DNA of 43,654 bases from Patescibacteria group bacterium. Lineage in GTDB: Bacteria; Patescibacteriota; Minisyncoccia; Phycocordibacterales; Phycocordibacteraceae. The number at the start of each line of letters is the position of its first letter. Positions within the stretch are counted from its first letter, which is position 1. The stretch lies in NCBI GenBank assembly GCA_028866135.1, contig JAGWIS010000003.1, forward strand, positions 1-43,654. Reading direction: 5' to 3'. The notes beneath the pieces were generated by a model, which ran no database searches, was not told where the DNA came from, and saw only the letters and a program-made list of their open reading frames with translations. Below are positions 1 to 43,654 of this stretch, one piece after another. Position numbers and translations under genes: made by a program.

Positions 1-503
1 CCGGTGTTCTTTGCAAGAATTTTATTCAGGACCGCGCGCAGTTTCAAAATCTGCTTCGCCGTAATTTCGATATCGGTCGCCTGGCCCTCGGCACCGCCGT
101 GCGGCTGGTGAATCATCACTTCCGCATTCGGCAGCGCAAAGCGCTTGCCTTTAGCTCCGGCGGAAAGGAGGATCGCCGCGCCGGACGCCGCCATGCCGAC
201 GCACACGGTCGATACGCTGGGCTTCACATGATTCATCGTATCGACCATCGCGAGCGTCGCGGTGACCGAGCCGCCGGGAGAGTTGATGTAGAGAGAAATG
301 TCTTTCTTCGGATCCTCCGCTTCGAGGAAGAGCAGCTGCGCAATGACGAGATTCGCGACATCATCGTCAATCGGCCCGCCAAGGAAGACGATGCGTTCCT
401 TCAAAAGACGCGAGTAGATATCGTACGCGCGCTCGCCAAACTGGCTTTTCTCGATGACCATCGGGACAAGCATGGACGCGCGGGGTTGTGTATTCGTTTT
501 CAT
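1..503 (-). CDS. clpP: ATP-dependent Clp protease proteolytic subunit (3' end runs off the window)
   Basis: Manual translation from ATG at 503: [45 protein letters not shown]...YINSPGG...GMAASGAA...MIHQP, with catalytic Ser and His motifs. Not in the ORF track. Confidence 0.97.
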
Positions 504-530
504 AGGTTGGTCAGTATATGCTTTTTCTAT

Positions 531-797
531 CTATTGCGCGACCTGCGCCGACGCAGGGATGTTCGTCTCGGAAATCCTTTTGCCCCAGGCGTAGAACGCG
601 CCGATAATCACCATGAGCACGATGACGACGATGGAGATGAGCGCGCCCCAGGACTGCGCTTTCGGGGAGGGGACGCCGGGCAGGGGCGGGATAGCAGGAG
701 GCGGTGTCTGGGGAACTATCGGTTTTTCAAGGGAAATGAGTTCGGGGATGCCCGGCGGGAGAAGTTTTTCTGCTGAGTCGTTATTTGGATTCTCCAT
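531..797 (-). CDS. Small proline-rich single-pass membrane protein (88 aa, MENPNN...)
   Basis: Pro-rich N-terminus plus one hydrophobic helix (WGALISIVVIVLMVIIGAFYAW); start overlaps the ppa 3' end. Confidence 0.7.
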   Translation of the reverse strand: MENPNNDSAEKLLPPGIPELISLEKPIVPQTPPPAIPPLPGVPSPKAQSWGALISIVVIVLMVIIGAFYAWGKRISETNIPASAQVAQ

Positions 798-1299
798 ACA
801 TCTTTCGCGCACGTTCGTATGCGGCGAATGCAGCCGCGCGGCCCTCAAACGCGCCGACTACGACTTCTTTTTTCTGAATCTGTTTGTATGTCGCGAAGAA
901 ATGCGCGATTTCTTTGAGCACGTGCTGATTCGCATCCGCAATGTCGTTGACGCCAGCGTAGCGCGGATCGCCTGAAGCGACCGCGATGATTTTTTCATCT
1001 GCCTCGCCGCCATCAGTCATGTGCATGATGCCGATCGGGCGTGCCGGAACGAGAACGCCCGGCGCAAGCGGGTAGGTGGTGAGCACGACAACGTCGAGCG
1101 CGTCGCCATCGTCCCAGTGCGTCTGCGGCACGAAGCCGTAGTCAAACGGATAGTCCTGTGCGCTGTGAAGCACGCGATCGAGCTTGATTACGCCGGTCTT
1201 TTTATCGATCTCGTATTTATTGTGGGACCCTTTCGGAATTTCGATGATGACATTCATCTCCTCCTTCGTCCCCGGATCAATGTCGTGCAGCAAGTTCAT
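781..1299 (-). CDS. ppa: Inorganic pyrophosphatase (family I)
   Basis: EIPKGS.NKYE, YPFDYGFVPQT, DGDALDV, D.KIIAV motifs. Confidence 0.97.
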   Translation of the reverse strand: MNLLHDIDPGTKEEMNVIIEIPKGSHNKYEIDKKTGVIKLDRVLHSAQDYPFDYGFVPQTHWDDGDALDVVVLTTYPLAPGVLVPARPIGIMHMTDGGEADEKIIAVASGDPRYAGVNDIADANQHVLKEIAHFFATYKQIQKKEVVVGAFEGRAAAFAAYERARKMYGESK

Positions 1300-1314
1300 A
1301 CTCGCCAGTATACC

Positions 1315-2679
1315 TTATTCGTCTTTTGCTTTGTCGCGGTCTTCCTCTTTGTCGGCGACTGTTTCATCGCTTGCGGGAAGGGAAGCGAGCTCCTCTTCGG
1401 CCGGAAGTCCCGTTACTTGCGGCGCTTCATCGGTGATGAGTTCCGCGCTCTCGGTCGGCATGACGCCAGCAGCTTCGGAAGGACGCTCGTCGCTCGGAAT
1501 GACGGCGACCGTTTCGCCATCGGACTCCGCGACTTCGTCGCCGCCAGAAGACACGATGTCGATATTCCAACCAGTGAGTTTCGCCGCGAGACGCACGTTC
1601 TGTCCGCCGCGGCCTATCGCAAGCGACTGCTCGTCCTCGGCGACCGTCACGGTTGCACGATGATCGTCTTCGTTCAGCACCACTTCGGTCGGCGTTGCGG
1701 GAGAGAGCGCTTCCTTTACGAATTCTTTCGCGTCATCGTTCCACTCGATGATGTCGATGCGCTCGCCACCAAGCTCGCTCATGACAGTCGAGACGCGCAC
1801 GCCGCGCTGGCCGACGAGGGAGCCTACCGGATCGATATGCGGATCACGCGAAGCGAGTGCAATCTTGGTGCGACTGCCCGGCTCGCGCGCAAGCGCCTTC
1901 ACTTCAATCGCGCCCGAAGCAAGCTCCGGCGCCTCGAGCTCGAAGAGCTTCACGACGAATTGCGGATGCGCACGGGAAAGGCGCAGGTACACGCCGCGGA
2001 AGCCTTCATCCACCGCGTAGAGGTAGGCGCGGATACGCTCGCCCATGCGGTAGCGCTCGCCCGGGATCTGCTCCTCGTAGGGGATGATGCCGGTCGTGCG
2101 GCCGAGGTCGACGAAAATCGCGCCGCGCTCCATGCGCTGCACGATGCCGCCCACGATCTGTCCTTTCTTCTCGCCGAACTCCTCCATCATCGAGAGCTTC
2201 TCGGCCTCACGCACTTTCTGGATGACCACCTGCTTGGCCGTCTGCGCCGCGATGCGGCCGAAGTCGTCCTGCTGCTCGAGCGGGAAGATGATATCTTCGC
2301 CAATGGCGACGCCGCGCTTCATGCGCTTCGCATCGTCGAGAAGGATGTGTTTCTCAGAATCGAAGCGGGGTAGTTCGCCCTCCGCGAGATGCTCTTCCTC
2401 CGCATGGAAGGGATGCGCGTGATGATGCGCCTCGGGAATTTCTTCGCCGGGAGCGGGAAAACGCACCGTCGTGTCGTCGACGACGGTCTTCACTTGCTCA
2501 AAGGAGATGGTGCCGGTGTTGAGATCGAGCTTCGCGCGAATCACCTGCCCGCGCTTGCCGTACTCGCGCTTGTACGCGGTGGCCATTGCGCTCTCGATGG
2601 CATCGATCATCGTCGCGCGGCTGATGCCGCGATCCTCAAACTCCCCGAGCACCGCATTGATAGTCTTCAAATCAATCAT
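1315..2679 (-). CDS. nusA: Transcription termination/antitermination factor NusA
   Basis: FGRIAAQTAKQV, S1 domain, KH domains (AREPGSRTKIA, AIGRGGQNVRLAAKLTGWNIDI); start taken at MIDLK. Confidence 0.97.
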   Translation of the reverse strand: MIDLKTINAVLGEFEDRGISRATMIDAIESAMATAYKREYGKRGQVIRAKLDLNTGTISFEQVKTVVDDTTVRFPAPGEEIPEAHHHAHPFHAEEEHLAEGELPRFDSEKHILLDDAKRMKRGVAIGEDIIFPLEQQDDFGRIAAQTAKQVVIQKVREAEKLSMMEEFGEKKGQIVGGIVQRMERGAIFVDLGRTTGIIPYEEQIPGERYRMGERIRAYLYAVDEGFRGVYLRLSRAHPQFVVKLFELEAPELASGAIEVKALAREPGSRTKIALASRDPHIDPVGSLVGQRGVRVSTVMSELGGERIDIIEWNDDAKEFVKEALSPATPTEVVLNEDDHRATVTVAEDEQSLAIGRGGQNVRLAAKLTGWNIDIVSSGGDEVAESDGETVAVIPSDERPSEAAGVMPTESAELITDEAPQVTGLPAEEELASLPASDETVADKEEDRDKAKDE

Positions 2680-2813
2680 ATGGAATATGTATGTCGCACC
2701 TTTGTAATAAGAAAGCCCCTTAAGGGGCATTTCGTTAAGAGCAATGTAGCAAAGAAAATAAGTTGCGTCAATGTTCCTTTGCGCGTAGGGTGTCGGGAGA
2801 AGGAGGGCTCACC

Positions 2814-3320
2814 ATGAAGATTCCTGGTCTCGAGAATCCTGCAACCCCGGAGGAGGTGCGGCGAATTTTGCACAATCCGGCTTTCGACGAGTACGTGATC
2901 GGTACCACCGGCAGATGGCGCGTGTACCTAAACATAAGAGACCAACGGTTTCTTGGTCGATGCTACGCGTGGCTGGTGAATGGAAAGCATGCAGACCTCC
3001 TGGACCTGGGCGATCTCTCCGAAGAGGAAGCGCAAAGTCTCTTCGGTATCGTGCGGCGCTTCAGGACTGCGGTCGAGAATTTGTGGGGTGCGACCCATGT
3101 CAACTATGGGTGGCTCGGCAACGAGACGCGCATACATCGCGGCCATGGGCACCTCCACATGACTCCTCGATACTTCGGCGGCGCTCCGAGTTTTTGCGGG
3201 TTGTCCTTTCCAGATCCGTGTATCGGGAAGAATTCCGCGTCGAGTTTTCCGCTCAAGCCGGGGGAGGAAGTTCTTCTCCCCATTCGCGACGCTCTCCGTA
3301 AGGAGATGAAGCTCGCCTGA
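2814..3320 (+). CDS. HIT-family hydrolase-like protein
   Basis: HGHLHMTPRY histidine triad preceded by NYGWLGN; AGGAGG Shine-Dalgarno upstream of ATG 2814. Confidence 0.8.
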   Translation: MKIPGLENPATPEEVRRILHNPAFDEYVIGTTGRWRVYLNIRDQRFLGRCYAWLVNGKHADLLDLGDLSEEEAQSLFGIVRRFRTAVENLWGATHVNYGWLGNETRIHRGHGHLHMTPRYFGGAPSFCGLSFPDPCIGKNSASSFPLKPGEEVLLPIRDALRKEMKLA

Positions 3321-3343
3321 GACATTTCCACGCCCTGTCTGAA

Positions 3344-3372
3344 AACGCGCCGAGGCCAAGCCTCGGCGCGTT
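3344..3372. terminator. 13-bp GC-rich hairpin, probable intrinsic terminator
   Basis: AACGCGCCGAGGC-caa-GCCTCGGCGCGTT downstream of the HIT gene and abutting the pilB -10 box. Confidence 0.55.
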
Positions 3373-3385
3373 ATACTTTACCCAT

Positions 3386-5134
3386 ATGCACGTTTCGGAA
3401 GGGGAGCTGAAAGAATTCATCATCGACTCGGGCCTCGTCGCGAAGAAGGAGATTGACGCGGCGGACGAGGAGGCGAAGAAGCGCGGGCAGTCGCTCGGCG
3501 ACATGCTCGTCTCGCGCGGCTCCCTCACCGAGGACGCGCTGCGCCGCATCCAGGCGTACGTGCTCGGCATCCCATTTGTAAACCTCAAAGACAATCGCAT
3601 CACCCCGGACGTCCTCTCCCTCATCCCCGAACCGATCGCGCGCACGCACAACATCATCGCGTTCCGCAAAGACGGCGATTCGCTCGAGGTGGCGATGCTC
3701 GACGTGGACGATCTCGCCTCAATCGACTCGGTGCGCAAGAAGACGGGGCTCAAGATCCTGCCGCGGCTCACCGACACCGAGAGCATAAAGTTCGCTCTTT
3801 TGCAGTACCAGAAATCGCTCAAGGATGAATTCGGCGACATCATTTCCGCCGAGGCGGGAAAGATCCGCGCCGTTGCTGAGGGCGATAAGGACATCTCCGG
3901 TGAAGACCTCAAGAAGATGGCGGAGGATCTGCCGATCGTGCGCATCGTCGACACCCTGCTCCGGCACGCCATCGTGCAAGGCGCCTCCGACATCCACATC
4001 GAGCCCATGGAGAACGAGGTACTCGTGCGCTACCGCATCGACGGCATCCTCCACGACGCGATGACGCTGCCGAAAGCCGCTGCCGCAGGCATCGTCGCGC
4101 GCATCAAGGTGCTCTCCAATCTGAAGCTCGACGAAAAACGCCTGCCACAGGATGGGCGCTTCAAGATGGAGACCGAGGCCGAAAAAGTTTCTTTCCGCGT
4201 GTCGATTCTCCCGACCTTCTTCGGCGAAAAGACGGTGATGCGCCTTTTGCGCGAGACGGGCGAAGGCTTCACGCTCGACGTGCTCGGATTCCACGGAGAA
4301 AACATGGAGCGTATTCACCGCGCGCTGAAACAGACCACTGGCATCATCCTTATTTCAGGCCCGACCGGATCCGGCAAGACGACGACGCTCTACACGATGC
4401 TCGACATCCTGAATCAGCCGGATGTGAACATCTCCACCGTCGAAGATCCGATCGAATACCAGATGAAGCGCGTGAATCAGACGCAGGTGAATCCGCAGAT
4501 AGGATTCACCTTCGCAAATGGTCTGCGCTCCCTCGTGCGCCAGGACCCAGACATCATCATGGTGGGCGAAATCCGCGATAGCGAGACCGCTTCGCTTGCT
4601 ATAAACGCCGCACTTACCGGCCACCTCGTCCTCTCCACGATTCACACCAACAGCGCCGCAGGCGCCATCCCGCGCCTGATCGACATGGGCGTCGAGCCGT
4701 TCCTTCTTGCGTCGACCATCCGCGTCATCGTCGGGCAGCGCCTCGTGCGCAAGCTCTGCGAAACGAAGGAGCCGTATACGCTTGATAAAGCCACGCGCAC
4801 CAAGATCGCAAACGACGAAGAGTTCGGAGCGGCCTTCCGCGCGCTTGAAGAGGAAAAACTGGTGAAGGCAGGGACGACGCTCGACGAGGTTTCTTTTTAC
4901 CGGCCGGTCCCCTCTGCTGAATGTGAAGACGGCTACAAGAGCCGAATCGGCATCCACGAAGTGCTTGCGGTGTCGCCCGCCATCCGCGACATCATGCTCC
5001 ACTCAAGCACCACCGACGCGCTCGAAGCGCAGGCGAAGAAGGAAGGAATGCTCACGATGTTTGAAGACGGCCTCTACAAAGCCGCGCGCGGCATCACGAG
5101 CATCGAGGAAGTTCTGCGTGCGATTTCCGAATGA
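3386..5134 (+). CDS. pilB: Type IV pilus/T2SS assembly ATPase (PilB/GspE)
   Basis: ASDIHIEP, RLPQDGR, Walker A GPTGSGKT, TVEDPIEY, RQDPDIIMVGEIRD, LTGHLVLSTIHTN. Confidence 0.95.
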   Translation: MHVSEGELKEFIIDSGLVAKKEIDAADEEAKKRGQSLGDMLVSRGSLTEDALRRIQAYVLGIPFVNLKDNRITPDVLSLIPEPIARTHNIIAFRKDGDSLEVAMLDVDDLASIDSVRKKTGLKILPRLTDTESIKFALLQYQKSLKDEFGDIISAEAGKIRAVAEGDKDISGEDLKKMAEDLPIVRIVDTLLRHAIVQGASDIHIEPMENEVLVRYRIDGILHDAMTLPKAAAAGIVARIKVLSNLKLDEKRLPQDGRFKMETEAEKVSFRVSILPTFFGEKTVMRLLRETGEGFTLDVLGFHGENMERIHRALKQTTGIILISGPTGSGKTTTLYTMLDILNQPDVNISTVEDPIEYQMKRVNQTQVNPQIGFTFANGLRSLVRQDPDIIMVGEIRDSETASLAINAALTGHLVLSTIHTNSAAGAIPRLIDMGVEPFLLASTIRVIVGQRLVRKLCETKEPYTLDKATRTKIANDEEFGAAFRALEEEKLVKAGTTLDEVSFYRPVPSAECEDGYKSRIGIHEVLAVSPAIRDIMLHSSTTDALEAQAKKEGMLTMFEDGLYKAARGITSIEEVLRAISE

Positions 5135-5135
5135 T

Positions 5136-6350
5136 ATGAAATTCCGCGCTGTCATACGCAAAGAAGGAGCGCCGGACTCCACCGTTATCATCGAAGCGCC
5201 TTCGCGCTTCGCCGTGTACGAGCAGGTGCAGAAGGAAGGAGGCGTCGTCGTGGAGCTCTTGGAGGGAACGGGCGGATTCAAGCTCCCCGCATGGCTCTCC
5301 TACAAAATCGGCACCGGCGTGAAGCGCGTCGAGATCATCCGGATGGCGAAGAATCTCTCCGCGATGCTCGGCGCGGGCCTTGCGCTTTCGCGCGCGCTTT
5401 CGGTCATCGAGCGGCAATCGGGCAATAAGCACCTGAAAGCGATCGTCGCGAGTCTCGCCGAATCGATCAGGAAAGGTTCTTCTTTCCATGAAAGCCTGGC
5501 TGCGTATCCGAAAGTGTTTCCCGAACTCTTCGTGGCGATGGTGCGTTCGGGTGAGGAATCCGGAGGTCTTTCCGATTCGCTTACGATCGTCGGGGTCCAG
5601 ATGGAGCGTTCGGAAGAGCTCATCCGGAAGATCAAAGGCGCGATGATCTATCCGTCTATCGTCATTACGGCCGTCCTCATCGTCGGTATCCTGATGCTCA
5701 TCTACGTCGTGCCGACCCTGACTGCGACCTTCACTCAGCTCGGCGTCGAGGTGCCGCTTGCAACACAAATCATCGTCGCGATCTCGAATTTCATGGTCGG
5801 GAACGTGACGCTCGTCTTCACCGGCATCCTCGCGCTTATCGCCCTCAGCATCGCCTTCGTCCGCTCGAAGCGCGGGAGCGCGATCGTGCTTGCCGTCGCC
5901 CTTCACCTGCCCGTCATCGGCGAGCTCGTGCGCGAGACGTACACCGCGCGCGCCGCACGCACCCTTTCCTCGCTCCTCGCTTCCGGCGTACCGGTGCTCG
6001 ATGCCCTCTCCATCACCAAAGCGGTGGTGCGTGCAAACGCCTTCGCGAACGTGATCGCGGAAGCTGAGGAGCGCGTGAAGAAGGGCGAGCCGCTCTCGCT
6101 CTCCTTCGCCGAGCACACGAATCTCTATCCCATCCTCATGAGCGATATGCTCACGGTGGGTGAGGAGACCGGCAAAGTCTCGGAAATGCTGAAGCAGATC
6201 GCGGAATTCTACGAGGAGGATGTGGCTGAGCGGACGAAAGATCTCTCCACGATCATCGAGCCGCTCCTCATGCTTCTCATCGGCACCGTCGTCGGCATCT
6301 TCGCCGTCTCGATGATCGCGCCGATTTACTCGCTCTCTTCCGCCTTCTAG
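5136..6350 (+). CDS. pilC: Type IV pilus/T2SS inner-membrane platform protein (PilC/GspF)
   Basis: Two GspF repeats (GEESGGL; GEETGKV..ML), AMIYP, IIEPLLM; ATG 1 nt after the pilB stop. Confidence 0.93.
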   Translation: MKFRAVIRKEGAPDSTVIIEAPSRFAVYEQVQKEGGVVVELLEGTGGFKLPAWLSYKIGTGVKRVEIIRMAKNLSAMLGAGLALSRALSVIERQSGNKHLKAIVASLAESIRKGSSFHESLAAYPKVFPELFVAMVRSGEESGGLSDSLTIVGVQMERSEELIRKIKGAMIYPSIVITAVLIVGILMLIYVVPTLTATFTQLGVEVPLATQIIVAISNFMVGNVTLVFTGILALIALSIAFVRSKRGSAIVLAVALHLPVIGELVRETYTARAARTLSSLLASGVPVLDALSITKAVVRANAFANVIAEAEERVKKGEPLSLSFAEHTNLYPILMSDMLTVGEETGKVSEMLKQIAEFYEEDVAERTKDLSTIIEPLLMLLIGTVVGIFAVSMIAPIYSLSSAF

Positions 6351-6351
6351 C

Positions 6352-6879
6352 ATGAGGCCGTTTCGAGGAGCTCCCCATACACCAGCTTCGGCATCATGGT
6401 CTTTGCGCCGAGTGCCGCAGACCGTATTCGCGTGCCCGCAGGAAATATCAGGTGCCCGGGGAGAAACGCGCGAGACCACGCGCGGCGCAATGCCGAAGCT
6501 GGTGTCTGGGTTCAGTCTCATCGAAGTCATCGTCTCGATCTTCATCATGAGCGTCATCCTGCTCCTCTTCCAGGCGCTCGTCAGGAGCAGCGTGCTCGTG
6601 CGCACGTCGAAAGATCAGGGGATCGCGCTCGCGGTCGTCAGGAACGAGCTCGAGACGCTGCGTGCAAACGGCTACGCAGCGCTTCCGGCAAGCGGTTCGT
6701 TTTCGGACAGCTTGCTCGGCACGCTTCCGCCCGCGACGACTGCGACCCTCTCTGTGAGCGTGCTAAATGCGCAAACGAAACAAGTCTCGGCGAGTGTCGT
6801 GTGGAGAGAGCCGGGCGCCGCCGCATCGAGCACCGTCTCGCTCTCCACACTCATTACTCAGAATGGCGGCCTTCCATGA
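6352..6879 (+). CDS. Minor type IV pilin (PilV-like) whose prepilin leader carries an in-frame palindromic insert; alternative start 6490
   Basis: G|FSLIE prepilin cleavage motif followed by a hydrophobic helix; ATG 1 nt after the pilC stop. Confidence 0.85.
   Translation: MRPFRGAPHTPASASWSLRRVPQTVFACPQEISGARGETRETTRGAMPKLVSGFSLIEVIVSIFIMSVILLLFQALVRSSVLVRTSKDQGIALAVVRNELETLRANGYAALPASGSFSDSLLGTLPPATTATLSVSVLNAQTKQVSASVVWREPGAAASSTVSLSTLITQNGGLP
6374..6510. mobile_element. MITE-like palindromic element in the prepilin leader
   Basis: 21-bp inverted repeat CCCATACACCAGCTTCGGCAT (6374-6394) / ATGCCGAAGCTGGTGTCTGGG (6490-6510), 1 mismatch. Confidence 0.75.
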
Positions 6880-7445
6880 CGCGCCTCTTTCAATCCGCGG
6901 CACGCGCGTTCACGCTTCTTGAAACGATGATCGTCATCGCGCTTGCCGCCGGCATGATGACCACGCTCGGCTTCCTTATCTACAATTTCAATGGCACCTC
7001 GGCGTACGAGCAGACGCTCTCGCAATCATCCGGCTCCGCAAGCGCGGTTCTGCGCGAAGTGGAATCGCTCGTGCTGCCGGCCGATGCGGTACTCCAGACG
7101 CATACGTTTTCAAGCACGACGTATACCTCCACCTCGACCTCGATCGTCCTCGAAATCCCCTCTATCGACAGTTCCGGAAACGTCATTTCAAGCACCTATG
7201 ACTATGCGGCGTTTTATACATCCGGCACGAACGCGTACCGCCTTCTTCAGGCAAACGCGTCGAGCAAACGAGCGTCAGGGACGAAACTGCTCAGTTCGAG
7301 CGTAAAAACGCTCACGTTCTCCTACAACAATACCGACTTCACTAAAGTGAGCAGCACCACCGTCGACATCCAGACGCAGGCGCAGGTAAAGCAGAACACC
7401 GTCTCCGATCACCGGCGCGAGCAGATGCGCCTGCGCAACTACTAA
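6876..7445 (+). CDS. Minor type IV pilin (PilW/PulJ-like)
   Basis: MTRLFQSAARA|FTLLE plus hydrophobic helix; ATGA overlap with the upstream gene. Confidence 0.85.
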   Translation: MTRLFQSAARAFTLLETMIVIALAAGMMTTLGFLIYNFNGTSAYEQTLSQSSGSASAVLREVESLVLPADAVLQTHTFSSTTYTSTSTSIVLEIPSIDSSGNVISSTYDYAAFYTSGTNAYRLLQANASSKRASGTKLLSSSVKTLTFSYNNTDFTKVSSTTVDIQTQAQVKQNTVSDHRREQMRLRNY

Positions 7446-7446
7446 T

Positions 7447-8733
7447 ATGTTCCGTATGCTCCGCCGCGCCCACTCTCCAATCTTCCGCCAAGGATACGTG
7501 CTTGTCCTTGCGCTCGTATTCCTCGGCATCTTCTTCGCCACCGGAAGCGCATATCTGAACTCCGTCACGAGCTCTGCGCGGAGCATCCGCGCGAGCGTCG
7601 CAAGCGCGCAGGCGCTCGCGCTTGCCGAGGCGGGCATTGATGCGGCAGTGTACCAGTTGAATCAGAACGGTAGTTACTCCGGAGAGTCGAATACGGCGCT
7701 TGGCGCGGGCACCTATACCGTCGTCGTCTCGGCAATCGACACCAACACCAAGCGGCTCACAGTCACCGGGTACGTTCCGAACTCCGCAAATCCTCTTGCG
7801 ACCAAGACCGTGACCGTGCTCGTAAGCATCAACACGACCACCATCTCCTTCCACTACGGCGCACAGGTCGGAGCGGGCGGCATCAGCATGAACAACAACT
7901 CGCAGGTAAACGGCAATCTGTATTCTGACGGGAGCATTTCGGGAAGCGGCACCATCACGGGCGACGTGACCGTCGCGAGCAGCACGAATTCGCTCAGCGG
8001 CGTGACGGTGACGGGGACCGCGCGGGCGCACTCGCTCACGAACTGCACGATAAGCGGCGACGCGTACTACCAGACCATTTCGAACTGCCCGGTGGGCGGG
8101 ACGAGGTACCCGGGAAGCGCGGATTCAGCCTCGCTTCCTATGCCGATTTCAGACGCGCAGATCACCGCATGGGAGGCGACCGCGGCGGCCGGAGGAGTAA
8201 CCGCAGGGCCGCATACGGTAAGCGGTTCAGAAACATTGGGCCCGCAAGAGATAAACGGCGACCTCACGATAAACGGCACGCTCACTCTCAGCGGCATCGT
8301 ATGGGTGAAAGGAAACGTGTCTTTTAGAAACAATGCGTCTCTCACCGTCTCTTCAAATCTGGGGAATGCCGGCGCTATCCTCATTGCGGACGTGCCCGGA
8401 AACCAGTCCTCGAAGGGGACTGTCGACCTTTCAAACAACATCACGATATCGGGAAACGGAAACGCAGGAAGCTATCCGATGGTTCTTTCCACGAATTCCG
8501 GCTCGGACGCGATTTCGGTCGGAAACAATGCGACCAGCGTCATCCTCTACGCGTCAAAGGGCACGATCGAGGTGAGCAATAACGCGAGCGTGAACCAGAT
8601 CACCGCGTACGAGCTTTCGCTCCAGAATAATGCGACGATTACGTACGTAAGCGGCCTTCAAAACGCAAACTTCTCCGGCGGCGCGGGAGGATCATGGGCG
8701 GTCGTGCCGCACACCTACTCCATCTCCCGCTAG
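7447..8733 (+). CDS. PilX-like minor pilin with a Gly/Asn/Ser/Thr-rich beta-rich C-terminal domain
   Basis: G|YVLVLALVF lacking Glu5, QALALAEAGID (PilX N-terminal signature), last gene of the pilin cluster. Confidence 0.8.
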   Translation: MFRMLRRAHSPIFRQGYVLVLALVFLGIFFATGSAYLNSVTSSARSIRASVASAQALALAEAGIDAAVYQLNQNGSYSGESNTALGAGTYTVVVSAIDTNTKRLTVTGYVPNSANPLATKTVTVLVSINTTTISFHYGAQVGAGGISMNNNSQVNGNLYSDGSISGSGTITGDVTVASSTNSLSGVTVTGTARAHSLTNCTISGDAYYQTISNCPVGGTRYPGSADSASLPMPISDAQITAWEATAAAGGVTAGPHTVSGSETLGPQEINGDLTINGTLTLSGIVWVKGNVSFRNNASLTVSSNLGNAGAILIADVPGNQSSKGTVDLSNNITISGNGNAGSYPMVLSTNSGSDAISVGNNATSVILYASKGTIEVSNNASVNQITAYELSLQNNATITYVSGLQNANFSGGAGGSWAVVPHTYSISR

Positions 8734-8751
8734 AGCTGCTATCATAGGAGC

Positions 8752-9495
8752 ATGCTCATTGTCGCCAACTGGAAAGCCTACGTCGAAGACATAAAAAAAG
8801 CGAAAAAGCTTTTTTCGATAAGCAAAAAGCTCGTGCGCGCGACCGGCGTCGACATTGTCCTTGCGCCGCCGGCTCCTTTTCTCGGCGCGCTCGCCGTGCG
8901 CAATAAGTCTCGCGTGGCCTTCGCGGCGCAGGATATTTCCGTAACCACCGGCGGCGCAAGAACTGGCGAAGCGACCGCAAGCGCCTATACGGCGGCCGGA
9001 GCGACCTATGCCATCATCGGCCACTCCGAACGAAGGGCGGCGGGCGATACGAGGGAGATCGTTGCAGAGAAGATCGCGCGCGCCTTCGCGAACGGACTCA
9101 CCCCCATTCTCTGTGTGGGCGAGGAGGAGCGCGATGGGGGAGGCCGCTATCTCGGCTTCATCCGCGAAGAAATAGTGAGTGCGATTGAGCCTCTCGCCCC
9201 CAAAGAGCGCCCGAAAATCATCGTGGCATACGAGCCGCTCTGGGCCATCAATAAGACGGCCGCTGATGCTATCAGCTCGAATGATCTTGCCGAGATGACG
9301 CTCTACATCCGGAAAGTGCTGGCCGAACTCCTCCCTGGGAAAGGGTCGCAGCATGTGCCGGTGCTCTACGGCGGCTCAGTCGAGCCGGAGAATGCACGCC
9401 TGCTCGCTCTTGATTCGGGCATTGATGGATTCCTCGTTGGACACGCTTCGGTCGATCCGGCTTCTTTCGAGCTTCTCGCAAAACATCTCGCTTGA
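8752..9495 (+). CDS. tpiA: Triosephosphate isomerase
   Basis: ANWK, IIGHSERR, AYEPLWAI, LYGGSV. Confidence 0.96.
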   Translation: MLIVANWKAYVEDIKKAKKLFSISKKLVRATGVDIVLAPPAPFLGALAVRNKSRVAFAAQDISVTTGGARTGEATASAYTAAGATYAIIGHSERRAAGDTREIVAEKIARAFANGLTPILCVGEEERDGGGRYLGFIREEIVSAIEPLAPKERPKIIVAYEPLWAINKTAADAISSNDLAEMTLYIRKVLAELLPGKGSQHVPVLYGGSVEPENARLLALDSGIDGFLVGHASVDPASFELLAKHLA

Positions 9496-9496
9496 T

Positions 9497-9618
9497 GCGT
9501 CCCGTTAGAAATCACGAACACGTCTCTTGGAGTAATCGCGAAACAATATGGAACGCAGTAACCAAATAAACTATGACGATCCTTATGCGACGGCCGTATT
9601 CTATTTCTAACGGGATGC
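9497..9618. mobile_element. MITE-like element (CCCGTTAGA...TCTAACGGG family) at the tpiA/pgk junction
   Basis: 16-bp inverted repeat GCGTCCCGTTAGAAAT / ATTTCTAACGGGATGC; ATGCG repeated at 9495 and 9615. Confidence 0.75.
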
Positions 9619-10778
9619 GCACGATTCGCGACATCCCAGTATTCGAAAATATTCCGATACTGGTGCGGGCGGCATTGAATGTTCCTGTCGCAAACGGGGC
9701 CGTCGTCAATGACTACCGCTTGCGCCGCGCACTGCCGACCATCCGCTTTCTTGCCGAGCGGGGCGCCAAAGTCGTTCTCATAAGCCATATCGGGGAGCAG
9801 GGGACCGAGACGCTCGAGCCGGTCGCCCGAGCGCTTGGGAAGCTTATTTCCGGCGTTTCGTTCTTTGGCGAAACGATCGGGGAGCGAGCGCGCGGCACCG
9901 TGCGAGAGCTCGCGCCGAGAAACGTTCTCGTTCTCGAAAATCTTCGGCGCAATAAAGGCGAACGCACGAATGATCGCGCGTTCGCGAAGGAGCTTGCGGC
10001 GCTCGCGGATGTGTTTGTGGAGGATTCGTTTGATACGTGCCACCGCCCTCACGCCTCCATCGTCGGCGTCCCCGAGCTCCTGCCGAGCTATGTCGGACTT
10101 TTGCTTGAGGAGGAGGTGCGCGAACTCTCACAGGCGCTTACGCCGAAGCATCCGGCGTTTGCCGTCATTGGCGGCGCGAAGTTCAGCACCAAAGAGGCGG
10201 TGCTCACGACGCTTTTGGATGCGTACGATCAGGTATTCGTCGGCGGTGCCCTCGCAAATGATTTCTTCAAGGCATCCGGGCGGGAAGTGGGGAAGTCGCT
10301 CGTCTCTGATTTTGATCCGGAGCGCATGAAAAAGGTCCTTTCGAATCCTAAGCTCGTCCTCCCCGTCGATTCGCTCGTCATTCCCGCTAGCGCCGTCGGG
10401 TCGCTTGATGCGCGCGCGCAAGCGCGCGTCGCCTCTCCCGGAGAGGTGCGGAGTGATGAAGTCATCCTCGATCACGGCCCGGGTACTTCCGCGCTTCTCG
10501 CAAGTCTTGCGGCGAAAGCGAAGACCATCCTCTGGAACGGTCCTTTGGGAAATTATGAAAACGGATTCATCGATGCGACTGACGCGCTCGCGCGCGCCGT
10601 CGCCGCCTCGGGCGCGCACTCGGTCATCGGCGGCGGCGACACGGTCGCCGCGATAGAGAATCTCGGCATCCTCTCGCGCTTCTCGTTCGTCTCAACCGGC
10701 GGCGGCGCGATGCTCGACTTCCTCGCAAAGGGTACTTTGCCTGGTATTGATGTCCTTGGAAATCACCCGAGCGCTTGA
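9615..10778 (+). CDS. pgk: Phosphoglycerate kinase
   Basis: LVRAALNVP, ISHIG, LENLR, HRPHAS, GGAK, WNGPLG, GGGDT, STGGGA; start taken at MRTIRD. Confidence 0.95.
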   Translation: MRTIRDIPVFENIPILVRAALNVPVANGAVVNDYRLRRALPTIRFLAERGAKVVLISHIGEQGTETLEPVARALGKLISGVSFFGETIGERARGTVRELAPRNVLVLENLRRNKGERTNDRAFAKELAALADVFVEDSFDTCHRPHASIVGVPELLPSYVGLLLEEEVRELSQALTPKHPAFAVIGGAKFSTKEAVLTTLLDAYDQVFVGGALANDFFKASGREVGKSLVSDFDPERMKKVLSNPKLVLPVDSLVIPASAVGSLDARAQARVASPGEVRSDEVILDHGPGTSALLASLAAKAKTILWNGPLGNYENGFIDATDALARAVAASGAHSVIGGGDTVAAIENLGILSRFSFVSTGGGAMLDFLAKGTLPGIDVLGNHPSA

Positions 10779-11173
10779 CGAATTTTTAGAGCGATAGCAG
10801 CAGCATCGCCCGGCGGGTAGTCGCTCTGCGGCCAAAACGAGAATTCGCTCCGGTCGTGGCGCGGAATGATGTGGAAATGAAGATGAAAGACGATTTGGCC
10901 AGCAGCTGCCTCGTGATTGGAATTGATGTGAGCGCCGTGGGCGCCAACCGCGTCCCGCACCGCCGGCGCGATTTTTCTCACCGTACGCATCACGGCCGCA
11001 AGCGTCTCATCGTCGACGTCAAAGATATTCCGCACCTGCTTTTTCGGCACCACGAGCGTGTGTCCGGGCGTCGCCGGCTTCGCATCGAGAAAGGCAATGG
11101 TGCCCTCATCTTCATACACGATGTGCGCGGGAATCTCGCGCCGGATTATTTTCGTAAAAATAGTGTCTTCCAT
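10763..11173 (-). CDS. HIT family protein (Hint-like)
   Basis: MEDTIFTKII, PGHTLVVPK, GQIVFHLHFHIIPR. Confidence 0.93.
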   Translation of the reverse strand: MEDTIFTKIIRREIPAHIVYEDEGTIAFLDAKPATPGHTLVVPKKQVRNIFDVDDETLAAVMRTVRKIAPAVRDAVGAHGAHINSNHEAAAGQIVFHLHFHIIPRHDRSEFSFWPQSDYPPGDAAAIALKIRQALG

Positions 11174-11198
11174 GCAGTGAGTATACAATAGCGTGCAC

Positions 11199-12992
11199 AT
11201 GTTTCCGCTCCACGATCCTTTGCACGAGACGGTGCGCGAAGAACTTTCTTTCTACGATGACCTTACCGCCGCGCTTCTTGCGCGCCGCGGCGTCCTGAGC
11301 AGGGAGGAGGCGGAAAAATTTCTCAATCCCTCATACGATTTGCATCTCCATGATCCGTTCCTAATGGTAGACATGGAGAAGGCGGCGCGGCGATTGTCTC
11401 ACGCGATCCTTTCCGGAGAGCGCATCGGCGTGTGGAGCGATTACGATTGCGATGGCATACCGGGCGGAGTGCTCATGCACGATTTCCTCGCGAAAGCGGG
11501 CGCAAATTTCGAAAATTATATTCCGCACCGGCACGAAGAAGGTTATGGGATGAATGTTGCCGGCATCGAGAAGCTCGCGAAAAGCGGAGTGAAGCTCATC
11601 GTGACGGTCGACTCCGGCATCACGGACGTCGAGCCCATCGCTCGAGCGAACGAGCTCGGCATGGAAGTCATCGTCACGGATCACCACCTGCCTGCCGAAA
11701 AACTGCCGGACGCGTTTGCAATCCTCAACCCGAACGCTCGTCCCGTTAGAGGCAAGATGCCGGAGGCATCTGGCTCGCCTTCGGCGAGCGCCTCTAACGG
11801 GACGAGAGCGGAGGAAACGTATCCGTTTAAGAGTCTCTGCGGCTCGGGCGTCGCGTGGAAGCTCGTGTGCGCGACGCTTGCGGCGGCGCCCGCGCTTCGC
11901 GAGCGGGTGCCTGAGGGATGGGAAAAGTGGCTTCTCGACATGGTGGGGCTCGCGACCATCGCCGACATGGTCCCGCTCACGGGCGAAAACCGCGTTCTTG
12001 CCGCTTACGGCCTCCTCGTGATGCGCAAATCCCCGCGCATCGGGCTGCAGAAACTCTGCCGAGGGATGCGCGTTGATCAGCGCAAGCTCACCGAAGATGA
12101 CGTCGGATTCATGATCGCGCCGCGCATAAACGCGGCAAGCCGCATGGGGTCGGCGGAGGACGCCTTCCGCCTCTTCACGACTGACTCTGAAAGCGAGGCG
12201 GATTTGCTTGCGAAGAAGCTGGAGAAAATGAATCGCACGCGCAAAGCGGAGGCGGGCACCATCACGCGAGCGGTGCATGCGCGACTGAAAGAGAAGGGCG
12301 CGGTCAGAAGCGTCATCGCGCTCGGAGATCCGGAGTGGCGCCCGGCGCTCCTCGGGCTCGTCGCCAATACCATTGCGGATGAGTACGAGCGGCCCGTATT
12401 CCTTTGGGGCAGGGAGGGGAATATGCGCCTCAAGGGATCGGTGCGAAGCGGCGGCGGGGTGCACATCCTCGAGCTCATGCGCGCCACGGAAAACACCTTC
12501 ACCGAATTCGGCGGGCACAGAGCGGCGGGCGGTTTCACCGTCGAAGACACTGCGGTGTTCTTTCTTGAAGACCGCCTGGTCGAAGCACACGGGAAAATGC
12601 AAAAAGAAGAAGCGGATGATGATTTACTGATGCGCGCTGACGCCGTGGTCGCACCGGAAGAGATAACTGATGCTTTTCTTACAAAAATCGAACGTCTTGC
12701 CCCATTTGGCATGGAGAACCCAAAACCCGTGTTTCTTTTGCGAGAGGTTTTCGTGCGCCGGATTTCACATTTCGGGAAAGGAGAGGAGCACTTGAAATTG
12801 AATGTGTGTTCAAGAGAGGAAAGCGAATCCGGCATCGATGCCGTTACGTTTTTCGCGAAAGGCCCGCTTGCGCGCGTCGCGGAGACGCTTGCCGCAAATA
12901 GTCGCGCACATCTGCTCGCGCACATCGAGCGCGACACGTTTTCGCGCGAGAATCCGGTGCGTCTGCGACTTCTCGATCTCAGAGTTGCATGA
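11199..12992 (+). CDS. recJ: Single-stranded DNA exonuclease RecJ (alternative GTG start 11193)
   Basis: DYDCDG, TVDSG, TDHH, TIADMVPL, PRINAASR, GSVRS, FGGH.AAGG, PFGMENP. Confidence 0.95.
   Translation: MFPLHDPLHETVREELSFYDDLTAALLARRGVLSREEAEKFLNPSYDLHLHDPFLMVDMEKAARRLSHAILSGERIGVWSDYDCDGIPGGVLMHDFLAKAGANFENYIPHRHEEGYGMNVAGIEKLAKSGVKLIVTVDSGITDVEPIARANELGMEVIVTDHHLPAEKLPDAFAILNPNARPVRGKMPEASGSPSASASNGTRAEETYPFKSLCGSGVAWKLVCATLAAAPALRERVPEGWEKWLLDMVGLATIADMVPLTGENRVLAAYGLLVMRKSPRIGLQKLCRGMRVDQRKLTEDDVGFMIAPRINAASRMGSAEDAFRLFTTDSESEADLLAKKLEKMNRTRKAEAGTITRAVHARLKEKGAVRSVIALGDPEWRPALLGLVANTIADEYERPVFLWGREGNMRLKGSVRSGGGVHILELMRATENTFTEFGGHRAAGGFTVEDTAVFFLEDRLVEAHGKMQKEEADDDLLMRADAVVAPEEITDAFLTKIERLAPFGMENPKPVFLLREVFVRRISHFGKGEEHLKLNVCSREESESGIDAVTFFAKGPLARVAETLAANSRAHLLAHIERDTFSRENPVRLRLLDLRVA
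11737..11806. mobile_element. In-frame palindromic insert in recJ (CCCGTTAGA family)
   Basis: Perfect 17-bp inverted repeat CTCGTCCCGTTAGAGGC / GCCTCTAACGGGACGAG enclosing two 7-bp hairpins. Confidence 0.85.
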
Positions 12993-13000
12993 CGCTTCTC

Positions 13001-13043
13001 CCCAACAAGGGTGCCCCTTGTAGCAAGGGGCACCCTTGTTGGG
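13001..13043. repeat. Perfect 20-bp hairpin built from two self-palindromic CAAGGG-N3-CCCTTG units
   Basis: CCCAACAAGGGTGCCCCTTG-tag-CAAGGGGCACCCTTGTTGGG. Confidence 0.85.
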
Positions 13044-13064
13044 ATTTGGGGTATAGTGGGTCCC

Positions 13065-13484
13065 ATGCATTTCACTATCCACGCCGACGGCGGCGCAAGA
13101 GGGAATCCGGGACCCGCGGGCGCGGGAGCGATGATCCGCGACGAGCTCGGTAATTCTGTCGCGAGCGTTTCGAAATTCCTCGGACACCGTACAAACAACT
13201 TCGCAGAGTACGAAGCCGTCATCCTCTCTCTCGAGGCTTTGGCAAAACTGGTTCCCGCAGGAAAACACAGCGCGACTGAGGTCGCCGTAAAAATGGACAG
13301 TGAGCTCGTGGTGAAGCAGATGAAAGGAGAATACAAAGTGAAGCATCCCGTCCTGAAAGAGCAGTACGCGCGGCTCATTCACGCCGCGGGAGCATTCGGC
13401 AGAGTCTCGTTCTCCCACGTGCGGCGGGAAGAAAATACCGACGCCGATGCACTCGCAAACGAAGCGATGGATCGAGGTGATTAA
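13065..13484 (+). CDS. rnhA: Ribonuclease HI
   Basis: ADGGARGNPGPAG, TNNFAEYEA, DSELVVKQM, HVRREEN..ADALANEA. Confidence 0.95.
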   Translation: MHFTIHADGGARGNPGPAGAGAMIRDELGNSVASVSKFLGHRTNNFAEYEAVILSLEALAKLVPAGKHSATEVAVKMDSELVVKQMKGEYKVKHPVLKEQYARLIHAAGAFGRVSFSHVRREENTDADALANEAMDRGD

Positions 13485-13501
13485 CTAATATTTAATATTA
13501 T

Positions 13502-14053
13502 ATGCGTGAAATTGAATTGAAATTCAGAATAAAAGACCCGAAAGTCATTGAGAAAAAGCTTTCTGGGATGGGCTGTCTCTTTTCCAAACCGCTGCATCAA
13601 CGAGATACGGTTTACACAAAAGAAGGAAGTACTGAAGAGTGGCGATCTTCCAAAGAAGGGGATATCACCGTTCGGATTCGCCGTCAGGACACCGGGGCTG
13701 AGTTTAATCTTAAACAACAGCGTTCAGGCGAGTCCGATAACCTTGAGTACGAGACGAAAGTTGATGATCCAGAAACGCTACACCATATCTTGACCGTTCT
13801 CGGATATTCGCCAGAGGTAACGGTGAACAAGATGCGACGCAAGTGTAAATTAGGAGAATATGATATCTGTCTCGACTCTGTCGAAGAATTGGGAGATTTC
13901 CTGGAAATTGAAAAGCTCGCCGAAGATAACGTTAATCCGGAGGCGGTACGGGACGAACTTTTCAAAGCCATAGAGCCTTTGGGGTTATACCGAACGGACG
14001 AGGAACCGCGTGGGTACGATACGCAAATCTTTTTGCTGCATCACGGCAAATAG
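13502..14053 (+). CDS. CYTH-domain protein (class IV adenylate cyclase/triphosphate tunnel metalloenzyme)
   Basis: N-terminal EIELK (ExExK), VRIR, EYET, K.RR, LD.VEELGDFLEIE; visibly lower GC than its neighbours. Confidence 0.88.
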   Translation: MREIELKFRIKDPKVIEKKLSGMGCLFSKPLHQRDTVYTKEGSTEEWRSSKEGDITVRIRRQDTGAEFNLKQQRSGESDNLEYETKVDDPETLHHILTVLGYSPEVTVNKMRRKCKLGEYDICLDSVEELGDFLEIEKLAEDNVNPEAVRDELFKAIEPLGLYRTDEEPRGYDTQIFLLHHGK

Positions 14054-14057
14054 GTGC

Positions 14058-15557
14058 ATGCGCTTCCTTGTTGCAGTTGTTTCGGGATTTGCGAGCGGCG
14101 TGTTTCTCCGCTCGCTTTTTGTTTTCAGTTGGCCACCGATTGTGTTTGTGCTTCTCATTACCGGACTTTTTGCTGGTGCCGCATTTCTGAAGCCGCGCCT
14201 TGCGTACTCAATTGGCGCGGCGTTCTGCATGCTCATGGCGTTTGGCATGATGCGCGCATCGCTTGCGGATACTCCATTGCCCGAATCGTTTGCGAGAGAT
14301 CTGCGGCATCGCGTGTCGTACGAGGGAGTCGTCGTGTCCGATCCCGACGTGCGCGACGCGAATCAGCGTGTGGAGATTCGCGTTTCCGGTAGAGAAGCGC
14401 CTGCGGTCATGCTCGCGGTTGCGCCACGCTACCCGGAAGTGTCGGTGGGGGATCGAGTGAGAGTATCCGGAACGCTCATGCTGCCGGAAGCGTTCGCCGA
14501 TGACAGCGGACGAGTGTTTCGGTACGACAAATACCTGGAGCGAGATGGCGTGCGCTTCCTCTTAAACTTCGCTTTCCTGCAAAAGGAGGAGGGAGCGCCT
14601 TGGTACTTCGTCCCTGCGCTCCTCGCACGGATAAAACATTCCTTCCTCGACGGGCTCAAGGCGGTGCTGCCGGAGCCGTACGCCTCACTTGCGGGCGGAA
14701 TCATCATCGGTGGGAAATCCGGCCTCGGGAGCGATCTTCAGCAAGCATTCGTGCGCTCCGGGCTCGCGCAGATCATCGTCCTTTCCGGCTACAACGTGAT
14801 GGTCGTCGCCGAGTGGATTATGGCGGCGCTCGCACTTACCAAGCTTCCAAAACGATGGGGCGCGGCGGCGGCCGCAATGGGAATTCTCGTCTTCGTCGGC
14901 ATCGCGGGCGCATCCTCTACCGCGCTTCGTGCCGCACTCATGGCGCTCATCGCGCTCTACGCACGCGCAACCGGGAGGACCTATGCGGCCGGTCGCGCGC
15001 TTTTGTTCGTCGTCCTTCTCATGCTCTTATGGAATCCGCTCTTCCTCGTTTTTGACCCTGGCTTTGGCCTCTCGGTCGCCGCGACCGCCGGGCTCATCTG
15101 GCTCGCACCCATCGTCGAGGTCTTTCTTTCATTCATGAAAAATACTTTTTGGGAAAATGCGCTCGCAACGACGCTCGCCGCGCAAATCGCTGTCCTTCCG
15201 CTCCTTCTCTACGACACGGGCAATCTTTCTCTCGTCTCGGTGCCAGCGAACGTGCTTGCGATGCCGTTCGTACCGGTCGCGATGGGGCTTTCCGCGTTCG
15301 CCGGATTCGCGGGAATGCTTTTTAGTTCGTTTGCATCTTTCTTCGGCATGTTCCTCGCGCTACCGGCATACCTCGCAAACGCGTATCTGCTACTTCTCGC
15401 AGAGAAATCAGCCGCACTGCCCTTAGCTGCCGTCTCAATTCCGCCCTTCCCGTTCTGGCTCGTGCTTGTGAGCTACGCAGCGCTCATTTACTTCGCCGCC
15501 TCGAAACGCTTTTCGACGACGCTCCAATTGAGATTCGCGAGAAACGCGTCGACATAA
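14058..15557 (+). CDS. comEC: ComEC/Rec2 competence membrane channel (no C-terminal MBL domain)
   Basis: OB-like domain (FRYDKYL), SGL.QIIVLSGYNV, RAALM, NP...FDPGFGLSV.AT, multiple TM helices. Confidence 0.92.
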   Translation: MRFLVAVVSGFASGVFLRSLFVFSWPPIVFVLLITGLFAGAAFLKPRLAYSIGAAFCMLMAFGMMRASLADTPLPESFARDLRHRVSYEGVVVSDPDVRDANQRVEIRVSGREAPAVMLAVAPRYPEVSVGDRVRVSGTLMLPEAFADDSGRVFRYDKYLERDGVRFLLNFAFLQKEEGAPWYFVPALLARIKHSFLDGLKAVLPEPYASLAGGIIIGGKSGLGSDLQQAFVRSGLAQIIVLSGYNVMVVAEWIMAALALTKLPKRWGAAAAAMGILVFVGIAGASSTALRAALMALIALYARATGRTYAAGRALLFVVLLMLLWNPLFLVFDPGFGLSVAATAGLIWLAPIVEVFLSFMKNTFWENALATTLAAQIAVLPLLLYDTGNLSLVSVPANVLAMPFVPVAMGLSAFAGFAGMLFSSFASFFGMFLALPAYLANAYLLLLAEKSAALPLAAVSIPPFPFWLVLVSYAALIYFAASKRFSTTLQLRFARNAST

Positions 15558-16123
15558 TTCTTCTTCTCGGCGGGAACGTAATCCACCATGAAAGCGTGCT
15601 CCCAAAGATCGAGCGCCAGGATGATCGGCAGCCCGGCGAGCTGGCCGAGCTCATGATCGTTCACGAATACCGTGTGGAGCGTATGTGCGCGAGGGTCGGC
15701 ATACACGACGACCCAGCCGATACCGCGGCTTCCGGCGACTTCCTTTATATGAGCGATGAAGTTCTCGCCGCTTCCGTACTTTTCCTCCGCAGCCTTCGCA
15801 AGCGCTGAGGAGCGATCGCCTCCTTTCTCTCCTTCGAACTGCTCGAAATAATATTCATGCATGCGCATCCCGTCGAACTCGAACGCGAAGCGACGACGCA
15901 GCTCCGCGATGAGGTAGGCATTTCCTGCGGCATCCCTAGACGGCTTGCCGTCGGGCGAACCGCCTTCTGCGGTTTTAGCCGCTTCCTTGAGCGCCTGTAT
16001 CTTTCCCATGATGAGATTCACCTGCTTCACATATCCCTCATACAGGGCGAGGTGCACTTTTACCTGCTTCTCTGAGATCCCTTCCAAAGAAGGAAGATTG
16101 AACTGTTTTGCGATGTATTGCAT
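15488..16123 (-). CDS. Fe/Mn superoxide dismutase family protein
   Basis: Metal ligands VHLALY, MHEYYF, LDLWEHAF; start taken at MQYIAK. Confidence 0.9.
   Translation of the reverse strand: MQYIAKQFNLPSLEGISEKQVKVHLALYEGYVKQVNLIMGKIQALKEAAKTAEGGSPDGKPSRDAAGNAYLIAELRRRFAFEFDGMRMHEYYFEQFEGEKGGDRSSALAKAAEEKYGSGENFIAHIKEVAGSRGIGWVVVYADPRAHTLHTVFVNDHELGQLAGLPIILALDLWEHAFMVDYVPAEKKNYVDAFLANLNWSVVEKRFEAAK
15929..15980 (-). repeat. 52-bp structured in-frame insert, copy 1 (in sod)
   Basis: Minus strand GGCTAAAACCGCAGAAGGCGGTTCGCCCGACGGCAAGCCGTCTAGGGATGCC; 39/52 identical to 39631-39682. Confidence 0.85.
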
Positions 16124-16153
16124 ATGCAACATCATACCCTATACTTTCGATAT

Positions 16154-16477
16154 ATGAACATGGAATCCTTTGAGCGAGCCCCGAGCGTGCGCGAGGAAGT
16201 CTTGAAGTTCCTGAGTACCCGTCCCGAATACGCGGAAGAGAATCGTTTCTCCCAGGAAGAAATCGCCTTCGTTATTAAAGCAGTTGATGACCTCCTCAAG
16301 GAGAGCCCGAAAGAAGGTCTCGAAAGGGAGGATCTCATTAAAAGAGCGTTTGACGCCCGTGTCGCCGTACGCGGCGGCGCAGATTCAGCGGTTGTCGACG
16401 GCGGCGAAATTGTTGGAATTGCCGAATCGCCGGACAAAGCAAAAGAAATGATGTTCCGGGCGCGAAGCGGAAAGTAG
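16154..16477 (+). CDS. Hypothetical protein (107 aa)
   Basis: Charged, helical-looking ORF MNMESFERAP...; TATACT 8 nt upstream; fills the gap between sod and the next gene. Confidence 0.7.
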   Translation: MNMESFERAPSVREEVLKFLSTRPEYAEENRFSQEEIAFVIKAVDDLLKESPKEGLEREDLIKRAFDARVAVRGGADSAVVDGGEIVGIAESPDKAKEMMFRARSGK

Positions 16478-16488
16478 CGGCAGGGGCC

Positions 16489-17034
16489 GTGTTTTTGAGC
16501 CAACGTCTTCTCTTCGGCTCGGTGCTACTCCTCCTTGCGGCAAATGCCGTTCTCTACAACGCACTCTTCACTCCTCACAAGCCAAGCGTAACCGTTTTCC
16601 CCGTGGGAAAAGAAGGGAGGGCGGCTCTCATACAAAGTTCGAGCGACAGTCTGTTTCTCATTGATGCGGGGCCGGATGCGGGCATCCTCCGGGCGCTTGG
16701 CTCCGCAGTGCCGCCTTGGCGGCACTCGATTGATGCCGTGCTTCTCACGGACGCGTCTGCAAAAATATCCGGCGGATTGCCGGATGTCCTTCGGCGCTAT
16801 CATGTCCTCGCTCTTCTTCGCCCCGCAAAAATGGGCTCACGGAGCGCTGAAACTTCTTTGAGTGCCGCAGTAGGGGAATCTCCAGATCTGCGGACTGTGT
16901 CCATTCCTTCGAGTACGCGCGTATCTCTCGGCAACGATATTTCCGTTTCCGTTATTTCTACCGGAAAGTTTTTGGTCTCTTTTGGAGAATCTTCGCTCCT
17001 CGTGTCTTCAAGCACGCCCGCAGGCAGGTATTAA
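16489..17034 (+). CDS. Membrane-anchored ComEC-type metallo-beta-lactamase-fold domain, metal site degenerate
   Basis: N-terminal TM, FPVG..G.AALI, LIDAGPD, IDAVLLT..., GGLPDVL; the HxHxDH position reads DASAKI. Confidence 0.75.
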   Translation: MFLSQRLLFGSVLLLLAANAVLYNALFTPHKPSVTVFPVGKEGRAALIQSSSDSLFLIDAGPDAGILRALGSAVPPWRHSIDAVLLTDASAKISGGLPDVLRRYHVLALLRPAKMGSRSAETSLSAAVGESPDLRTVSIPSSTRVSLGNDISVSVISTGKFLVSFGESSLLVSSSTPAGRY

Positions 17035-17273
17035 ATCACTCCCGCTTTCTTCAGGGTCGCGAATGCGCCGTTCTTCTTAATGGTCTTGAGCCCCTTCACC
17101 GAGGTGTCGACGATGATGGTCTTCTTGAGTTCGGGCACGTAAATACGGCGTTTCTGCAGGTTGGCCTTGCGGCGCACCTTGCCGACCGGGTTGAATTGCG
17201 TCGCGCGAGTGCGGTTTGAATACCGCCCGCCGATTTGCGTGCTTTTGCCGGTAATTTCACATTGTCTTGCCAT
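17031..17273 (-). CDS. rpmB: 50S ribosomal protein L28
   Basis: MARQCEITGK...RRKANLQKRRIYVPEL...SVKGLKTI. Confidence 0.93.
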   Translation of the reverse strand: MARQCEITGKSTQIGGRYSNRTRATQFNPVGKVRRKANLQKRRIYVPELKKTIIVDTSVKGLKTIKKNGAFATLKKAGVI

Positions 17274-17302
17274 GGAAGTAGATAAATTAGATACCATGCG
17301 CG

Positions 17303-17486
17303 CCTGCCCCGTAGTCAGCCGAGCGAAGCGAGGCTGTACTACTGGGGTGCCATAGTGGCTGCATGGTAGCATACCCCATAGCGCAACTCAAATACGAATA
17401 TGAAAAATAAACTGATGAATGTTTTTTCTCCGTACGAATCGGCAAAACAACACCTGCAATGGTGCCCCGTTGTACAACCGGGCAGG
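17303..17486. repeat. Pair of related TGCCCCGT(A/T)GT palindromes in the rpmB / site-2 protease divergent intergenic region
   Basis: CCCCGTAGTCAGCC...GGCTGTACTACTGGGG (17307-17347) and TGCCCCGTTGTACAACCGGGCA (17463-17484). Confidence 0.6.
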
Positions 17487-17505
17487 GGATTCTAAAGCGG
17501 CACGC

Positions 17506-18141
17506 ATGCTCACTCTTCTCTCTTTCGTCGTCCTTATCCTTTCCATCATCGTGCATGAAGTGGCGCACGGCTACGCCGCCAACTCGCTCGGCGACCCCAC
17601 CGCACGCCTCGCCGGCCGGCTCACGCTCAATCCGCTGCCGCATATCGATCTCATGGGATCGATCGTCATCCCCGCGCTCCTCGTCTTCACGAGCTCTCCG
17701 ATACTCTTCGGCTGGGCGAAGCCGGTGCCGTATAATCCGTACAATCTTCGCAATCAGCGCTGGGGCGAGGCGCTCGTCGCAGCGGCCGGCAGCGCCACGA
17801 ACCTCTTTCTCGCCGTCCTCTTTGGACTGATTGTGCGGCTTGGTCCTACCTACGGACTTGATGCAACGGCGCTCTCTCTTGCCGCGACTATTTCCTTTGT
17901 GAACTTGTTCCTCGGTCTTTTCAATCTCATTCCATTTCCTCCGCTCGACGGCTTCACTGCTCTCAGGAGCGCACTCCCGTGGCATTTCGCTTCCAGCCTG
18001 CTTCGTTTCGAGCATCGCATACGCACCGCGGGAGCACTTTCCCTCATCCTCTTCCTCATCGTCTTTTCGTATATCTTCGCCGGGCCATTTTTCAATTTGG
18101 TCCTCTGGTTGTTTGGACTTCTCACGGGAACCAGCTTATAG
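17506..18141 (+). CDS. Site-2 protease (M50 zinc metalloprotease)
   Basis: HEVAH, GWAKPVP, NLIPFPPLDG. Confidence 0.93.
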   Translation: MLTLLSFVVLILSIIVHEVAHGYAANSLGDPTARLAGRLTLNPLPHIDLMGSIVIPALLVFTSSPILFGWAKPVPYNPYNLRNQRWGEALVAAAGSATNLFLAVLFGLIVRLGPTYGLDATALSLAATISFVNLFLGLFNLIPFPPLDGFTALRSALPWHFASSLLRFEHRIRTAGALSLILFLIVFSYIFAGPFFNLVLWLFGLLTGTSL

Positions 18142-18207
18142 CTTTTGTTCGCAAATTACGCAAACATTCCACAATGAATGGGGTTTTTGACTGTTATACT
18201 GGGAGCG

Positions 18208-18648
18208 ATGGAGTACCACGTTCCGCAATTCATCGAGGTGGAAGATAAGATCGTCGGGCCGCTCACGCTCCGGCAGTTCATCTACATCGCCGGCGCGGGC
18301 GGGCTCTGCGTGGTTTTCTTCGCGTACTTTTCTCTCGTCTACGCGATCATCCTCTCGATTCCGGTCGTGGCATTCGCCGGCGCGCTCGCGTTCTACAAAG
18401 TGAACGGAAAGGCGTTCATCGAGATCCTCGAAGCGGGCTTCAATTACTACACGAGCGCGAAGCTCTTTCTCTGGAAGCACCATGACGCAAAAGTCGAGGA
18501 GCGCAGCGCCGCAGCGGCTGCCGCTGCGGCGGCGGAAAAGTCGCTCCGCGAAAGCGCCGGGACCCCGCGCCTCACGCGCGGCAAGCTTTCGGAGCTCGCG
18601 TGGTCGCTCGACGTGAAGACCGGGGGGTCGGGCGCATCCGAAAAATAG
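18208..18648 (+). CDS. PrgI-family (VirB3-like) membrane protein
   Basis: VPQFIEVEDKIVGPLTLRQF followed by two TM helices. Confidence 0.85.
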   Translation: MEYHVPQFIEVEDKIVGPLTLRQFIYIAGAGGLCVVFFAYFSLVYAIILSIPVVAFAGALAFYKVNGKAFIEILEAGFNYYTSAKLFLWKHHDAKVEERSAAAAAAAAAEKSLRESAGTPRLTRGKLSELAWSLDVKTGGSGASEK

Positions 18649-18790
18649 CATGCCCGGTATGACTACATGGCGTCGTGTCTTTGCTCCAAGGGTCGATTGG
18701 GGTAATGAGAGTATTGTGTCCTTTGCGCGATATGCGTGTTGCGTGGCCGCAGACACGGGGAGCAACGCCATGTTGTCATAATCGGGTATG
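18649..18790. mobile_element. Palindromic element (CCCGG...GGCGTCG family, copy 1) with ATG on both sides
   Basis: About 25-bp imperfect inverted repeat CATGCCCGGTATGACTACATGGCGT / ACGCCATGTTGTCATAATCGGGTATG. Confidence 0.75.
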
Positions 18791-19423
18791 GCGACCAAAC
18801 CAGCAACCGCGACTCAGCAGTTCGTTCCGGTCAAAGAGATCCGGAACGGCGTCATCATCCTCAAAGACGGCGGCTATCGCGGAATACTCATTTGTTCTTC
18901 GGTGAACTTTGGGCTCAAGTCGGCCGACGAGCAGCACGCCATAACGCTCGGCTTCCAGAATTTCCTCAATACGCTTGATTTCTCGATTCAGATCGTCGTG
19001 AATTCGCGCAAGATGGATCTGCGTCCGTACCTCGCGCTCCTCGAAGAGAAGGCGCCCGAGCAGAAGACCGAGCTCATGCGTGTCCAGCTGCGCGAATACA
19101 TCGAGTTCGTGCGCTCGTTCGCCGATCAGGCGAATATCATGACGAAATCCTTCTACATCGTCGTGCCGTATGCGCCCCATGTTTCCGCTGCCCGTGCGGT
19201 CGGATTCCTCCGGCGCGGCGCATCCGCCGCGAAGAGCGCCGCGACGGAAGCCTCTTTCGAGGAGGACCTGGCGCAGCTCGAGCAGCGCCTGTCGCTCGTC
19301 GCCGGCGGGCTCGCGGGCACCGGGGTGCGCGCGGCGCCCTTGGGGACCGAAGAAGTGATCGAGCTTCTGTACCGCTCCTTCAACCCGGGAGAACTCGAGA
19401 ACCCTATCCGCCTCGACAATTGA
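18788..19423 (+). CDS. VirB4/TraC N-terminal-like partner protein
   Basis: TQQFVPVKEIRNG, SVNFGLKS.DEQ, FLNTLDFSIQI; lies between PrgI and the VirB4-like ATPase. Confidence 0.75.
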   Translation: MATKPATATQQFVPVKEIRNGVIILKDGGYRGILICSSVNFGLKSADEQHAITLGFQNFLNTLDFSIQIVVNSRKMDLRPYLALLEEKAPEQKTELMRVQLREYIEFVRSFADQANIMTKSFYIVVPYAPHVSAARAVGFLRRGASAAKSAATEASFEEDLAQLEQRLSLVAGGLAGTGVRAAPLGTEEVIELLYRSFNPGELENPIRLDN

Positions 19424-19424
19424 T

Positions 19425-21248
19425 ATGTCTTTGCTTGATTTTCTAAACCGAAAGAAGAAAGAAGATGCCCCGTCAATCGTGCCGATCCTGCCGAAAGACA
19501 TCTATCGGCAAGGCTCGCTCGATCTCGTCGACACGATCGCCCCGGCGGCGCTCAAGATAGGCTCCCGAGAAATAGAGCTTGGGGAGAAATTCGCCCGCGT
19601 CTTCTACACCATCTCCTATCCGCGCTTCCTCTCCGACAGCTGGTTTTCTCCCATCATCAATCTCGACAAGGTGCTTGATATTTCCCTTTTCATCCATCCG
19701 ATACAGACCGAGGATGCGCTGCGCAGCTTCCAGAAGAAGGTCGCCGAAGTCCAGAGCCAGATCAACGAGAGGGAGGCGCGCGGGCTCGTCCGCGATCCGC
19801 TCCTCGACACCGCGTACCAGGATCTCGAGAATCTCCGCGACAATCTCCAGCAGGCGCAGGAAAAGCTCTTCGACGTAGGCCTCTATCTCGCGCTTTACGG
19901 CGACTCGAAAGAGGAGATCGACAAGACGGAAGGGGATATCCGCGGGATCCTTGACGCAAAGCTCGTCTACACGAAGCCGGCGCTTTTCCAGCAAGAGCAG
20001 GGATTCCGGTCGTGTCTCCCTTTGGGCACCGACGAGCTTTTGGTGAATTCGAAACTCGATTCTTCGCCGCTCTCCTCGGTCTTTCCCTTCGTTTCCTTCG
20101 ACCTCACGAGCGATCGCGGCATCCTCTATGGCATCAACCGCCACAACTCCTCCCTCATTCTCTTCGACCGCTACTCGCTTGAGAACTACAACTCCGTCAT
20201 TTTCGCGAAGTCCGGTTCCGGGAAAAGCTACGCGACGAAGCTCGAGCTTTTGCGCTCGCTCATGTTCGGCACCGACATCATCGTCATCGATCCGGAGCGC
20301 GAATACGAGCAGCTCGCGGAGGCGACCGGCGGCCGCTCGTTCCATATCTCGCTCTCCTCCGAGCACCACATCAATCCGTTTGATCTTCCTCCCGTGAAAG
20401 AAGACGAGGATCCGCGCGACATCTTGCGCTCAAATATCATCTCGCTCGTGGGTCTCTTCCGCATCATGCTCTCCGGCCTCTCGCCCGAGGAGGACGCGAT
20501 TATCGACCGCGCCATCAGCGAGACGTATGCGCTCAAAGACATCACCGGCGACGCCGACTTCACCGGCGCGGAGCCGCCATCGCTCTCTGATTTCGAGCAA
20601 GTCCTTTCCGGCATGGAAGGGAGCGAGTCTCTCGTAGAGCGTCTTTCCAAGTACACGCACGGCACCTGGGCCGGCTTCATGAACCAGCCCACGAACATCG
20701 ACCTCAAGCAGCAGTTCGTCGTCTTCTCGGTGCGCGACATGGAGGACGAGCTGAAGCCGGTGGCAATGTATATCATCACGCACTTCATCTGGAATGAAGT
20801 CCGCCACGAACTCAAGAAGCGCCTGCTCGTCATCGACGAGGCATGGTGGATGATGAAGAGCGAAGACACGGCCTCCTTCCTTTACTCCGTCGCCAAGCGC
20901 GGCCGCAAATACTACCTCGGGGTCTGCACCATCACACAGGACGTCGATGACTTCCTCAAGAGCCCCTACGGACGACCGATTCTCACGAACTCCTCGCTGC
21001 AGCTCCTCCTCAAGCAATCGCCGACCACGATCGACGTCTTGCAGCAAACATTCAATCTCACCGACGAGGAAAAATACCTTCTGCTTGAAGCGGGAGTAGG
21101 GGAGGGGCTCTTCTTCGCGGGGCTGAAGCACGTCGCCATCAAGATCGTCGCGAGCTATACCGAGGACCAGATCATCACGTCCGATCCTTCTCAGGTGCTC
21201 GCCATCAAGCAGGAGAAGGACCGCCATGCCCTCGCGCAAAAACAATAA
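19425..21248 (+). CDS. VirB4-like (TraC/DUF87) ATPase
   Basis: Walker A AKSGSGKS, IDPEREY, INPFD, Walker B LLVIDEAW, KRGRKY, ITQ. Confidence 0.9.
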   Translation: MSLLDFLNRKKKEDAPSIVPILPKDIYRQGSLDLVDTIAPAALKIGSREIELGEKFARVFYTISYPRFLSDSWFSPIINLDKVLDISLFIHPIQTEDALRSFQKKVAEVQSQINEREARGLVRDPLLDTAYQDLENLRDNLQQAQEKLFDVGLYLALYGDSKEEIDKTEGDIRGILDAKLVYTKPALFQQEQGFRSCLPLGTDELLVNSKLDSSPLSSVFPFVSFDLTSDRGILYGINRHNSSLILFDRYSLENYNSVIFAKSGSGKSYATKLELLRSLMFGTDIIVIDPEREYEQLAEATGGRSFHISLSSEHHINPFDLPPVKEDEDPRDILRSNIISLVGLFRIMLSGLSPEEDAIIDRAISETYALKDITGDADFTGAEPPSLSDFEQVLSGMEGSESLVERLSKYTHGTWAGFMNQPTNIDLKQQFVVFSVRDMEDELKPVAMYIITHFIWNEVRHELKKRLLVIDEAWWMMKSEDTASFLYSVAKRGRKYYLGVCTITQDVDDFLKSPYGRPILTNSSLQLLLKQSPTTIDVLQQTFNLTDEEKYLLLEAGVGEGLFFAGLKHVAIKIVASYTEDQIITSDPSQVLAIKQEKDRHALAQKQ

Positions 21249-21981
21249 ACCGCCGCCCGAGGTGATGACGTGGACGAAAGCGGCTCCCGTGCTTGTCGTG
21301 TGTTTTATTTTCGACGCACTGCGTTTCTTCTCTGAAATGCTTTGGTTTTTTGGGCCTGTATTGGCTGCCGCTTTTTGCGCTGCAAAAGGAGCTGCCATTG
21401 CCGGAAAGGTCGGAGCGGCCAAAGCCGGAGCGGCGGCGGGAGGCCTTCTCTGCGGAGCCGCAGGAACCGCTCTCTCCCTTTCTTCGGGGTTCGAGGCCTT
21501 CGGTATCGGGATGTCCATGGCTGTCGGACTCTTCGGCTGGCTTATCGTCCTGCTCATGAACGCCCTAAACAACAGGGATATCTTTAAGGAAAATTTTTCC
21601 ATGCTGATCAAGTACGGCATAAGCCTTCTGATAAGCGAAACCCCCGTCATTAATGCACTGCCAGCACTCACCATTGTTAATGCCACAATGTTTCATGTTC
21701 AAATACAAAAAGGGAAGGAGGCTTTGAAGAAATACGAGGAAGAAAACGCGGCGCGGCTAAAGGAGCAGAAGCGGCAGGCTGCGGAGCTTCTGCGGTTCCG
21801 AAACGAACACGCCGCGCAAGAGGAGCAAGATGCTTCGAGCGGAGAGGCTTTCGATCAGGAACAGGATGAAAGCGAGGCTGCGAAGGCCGAAACATCGCGC
21901 GGCGTCATCCCTTTCCCTTCGGAAAGAATTCGAAGACCGGCAGCGGGGGAAATCCCCGAAGAGCTGCGTAAGGCGGCATGA
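21226..21981 (+). CDS. Hypothetical membrane protein (Gly/Ala-rich TM region, charged tail)
   Basis: Several hydrophobic segments; overlaps the VirB4-like stop. Confidence 0.7.
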   Translation: MPSRKNNKPPPEVMTWTKAAPVLVVCFIFDALRFFSEMLWFFGPVLAAAFCAAKGAAIAGKVGAAKAGAAAGGLLCGAAGTALSLSSGFEAFGIGMSMAVGLFGWLIVLLMNALNNRDIFKENFSMLIKYGISLLISETPVINALPALTIVNATMFHVQIQKGKEALKKYEEENAARLKEQKRQAAELLRFRNEHAAQEEQDASSGEAFDQEQDESEAAKAETSRGVIPFPSERIRRPAAGEIPEELRKAA

Positions 21982-22010
21982 CCGCTTCTCGGAGGCTATA
22001 TACTGGAGGC

Positions 22011-23009
22011 ATGCGCACCGGTCTTTTCGTCGCCTCTTTCGCGCTCGCGTTTGCCGCAACGCCTCTCGTGGCAGCCGCGCAAACCTTCACTGCCGCTCAA
22101 AGCGGTACGCCTTTCACGATTTCAGTGCGTCCGCAGTACCCGGCGCCCTACGGAACCGCGACTATTTCTCTCCTTTCAGATTCTTTGAATCTGGCGAATG
22201 CGTCCATGATCGTTTCGCTCGGCGGAAAGGAAATCTACCGCGGCGCGGTGCAGCCCGTGAGCGTGCCGCTCGGCAAGGCCGGAAGCGTTGCGAACGTGAA
22301 AGTGACTGTGACCTCCTCTGGCATGCCATACGCCCAGTCGGTCTTCATACAGCCCCAGGATGTCGTTCTCGTCGTCGAGCCGATATCTTCGACGCACCCG
22401 CTCTACCAGGGGAAGCCTCTCATACCGCTTGAGGGGGGCGTGCGCGTGGTCGCGATGGCGAATTTTCGGGATGCGGGAGGAAGAGCGATCGATCCGGCCG
22501 CCCTCTCCTATGCATGGACGGTCGACAATACACAAATAGCGAGTGCCTCGGGCATCGGCAGGCAGGCGATCATGGTCGCTTCTCCGCTCCAGTATCGCGA
22601 GCGCATGGTCTCGGTCGCCGTCACGAGCCAGGACGGCGGCCTCGTCGGAGGGGCGTCGTTCCCGCTCTCGTCAGAAGCGCCCTCGGTGCGGATCTACGAA
22701 AGCGATCCGCTGCTCGGCGTGCGCTTCGATCACGCGATTTCAGGCCAATACACCATCACGGGCGCGGAAGCGACTTTGTTTGCCGTGCCGTTTTCTCTCC
22801 CGACGACCCTCGGCGCGCCTGTCGTTCAGTGGTTCCTTAACGGCTCTCCGGCACAGACCGGCAGCTCCGTAACGCTCCGACCCTCCGGAAGCGGGCAGGG
22901 GAGCGCGACGCTCTCGCTCACCGCTTCTTCGGACAGCTTAACTCCCGCCACCGCGAGCCTGTCGCTCTCCTTCGGGGCCGCACCGAGCTTTAGCATCTTC
23001 GGCCTATGA
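22011..23009 (+). CDS. Secreted protein with probable Ig-like beta-sandwich domains
   Basis: Signal peptide (...PLVAAA|QT), YAWTVD and QWFLNG Ig-type strands; TATACT 6 nt upstream. Confidence 0.75.
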   Translation: MRTGLFVASFALAFAATPLVAAAQTFTAAQSGTPFTISVRPQYPAPYGTATISLLSDSLNLANASMIVSLGGKEIYRGAVQPVSVPLGKAGSVANVKVTVTSSGMPYAQSVFIQPQDVVLVVEPISSTHPLYQGKPLIPLEGGVRVVAMANFRDAGGRAIDPAALSYAWTVDNTQIASASGIGRQAIMVASPLQYRERMVSVAVTSQDGGLVGGASFPLSSEAPSVRIYESDPLLGVRFDHAISGQYTITGAEATLFAVPFSLPTTLGAPVVQWFLNGSPAQTGSSVTLRPSGSGQGSATLSLTASSDSLTPATASLSLSFGAAPSFSIFGL

Positions 23010-23152
23010 TCCGACACACTAAAAAGCGTAGCTTGTTTGAGAAATATTCCTGTCTTGGGATAGTTGGACGACTTGTTCTTCGTTTGGATCCGACACGACG
23101 GTTCGGCGCCCCGCAGCGGGGCGCCGAACGACGCTTTTTTGGTGTGGCGGGG
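23010..23152. mobile_element. Palindromic element (ACAC...GGTGT family) inserted in frame at a start codon
   Basis: Imperfect inverted repeat CCGACACACTAAAAAGCGT / ACGCTTTTTTGGTGTGGCGG; internal hairpin 23101-23129; ATGA at both 23006 and 23153. Confidence 0.7.
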
Positions 23153-23797
23153 ATGAAAAAAACAATTGTCGTTTTTGCTTTTGTGTTTTTTAGCGTAGTG
23201 CTCACACCCCATTCATTTGCCGCAACGATTGCTGTCCCGTTGTCGCCGGCGCAAAGCGGATTCGTTCCGCTCGCGCCCATTCCGGGCCTTACCAGCATTA
23301 CCGATCAAAATAGTGCGGCGAATTCGGCGAATCTCGCCGTGTTCTTCAATAATCTGTATAAATTCCTCATTGGCATTGCGGCCGTGCTTGCGGTCATCGA
23401 GATCATCTGGGGCGGGCTCGAAATTTCGACCCAGGATTCCATAAGCAAGCAGAAGGACGGCAAAAAGCGCATCCAGGACGCCATCTTCGGCCTCGTCCTC
23501 GTCCTCTCCCCGGTCTTGGTCTTCTCCATCATCAATCCGAGCATCCTGAATCTCTCGCTCAACTTGCCGGCGCTCAATCTGGCTACGCCACCGATACCGG
23601 TAACGCGGTCGCCACTACCGGTAACGCGGTCGCCACAAAGAACCTCGAACTCTCAGGTGCTGGGCGCGCGAAATGCAGCAGCAACCTCGACTGTGCTGCC
23701 GTTCGTCGACGCGAATACCGGAGGACTCATAAATTCGGGAGAGCCTGGATATAAAAAATCAACGGCGTTGCCGGGGTTTTCCCCTAATTATCGGTAA
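23153..23797 (+). CDS. T4SS pilin-like (VirB2/TrbC-like) protein; in-frame upstream start at 23006
   Basis: Signal peptide then two TM helices: LIGIAAVLAVIEIIWGG...KDGKKRIQDAIFGLVLVL...INP. Confidence 0.78.
   Translation: MKKTIVVFAFVFFSVVLTPHSFAATIAVPLSPAQSGFVPLAPIPGLTSITDQNSAANSANLAVFFNNLYKFLIGIAAVLAVIEIIWGGLEISTQDSISKQKDGKKRIQDAIFGLVLVLSPVLVFSIINPSILNLSLNLPALNLATPPIPVTRSPLPVTRSPQRTSNSQVLGARNAAATSTVLPFVDANTGGLINSGEPGYKKSTALPGFSPNYR
23595..23636 (+). repeat. 21-bp perfect tandem duplication (PVTRSP x2)
   Basis: TACCGGTAACGCGGTCGCCAC twice. Confidence 0.9.
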
Positions 23798-23800
23798 CAT

Positions 23801-25006
23801 ATGTCGAGAAAAAACATTTTGATCGTCTCGGGAATCATCTTTGTTGTGTTCCTCGGCGCGTTCGCATATTTCTACTTCTTCGCCGGCACCACGGGCGTCT
23901 CGGTCGCTCCGGGCGGAACAGGGCTTCCTTCGGCAGGACAAGCGGCCTTTCCTCAGGGCGGCGCGGGTGCAGGCACCACGACGGCCTCGGTGCCCGTACC
24001 GGTATCGGTATCGCCTCGGCTCGTGAAGATAAGCGCCGGGCCGGTTGTCCCGGGCGAGATCGTCATCGACAGCAAGTCCGCGACCGCAAGCTCCTCTCCG
24101 GAGGTCACCGTAAACTACATCGAGCGGCAAAGCGGCAACGTCTTTTCCTATAAAGTCGGGGCGGCGGCGCTTACGCGCATTTCGAACAGGACCGTTCCCG
24201 GCATCCAGACGGCCTCGTGGCTTCCGGATGGCTCGCTTGCTTTCGTACGGTATCTTTCTGGCACTGACTTCTCCACCGTGAACACCTATGCGCTCCTTGC
24301 AAACGGTTCTAACGGCTTCTTCCTCCCTCAGGATCTCTCCGGAATAGCCGTCGCATCCACAAGCATCCTCTCCCTCGCGTCCGGGGTAAATGGTTCCGTC
24401 GCCTCCGCTTCGCGCACGGACGGCTCTCACTCCGCAGCCGTCTTCACGACGCCGCTCTCCTCATTGAGGGTTTCCTTCGCGGGGAAGAACCAGTATCTCG
24501 CCTTCACGAAGCCTGCGGCACTGCTTCCCGGAGATGCGTTTCTCATCGACGGGTCGGGGCGCTTCTCCCGCATCGCGGGGCCAGAGAACGGACTCGTCGC
24601 TCTCGCGAGCCCGCTCGGAAAATGGATGCTCGTAAGCTCCGTCTCGGACGGCACGCTCCAGACGGAGCTCGTAAACGCCGCGACCGGAGAATCCCTCCCT
24701 CTTCCCGTCGCGACGATCGCGGATAAATGCGTGTGGACGGCGGACGACTCGACGATCTACTGCGGCATCCCGCAAAATCCTCCGCCGGGCCAGAATTATC
24801 CCGATGATTGGTACCAGGGTGCGGTGTCTTTCAGCGATCAGATATGGAAAATCCAGGTTTCGGGACGCTATGCGCAGCTCGTGCTTGATTTCTCTGCGGA
24901 AACGAATGGCCCCCTCGACGCCGAGGCGCTCGCGGTCGACCCCGGAAACACCACGCTCGTCTTCGTCAACAAGAACGACGGCTCCCTCTGGTCGTACCGG
25001 CTCTGA
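23801..25006 (+). CDS. Membrane-anchored surface protein, probable beta-propeller
   Basis: N-terminal TM; repeated WD/TolB-like blades (SWLPDGS, SPLGKW, WTADDSTIYC, VDPGNTTLVF). Confidence 0.75.
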   Translation: MSRKNILIVSGIIFVVFLGAFAYFYFFAGTTGVSVAPGGTGLPSAGQAAFPQGGAGAGTTTASVPVPVSVSPRLVKISAGPVVPGEIVIDSKSATASSSPEVTVNYIERQSGNVFSYKVGAAALTRISNRTVPGIQTASWLPDGSLAFVRYLSGTDFSTVNTYALLANGSNGFFLPQDLSGIAVASTSILSLASGVNGSVASASRTDGSHSAAVFTTPLSSLRVSFAGKNQYLAFTKPAALLPGDAFLIDGSGRFSRIAGPENGLVALASPLGKWMLVSSVSDGTLQTELVNAATGESLPLPVATIADKCVWTADDSTIYCGIPQNPPPGQNYPDDWYQGAVSFSDQIWKIQVSGRYAQLVLDFSAETNGPLDAEALAVDPGNTTLVFVNKNDGSLWSYRL

Positions 25007-25009
25007 GAT

Positions 25010-25164
25010 TAGAGTTCATTTCAAAACTCTGAGCGATGCGAGGGGTATGCTGCGGGAAAGGGCTCTCGGAGCCCGACGGGGCGAGAGCGAGCCGCTTTTT
25101 CAGCAGAAAAAGACGGCGTACCTTTCGCGCAGCATACTCGAGCGGAGCTTTGAAATGAGCTCTA
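25010..25164. mobile_element. MITE-like multibranch element with TA-flanked termini; supplies the yidC stop codon
   Basis: TAGAGTTCATTTCAAAACTC / GAGCTTTGAAATGAGCTCTA plus inner stem GTATGCTGCGGGAAAGG / CCTTTCGCGCAGCATAC. Confidence 0.75.
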
Positions 25165-25881
25165 GGACATGAGCGTGCGCCGCACGTGCCGCTCCTGGAG
25201 CGCGCCAGCGAGATTGGTTGTGATGAAATACAGCGCGATCGCGCTTGAGGTCGTGTAGGAGATGGTGCCGATGAGGAAAGGGAAGATGTATTTGAGCTGA
25301 AGCCCCATCACTTTCTGGAAATCCCCTTGCATGCCGCCATTTCCAGAAGGCTTCATGGTCCCCGAGAGCGCCATGTGCGCCTGGAGGAATTGGGAGAGCC
25401 CGGCGAGTATCGCGAGAACCATGCTCTTGCCGGTCATCGAGATGAATCCGAGAAATTCGAAGGATACGCCGTGTGGGATGGGGGTAAATGCATAGAGCCG
25501 GGCCATGTTAATCGCGGAGAGCGGCTCGTAGAGGAATACCCAGTAGAGGGCGAGTAGCACGGGAATCTGGATGAAGACCGTGAGGATGCTCGCGAAGGGG
25601 TTCACTCGTTCTTGCCGATACAAAGCAAGTGTTTCGACCGCTTCTTTCTCCTTGTCGTCCTTGTATTTTTCCTTCAGCTCTTTGAGTTTCGGCTCGAGCG
25701 TTTTCATCGCTATTTGTGTGCGGGCTGCTGAGAGGGAGAAAGGGAGCATGATGAGCCGGATGATGACGGTAAGCAGGATGACGGCGATGCCGACGTCAGA
25801 GCCCGGCACGAGCGCAACGAGCGCGACGAGCGCGTTATAGATGGGATTATAGAAAACGGCGTGGAAGAAGGTTGAGATCAC
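25162..25881 (-). CDS. yidC: Membrane protein insertase YidC (short, no periplasmic domain)
   Basis: G.AVILLTVIIRLIMLP, NPFAS...IQIPVL, AIALYFIT.N; canonical position after rnpA. Confidence 0.93.
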   Translation of the reverse strand: MISTFFHAVFYNPIYNALVALVALVPGSDVGIAVILLTVIIRLIMLPFSLSAARTQIAMKTLEPKLKELKEKYKDDKEKEAVETLALYRQERVNPFASILTVFIQIPVLLALYWVFLYEPLSAINMARLYAFTPIPHGVSFEFLGFISMTGKSMVLAILAGLSQFLQAHMALSGTMKPSGNGGMQGDFQKVMGLQLKYIFPFLIGTISYTTSSAIALYFITTNLAGALQERHVRRTLMS

Positions 25882-25895
25882 AAAGGTATTCTACG

Positions 25896-26207
25896 TTACC
25901 CGCGTATTTTAGAAAGGAGGGCCGCGAATTCCTTTTTGACGCCTTCATACGGCAGAAGCGCCACAGACGCCCGTGGGAATACGATGAGGGCGGAAGGGAG
26001 AGGGAGCCCTCGCATCGCTGCGAGAACCCGCCGGCGTATGTGGTGCCTTGTTACCGAAAGTCGTGCAACCTTTTTGGGCACGATAACAGCGTATCCTTCA
26101 GCTTCTTTCGGGAGAATAATTGAGAGGTGCTCTGAGGAGAGCCTTTGGCCGGAAGAAAGCGCTGCCGGAAAGGCGGAACGAGGAAGCCGTTGTCGGCGGG
26201 GGAACAC
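25896..26207 (-). CDS. rnpA: Ribonuclease P protein component
   Basis: RL....F, VIVPKKVARLSVTRHHIRRR (RNR-like motif); synteny with rpmH and yidC. Confidence 0.88.
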   Translation of the reverse strand: MFPRRQRLPRSAFPAALSSGQRLSSEHLSIILPKEAEGYAVIVPKKVARLSVTRHHIRRRVLAAMRGLPLPSALIVFPRASVALLPYEGVKKEFAALLSKIRG

Positions 26208-26211
26208 GAAG

Positions 26212-26349
26212 TTAGACGGCGAGGCGCGCCCGCCCGATGCGGCGGCGGCCTTTCAGGATCTTGCGGCCCGAGCTGGTCTTCGTCCGTACGAGAAACCCGT
26301 GGGTGGTGGCGCGCTTGCGCTTCTTCGGCTGATAGGTTCGTTTAGACAT
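26212..26349 (-). CDS. rpmH: 50S ribosomal protein L34
   Basis: Manual translation [45 protein letters not shown]; below the ORF-track size cutoff. Confidence 0.97.
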
Positions 26350-26445
26350 GGTGGACGAAATTAATTTGTACACATGATACTAACAGGTTCTCCCCGAAAT
26401 GCCAGGGTGCCTTGCGCGACGAAGAAGCGTATACTCGAGGACATT

Positions 26446-27798
26446 ATGAACAAAGGGGATCCTCGAGAACTGTGGGAGTACGTCCTCACGCAAGTCGAGC
26501 TTTCCATTTCTCCGGCGAACTTCAATACCTGGTTCCGCAATAGCTTCATCGTGAAGATAGGGGAGGACGGCGTGGTGCACATCGGCGTGCCGAGCCAGTT
26601 CTTCAAGGATTGGTATCTGAAGAAATTCCACACCCTCCTTCTCAAGATCATCCGTGACGTGTCCTACGAATTCCGCAACATCGAATACGCAATCATGAAA
26701 GACGAGCATCGCCGAATCCCAAAAGAAACCAAGAATACGCGCGGCGCAATCGAGCTTCCTCTCGAAGATTTCTACATCAACAAGAGTGATAATTTGAACC
26801 CGCGCTACACTTTCGACACTTTTGTCATCGGATCGTTCAACAATCTTGCATACGCCGCCGCGCAAGCTGCGCTTGAGCGGCCGGGCATTACCTACAACCC
26901 TCTCTTCATCTATGGAGACACTGGCCGGGGAAAGACGCATCTCATACAGGCGATCGGGAACCATTTCAAGAAGCAGTACCAAGGACGGAAGGTTTTCTAC
27001 CTCACCTCGGAAAAATTCGTTGTTGATTACACCGACGCCGTGCAAGCGGGCACCGCAAACCGCTTTAAAGACAAATATCGTCAGTACGACCTGCTCATCA
27101 TGGATGATGTGCAGTTCCTTTCGAAGAAAGACAAGACCCAAGAGGAGCTCTTCCATCTCTTCAACGCGCTTTACGACACGAATAAACAGATTATTTTTTC
27201 TTCGGACCGCGCGCCCGCCGCCATACCCGACATCGCCGAGCGCCTCAAAGGGCGCCTCGCAAGCGGCATGACTGTGGATATCGGCGAGCCTGACCCGGAA
27301 TCAAGGATGGCTATTATTCGTAAAAAAGCGTCTTCGCACGGCGTATTATTGTCGGATGAGGTTGTTGATTATGTTGCGACCACGATCCACGGCTCGATAC
27401 GGGAACTTGAAGGGATGGTGAACAGCATCATTTGCCACGCCCAAGTGAAGGGATCTGCCCCTGATATCGCCGAAGTGCGTCAGTCGCTGCGCTCGTTCAC
27501 CCGTCCGCAGAAGAATATTTCGGTTAAGAATGTGGTTGATAAGGTCGCTGAATTCTATGGGATCGATGAAGAGAGTGTGTACGAGAAGACTCGGCGGAGG
27601 GAGGTGGTGCGTCCGCGGCAGATCATCATGTATATCCTCCGGGAGGATTTCCGTATCTCGTACCCGACCATCGGCGCGAAGCTTGGCGGGCGCGATCACA
27701 CGACCGTTATCCACTCGTGTGAAAAAATAAAACGTGAAATCGTTGGGGATAATGAGCTCGCACAAGAGATTCAAAATATCCGCACTCTTCTTGTATGA
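26446..27798 (+). CDS. dnaA: Chromosomal replication initiator DnaA
   Basis: LNPRYTFDTFV, YNPLFIYG..GRGKTHL, DDVQFL, QEELFH, RDHTTVIH. Confidence 0.98.
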   Translation: MNKGDPRELWEYVLTQVELSISPANFNTWFRNSFIVKIGEDGVVHIGVPSQFFKDWYLKKFHTLLLKIIRDVSYEFRNIEYAIMKDEHRRIPKETKNTRGAIELPLEDFYINKSDNLNPRYTFDTFVIGSFNNLAYAAAQAALERPGITYNPLFIYGDTGRGKTHLIQAIGNHFKKQYQGRKVFYLTSEKFVVDYTDAVQAGTANRFKDKYRQYDLLIMDDVQFLSKKDKTQEELFHLFNALYDTNKQIIFSSDRAPAAIPDIAERLKGRLASGMTVDIGEPDPESRMAIIRKKASSHGVLLSDEVVDYVATTIHGSIRELEGMVNSIICHAQVKGSAPDIAEVRQSLRSFTRPQKNISVKNVVDKVAEFYGIDEESVYEKTRRREVVRPRQIIMYILREDFRISYPTIGAKLGGRDHTTVIHSCEKIKREIVGDNELAQEIQNIRTLLV

Positions 27799-27917
27799 CT
27801 ATATACCTGTATACATCAACACTTTATAAGAAATATATGTCTCTAGAAAGGTTGTCATTACTTTGTATTTTGTGTTTTTCCACCTATCAACACCCTTAAT
27901 AAGAATCGTATGATTAT
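27799..27917. other. Putative oriC unwinding region
   Basis: AT-rich dnaA-dnaN spacer ending in degenerate tandem boxes TTTTCCACC-TATCAACA, then CCC, then NAN triplets (TAA TAA GAA tcg TAT GAT TAT). Confidence 0.55.
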
Positions 27918-29010
27918 TTCAATAGAAAAAAATAAATTCTCTGACGCAGTGCATACCGTCTCGCGGTTTGCTGAACGTAAGAGCTCCACACTCCACGTTC
28001 TCTCATCGATACTTATCATCGCCGGAGATGAGGGGATAAAAATGCGCGCTACGAACCTAGAAACTGGCGTCGATCTAAAAATAGAAGGTGAGTGTACGAG
28101 TAAAGGTGTCGTTGCTATTCCGGCGATGGTACTACAGCAGATCGCCACCTCTTTCACACAAGATGGGAAAATAAACATAGAACACATAGGGGATATCATC
28201 TCGATTACGAGCGGCACGGGTAAAAGTTCTATAAAGACCGTCCCGTATGATGATTTCCCCTCAATACCATTCCCGGAAAATCCAAAAAACAGAATCATCC
28301 TTTCCGGGACTCTTCTTCGCACCCTTTTCACCTCCATAGCTTCATGCGCGTCCTCCTCGACTGTTCGTCCCGAACTAGCAAGCATTTATCTTTCCATCGA
28401 AGGAGGAGTTCTTACCGCGGTCGCCACCGACTCCTTCCGGCTCGCCGAAAAAAAGGTGCCACTCGTGAGCAAAGGGACGCAAGGCAGATTCCTTATTCCC
28501 GCGAAAAACGCTCTCGATATAGCGCAAGCGCTCCCCGACGCGGACGTTATAGTCTCATTCGACGAACACCAATGCGCATTTGTGAGCGATACAAGCATGC
28601 TTGTATCGCGGCTCACAAACGCGGTCTATCCGGATTACCGCCAGATCATACCGAAAGAATCAGTTGTTGAAGCGGTGATGCTACGCAAGGATTTCGAGCA
28701 GGCGCTCAAACGGACGACGATCTTTTCGGACACGTTCCAGAAAATACGTACCGGTTTCGATCCAAAGAAAAACCTCTTTTCTTTGTTCGCAAAAAATGCC
28801 GATATCGGAGAATCGTCGGAGACGATTCCAGCGCGTGTTTCCGGCAGCGCGCTCGAACTCTCGTTCAATCATCGCTACCTCTCTGCCGTGCTTGCGCTCA
28901 CGGGCGCGGAAAGCATCACGCTTCTTGCCGCCGGCGTCGGACGACCGCTCATTATAAAAGGCGTGGGCGACACCTCGCTTCTCTATCTGGTCTCCCCAAT
29001 GAACCAATAG
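27910..29010 (+). CDS. dnaN: DNA polymerase III beta clamp
   Basis: ATNLE, VATDSFRLA, SRL....YPDYRQIIP, C-terminal YLVSPM. Confidence 0.96.
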   Translation: MIISIEKNKFSDAVHTVSRFAERKSSTLHVLSSILIIAGDEGIKMRATNLETGVDLKIEGECTSKGVVAIPAMVLQQIATSFTQDGKINIEHIGDIISITSGTGKSSIKTVPYDDFPSIPFPENPKNRIILSGTLLRTLFTSIASCASSSTVRPELASIYLSIEGGVLTAVATDSFRLAEKKVPLVSKGTQGRFLIPAKNALDIAQALPDADVIVSFDEHQCAFVSDTSMLVSRLTNAVYPDYRQIIPKESVVEAVMLRKDFEQALKRTTIFSDTFQKIRTGFDPKKNLFSLFAKNADIGESSETIPARVSGSALELSFNHRYLSAVLALTGAESITLLAAGVGRPLIIKGVGDTSLLYLVSPMNQ

Positions 29011-29013
29011 GTT

Positions 29014-31176
29014 CTACGGCGTTGTTGTTGCGGTCTCCATTGAGAGCGGCACGGGGAGCATCACGCCGCCCGAGAAAAGGTACGGATGGCTTGCGTACCA
29101 CGCCGCGATTCCATACTCCCAATACTGGAATTGCGGATCGGTCGACGGGTCTGCAGGAGCCGGCCCTTGCGGGTTGTTCTTGTCGGTCCAGTAGAGGAGG
29201 CTGTGGGGCATGATGCTCCCTTGCTTGTCGGGAACACGCCAATTCCCTTGGAGCATGGGTGGGACGGAAGAAAGGATTGGACTCGGCTCGCCGAAGTACG
29301 TCTTCGGGTACTTCGATAGCGCGTAGGCCATCGCCGCATGCCACATCGGTGCCGCGATGAATCCGGCGATCGATTTCACCATCGGCGTGTTGTCGTTGTT
29401 TCCGGCCCAGACGCCGAGCGCGATTGAGGGCGTGTAGCCGATGACCCACGCGTCGCGCGTATCGTTCGTCGTGCCCGTCTTCACCGCCACATCGTAGCCG
29501 GGGAAGGAGAGCGGCGAGTCGAGCGGGTATTCGGGAAGTCGGGCGGACGCGTCGGAGAGCATCGCGGAGATGTCGCGCGCGACGCGCGCGGGCAGAACGG
29601 TCGAGGATTGCGGAGCGAATTGTTCGAGCACCTTCCCGTTTGCGTCATCGACCTCAAGTATCCCGGTCGGCGTATTTTTCACCCCGTCGTTCGCGAAGGC
29701 GGCGTAGGCGCCGGTAAGGTCGAGAAGGCGGACTTCGCCGCCGCCGAGCACAAGCGTGAGTCCGTACTGATTCGGGTCGCCGAGCGTCGTAAGCCCGAAT
29801 GATTTCGCGAGATTTACGGCATCCTGGATCCCGACAAGATACAGCACCTTGATGGCGGGGATGTTGATGGACTGGGCAAGCGCCGTCTCAAAAGTCATGG
29901 GGCCGCGAAACGCGCCGTCGAAGTTGAGCGGCGCATAGCACGGGGCCACGTTGTTTTCGGTGTCGGAGGGCTTGCAGGCGGTCGAAAATTGCGTCGGGAC
30001 GTCGAAGACGACCGTATCTCGCGTGTAGCCGCGCATGAGCGCGAGCGAGTAGATGAAGGGCTTCATGGTCGAGCCGGGCTGTCGGGAGGCGAGCGCGGCG
30101 TTGTACTGGCCGTCGATAGCGGTGTCGAAGAAATTGCGCGAGCCGACCATCGCGAGTATCTGCCCGGTCGGAGGGTCGATGGCCACGAGAGAGGCGTTTG
30201 AGGCCTTGAATTTCTTCTCATTATCGAGCGCGTATGCGTGTACTATGGATTCGGCCTTCACTTCGAGATCCGCGTCGAGAGTGGTGATGACTTTCAGTCC
30301 GGAAATAAGCGCCTGGGAACCATACTCATTCTCAAGCTGGTTCAGGATGTAAAACACGAAATGGGGGGCGATGATCGAGTTCTGGCCCGCGGGTGCGAAG
30401 GACACTTTCTCCGCCTTCGCGGCGGCATAAGCGGCGTCATCTATGAACCCGAGCGTGTGCATGCGTTCGAGCACGAGATCCTTGCGCGCCGCCAATTCGT
30501 CCTGGTGCGCGCCGTACGGGGAATAATAAGAAGGAGCCTGTATCATCGCGGCGAGGTATGCGGCTTCGGCGAGCGAGAGATCTTTCGCCGGTTTGCCGAA
30601 ATAAGACTCGGCGGCGGCCTCGATGCCGTAGAGCGTTCCGCCATACGGGATGTTGTTGAGATAGGTTTCGAGGATCTGGTCTTTCGAGTAGATCTGTTCG
30701 AGCTTAATGGCAAGCATCCACTCGTTTATCTTCCGGACAATGCTCTTCTGAGACGTCAGGAGCTCGTTCTTCACAACCTGCTGGGTGATGGTCGATCCTC
30801 CCTGGGAGAGCCCCCCGCTAAGCGCGTCGGCGAATATGGCGCGGATGATGGAGGTCAGACGGATGCCCCCATGCTCGTAGAAGCTTGAGTCTTCGATCGC
30901 GATAGTCGCGTTTATGGTGTTTGGCGAGATCGCGGAAAGGGGAACAATGTTGCGCTTCGCGTCCCGGTTGTAATCGTAGAGAAGCACTTGGCCGGTGCGA
31001 TCGTAAATTTTTGTCGACTGATTGATCTGGCGGGAGGAAAAAGAGCTTATGTCGGGAACGGGAGTGACTGCAACGGCAAGAAGGACGCCCCCTCCGACGA
31101 GAAGACCGAGCCCGAGAAGCGCGAGCACGGATGCAAAAAGAGTATGCCGCCCCCGGGCGTGTCGCCAAACATTCAT
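29014..31176 (-). CDS. Class A penicillin-binding protein (PBP1A family)
   Basis: Transglycosylase EDSSFYEHGG, GGSTITQQ; transpeptidase STMK, SIN, KTGT. Confidence 0.95.
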   Translation of the reverse strand: MNVWRHARGRHTLFASVLALLGLGLLVGGGVLLAVAVTPVPDISSFSSRQINQSTKIYDRTGQVLLYDYNRDAKRNIVPLSAISPNTINATIAIEDSSFYEHGGIRLTSIIRAIFADALSGGLSQGGSTITQQVVKNELLTSQKSIVRKINEWMLAIKLEQIYSKDQILETYLNNIPYGGTLYGIEAAAESYFGKPAKDLSLAEAAYLAAMIQAPSYYSPYGAHQDELAARKDLVLERMHTLGFIDDAAYAAAKAEKVSFAPAGQNSIIAPHFVFYILNQLENEYGSQALISGLKVITTLDADLEVKAESIVHAYALDNEKKFKASNASLVAIDPPTGQILAMVGSRNFFDTAIDGQYNAALASRQPGSTMKPFIYSLALMRGYTRDTVVFDVPTQFSTACKPSDTENNVAPCYAPLNFDGAFRGPMTFETALAQSINIPAIKVLYLVGIQDAVNLAKSFGLTTLGDPNQYGLTLVLGGGEVRLLDLTGAYAAFANDGVKNTPTGILEVDDANGKVLEQFAPQSSTVLPARVARDISAMLSDASARLPEYPLDSPLSFPGYDVAVKTGTTNDTRDAWVIGYTPSIALGVWAGNNDNTPMVKSIAGFIAAPMWHAAMAYALSKYPKTYFGEPSPILSSVPPMLQGNWRVPDKQGSIMPHSLLYWTDKNNPQGPAPADPSTDPQFQYWEYGIAAWYASHPYLFSGGVMLPVPLSMETATTTP

Positions 31177-31210
31177 GCGTATATGCTAGCACGCACCCGC
31201 TTTCGGAATG

Positions 31211-31315
31211 CTAATAGCTTTCTTCGTCCTCAAAAATTTTTTCCGTTTCTTCTTCACCCTCATCCATTTCGTCTATCTCCGGATCTTCGTCAAGCAAGAC
31301 CTCTTCTTCGTCCAT
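31211..31315 (-). CDS. Unannotated 34-aa hyperacidic peptide
   Basis: MDEEEVLLDEDPEIDEMDEGEEETEKIFEDEESY*; 20/34 Asp/Glu; candidate TTGCGC-17nt-CACTAT promoter upstream. Confidence 0.7.
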   Translation of the reverse strand: MDEEEVLLDEDPEIDEMDEGEEETEKIFEDEESY

Positions 31316-31406
31316 ACGCTGTAAATATGATTAAAGCTGTTCCTTGCGGGGGTATAGTGGAACAAAAATTTTTATCGCGCAAGATACCCTCGGCACCCGG
31401 TGTGGA

Positions 31407-31883
31407 TTAGCGCCGGGAAAGGCCGGAAACGAGCGCGGTAATGCCAATGGCGATGGCATCGAGCTCGTCATCGAGGCGCTTCTTTTCGGGAAGCGAAAGG
31501 AGCCGGGGAACCATTCCCGCGATGGCTTTTTTGTCCGAGCCTCCGTGGCCCGTGACCGCGAGCTTTATCTGCTGCGGCGAACACTCAATGACCGGCAGGG
31601 AAGCGCGCCCGGCTGCGGCGAGCACCGCGCCGCGCGCCTCGGCGACCCCGAGCGCCGTTTTTTTGTTGACGCTAAAGAAGAGTGTTTCGATAGCGAGCGC
31701 CTGCGGCGCATAGGTTTTGATGGCGTCCGAAACCGCACGCGCCACGTGCGCAAGACGATCTTCACGCGCGCCTTTTCCCGGAAGCACGCACATACTCATC
31801 ACGAGCGTCGGGCGCGAAGGATTGCCCTCGATGACGGCGATGCCGAGGCGATCGTAGCCCGGATCAATCGCCAGTATTCTCAT
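31407..31883 (-). CDS. ruvC: Holliday junction resolvase RuvC
   Basis: ILAIDPG, AIETLFF, PQQIKLAVTG.G..DK, DDELDAIAI. Confidence 0.95.
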   Translation of the reverse strand: MRILAIDPGYDRLGIAVIEGNPSRPTLVMSMCVLPGKGAREDRLAHVARAVSDAIKTYAPQALAIETLFFSVNKKTALGVAEARGAVLAAAGRASLPVIECSPQQIKLAVTGHGGSDKKAIAGMVPRLLSLPEKKRLDDELDAIAIGITALVSGLSRR

Positions 31884-32418
31884 AGCCGCGCGCGTTCGTG
31901 AACACCTGCTGCACGTCCTCATGGTCGTCGAGCGCTTCGAGAATTGTCTGGAGCCGACCCTCCTCTTCTTCGGCCACCTCCAGAAGCGGTTCGTTCGGGG
32001 CGTAGGCGGCGCCGGTTTTCGTAAACGCCCAGCTCGCCGCGCCTGGCGCGGCGAGCTCGACACCGCGCTCCACAAGAAGATGCTTCACTTCCTGAGTGGT
32101 GCGGTTTTTGTTATCGGTAAGCGCATCAACGAGAATCGCGACGCCGCCCGGGCCGTACGCTTCATACACGACCTGCTCCAGGTTGCCGGAATCCTTTGAG
32201 ATGCCTTTCGCGATAGCGCGTTCGATATTTTCTTTCGGCATGTTGGCCGCTTTTGCGCGTGCGATGGCGACGGAAAGCCCTGGTGCAGAAAGGACACCAT
32301 TCGCTTTTTTCGATTCAAGCGCGATGAGGCGCGCGTAGCGCGAGAAGACGCGGCTCTTCGCGGCGTCGGTCACCGACTTCTGGCGCTTAATCTGGGACCA
32401 TTTGCTGTGTCCGGACAT
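31864..32418 (-). CDS. yebC: YebC/PmpR family protein (short, 184 aa)
   Basis: MSGHSKWSQIKRQK, NMPKENIERAI, YEAYGPGG, TDNKNRT, DDHEDVQQVFTN. Confidence 0.93.
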   Translation of the reverse strand: MSGHSKWSQIKRQKSVTDAAKSRVFSRYARLIALESKKANGVLSAPGLSVAIARAKAANMPKENIERAIAKGISKDSGNLEQVVYEAYGPGGVAILVDALTDNKNRTTQEVKHLLVERGVELAAPGAASWAFTKTGAAYAPNEPLLEVAEEEEGRLQTILEALDDHEDVQQVFTNARGYENTGD

Positions 32419-32441
32419 GAGATAGGGGGAACGGGCGAATC

Positions 32442-33437
32442 TTACGCCAAAATATTTTCTTCGCCAAGAAACGCGCGGCCAGAGGAGGTCAGTATGCGGC
32501 CGCGCGGCGAACGCTCAATGAAGCCGAGACGAAGGAGATAGGGCTCGTACACATACTCGACCGTGTCGGAATCTTCATGGAGCGCGGCTGCGATTGCGCG
32601 GACGCCGGCAGGGCCGCCACGAAAGCCCCTCAGAAGCGTTTCGAGATAGCGACGGTCGTCTTTCGTGAGGCCATGCGCATCGATGCCAAAAAGTTCGCAG
32701 GCTTCATCGCAGAGCGCGGCCGAAAGCTCGCGGCCATGCACTTCGGAGAAATCGCGAACGCGCTTCAGAAGCGCGTTCGCGACGCGCGGCGTCGCCCGGC
32801 TTCGTGCGGCTATGCGTTCGATGACCTCTTCGGGCGCTTCGAGCTTCAGGAGGCCCGCTGAGCGGCGGATGATGTCGCGCACATCCTCATCGCTGTAAAA
32901 GTCGAGCTGATAGATGCCGCCGCCGAAGCGCGAACGAAGCGGTCCCGAAAGTTCTGCGACACGCGTGGTCGCGCCGACGAGCGTGAAGGGCGGAAGCGCG
33001 AGTTCTATGGTGCGAGCGGAAGGGCCCTTCCCGAGGATGATGTCGAGATGCCCGGACTCGAGAGCGGGGTAGAGAAGCTCCTCGATCTTGCGCGAAAGGC
33101 GGTGAATCTCGTCGATAAAGAGGACTGTATTCGGCTCGAGGTTCGTAAGTATTGCCGCAAGATCACCCGAGCGCTCAATGGCGACGCCAGAAGTCGTTTT
33201 CAAAGGCGAGCCAAGCGTTGCGGCAACCAAGTGAGCGAGCGTGGTTTTCCCGACGCCCGGCGGCCCGTAGAAAAGGATGTGCTCGGGCATGCTGCCGCGC
33301 TTCTTCGCCGCATCAATTGCCACGCGTACGTTTGCTTTCACCTGCTTCTGCCCCACGTATTCGTCCCAGTGAGAAGGGCGCAGAGCCGCGTCAAGCGACG
33401 AGGAGAGGGAAGGAGCGCCGTCCAAAGGGGTTGACAT
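32442..33437 (-). CDS. ruvB: Holliday junction branch-migration ATPase RuvB
   Basis: LRP, GPPGVGKTT, FIDEIHR, GATTR, RATPRVAN, EPYL, PRGR. Confidence 0.97.
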   Translation of the reverse strand: MSTPLDGAPSLSSSLDAALRPSHWDEYVGQKQVKANVRVAIDAAKKRGSMPEHILFYGPPGVGKTTLAHLVAATLGSPLKTTSGVAIERSGDLAAILTNLEPNTVLFIDEIHRLSRKIEELLYPALESGHLDIILGKGPSARTIELALPPFTLVGATTRVAELSGPLRSRFGGGIYQLDFYSDEDVRDIIRRSAGLLKLEAPEEVIERIAARSRATPRVANALLKRVRDFSEVHGRELSAALCDEACELFGIDAHGLTKDDRRYLETLLRGFRGGPAGVRAIAAALHEDSDTVEYVYEPYLLRLGFIERSPRGRILTSSGRAFLGEENILA

Positions 33438-33467
33438 AAAAGTGGTATATGCTAGCATTCTACCACA

Positions 33468-33602
33468 CCCGGACAGTACAAAACGGCGTCGCTCTTCAGC
33501 ATAAAATGTGTCTCCTCTTGCATTGAGTGCATCATGCACTTCTCGCGCGAGTTCCACAATGGGCGGAAGAGCTTAAAAATGACGCCGTTTTGACATGCCG
33601 GG
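33468..33602. mobile_element. Palindromic element (CCCGG...GGCGTCG family, copy 2)
   Basis: CCCGG / CCGGG, CAAAACGGCGTC / GACGCCGTTTTG (12 bp) and GCTCTTC / GAAGAGC nested stems. Confidence 0.75.
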
Positions 33603-33613
33603 CATGGTTCTTC

Positions 33614-33771
33614 ATCCCGTTCATACTCCTCTAGGCAAGGCTTGACGGCTTTGGGCGTTTCCCCAAGGACTTTGTGGTCTGCTACTTCGGTAGTGGCGCT
33701 GCGGAACTCCTCAGGTGTCTCGTCTACCCCGCGTTACTGCGGGTTTTTGCCTGGAGGAGTATGCACGGGAT
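33614..33771 (+). other. 158-nt multibranch structured element (MITE or ncRNA)
   Basis: 25-bp closing stem ATCCCGTTCATACTCCTCTAGGCAA / TTGCCTGGAGGAGTATGCACGGGAT and three internal hairpins including a cUUCGg tetraloop. Confidence 0.7.
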
Positions 33772-33777
33772 TTTGTG

Positions 33778-35451
33778 TTAGGCCCGAGGAAGGTCGACAG
33801 TCCCGGCAACTTCCTCAAGCGAGGTGACGCCGTTTAGCGCTTTGATTATTCCGTCCTGGGCCATCGTGAGGTAGCCCTGCTTTGCGGCGACTTTCGAAAT
33901 TTCGTTTTCAGGCGGGTTATCACGGAGGAAGCGCGCGAGCTCGTCGTCCATGAAAATGGCTTCGTATAGGCCGATGCGCCCTTTATAGCCCGTCTCATCA
34001 TCATTTGCCGGAGCCGGCTCCCAGACCGTCTCTATTTTTTCAGGAATGAGCGATTTGTCGGCAAGCGGGGCAAATACTTTTTCAATCATCTTTTTCTCTT
34101 CGTCGGTGAGCGGACGCTCTTTTTTCTTACCCGGATCAAGTTTGCGGATCAAGCGTTGAGCCATCGAGACGGTGACGGCTGAGCCGAAGGATTTCGGGTC
34201 GGCGCCGAGATCGACGAGCCGCGGGAAGGTACCGGCGGCGTCGTTGGTGTGGAGCGTGGAGAAGACGAAGTGCCCGGTGAGCGCGGCCTGGATGGCGATG
34301 TTCGCCGTCTCGCCGTCGCGGATTTCGCCGACCATGATGATGTCGGGGTCCTGACGCACGATCGAACGGAGGCCTTCAGCGAACGTGTACTTTTGCCCCT
34401 CGACCTGCGTTTGCACGATGCCTTCGAGATGGTACTCGACCGGGTCTTCGATCGTGATGATCTTTATCTCCGGCGAGTGGATCTCGCGGAGGAATGAGTA
34501 GAGCGTCGTCGTTTTGCCGCTTCCGGTCGGGCCGGTCGTAAGGAGCATGCCGTTTGGCCTACGGATTTCCGTCTCGAGGCGCGCGAGAAGCTTCGGGTGG
34601 ATGCCGAGGTCCTTATACGAAACTTTCGTGGCTGCTGGGTCGAGGATGCGCATCACGATCGACTCACCATAGTTCCCGGGAATAAACGAAACACGCATCT
34701 CGATCTGGCTCGTTCCCTTTACGATGCTGAAGCGCCCGTCCTGCGCGCGGTTGGTGACGTTCAGTTTCACTCCCGAAAGGAGTTTGATGCGCGAATTGAG
34801 CTGGTGGTACGTGGCGGGATCAAAAAAGTACGTGTCAGAGAGAAGTCCGTCGATGCGGAGCCGCAACAGCGCCTTCTCTTCGCCCGGCTCGAAGTGGATG
34901 TCGGAAGCGCGAAGCGCGAAGGCGCCGGCAAGAACGGCCTCAAGCACGTGAGAGACACGGTCGAGCGCCTTGAGCCCTGTCGAGGAATCAAGCTCCTGCG
35001 TCAGCGTCTTCTTCCCGTCCTCCTCCCGATGCATCTTCTCGAGCATTCCCGGCGGGATGACGAACACGCCCGCTTTCGACTCGACGGTAAAGGTGAGGTC
35101 GGCGTACCGCGCGAAGACCCGATCGAGGCTTTTTTTCGAAACGAGAAACTTTTCCACGTGGAACCCGCGCGCGGCGAGATCCTCCTCAAGCGCCGGGAGC
35201 GCCGGATTGTTTGGATTATGGATGGCGAGCGAAAGGGCCTGCGCCGTTTTCTCGAAAGCCGCCGCTTCGGCCGCGCGCGCCTTTTCTTCAGGAATGACGC
35301 GGAGCGCGTCGTTGTCTATCTCCTTGAGCGAGAGGTCGGCATACGACATGCCGTACTTATCCGAGAGTATCTGAGCGACATCTTCTTCCTCTCGCTCGCG
35401 CACTCGGGACAGTTCTGTCTCCTCGCGCTCGGTATCAAAGGGTAAATCCAT
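33778..35451 (-). CDS. Second PilB/GspE-family secretion ATPase
   Basis: ASDIHFEP, AQDGRF, GPTGSGKT, TIEDPVEY, RQDPDIIMVGEIRD, TGH.VFSTLHTN. Confidence 0.93.
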   Translation of the reverse strand: MDLPFDTEREETELSRVREREEEDVAQILSDKYGMSYADLSLKEIDNDALRVIPEEKARAAEAAAFEKTAQALSLAIHNPNNPALPALEEDLAARGFHVEKFLVSKKSLDRVFARYADLTFTVESKAGVFVIPPGMLEKMHREEDGKKTLTQELDSSTGLKALDRVSHVLEAVLAGAFALRASDIHFEPGEEKALLRLRIDGLLSDTYFFDPATYHQLNSRIKLLSGVKLNVTNRAQDGRFSIVKGTSQIEMRVSFIPGNYGESIVMRILDPAATKVSYKDLGIHPKLLARLETEIRRPNGMLLTTGPTGSGKTTTLYSFLREIHSPEIKIITIEDPVEYHLEGIVQTQVEGQKYTFAEGLRSIVRQDPDIIMVGEIRDGETANIAIQAALTGHFVFSTLHTNDAAGTFPRLVDLGADPKSFGSAVTVSMAQRLIRKLDPGKKKERPLTDEEKKMIEKVFAPLADKSLIPEKIETVWEPAPANDDETGYKGRIGLYEAIFMDDELARFLRDNPPENEISKVAAKQGYLTMAQDGIIKALNGVTSLEEVAGTVDLPRA

Positions 35452-35507
35452 GAGATGAATGATAACAGAGTCGATAATAGCATCGGAAAGGCCAGGGAAG
35501 CGGGCAC

Positions 35508-35537
35508 TTGACAAATTACTATAAATGGTAGTACAAT
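35508..35537 (+). promoter_or_regulatory. Sigma70-type promoter
   Basis: TTGACA-18nt-TACAAT upstream of 35603; AAGGAG Shine-Dalgarno at about 35590. Confidence 0.65.
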
Positions 35538-35602
35538 TTGCCCGGAACTGAAGTCAGACCTTTGTCTACTGAAAACCAAACCTCTCACAAAGGAGTCGCG
35601 CC

Positions 35603-36145
35603 ATGGTCACGAAAAGGCTAGTCAGCGTTTTGGCCTGCGGCCTTTTCGCCGCAGTCTTGGGTGGGTGTGCCGGGTCCTATTGGGGGTCCTATGTGCCGGA
35701 CCCAAAGTTTCCTAAGCTGGCCCTTGCACCAGACGATGAACAACAGGGGGCAGCCCAGGAGGCGACAGAAAAGCCGGACTGTGTCCTCGTCGGCGGCAGC
35801 AAGTACTGCAAGGAAAGAGTGGTGCCGTCAGTGCGAAGGGGCACGGACAGATGGGCGAAGAAGTATTACTGCGCCGAGCCACACACTTGGGTAAAGGTCT
35901 CGGAGGAAGTCTCGATTTGTGCTCCGACGGGGTCAGGGAAAAGGTTTGTTCCCTCGAACACCACCGTCATCCAGTCGCCTTGTTTGATGAGCTGGTGGGG
36001 ATGCGGCGGGTGGGGCTTGGGAGCCTCTTATGGAGTGCCCTACTCGGTTCAACAGACGCCGCAAACTCAACAGACGGAGTTAGAAGAGCTTAAGAATCTG
36101 CGACTGCAGAATCAGAAACTGATGGAACTGTTGCAGAAGAAGTAG
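35603..36145 (+). CDS. Cys-containing putative lipoprotein
   Basis: Signal peptide with lipobox-like LGGC, several Cys, C-terminal coiled-coil; own promoter, SD and terminator. Confidence 0.7.
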   Translation: MVTKRLVSVLACGLFAAVLGGCAGSYWGSYVPDPKFPKLALAPDDEQQGAAQEATEKPDCVLVGGSKYCKERVVPSVRRGTDRWAKKYYCAEPHTWVKVSEEVSICAPTGSGKRFVPSNTTVIQSPCLMSWWGCGGWGLGASYGVPYSVQQTPQTQQTELEELKNLRLQNQKLMELLQKK

Positions 36146-36156
36146 CCCCTGTTTTA

Positions 36157-36195
36157 TGCGCCCGTTTCCGGAAGGGAACGGGCGCACTTTCTTTT
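36157..36195 (+). terminator. Rho-independent terminator
   Basis: TGCGCCCGTT...AACGGGCGCA stem followed by CTTTCTTTT. Confidence 0.7.
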
Positions 36196-36214
36196 ATAGC
36201 GGTACAATTGGCTT

Positions 36215-36670
36215 GTGGCTGAGAAAACAGTTAAAACGCTTGCAGAGTTCGAGAGCGAGGCGGCGCGGTTCGCGCTCTCGCTTGCACCGATTGACCGAGC
36301 GACCCTCGTTATGCTTTCAGGAGAGCTTGGAGCAGGGAAGACTGCGTTTACCAAAGCAGCCGCTCGTACACTTGGAGTGGAGGAGACGGTAAACAGTCCG
36401 ACGTTCGTTCTCGAGAAAATCTATTTGCTGCCGCGCAAAGAGGGACATCCGATGTCCGACTTTGCGCGGCTTGTGCATATCGACGCGTACCGACTCGAAA
36501 AGGGAAGCGATCTCGCTCCGCTCGGTTTCGACGAGCTCATGAAGGATTCCGGAAACCTCATTTTGCTCGAGTGGCCGGAGAAAGTGGCCGACGCCCTCCC
36601 GACTCCCTCTGTGCGCATTTCCATAACAACTCTTCCGGACGATTCGCGCACCATCTCCTATGCCCCGTAG
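36215..36670 (+). CDS. tsaE: tRNA t6A biosynthesis ATPase TsaE
   Basis: GELGAGKT, V.SPTF, HIDAYRL, EWPE. Confidence 0.95.
   Translation: MAEKTVKTLAEFESEAARFALSLAPIDRATLVMLSGELGAGKTAFTKAAARTLGVEETVNSPTFVLEKIYLLPRKEGHPMSDFARLVHIDAYRLEKGSDLAPLGFDELMKDSGNLILLEWPEKVADALPTPSVRISITTLPDDSRTISYAP
36430..36470. repeat. In-frame hairpin inside tsaE
   Basis: GCCGCGCAAAG-ag-GGACATC-c-GATGTCC-ga-CTTTGCGCGGC. Confidence 0.75.
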
Positions 36671-36692
36671 TAGAATTTCGGCTTGACAGGGT

Positions 36693-39077
36693 ATGGCTAA
36701 AAAGACATCCGTAAAAAAACGCATCGTGCTCTTGGATTCTCATGCGATCATCCATCGCGCGTATCACGCGCTCCCGGAGTTCACCGGCCCCTCCGGCGCG
36801 CCCACGGGTGCTTTGTACGGGCTCGTTGCGATGCTCCTTAAGATAATTACCGACCTGAAGCCCGACTATCTCGCGGCGTGCTTCGACCTGCCGAAGCCGA
36901 CCATCCGCCACGAAGCCTATGAGCACTACAAAGCGACGCGCGTGAAAACTGACGACGCACTTGCGCTCCAATTGAATGAATCGCGTAAGGTATTCGAAGC
37001 ATTCTCGATTCCGCTCTACGAGCGAGAGGGATTTGAAGCGGACGATCTCCTCGGCACCATCGCGCACGAACTGCGGGAAGAAGGCGTCGACGTCATCATC
37101 GCCTCGGGCGACATGGACGCGCTTCAGCTCGTCGACGACAAACGCGTCCGGGTTTACACGCTCAAGAAAGGCATCAATGACACGATTTTGTATGACGAGA
37201 AGGCAGTCATCGAGCGCTATGGCTTCAAGCCGGAACTCATCCCCGACTGGAAAGGGCTTCGCGGCGACCCCTCTGACAACATCAAGGGCGTTCCCGGCAT
37301 CGGCGAAAAGACGGCAACGGAGCTCGTGAAAGGTTTCGGCACCATCGAGAAGATGTATGCGGCCCTGAAGAAGGGTGATGCCGCATTTCTAAAAAAAGGA
37401 GTGAAGGCCCGCATGATCGGGCTCCTTCGTGAGCACGAAGAAGATGCGCGTTTCTCGAAATCCCTTGCGACGATACGGACCGATGCGCCCATCGCCTTCA
37501 CGCTGCCTGCGGGTGCGTGGCGTGAGACGGTGGATTTACAAAAAATTCTCGCGATGTGCGAGGGATTCGGTTTCCGTTCGCTTCGAGAACGGGCGAAGAA
37601 GATTCTCGCAAACGGCGACGAGGCAGAAACAGAAAACCCTTTGTTTGTTGCACCCGCTCCTGAAGAAGTAGACCCAACGAAGCTTGCAGAAGCGCAGGCG
37701 ATGCTCTGGCTCATTTCTTCGGAGTTCACAAACCCCTCGCTCGACGACATACTCGCATTCACCAAAGAACGAGTGTTCGCCGCTGCATACGCGAAGCTTG
37801 AGGGTCAGCTCGCCGCTTCGGGCCGGGTGCAAGAGGTGTACGAGCATATCGAAAAGCCGCTCATACCGGTCGTGCGCAGGATGGAGGAGCGCGGCGTGCG
37901 CATTGATCCGGACGTGCTCGATTCTCTCGCGGAGAAATACCGCTCCGAACTCAAGCAGATCGAGAAGCGCATCTATAAGGCGGCCGGGCGCGAATTCAAT
38001 GTGAGCTCCCCGAAACAGCTCGGCGAAGTTCTTTTCGATGAGCTGAAGATTGTTCCGGAGAAGCAGAAGAAGACGGCGGGCGGTCAGCGTTCAACCCGCG
38101 AGAGCGAGCTCGAAAAGATTCGCGACGAGCATCCGATCGTGGCCGACATCCTCGACTACCGCGAATTGAAAAAACTCCTTTCGACCTACATCGAAAACCT
38201 GCCGCCACTACTTGATGACGACCACCGTCTTCATGCGCAGTTCCTCCAGACCGGGACGACGACGGGCCGCATGGCGAGCCAGAATCCGAATTTGCAGAAC
38301 ATCCCGCTCCACTCTGAGCGCGGGCGCGCGATACGCCACGCTTTCGTCGCATCAAAAGGTTTCAAGCTCGTGGCACTCGATTATTCTCAGATAGAACTGC
38401 GGCTCGCGGCGATCCTTTCGGGAGACGAAAAACTCTGCAAGATATTCAAGAGCGGACGGGACGTGCACCGGGAGGTCGCGGCGCAGGTATTTCATGTTGC
38501 GCCCGAGGCGGTCGATCTTGAGATGCGCCGGAGGGCGAAGGTCATCAATTTCGGCATCCTCTACGGCATGGGGGTGAACGCGCTTCGTGCCCAGCTCGAC
38601 TCGACGACCGCGGAAGCGCATCAGTACCTCGAGGAGTATTTCGCGACGTTCAAAACCCTTTCCGAATACCTCGAGCGCACGAAAGGATTTGCGAGAAAGC
38701 ACGGCTACACCGAGACGTTGTTTGGCCGCCGCCGGCAGTTTCCGGAAATGAAATCCTCATTGCCTTACGTGCGGGCTCAAGCGGAGCGCATGGCCATTAA
38801 TGCGCCTCTCCAGGGAACGCAGGCCGACATCATCAAGCTCGCAATGGTGCGTGTCGACGAGATGCTCAAAAAGGAAGGCGCGCTTGACGACGCCTATCTG
38901 CTGCTTCAGGTGCACGACGAGTTGGTGTACGAGATCCGTGCTGAACGGGTCGCGACACTCGCTGCCAAAATAAAAGAACTCATGGAGTCGGTGTTGCCGC
39001 AAAAGGAGACCCGCGGCGTGCCGGTCGAAACGGTGATGAAGTCCGGAGATGATTGGGGCGCGATGCGCGCCATTTAA
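36693..39077 (+). CDS. polA: DNA polymerase I lacking most of the 3'-5' exonuclease domain
   Basis: 5'-3' exonuclease (EADD, GDPSDNIKGVPGIGEKTA); polymerase motifs TGRMASQNPNLQNIP, DYSQIELR, AKVINFGILYG, QVHDE; 794 aa. Confidence 0.96.
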   Translation: MAKKTSVKKRIVLLDSHAIIHRAYHALPEFTGPSGAPTGALYGLVAMLLKIITDLKPDYLAACFDLPKPTIRHEAYEHYKATRVKTDDALALQLNESRKVFEAFSIPLYEREGFEADDLLGTIAHELREEGVDVIIASGDMDALQLVDDKRVRVYTLKKGINDTILYDEKAVIERYGFKPELIPDWKGLRGDPSDNIKGVPGIGEKTATELVKGFGTIEKMYAALKKGDAAFLKKGVKARMIGLLREHEEDARFSKSLATIRTDAPIAFTLPAGAWRETVDLQKILAMCEGFGFRSLRERAKKILANGDEAETENPLFVAPAPEEVDPTKLAEAQAMLWLISSEFTNPSLDDILAFTKERVFAAAYAKLEGQLAASGRVQEVYEHIEKPLIPVVRRMEERGVRIDPDVLDSLAEKYRSELKQIEKRIYKAAGREFNVSSPKQLGEVLFDELKIVPEKQKKTAGGQRSTRESELEKIRDEHPIVADILDYRELKKLLSTYIENLPPLLDDDHRLHAQFLQTGTTTGRMASQNPNLQNIPLHSERGRAIRHAFVASKGFKLVALDYSQIELRLAAILSGDEKLCKIFKSGRDVHREVAAQVFHVAPEAVDLEMRRRAKVINFGILYGMGVNALRAQLDSTTAEAHQYLEEYFATFKTLSEYLERTKGFARKHGYTETLFGRRRQFPEMKSSLPYVRAQAERMAINAPLQGTQADIIKLAMVRVDEMLKKEGALDDAYLLLQVHDELVYEIRAERVATLAAKIKELMESVLPQKETRGVPVETVMKSGDDWGAMRAI

Positions 39078-39079
39078 AC

Positions 39080-39805
39080 ATGCTGTACCTTTTCTACGGC
39101 TCGGACGTGGAGAAAGCTCGGACGAAAGCGTTCGAGTGGGTCGCGAAGGCGCGGACGAAAGAGCCGAGTCTCGCATACGCGCGGCTTGCGCGCGAGGAAC
39201 TGACTCCCGCCGCGCTCGAAGACGCCGCGCTCTCGAGCGGACTTTTCGTGAAGCGTCTTTTGATACTCATCGACGATCCTTTTCCCTCCGCGCGCGCCGC
39301 CGATGAAGAGGGGGAAGAGGAAGCAAGCGCAGGCATACTTGAAGACCATATTGATGCGCTCGCTGCATCTGACAATGCCATCGTCATTCTCGCCCCCAAG
39401 CTTTCTGCAGCGAAAGCAAAAAAGATCGCCGCAAAAGCAAAAGTCGAATACGCGTACGACAAGCCCGCCGCAAGAGAAGAGCGGGGTTTTAACGGCAATC
39501 TCGTGAATGCGCTCGCCGCGCGTCAGCGGGAAAAGCTCTGGCTCGAGATCAATCGCGCGCTTCGCGCGGGCGATGCTCCCGAAATGCTCCACGGCCTCCT
39601 CCACTGGAAAGCGCGCGATCTGATGGAAAAGGCTAAAGCCTCCGGAGGCGGCTCGCCCGACGTTTCCACGTCTAGGGGCGCCCGCGCGTGGGCTCCGAAA
39701 GAAGCACGCGCCCTCTCGCTCGCGCTCATTGCTCTTCTCCAGGAATCCCGGCGCGGCGGGCTCGACCTTGATATCGCGCTTGAGGAATTCGCACTTTCTA
39801 TATAA
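39080..39805 (+). CDS. holA: DNA polymerase III delta subunit-like protein
   Basis: MLYLFYGSD N-terminus, ..GLF.KRLLILI pattern, C-terminal helical collar; divergent. Confidence 0.65.
   Translation: MLYLFYGSDVEKARTKAFEWVAKARTKEPSLAYARLAREELTPAALEDAALSSGLFVKRLLILIDDPFPSARAADEEGEEEASAGILEDHIDALAASDNAIVILAPKLSAAKAKKIAAKAKVEYAYDKPAAREERGFNGNLVNALAARQREKLWLEINRALRAGDAPEMLHGLLHWKARDLMEKAKASGGGSPDVSTSRGARAWAPKEARALSLALIALLQESRRGGLDLDIALEEFALSI
39631..39682 (+). repeat. 52-bp structured in-frame insert, copy 2 (in holA-like gene)
   Basis: GGCTAAAGCCTCCGGAGGCGGCTCGCCCGACGTTTCCACGTCTAGGGGCGCC, homologous to the sod insert. Confidence 0.85.
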
Positions 39806-39825
39806 TAGGTAGATACTATAATCCC

Positions 39826-40161
39826 ATGCAATTTGCAGATTTTCAGAAGTTTATAAACGAGCAAGACAATCTTCTTCGCCAAGCAATTCACACAGGCCTT
39901 TCTGAGAAAGAGATTGCTCTGACTCGCACAGTGAAATTGGGCGAAGAATTCGGTGAATTATGTGATGAGGTCCTTGCATCATTTGGTAATCAGCGGACAG
40001 GAAAGATGGAAAAAAAGGACGCAGATGGTCTTGCCGATGAATTTGCCGACGTAACCATCGTGACGTTCCTTCTCGCGAAGTCAATGAATATCGACATCAT
40101 GAATGCACTCGCTCGCAAGATCGAGAAAATAAAAACGAAGCACAATCAGCAACTGAACTAA
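39826..40161 (+). CDS. MazG-like nucleotide pyrophosphohydrolase
   Basis: KLGEEFGELCDEV...LADEFADV acidic motifs; lower GC. Confidence 0.85.
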   Translation: MQFADFQKFINEQDNLLRQAIHTGLSEKEIALTRTVKLGEEFGELCDEVLASFGNQRTGKMEKKDADGLADEFADVTIVTFLLAKSMNIDIMNALARKIEKIKTKHNQQLN

Positions 40162-40168
40162 TGTTTTG

Positions 40169-40241
40169 TGCGCCCGGATGGGATCGAACCATCGACCAAC
40201 GGATTAAAAGTCCGCTGCTCTACCAACTGAGCTACGGGCGC
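40169..40241 (-). tRNA. tRNA-Lys (anticodon UUU); CCA not encoded
   Basis: Acceptor GCGCCCG/CGGGCGC, D arm GCTC/GAGC, anticodon loop CT-TTT-AA, T arm GATGG-TTCGATC-CCATC. Confidence 0.97.
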
Positions 40242-40376
40242 GAAGTGAGGAAGAAAGAATGAGCGTCTTCACTCATTCTTTCTCTCCGAACGAGCGCTCG
40301 TATCGAGTCTGCGAAGATACGGGCGCGAATCGGCTTCTCCTCATTTCAGTAATCTACTCTTTTTAACGTCTTTTTC

Positions 40377-41333
40377 CTAGTAGTTGAACGCATCGACCGT
40401 TTTCCCGTTCACGTCGATAAGCTTCACGATTTCATGCTGCGCCCGCCACATCGCCGTCGTGCGGCCGAGATAGATGCGCCACGTGGTGCCGTTGAAATCG
40501 GGGTCGTTCCTGTGCGCATCGACACACCCATTGTAATTGAGATACTTGATGAGAAAGCTCTGGCATGCGCCCGAAACGCTTATCGGAGGCGAGAGCGCTA
40601 CTTGGCAGCGCGACAGACTTTTCACGTAGTCGACGCAGGCGGAATCGCGGATGTAGCTGTCGCCGTAAAACGAGGCGAGCTCGTCAGACGGAGCCGGGCA
40701 GTTCTGAGGCAAAGCGGGAGAAAATTTCTGGAAGTTGCCGAAATAGCCGATGCACTTATTTTCGCGGAAAGAAGCTCCGATGGGGGATTGCCCGGAAATG
40801 ACGAGAGCGTTCTCTCCCGGAGAAAGCACGATATCCGCCGCCGCATTTATGATGCCTGAAGCGGGAACGTCGGTTCCTTTCGGGATGATTGTCGAGTTTC
40901 CGCTCGCGTCGCTTTGAAGCGTCCACTCCGAAAGGTCGACCGGCACGCCGGCATTCTGCGATACGGAAATTTCTACATACTCATTTCCCGGATCAGAGGA
41001 CCCAGCTCCCGAGATGTAGTGATTCATCCACACGAGGGAGCGGAAGGGCGACGGGATTCCGAAGACGCCTCCTCCGCCAAGCGTCGGTAGCGTTGTTTGG
41101 CTCCCGCTCGTCGCACCGCCGCTTGAGGAGCCCGGCAGGGACACGTTTGAGCCGCCGATGATGAAGGGCGATCGGGGAAGCGAGAGGTAGGTGCCGCCGC
41201 CGAGCGCACCTGGCTCGGCGAGCCGCGGGCCGGTAAATGCGATGGGGTGGAGCGGGCCTCCGGTCGCAGCCCATATGAGGAATATGAAGATGAAAATGCC
41301 TATGAAAAACCACGCATCATGCATGTCGCTCAT
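40377..41333 (-). CDS. Membrane-anchored protein with a lamin-tail-like domain and Cys-rich insert
   Basis: N-terminal TM; EYVEI....VDLSEWTL, L.PGE and VKLID.NGKTVD.F.Y are typical lamin-tail-domain strands. Confidence 0.7.
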   Translation of the reverse strand: MSDMHDAWFFIGIFIFIFLIWAATGGPLHPIAFTGPRLAEPGALGGGTYLSLPRSPFIIGGSNVSLPGSSSGGATSGSQTTLPTLGGGGVFGIPSPFRSLVWMNHYISGAGSSDPGNEYVEISVSQNAGVPVDLSEWTLQSDASGNSTIIPKGTDVPASGIINAAADIVLSPGENALVISGQSPIGASFRENKCIGYFGNFQKFSPALPQNCPAPSDELASFYGDSYIRDSACVDYVKSLSRCQVALSPPISVSGACQSFLIKYLNYNGCVDAHRNDPDFNGTTWRIYLGRTTAMWRAQHEIVKLIDVNGKTVDAFNY

Positions 41334-41345
41334 GCGGGTATAGTA

Positions 41346-42623
41346 TCAAAGTTTGCTAAGAAGTCGCTCCAGCTCTTCTCGAGCGACGCGGGCGTCGCTC
41401 CAGGGGTTTTTAGTTCCGCGCGGCCCCATGATGAAGGGATCGGTGCCTTTGCCGGAGATGAGCACTGCGTCGCCGGAGCGCGCTCGAGCAAGCGCGCTCC
41501 GGATTGCTTCCCGCCTATCCATGATGATTTCGGGCGTGCGACGCATGCCACGCGCCACGGCATCGATGATGGCTCGCGGATCTTCGTCATAGGGATCTTC
41601 GTTCGTGAGGATGACTGTCGCACATGCTTCTTCTGCGATTTTGCCCATTTCCGGGCGTTTCCACGCATCGCGACCGCCGCCGGTATTTCCGAGGACGCAG
41701 ATTTTCCGCTGTTTCGGGAATGCGCTGTAGAGCGCCCGAAGCGAGTCGGGCGTGTGCGCATAGTCGACGACGACGAGAAAATCCTGTCCGGCGTCAATAT
41801 GCTCCACGCGCCCGCGCACGGCAGGAAGCGCCGCGAGCGCGGCAGCGGCCGTGGAGAGCGGCACGCCGAGCGCCACGCACGCCTTCACGGCAGCGAGCGC
41901 GTTCATCGCGTTAAACGTGCCGGGAAGCGGAAGAGAGAAATGCATCTCTCCATATTCAAAACTGATGCCGCGTTCGTTGCCCTGCAGATGCTTGAGCTCG
42001 CTCTCTTTAAACCCGATTGCTTTTGTAACGGGAAGAGAAAGGAACGCGCGGCTTTCGGGGACATCTTCATTTGCGACGAGGATTTTCGAGCGTTTCGGCG
42101 AGTGAACGAGGGCGTCCACGATGGCGCGCTTGGCAGCGACGTACTTTTCGAAAGAACCATGCCGCTCGATGTGTTCGCGCTGGATATTCGTGACGACGAG
42201 CGCATCAAGCTCGAGAAACTGATGCCGGTATTGGAGCACGCCTTCGGAGGTCAACTCCACGATGATATGCGTGCAGCCGGCTCGGAGCGCACGATGCATG
42301 AATGCCTGGGTGAACCCGCGCCCTTGCAGGGTCATTTTTTCCAGATTTGGCTCGGAATGATCCTCGATAGCGGAGCGGATCGTTGAAAGGAGCGCGGTCG
42401 TATATCCCTCGCCGCGCAGAATCGAGAACACCATTTCCGCAACCGTCGATTTTCCTTTAGTGCCGGTGATGCCGATCACGACCAGCTTCCTAGCAGGGAA
42501 TCCATACCAGAGCGCCATGAAAAAACCGAGGAAGCGGTGATACGCTGGAAGGAGTGGCCGCACGAGTGAGCGCGGCACGATTTTTTTCAAGACACGGACG
42601 ATACGGTCGACGATCTCGTACAT
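41346..42623 (-). CDS. murE: Mur ligase (MurE-like)
   Basis: GITGTKGKST, ELTSEG, TNIQREHIERH, GRVE, DYAHTPD, EDPYDED, GKG. Confidence 0.85.
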   Translation of the reverse strand: MYEIVDRIVRVLKKIVPRSLVRPLLPAYHRFLGFFMALWYGFPARKLVVIGITGTKGKSTVAEMVFSILRGEGYTTALLSTIRSAIEDHSEPNLEKMTLQGRGFTQAFMHRALRAGCTHIIVELTSEGVLQYRHQFLELDALVVTNIQREHIERHGSFEKYVAAKRAIVDALVHSPKRSKILVANEDVPESRAFLSLPVTKAIGFKESELKHLQGNERGISFEYGEMHFSLPLPGTFNAMNALAAVKACVALGVPLSTAAAALAALPAVRGRVEHIDAGQDFLVVVDYAHTPDSLRALYSAFPKQRKICVLGNTGGGRDAWKRPEMGKIAEEACATVILTNEDPYDEDPRAIIDAVARGMRRTPEIIMDRREAIRSALARARSGDAVLISGKGTDPFIMGPRGTKNPWSDARVAREELERLLSKL

Positions 42624-42626
42624 GAC

Positions 42627-43172
42627 TTAGTTGCCCGAGGAAAGTGCCGCCTTGAGGCGCTGATCTTTGCCGACGATATGTTCAGGCACCGCCTGAAGCG
42701 CTTTGCGCGCCTCGCGCTCGGTGTAGCCGAGCGCGACGAGCGTATCGAATACTTCGCCATCGGCGTTGTCGTGCGAGCGCGGTCCGATTTTATCGGCGAG
42801 CTCGACGAGCATCTTCTCGGCGCTTTTCTTGCCGAGACCGACGACTTTCGTGAGATACGCGAGATCGCGTTTGCTGATGGCGCCTTCGAGCGCTTCGCGC
42901 GTCGAGCGGCGCAGTACGGAGAGGGCAGTTTTAGGGCCGACGCCGGGGATGGACATCATGAGTTCGAAGAAGTCGCGGTCGGCGGCATCGGGGAAGCCAT
43001 AGAGTTCCATGCCGTCCTGTTTTATCGCAAGATAGGTTGCGAGATTTGCTTCGCTTCCCACCGAGAGCGCAGAGGGCGCACTCATGCGCACCTCGACGCC
43101 GAAGCCCGCCACTTCGATGACGGCGCTTACCGGCCCCGTCGAAAGCACCTTGCCGCGAATCTGCCGGATCAT
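42627..43172 (-). CDS. ruvA: Holliday junction DNA-binding protein RuvA
   Basis: MIRQIRG, LYGF, IPGVGPKTAL, GLGKKSAEKMLVEL, LVALGY. Confidence 0.95.
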   Translation of the reverse strand: MIRQIRGKVLSTGPVSAVIEVAGFGVEVRMSAPSALSVGSEANLATYLAIKQDGMELYGFPDAADRDFFELMMSIPGVGPKTALSVLRRSTREALEGAISKRDLAYLTKVVGLGKKSAEKMLVELADKIGPRSHDNADGEVFDTLVALGYTEREARKALQAVPEHIVGKDQRLKAALSSGN

Positions 43173-43232
43173 GCCGCTCATCGTACTACCATTTGCCAGA
43201 GAACGGGAGATAGCGTATATATGAGGACACAT

Positions 43233-43499
43233 ATGGCTATTACCAGTTCCGCAAAGAAGGCGATCCGAGCTTCGGCAAAGAAGCATGTCTTCAACCTGCG
43301 CCGCGCGTATGCGCTTCACGATGCGACGAAGTCGCTCAAGAAAGCGCTTGCCGCCAAAGATGCCGCCGGAGCAGAGAAGCTCCTCCCGGCGGCCTACCAG
43401 GCTATCGACAAGGCAATGAAGCGCGGCGTCATCAAGAGCAACACTGCCGATCGCAAGAAATCCCGTCTCGCTGCTGCGATTAAGCGAGCGAAAGCATAA
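43233..43499 (+). CDS. rpsT: 30S ribosomal protein S20
   Basis: MAITSSAKKAIR...IDKAMKRGVIKSNTADRKKSRL. Confidence 0.95.
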   Translation: MAITSSAKKAIRASAKKHVFNLRRAYALHDATKSLKKALAAKDAAGAEKLLPAAYQAIDKAMKRGVIKSNTADRKKSRLAAAIKRAKA

Positions 43500-43517
43500 G
43501 CCGGAATCAAAAATAAA

Positions 43518-43546
43518 GAACCCTGGGCTCACGCCACAGGGTATTC
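43518..43546. mobile_element. IS200/IS605-type end hairpin
   Basis: CCCTG-GGC-tcac-GCC-a-CAGGG bulged hairpin immediately after the tnpA stop. Confidence 0.6.
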
Positions 43547-43549
43547 TCT

Positions 43550-43654
43550 TCAGTCAAACAGCGAAGCTGTTTGACCCGCATCCAATTCGCCTTGCTTTGC
43601 AATATAACGCTTGATGGTGTCGGTGGTAACTCCAACGGTGGAGACGAAATAGCC
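43550..43654 (-). CDS. tnpA: IS200/IS605-family Y1 transposase, C-terminal 34 aa (rest outside the window)
   Basis: Manual translation GYFVSTVGVTTDTIKRYIAKQGELDAGQTASLFD*; GYFVSTVG plus catalytic YxxxQ helix. Confidence 0.88.
   Translation of the reverse strand, partial: GYFVSTVGVTTDTIKRYIAKQGELDAGQTASLFD

Follow-up and report, generated by a model that had tools for sequence, protein, structure and literature searches.

Palindromic elements in a Patescibacteria genome and their nuclease-carrying relatives

The window analysed here, the whole of a 43,654-nucleotide stretch from a 695-kb Patescibacteria genome (G000; an assembly of 46 contigs), carries many hairpin-forming palindromes at gene starts and within genes. 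What are these palindromes, and what would move them? An earlier note had read them as a multi-family set of miniature elements that insert in frame into proteins and at start codons, and had named, as established parallels, Rickettsia palindromic elements and the REP/REPIN repeats maintained by HUH tyrosine transposases.

Hairpin elements in the window

A repeat scan found 25 inverted-repeat pairs in the window, which holds 13 hairpin elements or remnants. Nine of 10 named stretches have DNA-folding z-scores of -2.8 to -9.2, and the insert at 39631-39680 scores -1.9. Across G000 there are 442 inverted repeats, and three Markov-shuffled versions gave 208, 170 and 190; for CCC...GGG elements with arms of 12 bp or more the count is 66, versus 10, 7 and 10. 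The folding scores and the excess over the shuffles show the proposed hairpin elements to be real. They are also of more than one family, with three kinds and several terminus families.

The main kind has CCC...GGG termini and is found at 6370, 9500, 11741, 17307, 18653, 23010, 33468 and 33614; such ends had been described correctly at 6374, 9501, 11742, 17307, 18653, 33468 and 33616. Like MITEs, these elements are small, non-coding and present in many copies with terminal inverted repeats, the size range of the 66 (28-322 bp) taking in about four full-length coding units. The motif CCCGTTAGA occurs 28 times in the genome, mainly as facing pairs. Some members of the main kind lie between genes, as placed by a home-made codon-usage caller whose gene calls are approximate; three are given here. 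The first is a 41-nt mini-hairpin, CCCCGTAG...CTGGGG (17307-17347, unstranded), with rpmB (L28) on one side and an M50 peptidase gene on the other; it is found in G000 and G007 and is missing in G005, G014, G010 and G017. The second, an imperfect CCCGG-type hairpin element (33468-33600, unstranded), had been placed at holA and instead adjoins ruvB, between that gene and a pilB-like gene. The third is a 158-nt ATCCCGTTCATAC...GTATGCACGGGAT element with 25-nt arms (33614-33771, unstranded), with related copies at the matching junction in G005 and G017.

The genome also has two systems apart from this one, REP/RAYT palindromes and a TAGAAC...GTTCTA family. To the latter belongs a 155-nt element (25010-25164, unstranded) with outer arms TAGAACYCATTTCAAAA and an inner three-way junction, whose ends provide TAG/CTA beside convergent genes. 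This family has eight copies in the genome, and five relatives have no insertion at this site. A nested insertion was considered for this element, and the eight-copy alignment gave one 155-nt family instead. The short perfect palindromes at 13001 and 36430 resemble the repeats of a separate REP system. The first is a REP doublet of CAAGGGTGCCCCTTG units (13001-13043, unstranded), and repeats of its family border a RAYT-like gene of contig C5. The second, a 41-nt perfect stem within tsaE (36430-36470, + strand), has a core resembling a REP family.

Occupied and empty sites

Comparison among sister genomes of one genus bore out the proposed mobility: sites are filled in some genomes and empty in others, with short flanking duplications. 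Empty sites in relatives had been suggested as a check, and since they exist, the orthologues do not all carry the same segments. At the tpi/pgk junction, a CCCGTTAGA-family miniature (9500-9614; 9495-9619 with flanks, + strand) lies between direct repeats of ATGCG (9495-9499 and 9615-9619), the right copy being the pgk start codon; among 20 loci of the genus, four are filled, 13 are empty and three have another arrangement, with ATGCG on both sides. Junctions 18648/18788 and 25006/25162 are filled in G000 only. The first of these holds a CCCGGTATGAC...CGGG element (18653-18786, + strand) between the stop codon of a PrgI-family gene and the ATG of the next gene, with an ATG on either side (18650 and 18788); the gap measures 142 nt in G000, and six relatives have 7-25 nt there. 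A T4SS-pilin-like gene has a CCGACACACT-family element (23010-23152, + strand) at its start codon, flanked by ATGA(T) and ATGA(A), with an open frame from 23006. This ATGA site at 23009 was struck independently in G000, G005 and G007, in the last two by CCCGTTAGA elements, and is empty in G023 and G017. Conversely, G010, G007, G005 and G023 each have insertions where G000 is empty. Between tsaE and polA lies a remnant, CCCGTAGTAGAATTTCGGCTTGACAGGGT (36664-36692, + strand), which supplies the TAG that stops tsaE; G023 carries a complete element there, and in four relatives the genes overlap instead.

The flanking duplications nearly always include the host ATG. CCC...GGG elements are bordered by ATGNN or TATAC repeats, further copies by perfect ATGAA or ATGAG repeats, and the CCCGACACACT family by TATGA (three times) and CCATG. 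Target-site duplications are usually 3-5 bp, reaching 10 bp in a distant relative. Thus both target-site duplications and filled and empty sites, as known from MITEs, are found here, with flanking repeats that vary in length and register (0, 3, 4, 5, 6 or 10 bp) and are lacking at some sites; no clear repeat is seen at recJ. A model with a fixed duplication of 5 bp or 2 bp fails to fit all sites.

Insertion at a start codon with duplication of the ATG, as proposed earlier, is seen at several junctions. The three ATG offsets given in the earlier note (120, 138 and 147) are all correct, and the frame is open throughout in the 147 case only, the other two upstream ORFs ending after 24 and 43 codons. 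Spacing in multiples of three is not a rule, because the ATG-to-ATG spacings of seven CCCGTTAGA copies, derived by hand from element lengths plus flank bases, vary (120, 87, 84, 124, 124, 82 and 122) and include non-multiples. Part of the association with start codons could come from tolerance of insertions at such sites, and not from the place where an enzyme cuts.

Rare intragenic insertions survive when the frame is kept, and give extra peptide segments. In the prepilin leader, a 141-nt CCC...GGG element (6370-6510, + strand) is inserted in frame between Gly-1 and Phe+1, splitting the original MRPFRG leader from FSLIE, with MPKLVSG encoded by the right arm of the element. There is no insertion here in G010, and in G023 another element occupies the identical junction. 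In recJ, a CCCGTTAGA-family element that measures 66 nt against the empty alleles (11741-11806, + strand) adds PVRGKMPEASGSPSASASNGT in frame to the DHH domain of RecJ; it is present in three of seven genomes (G000, G005 and G010) and missing in G014, G023, G007 and G017. One mixed-population DNA contig links a flank 99.9% identical to the window with an empty recJ site, a hint only, which may be a chimera or come from a relative; other joints in mixed-population contigs are probably due to further copies or to different organisms. The tsaE palindrome, with the in-frame reading PRKEGHPMSDFAR, amounts to 12 nt extra versus relatives; G005 has a different palindrome at this site, and G010 and G017 have none. 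In-frame entry into ORFs, as in Rickettsia palindromic elements (RPEs), is found in RecJ, in the prepilin leader, and further in the gene at C39:6837 and at the N-terminus of a HIT protein in G023.

Two of the coding sites listed earlier fared less well. For "holA" the insertion stands and the gene name does not: the 45-nt in-frame insert AKASGGGSPDVSTSR (39632-39676, + strand) is specific to G000, being absent in G005, G023, G007 and G017, and the gene that holds it (39080-39805) has no Pfam match; the insert folds weakly and its family is uncertain. The element assigned to "sod" sits between a stop codon and a start codon, outside that gene, which has no Pfam match either.

Full-length units and what may move the elements

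Long copies with the same termini around a nuclease gene, for which the earlier note had suggested looking, do exist. What is new here is that each terminus family also occurs as a unit of about 275-310 bp with one gene only, which encodes a Slx1/UPF0213-type GIY-YIG nuclease of 80-101 aa. Units of the CCCGTTAGA family use the duplicated host ATG as the start of the nuclease ORF, whose terminal TGA overlaps the regenerated ATG, so that the ORF spans the unit (N-terminus M-N/I-P-V-R-D, C-terminus LSLTG); host upstream sequence precedes the left ATG copy, and the right copy still starts the host gene. Among the 120 best homologues of the nuclease, 87 are exactly 94 aa long. The sequence matches PF01541, with PDB profile hits to 1zg2, 1ywl and SLX1 7wme, and the top Foldseek hits of its model (pLDDT 86) are 1zg2 (UPF0213) and Slx1 chains at TM 0.55-0.62. 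Both sequence and fold therefore place the GIY-YIG domain nearest to UPF0213/Slx1. The proteins, of 78-101 aa, consist of the nuclease domain alone, whereas a homing endonuclease also has a DNA-binding domain that reads sequence, and the group I intron endonuclease model scored the small nucleases far under its cut-off. NCBIfam has no specific family for them, and a scan of viral contigs with the nuclease alignment found no relative.

Inverted repeats flank five of the seven small GIY-YIG genes in G000 (two are without) and 11 of the 21 extra nuclease copies in relatives (10 are without), against 3/70 random windows and 1/30 for the conserved best-scoring copy. Nine of the 11 flanked copies in relatives have termini of the window's families. 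Such units, too, have empty counterparts: G045 is filled at 39077/39080 of the window, where G000 is empty, and a full-length unit in G017 corresponds to an empty site on contig C16 of G000. A nuclease match was found in 87 of 301 Patescibacteria genomes, and at nine of 12 top loci from distant genera CCGTT-type inverted repeats bound the ORF. Nuclease clades track terminus families in all 10 cases with a same-family partner on hand. Exact full-length copies occur in 6/14 motif-rich genomes of the genus versus 0/47 motif-poor ones, co-occurrence counts that overstate the support because kin genomes are not independent. Neither G000 (28 motifs) nor G010 (70 motifs) has an exact full-length CCCGTTAGA-family copy.

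Small and full-length forms thus have common termini, and either form occupies an orthologous site in some species of one genus and is missing from it in others. We consider it likely that the CCC...GGG hairpins are non-autonomous miniatures of the nuclease units, and we infer that the nuclease drives their movement. In the mechanism that we propose, (i) the nuclease would recognise its own family's ends as hairpins or cruciforms, (ii) it would make a staggered cut in the target, (iii) host repair or ligation would finish the move, and (iv) miniature copies would be mobilised in trans. Slx1-like nucleases are relatives of structure-specific enzymes that cut DNA junctions, and recognition of structure is suggested here by the predicted Slx1-like fold alone. 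The unit would borrow the upstream sequence and ATG of the host gene for its translation and return a regenerated ATG, and the hairpin miniatures would remodel starts and add peptide loops. Against this explanation, a hydrolytic nuclease cannot by itself join DNA. The variable flanking repeats, the nuclease genes that have no inverted repeats, the lack of exact full-length CCCGTTAGA-family copies in G000 and G010 and the compensatory stem changes described below also count against it. In its broadest form, the proposal is that of a minimal transposable-element class of about 275 bp across Patescibacteria, with a structure-specific Slx1-like nuclease as its sole enzyme, that parasitises start codons and spawns miniatures; to us this might equally prove right or wrong. 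To our knowledge, no autonomous element is as small.

There are three other possibilities for these observations. The elements could be ordinary MITEs of a DDE transposase that is absent or unassembled, the GIY-YIG gene being mere cargo or a nested insertion. DDE transposition classically leaves inverted terminal repeats and short target duplications, and both are present; the genome has one gene with an rve domain, and repeats may be missing from the assembly because it is in 46 contigs. However, three of the four DDE/TnpB families searched gave no match (no gene for DDE_Tnp_1, DDE_3 or TnpB was found in the genome), the rve gene lacks matching ends, and in G000 a scan for long-range inverted repeats gave no longer element ending in CCC...GGG. 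The ends are not common to any insertion sequence encoding a transposase, as the units encode the GIY-YIG nuclease only. A cargo gene would also sit poorly with an ORF that is alone in its unit at nine of 12 distant-genus loci and in several terminus families, that extends through both unit ends in one family, and whose clades follow the termini. We therefore regard this explanation as unlikely.

Alternatively, all hairpins could be REP/REPIN repeats spread by HUH tyrosine transposases, RAYT-like or IS200-like. Y1 genes do exist in the genome, with five Pfam Y1_Tnp matches and a sixth paralogue found by blastp; one match is an IS200/IS605 transposase above cut-off, and one RAYT-like gene has its best match, below cut-off, in the REP-associated transposase model. 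Four RAYT-like genes are each bracketed by their own short palindrome family (CAAGGGGCACCCTTG, CAAGGTCGAACCTTG, GGACATCCGATGTCC and TGTGGGACATA), the CAAGGGGCACCCTTG family including 13001-13043. These repeats are unlike the CCC...GGG termini, which bracket no Y1 gene and whose long forms hold the GIY-YIG gene instead. CCC...GGG elements also carry target duplications, and we know of none produced by single-strand HUH transposition. RAYT enzymes thus go with distinct short REP palindromes, and the spread of all hairpins by HUH enzymes has very little to recommend it.

Least credible of all, and very unlikely, is that the hairpins are structured RNAs or regulatory elements under selection (terminators, RNase III sites or translation control), or inserts that are cut out of the RNA, and not mobile DNA at all: the three-way-junction architecture with compensatory stem changes, the retention of one element at the ruvB/pilB junction in three genomes and the start codons buried in long stems would fit, but many unrelated junctions show presence and absence with target duplications, copies lie in both orientations and within genes, a search of the window against Rfam (E up to 1) gave nothing above gathering score except tRNA-Lys, and splicing would make it needless for intragenic copies to stay in frame, as they do. 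Elements may have gained a cellular role after insertion, and the compensatory changes seen in stems between orthologous copies could reflect selection for structure with such a role. Two further candidates were rejected: (i) integron attC sites, since the GTTAGA/TCTAAC order is opposite to that of attC, and (ii) Tn3-derived miniatures, since Tn3 ends start with GGGG and these elements with CCCC.

Comparison with known systems

Returning to the nuclease units as the likely source of the hairpins, the miniature copies are linked through common ends to a unit encoding one tiny nuclease. The literature listings and abstracts searched contained no description of palindromic units carrying a nuclease. 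The start-codon design suggests how mobile genes may enter the densest genomes at small cost to the host. In these lineages such insertions rewrite gene starts, leader peptides and protein lengths, which matters for annotation.

REP/REPIN systems with RAYT, in which short palindrome doublets accompany enzyme genes bracketed by their own repeats, are present in G000 and account for 13001-13043 and perhaps for the core of the tsaE palindrome, but not for the CCC...GGG elements. IS-derived prokaryotic MITEs are likewise small, multi-copy and non-coding, with terminal inverted repeats, target duplications and a longer relative with common ends. That relative is an IS with a transposase, whereas here it is a unit of about 275-310 bp with the GIY-YIG nuclease alone; the word "nuclease" has no occurrence in the available part of a 2024 MITE review (PMC10969869). 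If the nuclease drives movement, the known chemistries of transposition would be widened.

Phage GIY-YIG homing genes (seg/mob-type and I-TevI-like) are likewise selfish, with a nuclease as sole product. Unlike them, the nucleases described here belong to the Slx1/UPF0213 branch and lack a DNA-binding extension, and the units are bounded by inverted repeats, occupy many unrelated sites and have miniature derivatives. According to the available part of PMC1564403, known selfish GIY-YIG enzymes derive from a UvrC-like lineage, and prokaryotic Slx1-like proteins are treated as mostly vertically inherited. Our proposal, if true, would mean selfish use of a nuclease family held to be cellular and vertically inherited.

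RPEs form several families of palindromic repeats, 100-150 bp long, in a small genome, and many of them lie in frame in unrelated housekeeping genes, as described in the available part of PMC10969869. By that description the G000 elements are alike in these features. They differ from RPEs in that empty sites and target duplications are documented, together with a strong tendency to sit at start codons, and in having long forms that carry a nuclease gene. We know of no enzyme for RPEs, nor of any that mobilises other in-frame palindromic repeats; if our reading is true, the small GIY-YIG nucleases would offer a candidate enzyme type for such orphan repeats, Rickettsia's among them.

Hairpin elements of the window and its genome

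The window is contig C44 of a genome (G000) of 694,721 bp in 46 contigs (C-numbers below), with ~58% G+C and approximate gene calls; close protein relatives come from sources named Candidatus Kaiserbacteria, Paceibacterota or Patescibacteria. Among the window's genes are those for TIM, PGK, an HIT protein, RecJ, ribosomal protein L28, an M50 peptidase, a PrgI-family protein, YidC, RuvB, a PilB-type ATPase, TsaE, PolA and a prepilin. The names sod (18788-19423) and holA (39080-39805), proposed in an earlier note on this DNA, were not confirmed, neither gene having a Pfam match.

A repeat search found 25 inverted-repeat pairs in the window. As single-stranded DNA, nine of ten named stretches folded far better than dinucleotide shuffles (z -2.8 to -9.2), and a 45-nt insert near 39650 was not far beyond its shuffles (z = -1.9). 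Genome-wide, 442 inverted repeats were present versus 208, 170 and 190 in three Markov shuffles, and a stricter search, which required CCC...GGG ends and arms of 12 bp or more, gave 66 versus 10, 7 and 10. Of these 66 elements, 55 lie outside and 11 inside the approximate gene calls. The hairpin elements reported from the sequence are thus real, and an Rfam search explained them by no family. An imperfect palindrome with 31-nt arms (40233-40302) starts inside the end of a tRNA-Lys gene (40168-40241, minus strand).

Clustering and inspection separated three kinds of repeat: a majority kind, a TAGAAC family and a REP-like kind, the last described below with the HUH genes. The majority kind ends in CCC(C)G...C(G)GGG and has several terminus families: CCCGTTAGA, with 28 occurrences of the motif in G000, mostly as facing pairs 30-120 bp apart; CCCGGTA/CCCCGTATGA; CCCG(A/C)CACACT; CCCCGTGAGATA; CCCCGTAGTG; and ACCCTGTTAAAT. 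In most of these elements a long stem closes over two inner hairpins, whose sequence varies from copy to copy while pairing is kept. The ACCCTGTTAAAT miniatures (52-54 nt at 11 G000 sites, e.g. C25:1345, 2330, 4020 and 4683; C7:29802 and 31749) consist of a closing stem and two tetraloop hairpins; copies differ by compensatory changes, and several abut another hairpin repeat. The TAGAAC family has eight copies of 155 nt, one at 25010-25164; their outer arms are TAGAACYCATTTCAAAA, and the three-way junction inside is conserved. Palindromes around TACTACCATATATGGTAGTA occur at C4:1-38, C23:3522-3559 and five other G000 places, two of them at contig ends, where they may break the assembly; CCATATATGG occurs 16 times in G000, and a similar motif, ATGGTAGCAT, precedes rpmB in each of the seven genomes compared.

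Filled and empty sites of the miniatures

The syntenic ~45-kb region was compared for six relatives among the many sequenced members of the genus (G-numbers other than G000), and gene order was conserved. At the tpi/pgk junction, an element of ~115 nt is present in 4 of 20 genus loci (G000, G005, G014, G010), 13 loci are empty with stop and start codons adjacent, and 3 differ in upstream context. Filled loci read ATGCG-element-ATGCG, whereas empty loci have one ATGCG, the pgk start. Elements at 18648/18788 and 25006/25162 are found in G000 only. At the ATGA overlap at 23009, G000 has a CCGACACACT element, G005 and G007 have independent CCCGTTAGA elements, and G023 and G017 have the empty state. 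At the orthologous junction (23009/23144), G010 has no hairpin and a tandem array of AAATCCGA-like units.

Other junctions were filled in relatives: 5134/5136 by different elements in G010 and G007 (ATGAG repeat; TATG on both sides), 1299/1315 by a G007 element with an ATGAA repeat, and one and the same TATAC in the HIT gene-recJ spacer by different elements in G005 and G023. At the tsaE-polA junction, G023 has an element and G000 retains a 29-nt remnant whose TAG is now the tsaE stop. Further G000 copies have perfect flank repeats of ATGAA (two copies), TTCG, TATGA (three copies) and CCATG. No single duplication length fits all sites, and the register is ambiguous because element ends and targets share letters. 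These filled and empty alleles, with flank repeats at unrelated junctions, bear out the proposed mobility of the miniatures.

Insertion into proteins in frame was likewise borne out by relatives lacking the inserts, and such copies persist. RecJ carries ~20 extra residues (PVR...SNG) within its DHH domain in G000, G005 and G010, which at the DNA level are a CCCGTTAGA element, and lacks them in G014, G023, G007 and G017. In the prepilin gene, the original leader MRPFRG is still legible upstream of a 141-nt element that lies directly before Phe+1 and ends in ...VSG, so that translation from either start would give a cleavable leader; G010 has the empty form. TsaE contains a 41-nt palindrome read in frame in G000, a different palindrome at the same place in G005, a shorter one in G023 and G007, and none in G010 and G017. 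The gene at 39080-39805 has a 45-nt G000-specific insert, and other in-frame copies occur in a G000 gene on C39 and in the G023 HIT protein. On the upstream side of the recJ element (11731-11806), a metagenome contig (run X5) is almost the same as the window, and it runs on into an insert-free recJ; this contig could represent a variant in the population, a relative or a chimeric assembly. Within PGK (residues ~256-280; 10380-10454), matches in G001, G006, G009 and G011 are broken at query ~255-280 with few bases between the pieces, which suggests that PGK itself varies in length without loss of frame.

The elements have a start-codon habit: 19 of the 66 abut a start codon, versus 9% of random positions, and 16 G000 elements have ATG or CAT on both sides. 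Among the copies at pgk, 18788 and 23006, the frame is open throughout at 23006 only; the upstream ORF has 24 codons at pgk and 43 at 18788, each with its stop inside the element. Seven ATG-to-ATG spacings, obtained by hand from element lengths plus flank bases, were 120, 87, 84, 124, 124, 82 and 122. The divisibility by three claimed for start-codon copies is therefore not general.

Full-length units with a GIY-YIG nuclease gene

Long copies with the same termini and an enclosed nuclease, the search for which the earlier note had suggested, were found. G000 has seven small GIY-YIG genes and one UvrC-like match. Inverted repeats of at least 13 nt flank five of the seven (arms 13-18 nt, 280-350 bp apart, with the termini of miniature families) and 11 of 21 extra copies in relatives, compared with 3 of 70 random windows and 1 of 30 best-scoring, apparently conserved copies of genus genomes. 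Window-family termini (CCCGTTAGAGAT, ACCGTTAGAGATA, CCCAGTTAGGACAAC, CCCCCACACT, CCTGACACACT, CCAGCCCCAG) are present on 9 of the 11 flanked extra copies, and among 15 nucleases the nearest relative shares the terminus family in all 10 cases with a same-family partner available. Two nuclease units (C7:34528-34805, C10:4590-4870) share the ACCCTGTTAAAT ends of miniatures. A GIY-YIG match was present in each of the 61 genus genomes searched (1 to 8 per genome). C21:5443-5733 and the best-scoring copy of most genus genomes are small GIY-YIG genes without inverted repeats, one per genome; this gene may be the conserved cellular ancestor of the mobile ones, or the reverse.

A gene-poor 1.26-kb stretch of G000 (C30:28300-29560) holds at least four CCCCGTGAGATA-type copies and a REP unit, and one CCCCGTGAGATA copy of 278 bp encloses a GIY-YIG ORF of 80-83 aa. 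The orthologous G005 junction also has a nuclease unit, an apparent hot spot. When nine flanked loci were compared to G000, the flanks were adjacent in two, separated by other DNA in two, and represented by one flank or none in five. A G045 unit lies exactly at the junction of polA and the next gene (39077/39080; empty in G000, ATG on both sides), and a G017 unit, flanked by duplicated ATGAA, has its empty counterpart at an ATG site on C16. Thus the long forms, which share their ends with the small ones, are mobile too, with target duplications.

The CCCGTTAGA unit is read through its own ends. The ORF starts at the left-flank ATG and runs through the left repeat (ATG AAT CCC GTT AGA GAT, MNPVRD) and the right repeat (LSLTG), and its TGA stop overlaps the right ATG (ATGA), the host gene start. 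Database homologues number 2,880 at E <=1e-5, 87 of the best 120 being exactly 94 aa; among the source names given, generic ones (GIY-YIG nuclease family protein, putative endonuclease) prevail. Of 27 aligned proteins, 25 retain the N-terminal extension and 24 the LSLTG end. At E <=1e-20, matches occur in 87 of 301 genomes of the phylum; a sizeable minority of matches have one or two internal stops (TAA, TAG or TGA) and look like decaying copies. CCGTT-type repeats bound the ORF at 9 of the 12 best phylum loci (unit 273-423 bp), another CCC-type pair at one, and no convincing repeats were seen at two; flank repeats range from none up to 10 bp (ATGGCCGCTG). Within the genus, 14 of 61 genomes are rich in the motif (at least 10 hits) and 47 are near control level; 6 of the 14 and 0 of the 47 contain the exact full-length pattern, kin among them not being independent.

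Mode of spread and relation to known elements

Ordinary MITEs moved by a hidden DDE transposase, with the GIY-YIG gene as mere cargo or a nested insertion, are an improbable source, since three of four families in a DDE/TnpB search are absent from G000 and its sole rve gene lacks matching ends. Spread as REP/REPIN-type repeats by the genome's HUH transposases is less probable still. Such a system exists in G000: one IS200/IS605 transposase scores above the NCBIfam cut-off, and there are five RAYT-like paralogues (four via Pfam, the fifth via blastp), of which the single one scanned had REP-associated tyrosine transposase as best NCBIfam model, below cut-off. These six HUH genes (C5:2090-2719, C17:2220-2873, C22:12066-12725, C22:17399-18118, C1:~4000-4542, C39:11817-12260) are a rich set for 0.69 Mb. 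However, the system is tied to other repeats, and a HUH/REP origin of the CCC...GGG elements is not supported: four RAYT-like genes are each bracketed by a family of their own of the REP-like kind, short perfect palindromes with units such as CAAGGGGCACCCTTG, CAAGGTCGAACCTTG, GGACATCCGATGTCC and TGTGGGACATA. The window's repeat at 13001-13043 is of this kind, and the palindrome in tsaE has a core similar to a further REP-like family. Structured RNAs, regulatory hairpins or inserts removed at the RNA level, in place of mobile DNA, are very improbable, as a purely structural-RNA reading leaves empty sites and duplications unaccounted for.

The nuclease alignment profile matched UPF0213 proteins (1zg2, 1ywl) and an SLX1 homologue in the PDB, and an AlphaFold model (pLDDT 86) was closest to 1zg2 and Slx1 chains (TM 0.55-0.62), with I-TevI and UvrC domains lower in the match list. 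According to matched PDB entry titles and the available text of PMC1564403, Slx1 is a structure-specific nuclease for branched DNA; the same text regards the Slx1-like proteins of prokaryotes as minimal and, for the most part, inherited vertically, and known selfish GIY-YIG enzymes as derived from a UvrC-like lineage. We propose that the nuclease would recognise its own family's ends in hairpin or cruciform form and make staggered cuts, and that host functions would join the DNA. Variable duplication length would be easier to reconcile with such a repair-assisted process than with a transposase of fixed stagger. Start codons may be merely tolerated and, in the long form, may be required for expression; choice by the enzyme is favoured because miniatures also sit in the same register.

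A full-text literature search found no description of such nuclease-bearing palindromic units. In the available text of a 2024 MITE review (PMC10969869), prokaryotic MITEs are derived from insertion sequences and a nuclease is never mentioned. The nearest known kinds are MITE/RPE-like repeats and selfish GIY-YIG genes, and we regard the chance that these units form a new class of minimal transposon as evenly balanced.

Follow-up and report, generated by a model that had tools for sequence, protein, structure and literature searches.

A hairpin repeat inserted in the leader of a Patescibacteria minor prepilin and a small GIY-YIG nuclease as its possible mover

Introduction

Rickettsia palindromic elements (RPEs), ERIC, QMITE1 and the Anabaena elements MITEb and MITEe are intragenic elements of the MITE type, according to the accessible text of two reports (PMC10969869, PMC3184786). 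The available account of Ssn places a GIY-YIG gene between hairpin repeats, accompanied by many gene-less NTS/SRM repeats in an IS-like architecture (Chenal et al. 2025, PMC11893778), and has the nuclease cutting single-stranded DNA near a hairpin (PMC11893778). Hydrophilic class III leaders are given as 6–26 residues in the available text of PMC4471445. In Geobacter sulfurreducens, PilA occurs as long and short prepilin isoforms, both reported in the accessible part of the source to be cut by PilD (PMC6201914). A search of titles and abstract openings in mainly open-access literature returned no such element described for Patescibacteria.

Here we analyze a locus of a Patescibacteria group bacterium in which a hairpin repeat interrupts the leader of a minor prepilin. 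The window, meaning the whole stretch of DNA analyzed, comprises 43,654 nucleotides, and the home genome (G000) measures 695 kb and is 97% complete. Its gene content, together with named CPR records in which this element also occurs, points to a Paceibacteria-like member of the Patescibacteria. In our preferred reading, to which we assign a probability of about 0.75, a hairpin repeat inserted at the Gly|Phe junction of the leader and rebuilt the cut site; translation probably still begins at the original ATG, and prepilin peptidase probably takes off the lengthened leader.

Results

Insertion at the prepilin cleavage site

The prepilin gene follows pilC after a 1-nt gap (pilC stop at 6348-6350, prepilin ATG at 6352), and this native ATG is likely translationally coupled to pilC. 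By reading alone, we take the ORF upstream of pilC to be pilB, giving a cluster pilB-pilC-pilin. The minor prepilin has 175 aa, comprising a 53-aa leader (6 ancestral and 47 inserted residues) and a 122-aa mature part. Both N_methyl (PF07963) and TIGR02532 matched residues 52-72 above their cut-offs; the class III signal features Gly(-1), Phe(+1), Glu(+5) and a hydrophobic stretch are present, and the home genome has a prepilin peptidase gene (C8:1660-1974 region). FSLIE starts at 6511, and 141 nt, or 47 codons (6370-6510), lie between it and MRPFRG. The element proper accounts for 137 nt of these (6374-6510) and a target-duplication slot for the remaining 4 nt. The features of the locus are:

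5136-6350 (+): pilC, type IV pilus / T2SS F platform protein; PF00482 (T2SSF), E 3e-54
6352-6879 (+): minor prepilin gene; PF07963, TIGR02532, orthologues
6352-6369 (+): ancestral leader MRPFRG, six codons, native start; spacing shared with orthologue junctions
6370-6373 (+): left slot of the 4-nt target duplication, decayed; 0/4 match with 6511-6514
6374-6394 (+): left arm, 21 nt; like most copies, it does not pair with the right arm at position 5
6395-6402 (+): inner segment a, pairs with a' (helix A)
6404-6410 (+): inner segment b, pairs with b' (helix B, crossing helix A)
6411-6472 (+): variable loop; 13/62 positions differ in a related allele
6473-6480 (+): inner segment a'
6483-6489 (+): inner segment b'
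6490-6510 (+): right arm, exactly seven codons, the first ATG and the last GGG, the new Gly(-1)
6511-6514 (+): right copy of the 4-nt target TTCA, consisting of the Phe(+1) codon and the first base of Ser(+2)

An earlier note on this DNA, made from the sequence alone, had described a 141-bp insert with an inverted repeat that brings its own ATG and Gly(-1) codon into the leader. All of this was borne out. The arms match at 20 of 21 positions, the ATG at 6490 is in frame, and the GGG at 6508-6510 encodes Gly(-1). Deleting 6370-6510 yields MRPFRGFSLIE, and empty orthologues agree. The 0/4 match of the left slot counts against our reading, and its decay may reflect age.

Orthologues of the prepilin were found in 20 of 60 relatives, three weak matches being to another protein of greater length; with a stricter cut-off, they were found in 37 of 221 members of the genus. 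Junctions from the pilC stop to Gly(-1) were examined at 37 loci, with 33 parsed and 4 unparsed. The spacing had a mode of 19 nt and was no more than 45 nt in 26 of the 33 parsed junctions; exactly 19 nt (the 1-nt gap plus six codons) separated the two in 15 of 32 non-window junctions and 20 nt in two (L277 by eye). The window junction measures 160 nt, or 19 + 141. Because orthologous leaders are short, with a modal 19 nt versus 160 nt in the window, 6370-6510 is an insertion. The comparison of orthologous leaders that the earlier note had proposed revealed a short M-x-x-x-R-G start directly after the pilC stop, and the alternative start MPKLVSG in none of the 32 others. Contig pieces of sequencing runs X3 and X5 match this stretch of the window unchanged, X5, which may lie near the source, in one piece, and the insert is therefore no assembly artefact.

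Most orthologues in the 33 parsed junctions are without any leader insert. Hairpin inserts occur in three other orthologous leaders: those of L025 and L281 lie at the same Gly|Phe, keep the frame and have different arm types, and that of L019, from the family of the window copy, lies at the prepilin start codon. TTYA is found in all three inserted orthologues, and Ser TCN in most orthologues (23/33 junctions).

Among eight prepilin-like genes found in the home genome, two more contain inserted hairpins with different arm types at Gly|Tyr/Phe, and another has a long leader in which Gly-Phe-Thr-Thr recurs and which may consist of nested relics; a similar leader is seen in L018. These three genes are:

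C8:677 (-), C8:1417 (-) and C19:78632 (-): prepilin-like genes of the home genome

A palindrome family with a 4-nt target duplication

A genome scan recovered related palindromes, of which 11 seed copies were aligned; two more lie in the window and one on contig C30, and the home genome holds about 13 family copies. The 11 aligned copies have 21-nt arms, loops of unrelated sequence, and short conserved segments adjoining each arm. Arms vary between copies and are complementary within a copy: 89.5% of cells were paired, and 14 of 21 arm pairs showed two-sided changes. Arm position 5 was unpaired in 10/11 seed copies and in 26/31 independent copies. BLAST of the element against its own genome gave short arm or inner matches only; the loop is therefore no copy of another locus in that genome, and a spacer or guide reading of the loop found no support from this search.

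With a covariance model, the family was found in 20 of 100 genomes of the same taxonomic family, with patchy counts (31 candidates scored per genome; 1-21 hits per positive genome, both strands counted). The further copies in the window are:

18649-18790 (+): second family copy, located at a start codon (211-aa ORF; duplication CATG/TATG); covariance model E 8e-15
33464-33606 (-): further family copy, weak; E 4e-6

Target duplication was counted in 69 of the 82 model hits, the other 13 being without CCC/GGG ends. It was perfect (4/4) in 31/69 copies versus 0.4% of shifted controls, and at least 3/4 in 47/69 versus 7.6%. The duplicated target is 4 nt long, follows Y-N-N-R loosely and shows little preference in its flanks; it reads TTYA at pilin sites.

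Several unusual forms were also seen. In the more distant genome of L127 (G153), the model gave 93 hits counted on both strands. Most are intergenic, their ends are TCCG/CGGA and their duplications A/T-rich, and they represent a recent expansion. Two 213-nt copies (L072:1049-1265 and 1501-1721) have an extra internal right arm, as nested or tandem forms. Two palindromes of other kinds lie in the window: a 70-nt palindrome of another arm type (11737-11806), which adds a short peptide in frame within a 599-aa ORF (11193-12992) that we take to be RecJ-like, and a 43-nt perfect palindrome (13001-13043) across the ends of two ORFs, presumably RecJ-like and RNase H-like, of a type that recurs near Y1 transposase genes of the home genome.

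Location of copies

Among the 82 hits in the home family, 29 lie at start codons and one, the seed itself, at a pilin Gly|Phe. At start codons the duplicated YATG restores the start, and 25 copies are co-oriented with the gene versus 4 opposite. Copies abut tRNA 5' ends at L030, L063, L092, L098 and L106, others are intergenic, and two lie inside rRNA genes of the home genome (L031:197-340 in 23S, L032:197-344 in 16S). Length is a multiple of three in 28/65 non-pilin copies and in 9/41 host-matched ones, consistent with no length constraint.

Targeting of pilin genes was considered and rejected. In addition to the single pilin-site copy among 82, genomes picked for having a pilin-site copy placed only 1 of 49 further copies at such a site (59 hits less 8 skipped and 2 duplicates; 4 mis-anchored). 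Pilin leaders are thus one tolerated site of several and not a preferred one. They are reachable because Gly-Phe-Thr codons contain TTYA, and the cut site is rebuilt because the arm ends in GGG.

In three genomes (L030, L063, L092), a copy with the same flank stands directly 5' of a tRNA, which is tRNA-Phe in L063 and L092. One 4-nt site is filled in two genomes (L033, L088) by different arm types in opposite orientation, and is a recurrent insertion site; the gene downstream is presumably topoisomerase-I-like. Copies of 68-73 nt are apparently in frame inside non-pilin protein genes (L089:701-776, L260:401-481), and L232 has a tandem pair at a pilin site.

Crossed inner helices

Segments a and b, which follow the left arm, pair in crossed order with a' and b', which precede the right arm. 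Among 81 copies held out from the model, both helices had at least 5 Watson-Crick pairs in 46 (57%), versus 4.3% of chimeric, cross-copy pairs and 0.6% of shuffles. Nested pairing of the inner segments was rejected at 2.5%. With linkers of 0-2 nt, helices A and B plausibly do not form together with the outer stem; read from this geometry, they would be alternative extensions of it. In the window copy, helix B is predicted to be more stable than helix A.

The predicted RNA fold of 6365-6520 has -73.5 kcal/mol (z = -3.99), and 0/200 shuffles were equally stable. Predicted fold energies are alike on both strands, and arm mismatches show no G-U bias toward the transcribed strand (17 G-T vs 16 A-C). 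This strand symmetry is more in keeping with a DNA-level structure that can act on either strand than with a regulator acting as RNA. Differences between L030 and L092 are compensatory in arm and helix A, and the structure may have been kept in place after insertion.

A divergent allele

The same variant allele of the window copy was present on one contig each in runs X10 and X3, from two studies and at low depth. Its 19 substitutions all fall within 6374-6510, with 0 in 93 flanking bases (p 4e-5). The variant contains neither indel nor stop; of the 15 codons that changed, 12 are non-synonymous (12 amino-acid changes); and two of seven helix-B pairs are lost. Judged from these substitutions, the inserted peptide appears free in sequence and kept in frame, which is what one would expect of a disposable leader. 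So dense a cluster of changes suggests a loop that is hypermutable or patch-converted; in 12 near-identical locus pairs elsewhere, the elements are identical.

Probable translation across the element

Pilin-site copies were collected with a pattern consisting of the right arm followed by Gly|Phe-[TS]-x-x-Glu. Of 57 hits (19 from GTDB, 38 from metagenomes), 13 were dropped, 7 as chance matches and 6 as truncated or without a left arm, leaving 44 with both arms and 31 unique pilin-site copies. Target duplication was 4/4 in 27 of the 31 and at least 3/4 in every one. Of the 24 long copies, 14 keep the pilin frame open from end to end of the element, where shuffling of the interior predicts 1.1; the other two frames were open in one copy each. 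Non-pilin copies had an open frame in 14/65 (p 0.002), or 7/41 when host-matched (p 0.001); since kinship was ignored, these p values overstate the significance. Pilin-site copies are not independent: some come from the same genome or have in common an ATG at -17 codons, and they may have been passed between pilin paralogues. The elements of L119 and L124 break the frame, but a change upstream compensates, and the first ATG still reads through. The excess of open frames thus argues for selection for translation from the old start and, in turn, for toleration of a long leader.

The earlier note had further proposed that prepilin peptidase removes the inserted peptide, which would make the leader a safe harbor. 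Such a safe harbor is likely, given the indirect support from selection on open frames at other pilin sites. Cleavage after Gly we infer from those frames combined with known class III chemistry, as given in the accessible part of PMC4471445.

An alternative that we consider unlikely is that the old leader was cut off and pilin is made from the element's ATG at 6490, with the short leader MPKLVSG and no long cleavage. The right arm spans exactly seven codons, which puts its ATG in frame with Gly|Phe in every copy. A leader of 53 residues, from 6352, is twice as long as the range of 6-26 and counts against our reading; from 6490 it would have 7 residues, inside that range. Use of two starts, with 10- and 29-residue leaders, is also described for Geobacter PilA in the available text of PMC6201914. 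Furthermore, 10 of the 24 long copies are closed by a stop or a shifted frame, yet the downstream pilin frame is intact where visible, and some must therefore start inside the element. However, such a restart does not predict the excess of open frames. In addition, all 10 closed copies contain a further in-frame ATG within the loop, in most cases 17 codons upstream of the arm ATG. Loop ATGs at -13 to -19 codons were more frequent in pilin-site copies (15/24) than in host-matched other copies (9/41; p 0.002), which suggests that the arm ATG alone is a poor start, although the enrichment may reflect shared descent. The window copy itself is in frame and open, has no loop ATG, and keeps the 1-nt coupling to pilC, and its ATG at 6490 is predicted to be buried (unpaired probability 0.15/0.04/0.00). 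Because of these properties, read-through from 6352 is likelier in the window copy than a start at 6490, although the open frame is weak evidence on its own here, where all three frames are open and the chance of an open frame in this GC-rich sequence is 37%.

Considerably less probable is domestication as a regulator, in which the stem is kept for sequestering the inner ATG and tuning pilin, perhaps by a switch between helices A and B. The very stable fold, the frequency of both crossed helices in held-out copies and the predominant co-orientation of start-codon copies with their genes are features that such a role could draw on. Against it, most copies, rRNA and intergenic ones included, begin their right arm with an ATG, and the same fold is found in rRNA, tRNA-adjacent and intergenic copies, hence is a property of the element. 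This comparison gives no support for anything in the inner ATG or the stem being specific to pilin, and the suggestion in the earlier note that the stem could tune pilin levels is unsupported, with most orthologues lacking the insert. The balance of G-T and A-C mismatches and the loss of helix-B pairs in the related allele also speak against regulation. Least credible is removal from RNA, as of an intron or IVS, to restore the short leader: the long stem joins the ends, copies do lie inside 16S and 23S rRNA genes, and precise loss of 141 nt gives back the ancestral leader, but Rfam returned nothing at 6000-7000 (and, at 12 other copy-bearing loci, only host rRNA/tRNA and three sub-threshold matches), with no intron or ribozyme match, and excision would leave the interior under no coding constraint, which does not agree with a depletion of stops confined to the pilin frame.

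A GIY-YIG gene between family arms

Versions of the family about 300 nt long carry, between the same arms, a small GIY-YIG gene (87 aa, PF01541) whose product matches UPF0213 structures in the PDB. In the home genome, 5 of 7 single-domain GIY-YIG genes lie between CCC/GGG inverted repeats; one (C29:1163-1468, 306 nt) lies within arms of the pilin-leader hairpin family, 70 nt from a short copy. The two arm types of the pilin-leader family occur at 10 of 30 related GIY-YIG loci, in several cases together with 4-nt duplications; the arms in other GIY-YIG clades are those of other hairpin types from these genomes. Arm types track the protein tree, with 5 changes versus 12.2 when shuffled (0/200). 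Since arms and gene are linked, this agreement indicates a unit moving together, not catalysis. Short copies were present in 8 of 9 other genomes with GIY-YIG cassettes versus 20/100 overall. Of the six closest cassettes, three are interrupted by a stop within the stretch that was matched. Inverted repeats of a different type flank one GIY-YIG gene of the home genome (C30:5384-5734).

The home genome has five Y1 transposases and one rve integrase, none flanked by arms of the pilin-leader family; DDE_Tnp_1 (PF01609), IS1595 (PF12762) and RVT_1 were not found in this 97% complete assembly. GIY-YIG genes were the only genes seen between family arms, with none of PF01609, PF12762, RT, rve or Y1. 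Judged by shared ends and co-occurrence among kin, the GIY-YIG protein somewhat more probably than otherwise mobilizes the hairpin family. We know of no demonstration of nuclease-only transposition.

Discussion

The pilin-leader hairpin is best explained as a non-autonomous element that would be mobilized in trans by the GIY-YIG protein. This protein may recognize a folded single strand and cut with a 4-nt stagger, with host repair finishing the event. Gly-Phe-Thr/Ser codons would offer TTYA, the terminal GGG of the arm would become Gly(-1), and the duplicated TTYA would supply Phe(+1). Because arm and duplication restore these two residues, the mature pilin would be unchanged. Copies are predicted to persist where the duplication regenerates a downstream feature, such as a start codon, a tRNA 5' end or a pilin cut site, and also where the hairpin is tolerated, as in rRNA. 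Translation of the window copy would begin mainly at the coupled ATG at 6352, with no more than a minor share from the buried ATG at 6490. For the long precursor, both the choice of start and the cleavage are deduced from sequence.

A broader proposal, which we offer as tentative and would not ourselves bet on, is that the hairpins are non-autonomous members of undescribed minimal transposons whose sole protein is a GIY-YIG nuclease of about 85 aa. The nuclease might read a folded strand whose outer stem can be extended by either crossed helix, presenting the same shape on top and bottom strands, and cut with a 4-nt stagger. Its action might make the loop hypermutable, in line with the 19 changes inside the element and 0 in 93 flanking bases between the two alleles, and pilin leaders might serve as a recurrent reservoir for new leader peptides and start codons.

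On its own, the pilin case is a curiosity, probably with no effect on the mature protein. Its wider interest lies in how selfish DNA fares in genomes of about 0.7 Mb with little spare room, where an element end together with a 4-nt duplication rebuilds the interrupted feature. The frame statistics provide an argument, drawn from DNA alone, that leaders with 50 residues or more are acceptable to prepilin peptidase, and they account for many oddly long pilin N-termini in Patescibacteria. If the GIY-YIG protein is the mover, this would be a transposase-free insertion system whose protein is among the smallest known in that role.

Comparison with described systems reveals partial likeness to each. 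As in the available account of Geobacter PilA, one pilin gene has two in-frame starts with leaders of different length; unlike here, that case involves no mobile element, and its leaders are 10 and 29 residues versus 7 and 53. The imperfect hairpin with a conserved mismatch resembles those of REP/RAYT and IS200/IS605 (Y1 HUH) systems, as far as accessible descriptions go, and fits recognition of folded single-stranded DNA. REP/RAYT and IS200/IS605 systems, however, are not known to make a target duplication, and Y1 genes of the home genome adjoin other, short palindromes. With Ssn, to judge from the available text, the family shares a single-domain GIY-YIG gene of similar size (about 90 aa; here 87 aa) flanked by repeats. 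Unlike Ssn, the SRM motif was found neither in the pilin-leader element nor in any of 30 GIY-YIG loci, long terminal arms with 4-nt duplications enclose the gene or loop, and structure matches are to UPF0213.

Judged as a MITE, the element has 21-nt terminal inverted repeats, a short non-coding core, a length of 137 nt, a 4-nt duplication (decayed in the window copy), filled and empty orthologous sites, and several dispersed copies; its ends were shared with no IS of a known transposase among the types checked (PF01609, PF12762, RT, rve, Y1). Inverted ends with target duplication are likewise reported in accessible text for the intragenic MITEs ERIC, QMITE1 and Anabaena MITEb/e. RPEs, as described in the parts of the literature available, come closest in being palindromic, multi-copy, about 140-150 nt long, and in frame in protein genes where they are read through, as the hairpin here probably is. 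The pilin-leader hairpin differs from both RPEs and MITEs in its copy-variable, compensated arms, its crossed helices, and a GIY-YIG rather than a DDE partner. Finally, whereas the accessible descriptions of RPEs have a conserved peptide that stays in the protein, inserted peptides here differ between copies except at their arm-coded ends and likely leave with the leader.

Follow-up and report, generated by a model that had tools for sequence, protein, structure and literature searches.

Why do two unrelated genes on one Patescibacteria contig carry nearly the same short stretch of coding DNA? The window analysed here is the whole 43,654-nt stretch of contig JAGWIS010000003.1 (C44), one of 46 contigs in a 694,721-bp genome of a Patescibacteria group bacterium (GCA_028866135.1, here G000; 57% G+C, 97% complete). 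An initial annotation made from the sequence alone had pointed to a 52-bp segment shared by a superoxide dismutase (SOD) gene and a gene named holA, and the pair is real. The reverse complement of 15929-15980 is identical to 39631-39682 at 39 of 52 positions, whereas about 2e-4 pairs per window with at least 39 of 52 matches are expected by chance at the window's base composition. Both segments lie in sense and in the same codon phase of their reading frames (Table 1), and the two compensatory changes proposed between them are present, one in hairpin 1 (A:T to G:C) and one in hairpin 2 (G:C to T:A). As to the host genes, the SOD assignment held (Sod_Fe_C, E 1.3e-19), but the name HolA corresponds only to a weak match: the ORF scores 39 bits against TIGR01128 holA (E 6e-10; cut-off 80) and matches no Pfam family. 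We refer to it as HolA-like.

The segment had been described as an insert of 17 residues whose two hairpins are enclosed by a GGC/GCC stem. Comparison with orthologues instead gives an insertion of 45 nt, or 15 residues (AKTAEGGSPDGKPSR and AKASGGGSPDVSTSR), with the outer alanines of the longer segment belonging to the hosts, and the GGC/GCC stem draws on host sequence 3' of the element, which other copies do not conserve. The pairing with covariation support is a CCC:GGG helix across the TA bulge, in which one pair covaries (CG 41, GC 4, UA 3). The bulge itself, part of the original description, is kept across the whole element family.

Table 1 Coordinates of element copies, host genes and other features named in the text. 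Positions preceded by a contig name (C) refer to other contigs of the same genome, all others to the window.
Feature	Position	Strand	Remarks
Element copy in SOD gene	15934..15980	-	Covariance-model match 56 bits, E 6e-13; orthologues without it; net insertion 45 nt (CTAA to TAG plus one GG)
SOD copy, 5' part	GG 15980-15979; CTAA 15978-15975; palindrome 1 15974-15958	-	
SOD copy, 3' part	CGCCC 15957-15953; palindrome 2 15952-15939; TAG 15938-15936; GG 15935-15934	-	
Element copy in HolA-like gene	39631..39677	+	Covariance-model match 46 bits, E 4e-10; 29/29 orthologues without it; net insertion 45 nt
HolA-like copy, 5' part	GG 39631-32; CTAA 39633-36; palindrome 1 39637-53	+	One T.C mismatch in palindrome 1
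HolA-like copy, 3' part	CGCCC 39654-58; palindrome 2 39659-72; TAG 39673-75; GG 39676-77	+	
Fe/Mn superoxide dismutase, 215 aa	15488..16135	-	Host gene of SOD copy
HolA-like protein, 250 aa	39053..39805	+	Host gene; directly 3' of polA-like ORF 36693..39077
tRNA gene	40169-40241	-	Rfam, 76 bits; just downstream of HolA-like gene region
tmRNA gene	C30:4923-5386	-	
tmRNA region	C30:4923-5444		Corresponding locus L188 1424-1945
Element copy inside tmRNA gene	C30:5050-5108		
GIY-YIG gene	C30:5509-5718		Precedes the copy at the tmRNA 5' end
Element copy in rRNA-operon spacer	C12:1686-1742		
Contig with 16S rRNA and next tRNA	C12:1-2725		About 2.2 kb between 16S rRNA end (448) and tRNA (2653-2725)
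UvrD/PcrA-like helicase gene	C7:10460-13654		Holds intein (Intein_splicing, Hint), one sense copy and one antisense copy of 86 nt with a 33-nt hairpin 2 loop
Half-copy	C35:8630		
Dyad-symmetric variant	C3:4238-4299		
Dyad-symmetric variant	C4:2287-2342		
RAYT-like Y1 gene (PF01797)	C22:12063-12725		
RAYT-like Y1 gene (PF01797)	C17:2220-2873		
RAYT-like Y1 gene (PF01797)	C1:3526-4542		
RAYT-like Y1 gene (PF01797)	C5:2090-2719		
RAYT-like Y1 gene (PF01797)	C22:17399-18166		
Canonical IS200-type TnpA	C39:11790-12260		At contig end

The two window copies belong to a family. A profile made from them found about 20 additional copies, and a covariance model built from six 56-nt copies gave at least 29 matches in the genome at E up to 5e-6 (150 of 340 candidates scored). 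A structure-aware scan returned 30 matches against 3 in the reversed genome. It replaced a loose regular expression that had given 28 matches against 24 in the reversed genome, a comparison carrying no significance test; the core was substituted in all but one of these control matches, and they had no hairpins. In total, the genome holds 31 full copies of 44-86 nt, spread over 21 contigs, and two partial ones, one a half-copy and one cut by a contig end.

The family layout is NN-CTAA, palindrome 1, TCG-N'N'-CGA, palindrome 2, YTAG-NN, and every copy in the genome reads GG-CTAA, a palindrome, T-CGCCC-G, a second palindrome and then Y-TAG-GG. The inverted repeats at the termini are no longer than 4-5 nt (CTAA(A)/(T)TTAG, or CTA/TAG), the hairpins are subterminal at both ends, and the centre TCG-CC-CGA is dyad-symmetric. 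Insertions measure 42-84 nt with a mode of 54 nt. The two palindromes are near-perfect and unrelated to one another, and stem sequences differ almost completely between copies of one genome, the junction motifs being what copies have in common. A closing stem CTAAA/TTTAG was considered and rejected, as position 6 may be A, G, C or T while its opposite position does not change to match. A fully dyad-symmetric variant (GCCTAA..TCGGCCGA..TTAGGC) occurs at two places (Table 1) and is scored by the covariance model on both strands; it could be the ancestral form of the element.

That constraint acts on nucleic-acid pairing and not on the peptide, as was originally proposed, is borne out by the wider family. 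In a covariance-model alignment of 50 copies, taken from this genome and related ones, 98.8% of cells pair while stems differ between copies, and double-sided changes occur in 14 of the 18 pairs. Cells changed on both sides number 248 against 64.0 ± 6.4 in shuffles, and none of 500 shuffles reached 248, although shuffle statistics overstate the significance because the alignment was fitted to the structure and the sequences are mutually related. The pattern is nonetheless obvious on inspection of the parsed copies. Controls in which partners were slid by 1-3 columns paired in 29-49% of cells. Antisense and non-coding copies have the same structure.

Orthologous genes display the sites empty. 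We compared four genes, each with the best 30 loci among the 55-60 matching genus genomes, and for each gene 29 of 29 loci were without the element. The insert is 45 nt in SOD (empty site GC-GG-AT) and in the HolA-like gene (AA-GG-GC), and 54 nt in CTP synthase (AA-GG-GT) and in BipA, where the copy is antisense (G-CC-GAA). In all four genes the insertion consists of CTAA to TAG plus 2 nt, and the flank dinucleotide is present once in the empty sites. The duplicated flank dinucleotide could be a target site duplication or, equally, a shared crossover or cleavage dinucleotide. In SOD the insert falls in a stretch of variable length among orthologues. Other palindromic inserts were seen in the same genes: one encoding LPAGRQG in frame occupies the element site of the HolA-like gene (L117 and L119, in G024 and G066) and that of CTP synthase (L343 and L358, in G059 and G066), and the SOD of G053 (L075) has an unrelated palindromic 11-residue insert three residues beyond the element site. 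Several mini-palindrome families seem to target the same protein loops.

The flanks are coupled to the centre of the element. Across 66 parsed copies, the triple of 5' flank, centre base and 3' flank is GG/C/GG in 53, GC/G/GC in 6 (the fully dyad-symmetric variant, counted on both strands) and GA/T/GA in 4, with 3 exceptions. The flank dinucleotide is thus identical on both sides and complementary to the central dinucleotide (GG/CC, GA/TC, GC/GC) in 63 of the 66. Among the matches listed for further genomes of the order, GC/G/GC recurs in 7 copies and GA/T/GA in 3, at other loci, against about 10 copies that deviate at a single position. Because one of the two flanks is host-derived, we infer that target choice follows the element's own centre. 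No clear target motif beyond GG was found in the flanks of the copies.

Most copies in this genome lie in genes. Reading frames contain 24 of the 31 full copies, and the insertion length is divisible by 3 in all 24 (42 to 84 nt) against 2 of the 7 non-coding copies. A wider sample of 122 copies was parsed from 116 stretches of other genomes, among the matches listed. There, 24 of 28 copies in ORFs of at least 200 aa have lengths divisible by 3, and the 79 copies outside ORFs of at least 100 aa split 27/31/21 by remainder. The frame is thus a filter that translation imposes. Judged from these intact frames, genic copies are probably translated and not removed. Sixteen sense copies enter as G-GCT-AAA, three sense copies use another phase, and all five antisense copies (in MurD-like, BipA, UvrD, KsgA-like and tRNA_bind genes) share one phase. 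The excess of sense copies, 19 of 24, is attributable to which frames are free of stops.

The host genes are core genes and serve replication, repair and chromosome maintenance (UvrD with two copies, UvrA, UvrC, GyrA, SMC, HolA-like), transcription and translation (RpoC, LeuRS, GatB, BipA, MiaA, Dus, a KsgA-like methylase, a tRNA-binding protein, YqeY) and other functions (DnaK, RNase R, CTP synthase, a MurD-like ligase, an M50 peptidase, a coupling-protein-like ATPase, SOD). RNA genes are also affected. One copy lies inside the tmRNA gene and a second abuts the tmRNA 5' end, a leader position also filled in G017 and G046, while another lies downstream of the 16S rRNA 3' end in the rRNA-operon spacer.

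These observations lead us to regard both inserts as, probably, copies of a non-autonomous mobile DNA element that is tolerated in frame, as Rickettsia palindromic elements are. The element would integrate at a GG dinucleotide, which would then flank both of its ends. A genic copy would persist only if its length were a multiple of 3 and its frame free of stops, and it would be translated as a hydrophilic loop of 14-28 residues; frame-filtered, translated copies of this kind would account for the similar peptides of SOD and the HolA-like protein. The initial annotation had named a transposase substrate as one possibility, a reading consistent with the empty sites in orthologues, GG on either side of the element, the patchy copy numbers and independent insertions 6 nt apart within one gene. 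The outcome that it named as a refutation, a lack of further copies together with orthologues that hold the segments, is contradicted in both parts: the genome has further copies, and the orthologues examined are empty.

Copy numbers are patchy. Within the genus, 13 of 60 other genomes carry the element, with up to 8 copies each (7 in the closed relative G017), and 47 have none, while the present genome has about 30. At the level of the order, a pattern search was positive in 40 of 301 genomes, with 25 matches in a single genome, and the reversed pattern gave 12 among the matches listed. One strict pattern matches at least 116 stretches in records titled Patescibacteria, Parcubacteria, Paceibacterota and many named candidate lineages, with single records carrying other labels, and it has no matches in viral contigs. 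Full-text searches of the literature, in which subscription journals lie outside coverage, returned no description of such an element. The family is real and widespread, and apparently undescribed.

Individual loci show signs of movement. A conserved gene on C25 has the element at one point in three genomes and 6 nt further in a fourth, and is empty in G000. The half-copy on C35 is the first half of an element that is complete at the same place in G009, and G198 has two copies head to tail with a single GG in common. A contig from a public run that is 45 nt shorter at the SOD site derives from a divergent relative and is not a population variant.

Two observations sit uneasily with a mobile element. 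Stems differ almost totally between copies within the genome, unlike those of a recently amplified transposon family. Further, stems have stayed perfect in orthologous copies at the YqeY, KsgA-like, GyrA and tmRNA-leader sites by way of compensated changes and wobble intermediates, with hairpin 2 more variable than hairpin 1 among orthologous copies, and loop inversion distinguishes some of these. Compensated pairing is not expected of a dead selfish insert, and therefore needs continued structural selection or self-correction of palindromes. Pairing may be kept by selection for foldability, because movement needs or the host uses folding; it may instead reflect self-correction of palindromes during replication, or turnover at hot spots.

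The perfect stems at these four sites, the conservation of junction motifs across many lineages and the position directly 5' of tmRNA in three genomes could also point to a structural DNA element that serves the host in a REP-like role. The double hairpin would then be bound or processed by a protein conserved in Patescibacteria, with a part in replication, topology or recombination, for instance; it would be selected locus by locus, and its spread would be secondary. We consider this unlikely, given that 47 of 60 genus genomes do without the element, filled and empty sites are patternless among close relatives, half-copies decay, and many copies sit inside essential proteins, no obvious place for a DNA signal.

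A non-autonomous mobile element would depend on an enzyme supplied from elsewhere, and no cognate enzyme or autonomous relative was found. A half-site scan for longer versions gave 65 matches against 112 in the control, none convincing, and the flanks of candidate genes (Y1, GIY-YIG and others) are unlike the element, except for one GIY-YIG gene adjoining a copy. Nothing linked the five RAYT-like Y1 genes (Table 1) to the element: each is bracketed on both sides by its own, different perfect palindrome, and together with these palindromes they resemble miniature hairpin-ended transposons. The canonical IS200-type TnpA likewise has flanks unrelated to the element. Y1 genes occur in 12 of 13 element-bearing and 20 of 47 element-free genomes, a loose association among mutually related genomes. 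GIY-YIG matches average 3.5 in element-bearing and 1.7 in element-free genomes, a weak difference confounded by relatedness. The genome has seven GIY-YIG nuclease genes of 78-114 aa (on C21, C29, C7, C10 and three on C30; genus range 0-7), several of which adjoin tRNA or other RNA genes and only one of which lies beside an element copy. In the genome containing L247, a GIY-YIG gene lies beside smpB and is flanked by two copies. Neither RVT_1 nor TnpB-type domains were found in the genome, which has one rve integrase and two Resolvase-domain ORFs in open frames of 435-500 aa.

The latter two ORFs bring up a different route for the same element, conservative site-specific recombination at a 2-bp overlap as in IS607, by which a circle with TTAG-GG-CTAA would recombine with any GG. 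Junction and centre are each an inverted repeat about a middle dinucleotide, as in the crossover sites of serine recombinases, and flank dinucleotides are identical in all but three parsed copies. A GG overlap and a circular form are also described for IS607 in Boocock and Rice (2013, PMC4058570). This route nevertheless seems improbable to us: from DNA mechanics, a double-stranded circle of 43-60 bp would be too stiff, the covariation between flank and centre would be left unexplained, and neither Resolvase-domain ORF adjoins a copy, the nearest being that on C3 at 2.7 kb.

The initial annotation had offered an RNA signal embedded in mRNAs as the other possibility, and a structured signal in transcripts, acting in processing, stability or ribosome pausing, would agree with the strong stem covariation, the sense orientation of most genic copies and the copies in tmRNA, the tmRNA leader and the rRNA-operon spacer. 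The pair below the TA bulge at the base of hairpin 2 is G:U in 33 and G:C in 14 of 50 copies (47/50), and is strand-specific. This G:T is, however, the sole strand-specific pairing feature, and five antisense copies in identified genes fold as well as the sense copies. Stem pairs comprise 986 Watson-Crick, 8 G:T and 8 T:G, so that G:T is both rare (1.6%) and symmetric, and loops are mostly 3 nt (52 of 63 in hairpin 1, 43 of 63 in hairpin 2; GAA 27 times, TTC 11 times). The antisense copies, short loops, rare symmetric G:T and inverted loops together argue for near-perfect DNA palindromes rather than a functional RNA. At the gathering threshold, Rfam matched only tRNA over the window, and 20 copies searched at E up to 1 yielded two chance-level matches (E about 0.7) and no family, ribozymes included. 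A further Rfam scan located only tmRNA, 16S rRNA and a tRNA in the neighbourhood of copies. Folded alone, the two window copies are not unusual (z -1.9 and -0.3), and stop-free frames account for the sense bias. We therefore think an RNA signal very unlikely. Least credible of all is a peptide module common to unrelated proteins and selected at the protein level: all sense copies in phase 2 start with AK and contain SP(D/G)...(S/F)R, but the central residues change along with the stems, the peptides of antisense copies are unrelated, copies are non-coding in 7 cases here and in 79 of 122 in the wider sample (among the matches listed), and the letters that are conserved correspond to the DNA motif.

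Returning to a mobile element tolerated in frame, its general kind is already known. Rickettsia palindromic elements (RPEs) are described as non-autonomous palindromic repeats lying in frame in unrelated housekeeping genes and translated as extra peptide segments (PMC10969869). The likeness extends to in-frame insertion in a bacterium with a small genome. RPE descriptions also set the present element apart, as RPEs are given there as about 150 bp long, restricted to Rickettsia and encoding a conserved peptide per family (PMC10969869), whereas the element measures 42-84 nt, has two hairpins of free sequence and a 2-nt flank coupled to its centre, and is distributed across Patescibacteria.

REP sequences and REPINs, as characterised in PMC3337134 and PMC3116915, are short dispersed hairpin-forming repeats thought to be mobilised in trans by the Y1 HUH enzyme RAYT, a REPIN being two units in inverted orientation. 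Our element is likewise short, dispersed and hairpin-forming, in a genome with five RAYT-like Y1 genes. The differences are several: REPs are extragenic, whereas most copies here are in reading frames (the wider sample, among the matches listed, having most of its copies outside ORFs); REP palindromes are conserved within a genome, whereas the element's stem sequence changes from copy to copy; in a REPIN the two REPs pair mutually, whereas the element's two hairpins do not; and RAYT genes are flanked by their own REPs, whereas the RAYT-like genes here have other palindromes at their flanks. The tetranucleotide also differs, being a 5' GTAG in REPs and CTAA in the element.

Small size, lack of coding content, many dispersed copies and a duplicated flank dinucleotide are features in common with MITEs, but the half-site scan found no convincing parent insertion sequence with the same ends. 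Mitochondrial double-hairpin elements and the GC clusters of yeast mitochondria are also very short mobile elements built of hairpins and found in spacers and coding regions; they belong to eukaryotic organelle genomes and are unrelated to the element in sequence, and we know of no report that couples their flanks to a central dinucleotide. TIGR arrays were set aside, being tandem arrays whose variable parts are not self-complementary. The unusual features of the present element are its minimal size, the free sequence of its hairpins, the target dinucleotide coupled to its centre and its heavy colonisation of essential genes in this genome.

A mechanistic parallel may also lie with IS200/IS605 elements. 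Accounts of these (PMC5934647, PMC3201880, PMC6006769, PMC5027513) describe subterminal hairpins at both ends without classical long inverted repeats, target and cleavage sites that are read via short internal guides and can be reprogrammed, and precise excision through a single-stranded circular intermediate. The flank-centre covariation, the precise empty sites and the strand-specific G:T of the element fit such a scheme. The element differs in that its hairpin sequence is not conserved, both ends would have to share one central 'guide', and no transposase with element-like ends was found. By analogy, the element would move as folded single-stranded DNA. In a circle, its junction TAG-GG-CTA would pair with the centre CGCCC to give a dumbbell, the centre would specify the target dinucleotide much as IS200/IS605 guide sequences do, and an enzyme supplied in trans would cut and join.

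We tentatively raise the possibility, a doubtful one at present, of a self-guided single-strand mini-transposon: a DNA circle of 45-60 nt that is excised, folds into a dumbbell, picks its target by base pairing with its centre and is moved by an enzyme conserved in Patescibacteria. It may by repeated in-frame insertion have remodelled surface loops of RpoC, GyrA, DnaK, LeuRS and UvrA/C/D, together with tmRNA, across the radiation. If so, it would be among the smallest mobile DNAs known.

Unexplained short insertions in Patescibacteria proteins could trace to one DNA element, and tracing them matters wherever these proteins are annotated, aligned, used in phylogeny or subjected to structure prediction. 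In uncultured organisms, element copies also make good markers of recent change in the genome. The coupling between flank and centre dinucleotides is a testable rule for target choice, and if it reflects guiding by base pairs, the element would be a minimal natural system for programmable single-strand integration, perhaps one to borrow. Selfish DNA of the Rickettsia type in essential genes would have an independent and much smaller counterpart in another lineage with reduced genomes.
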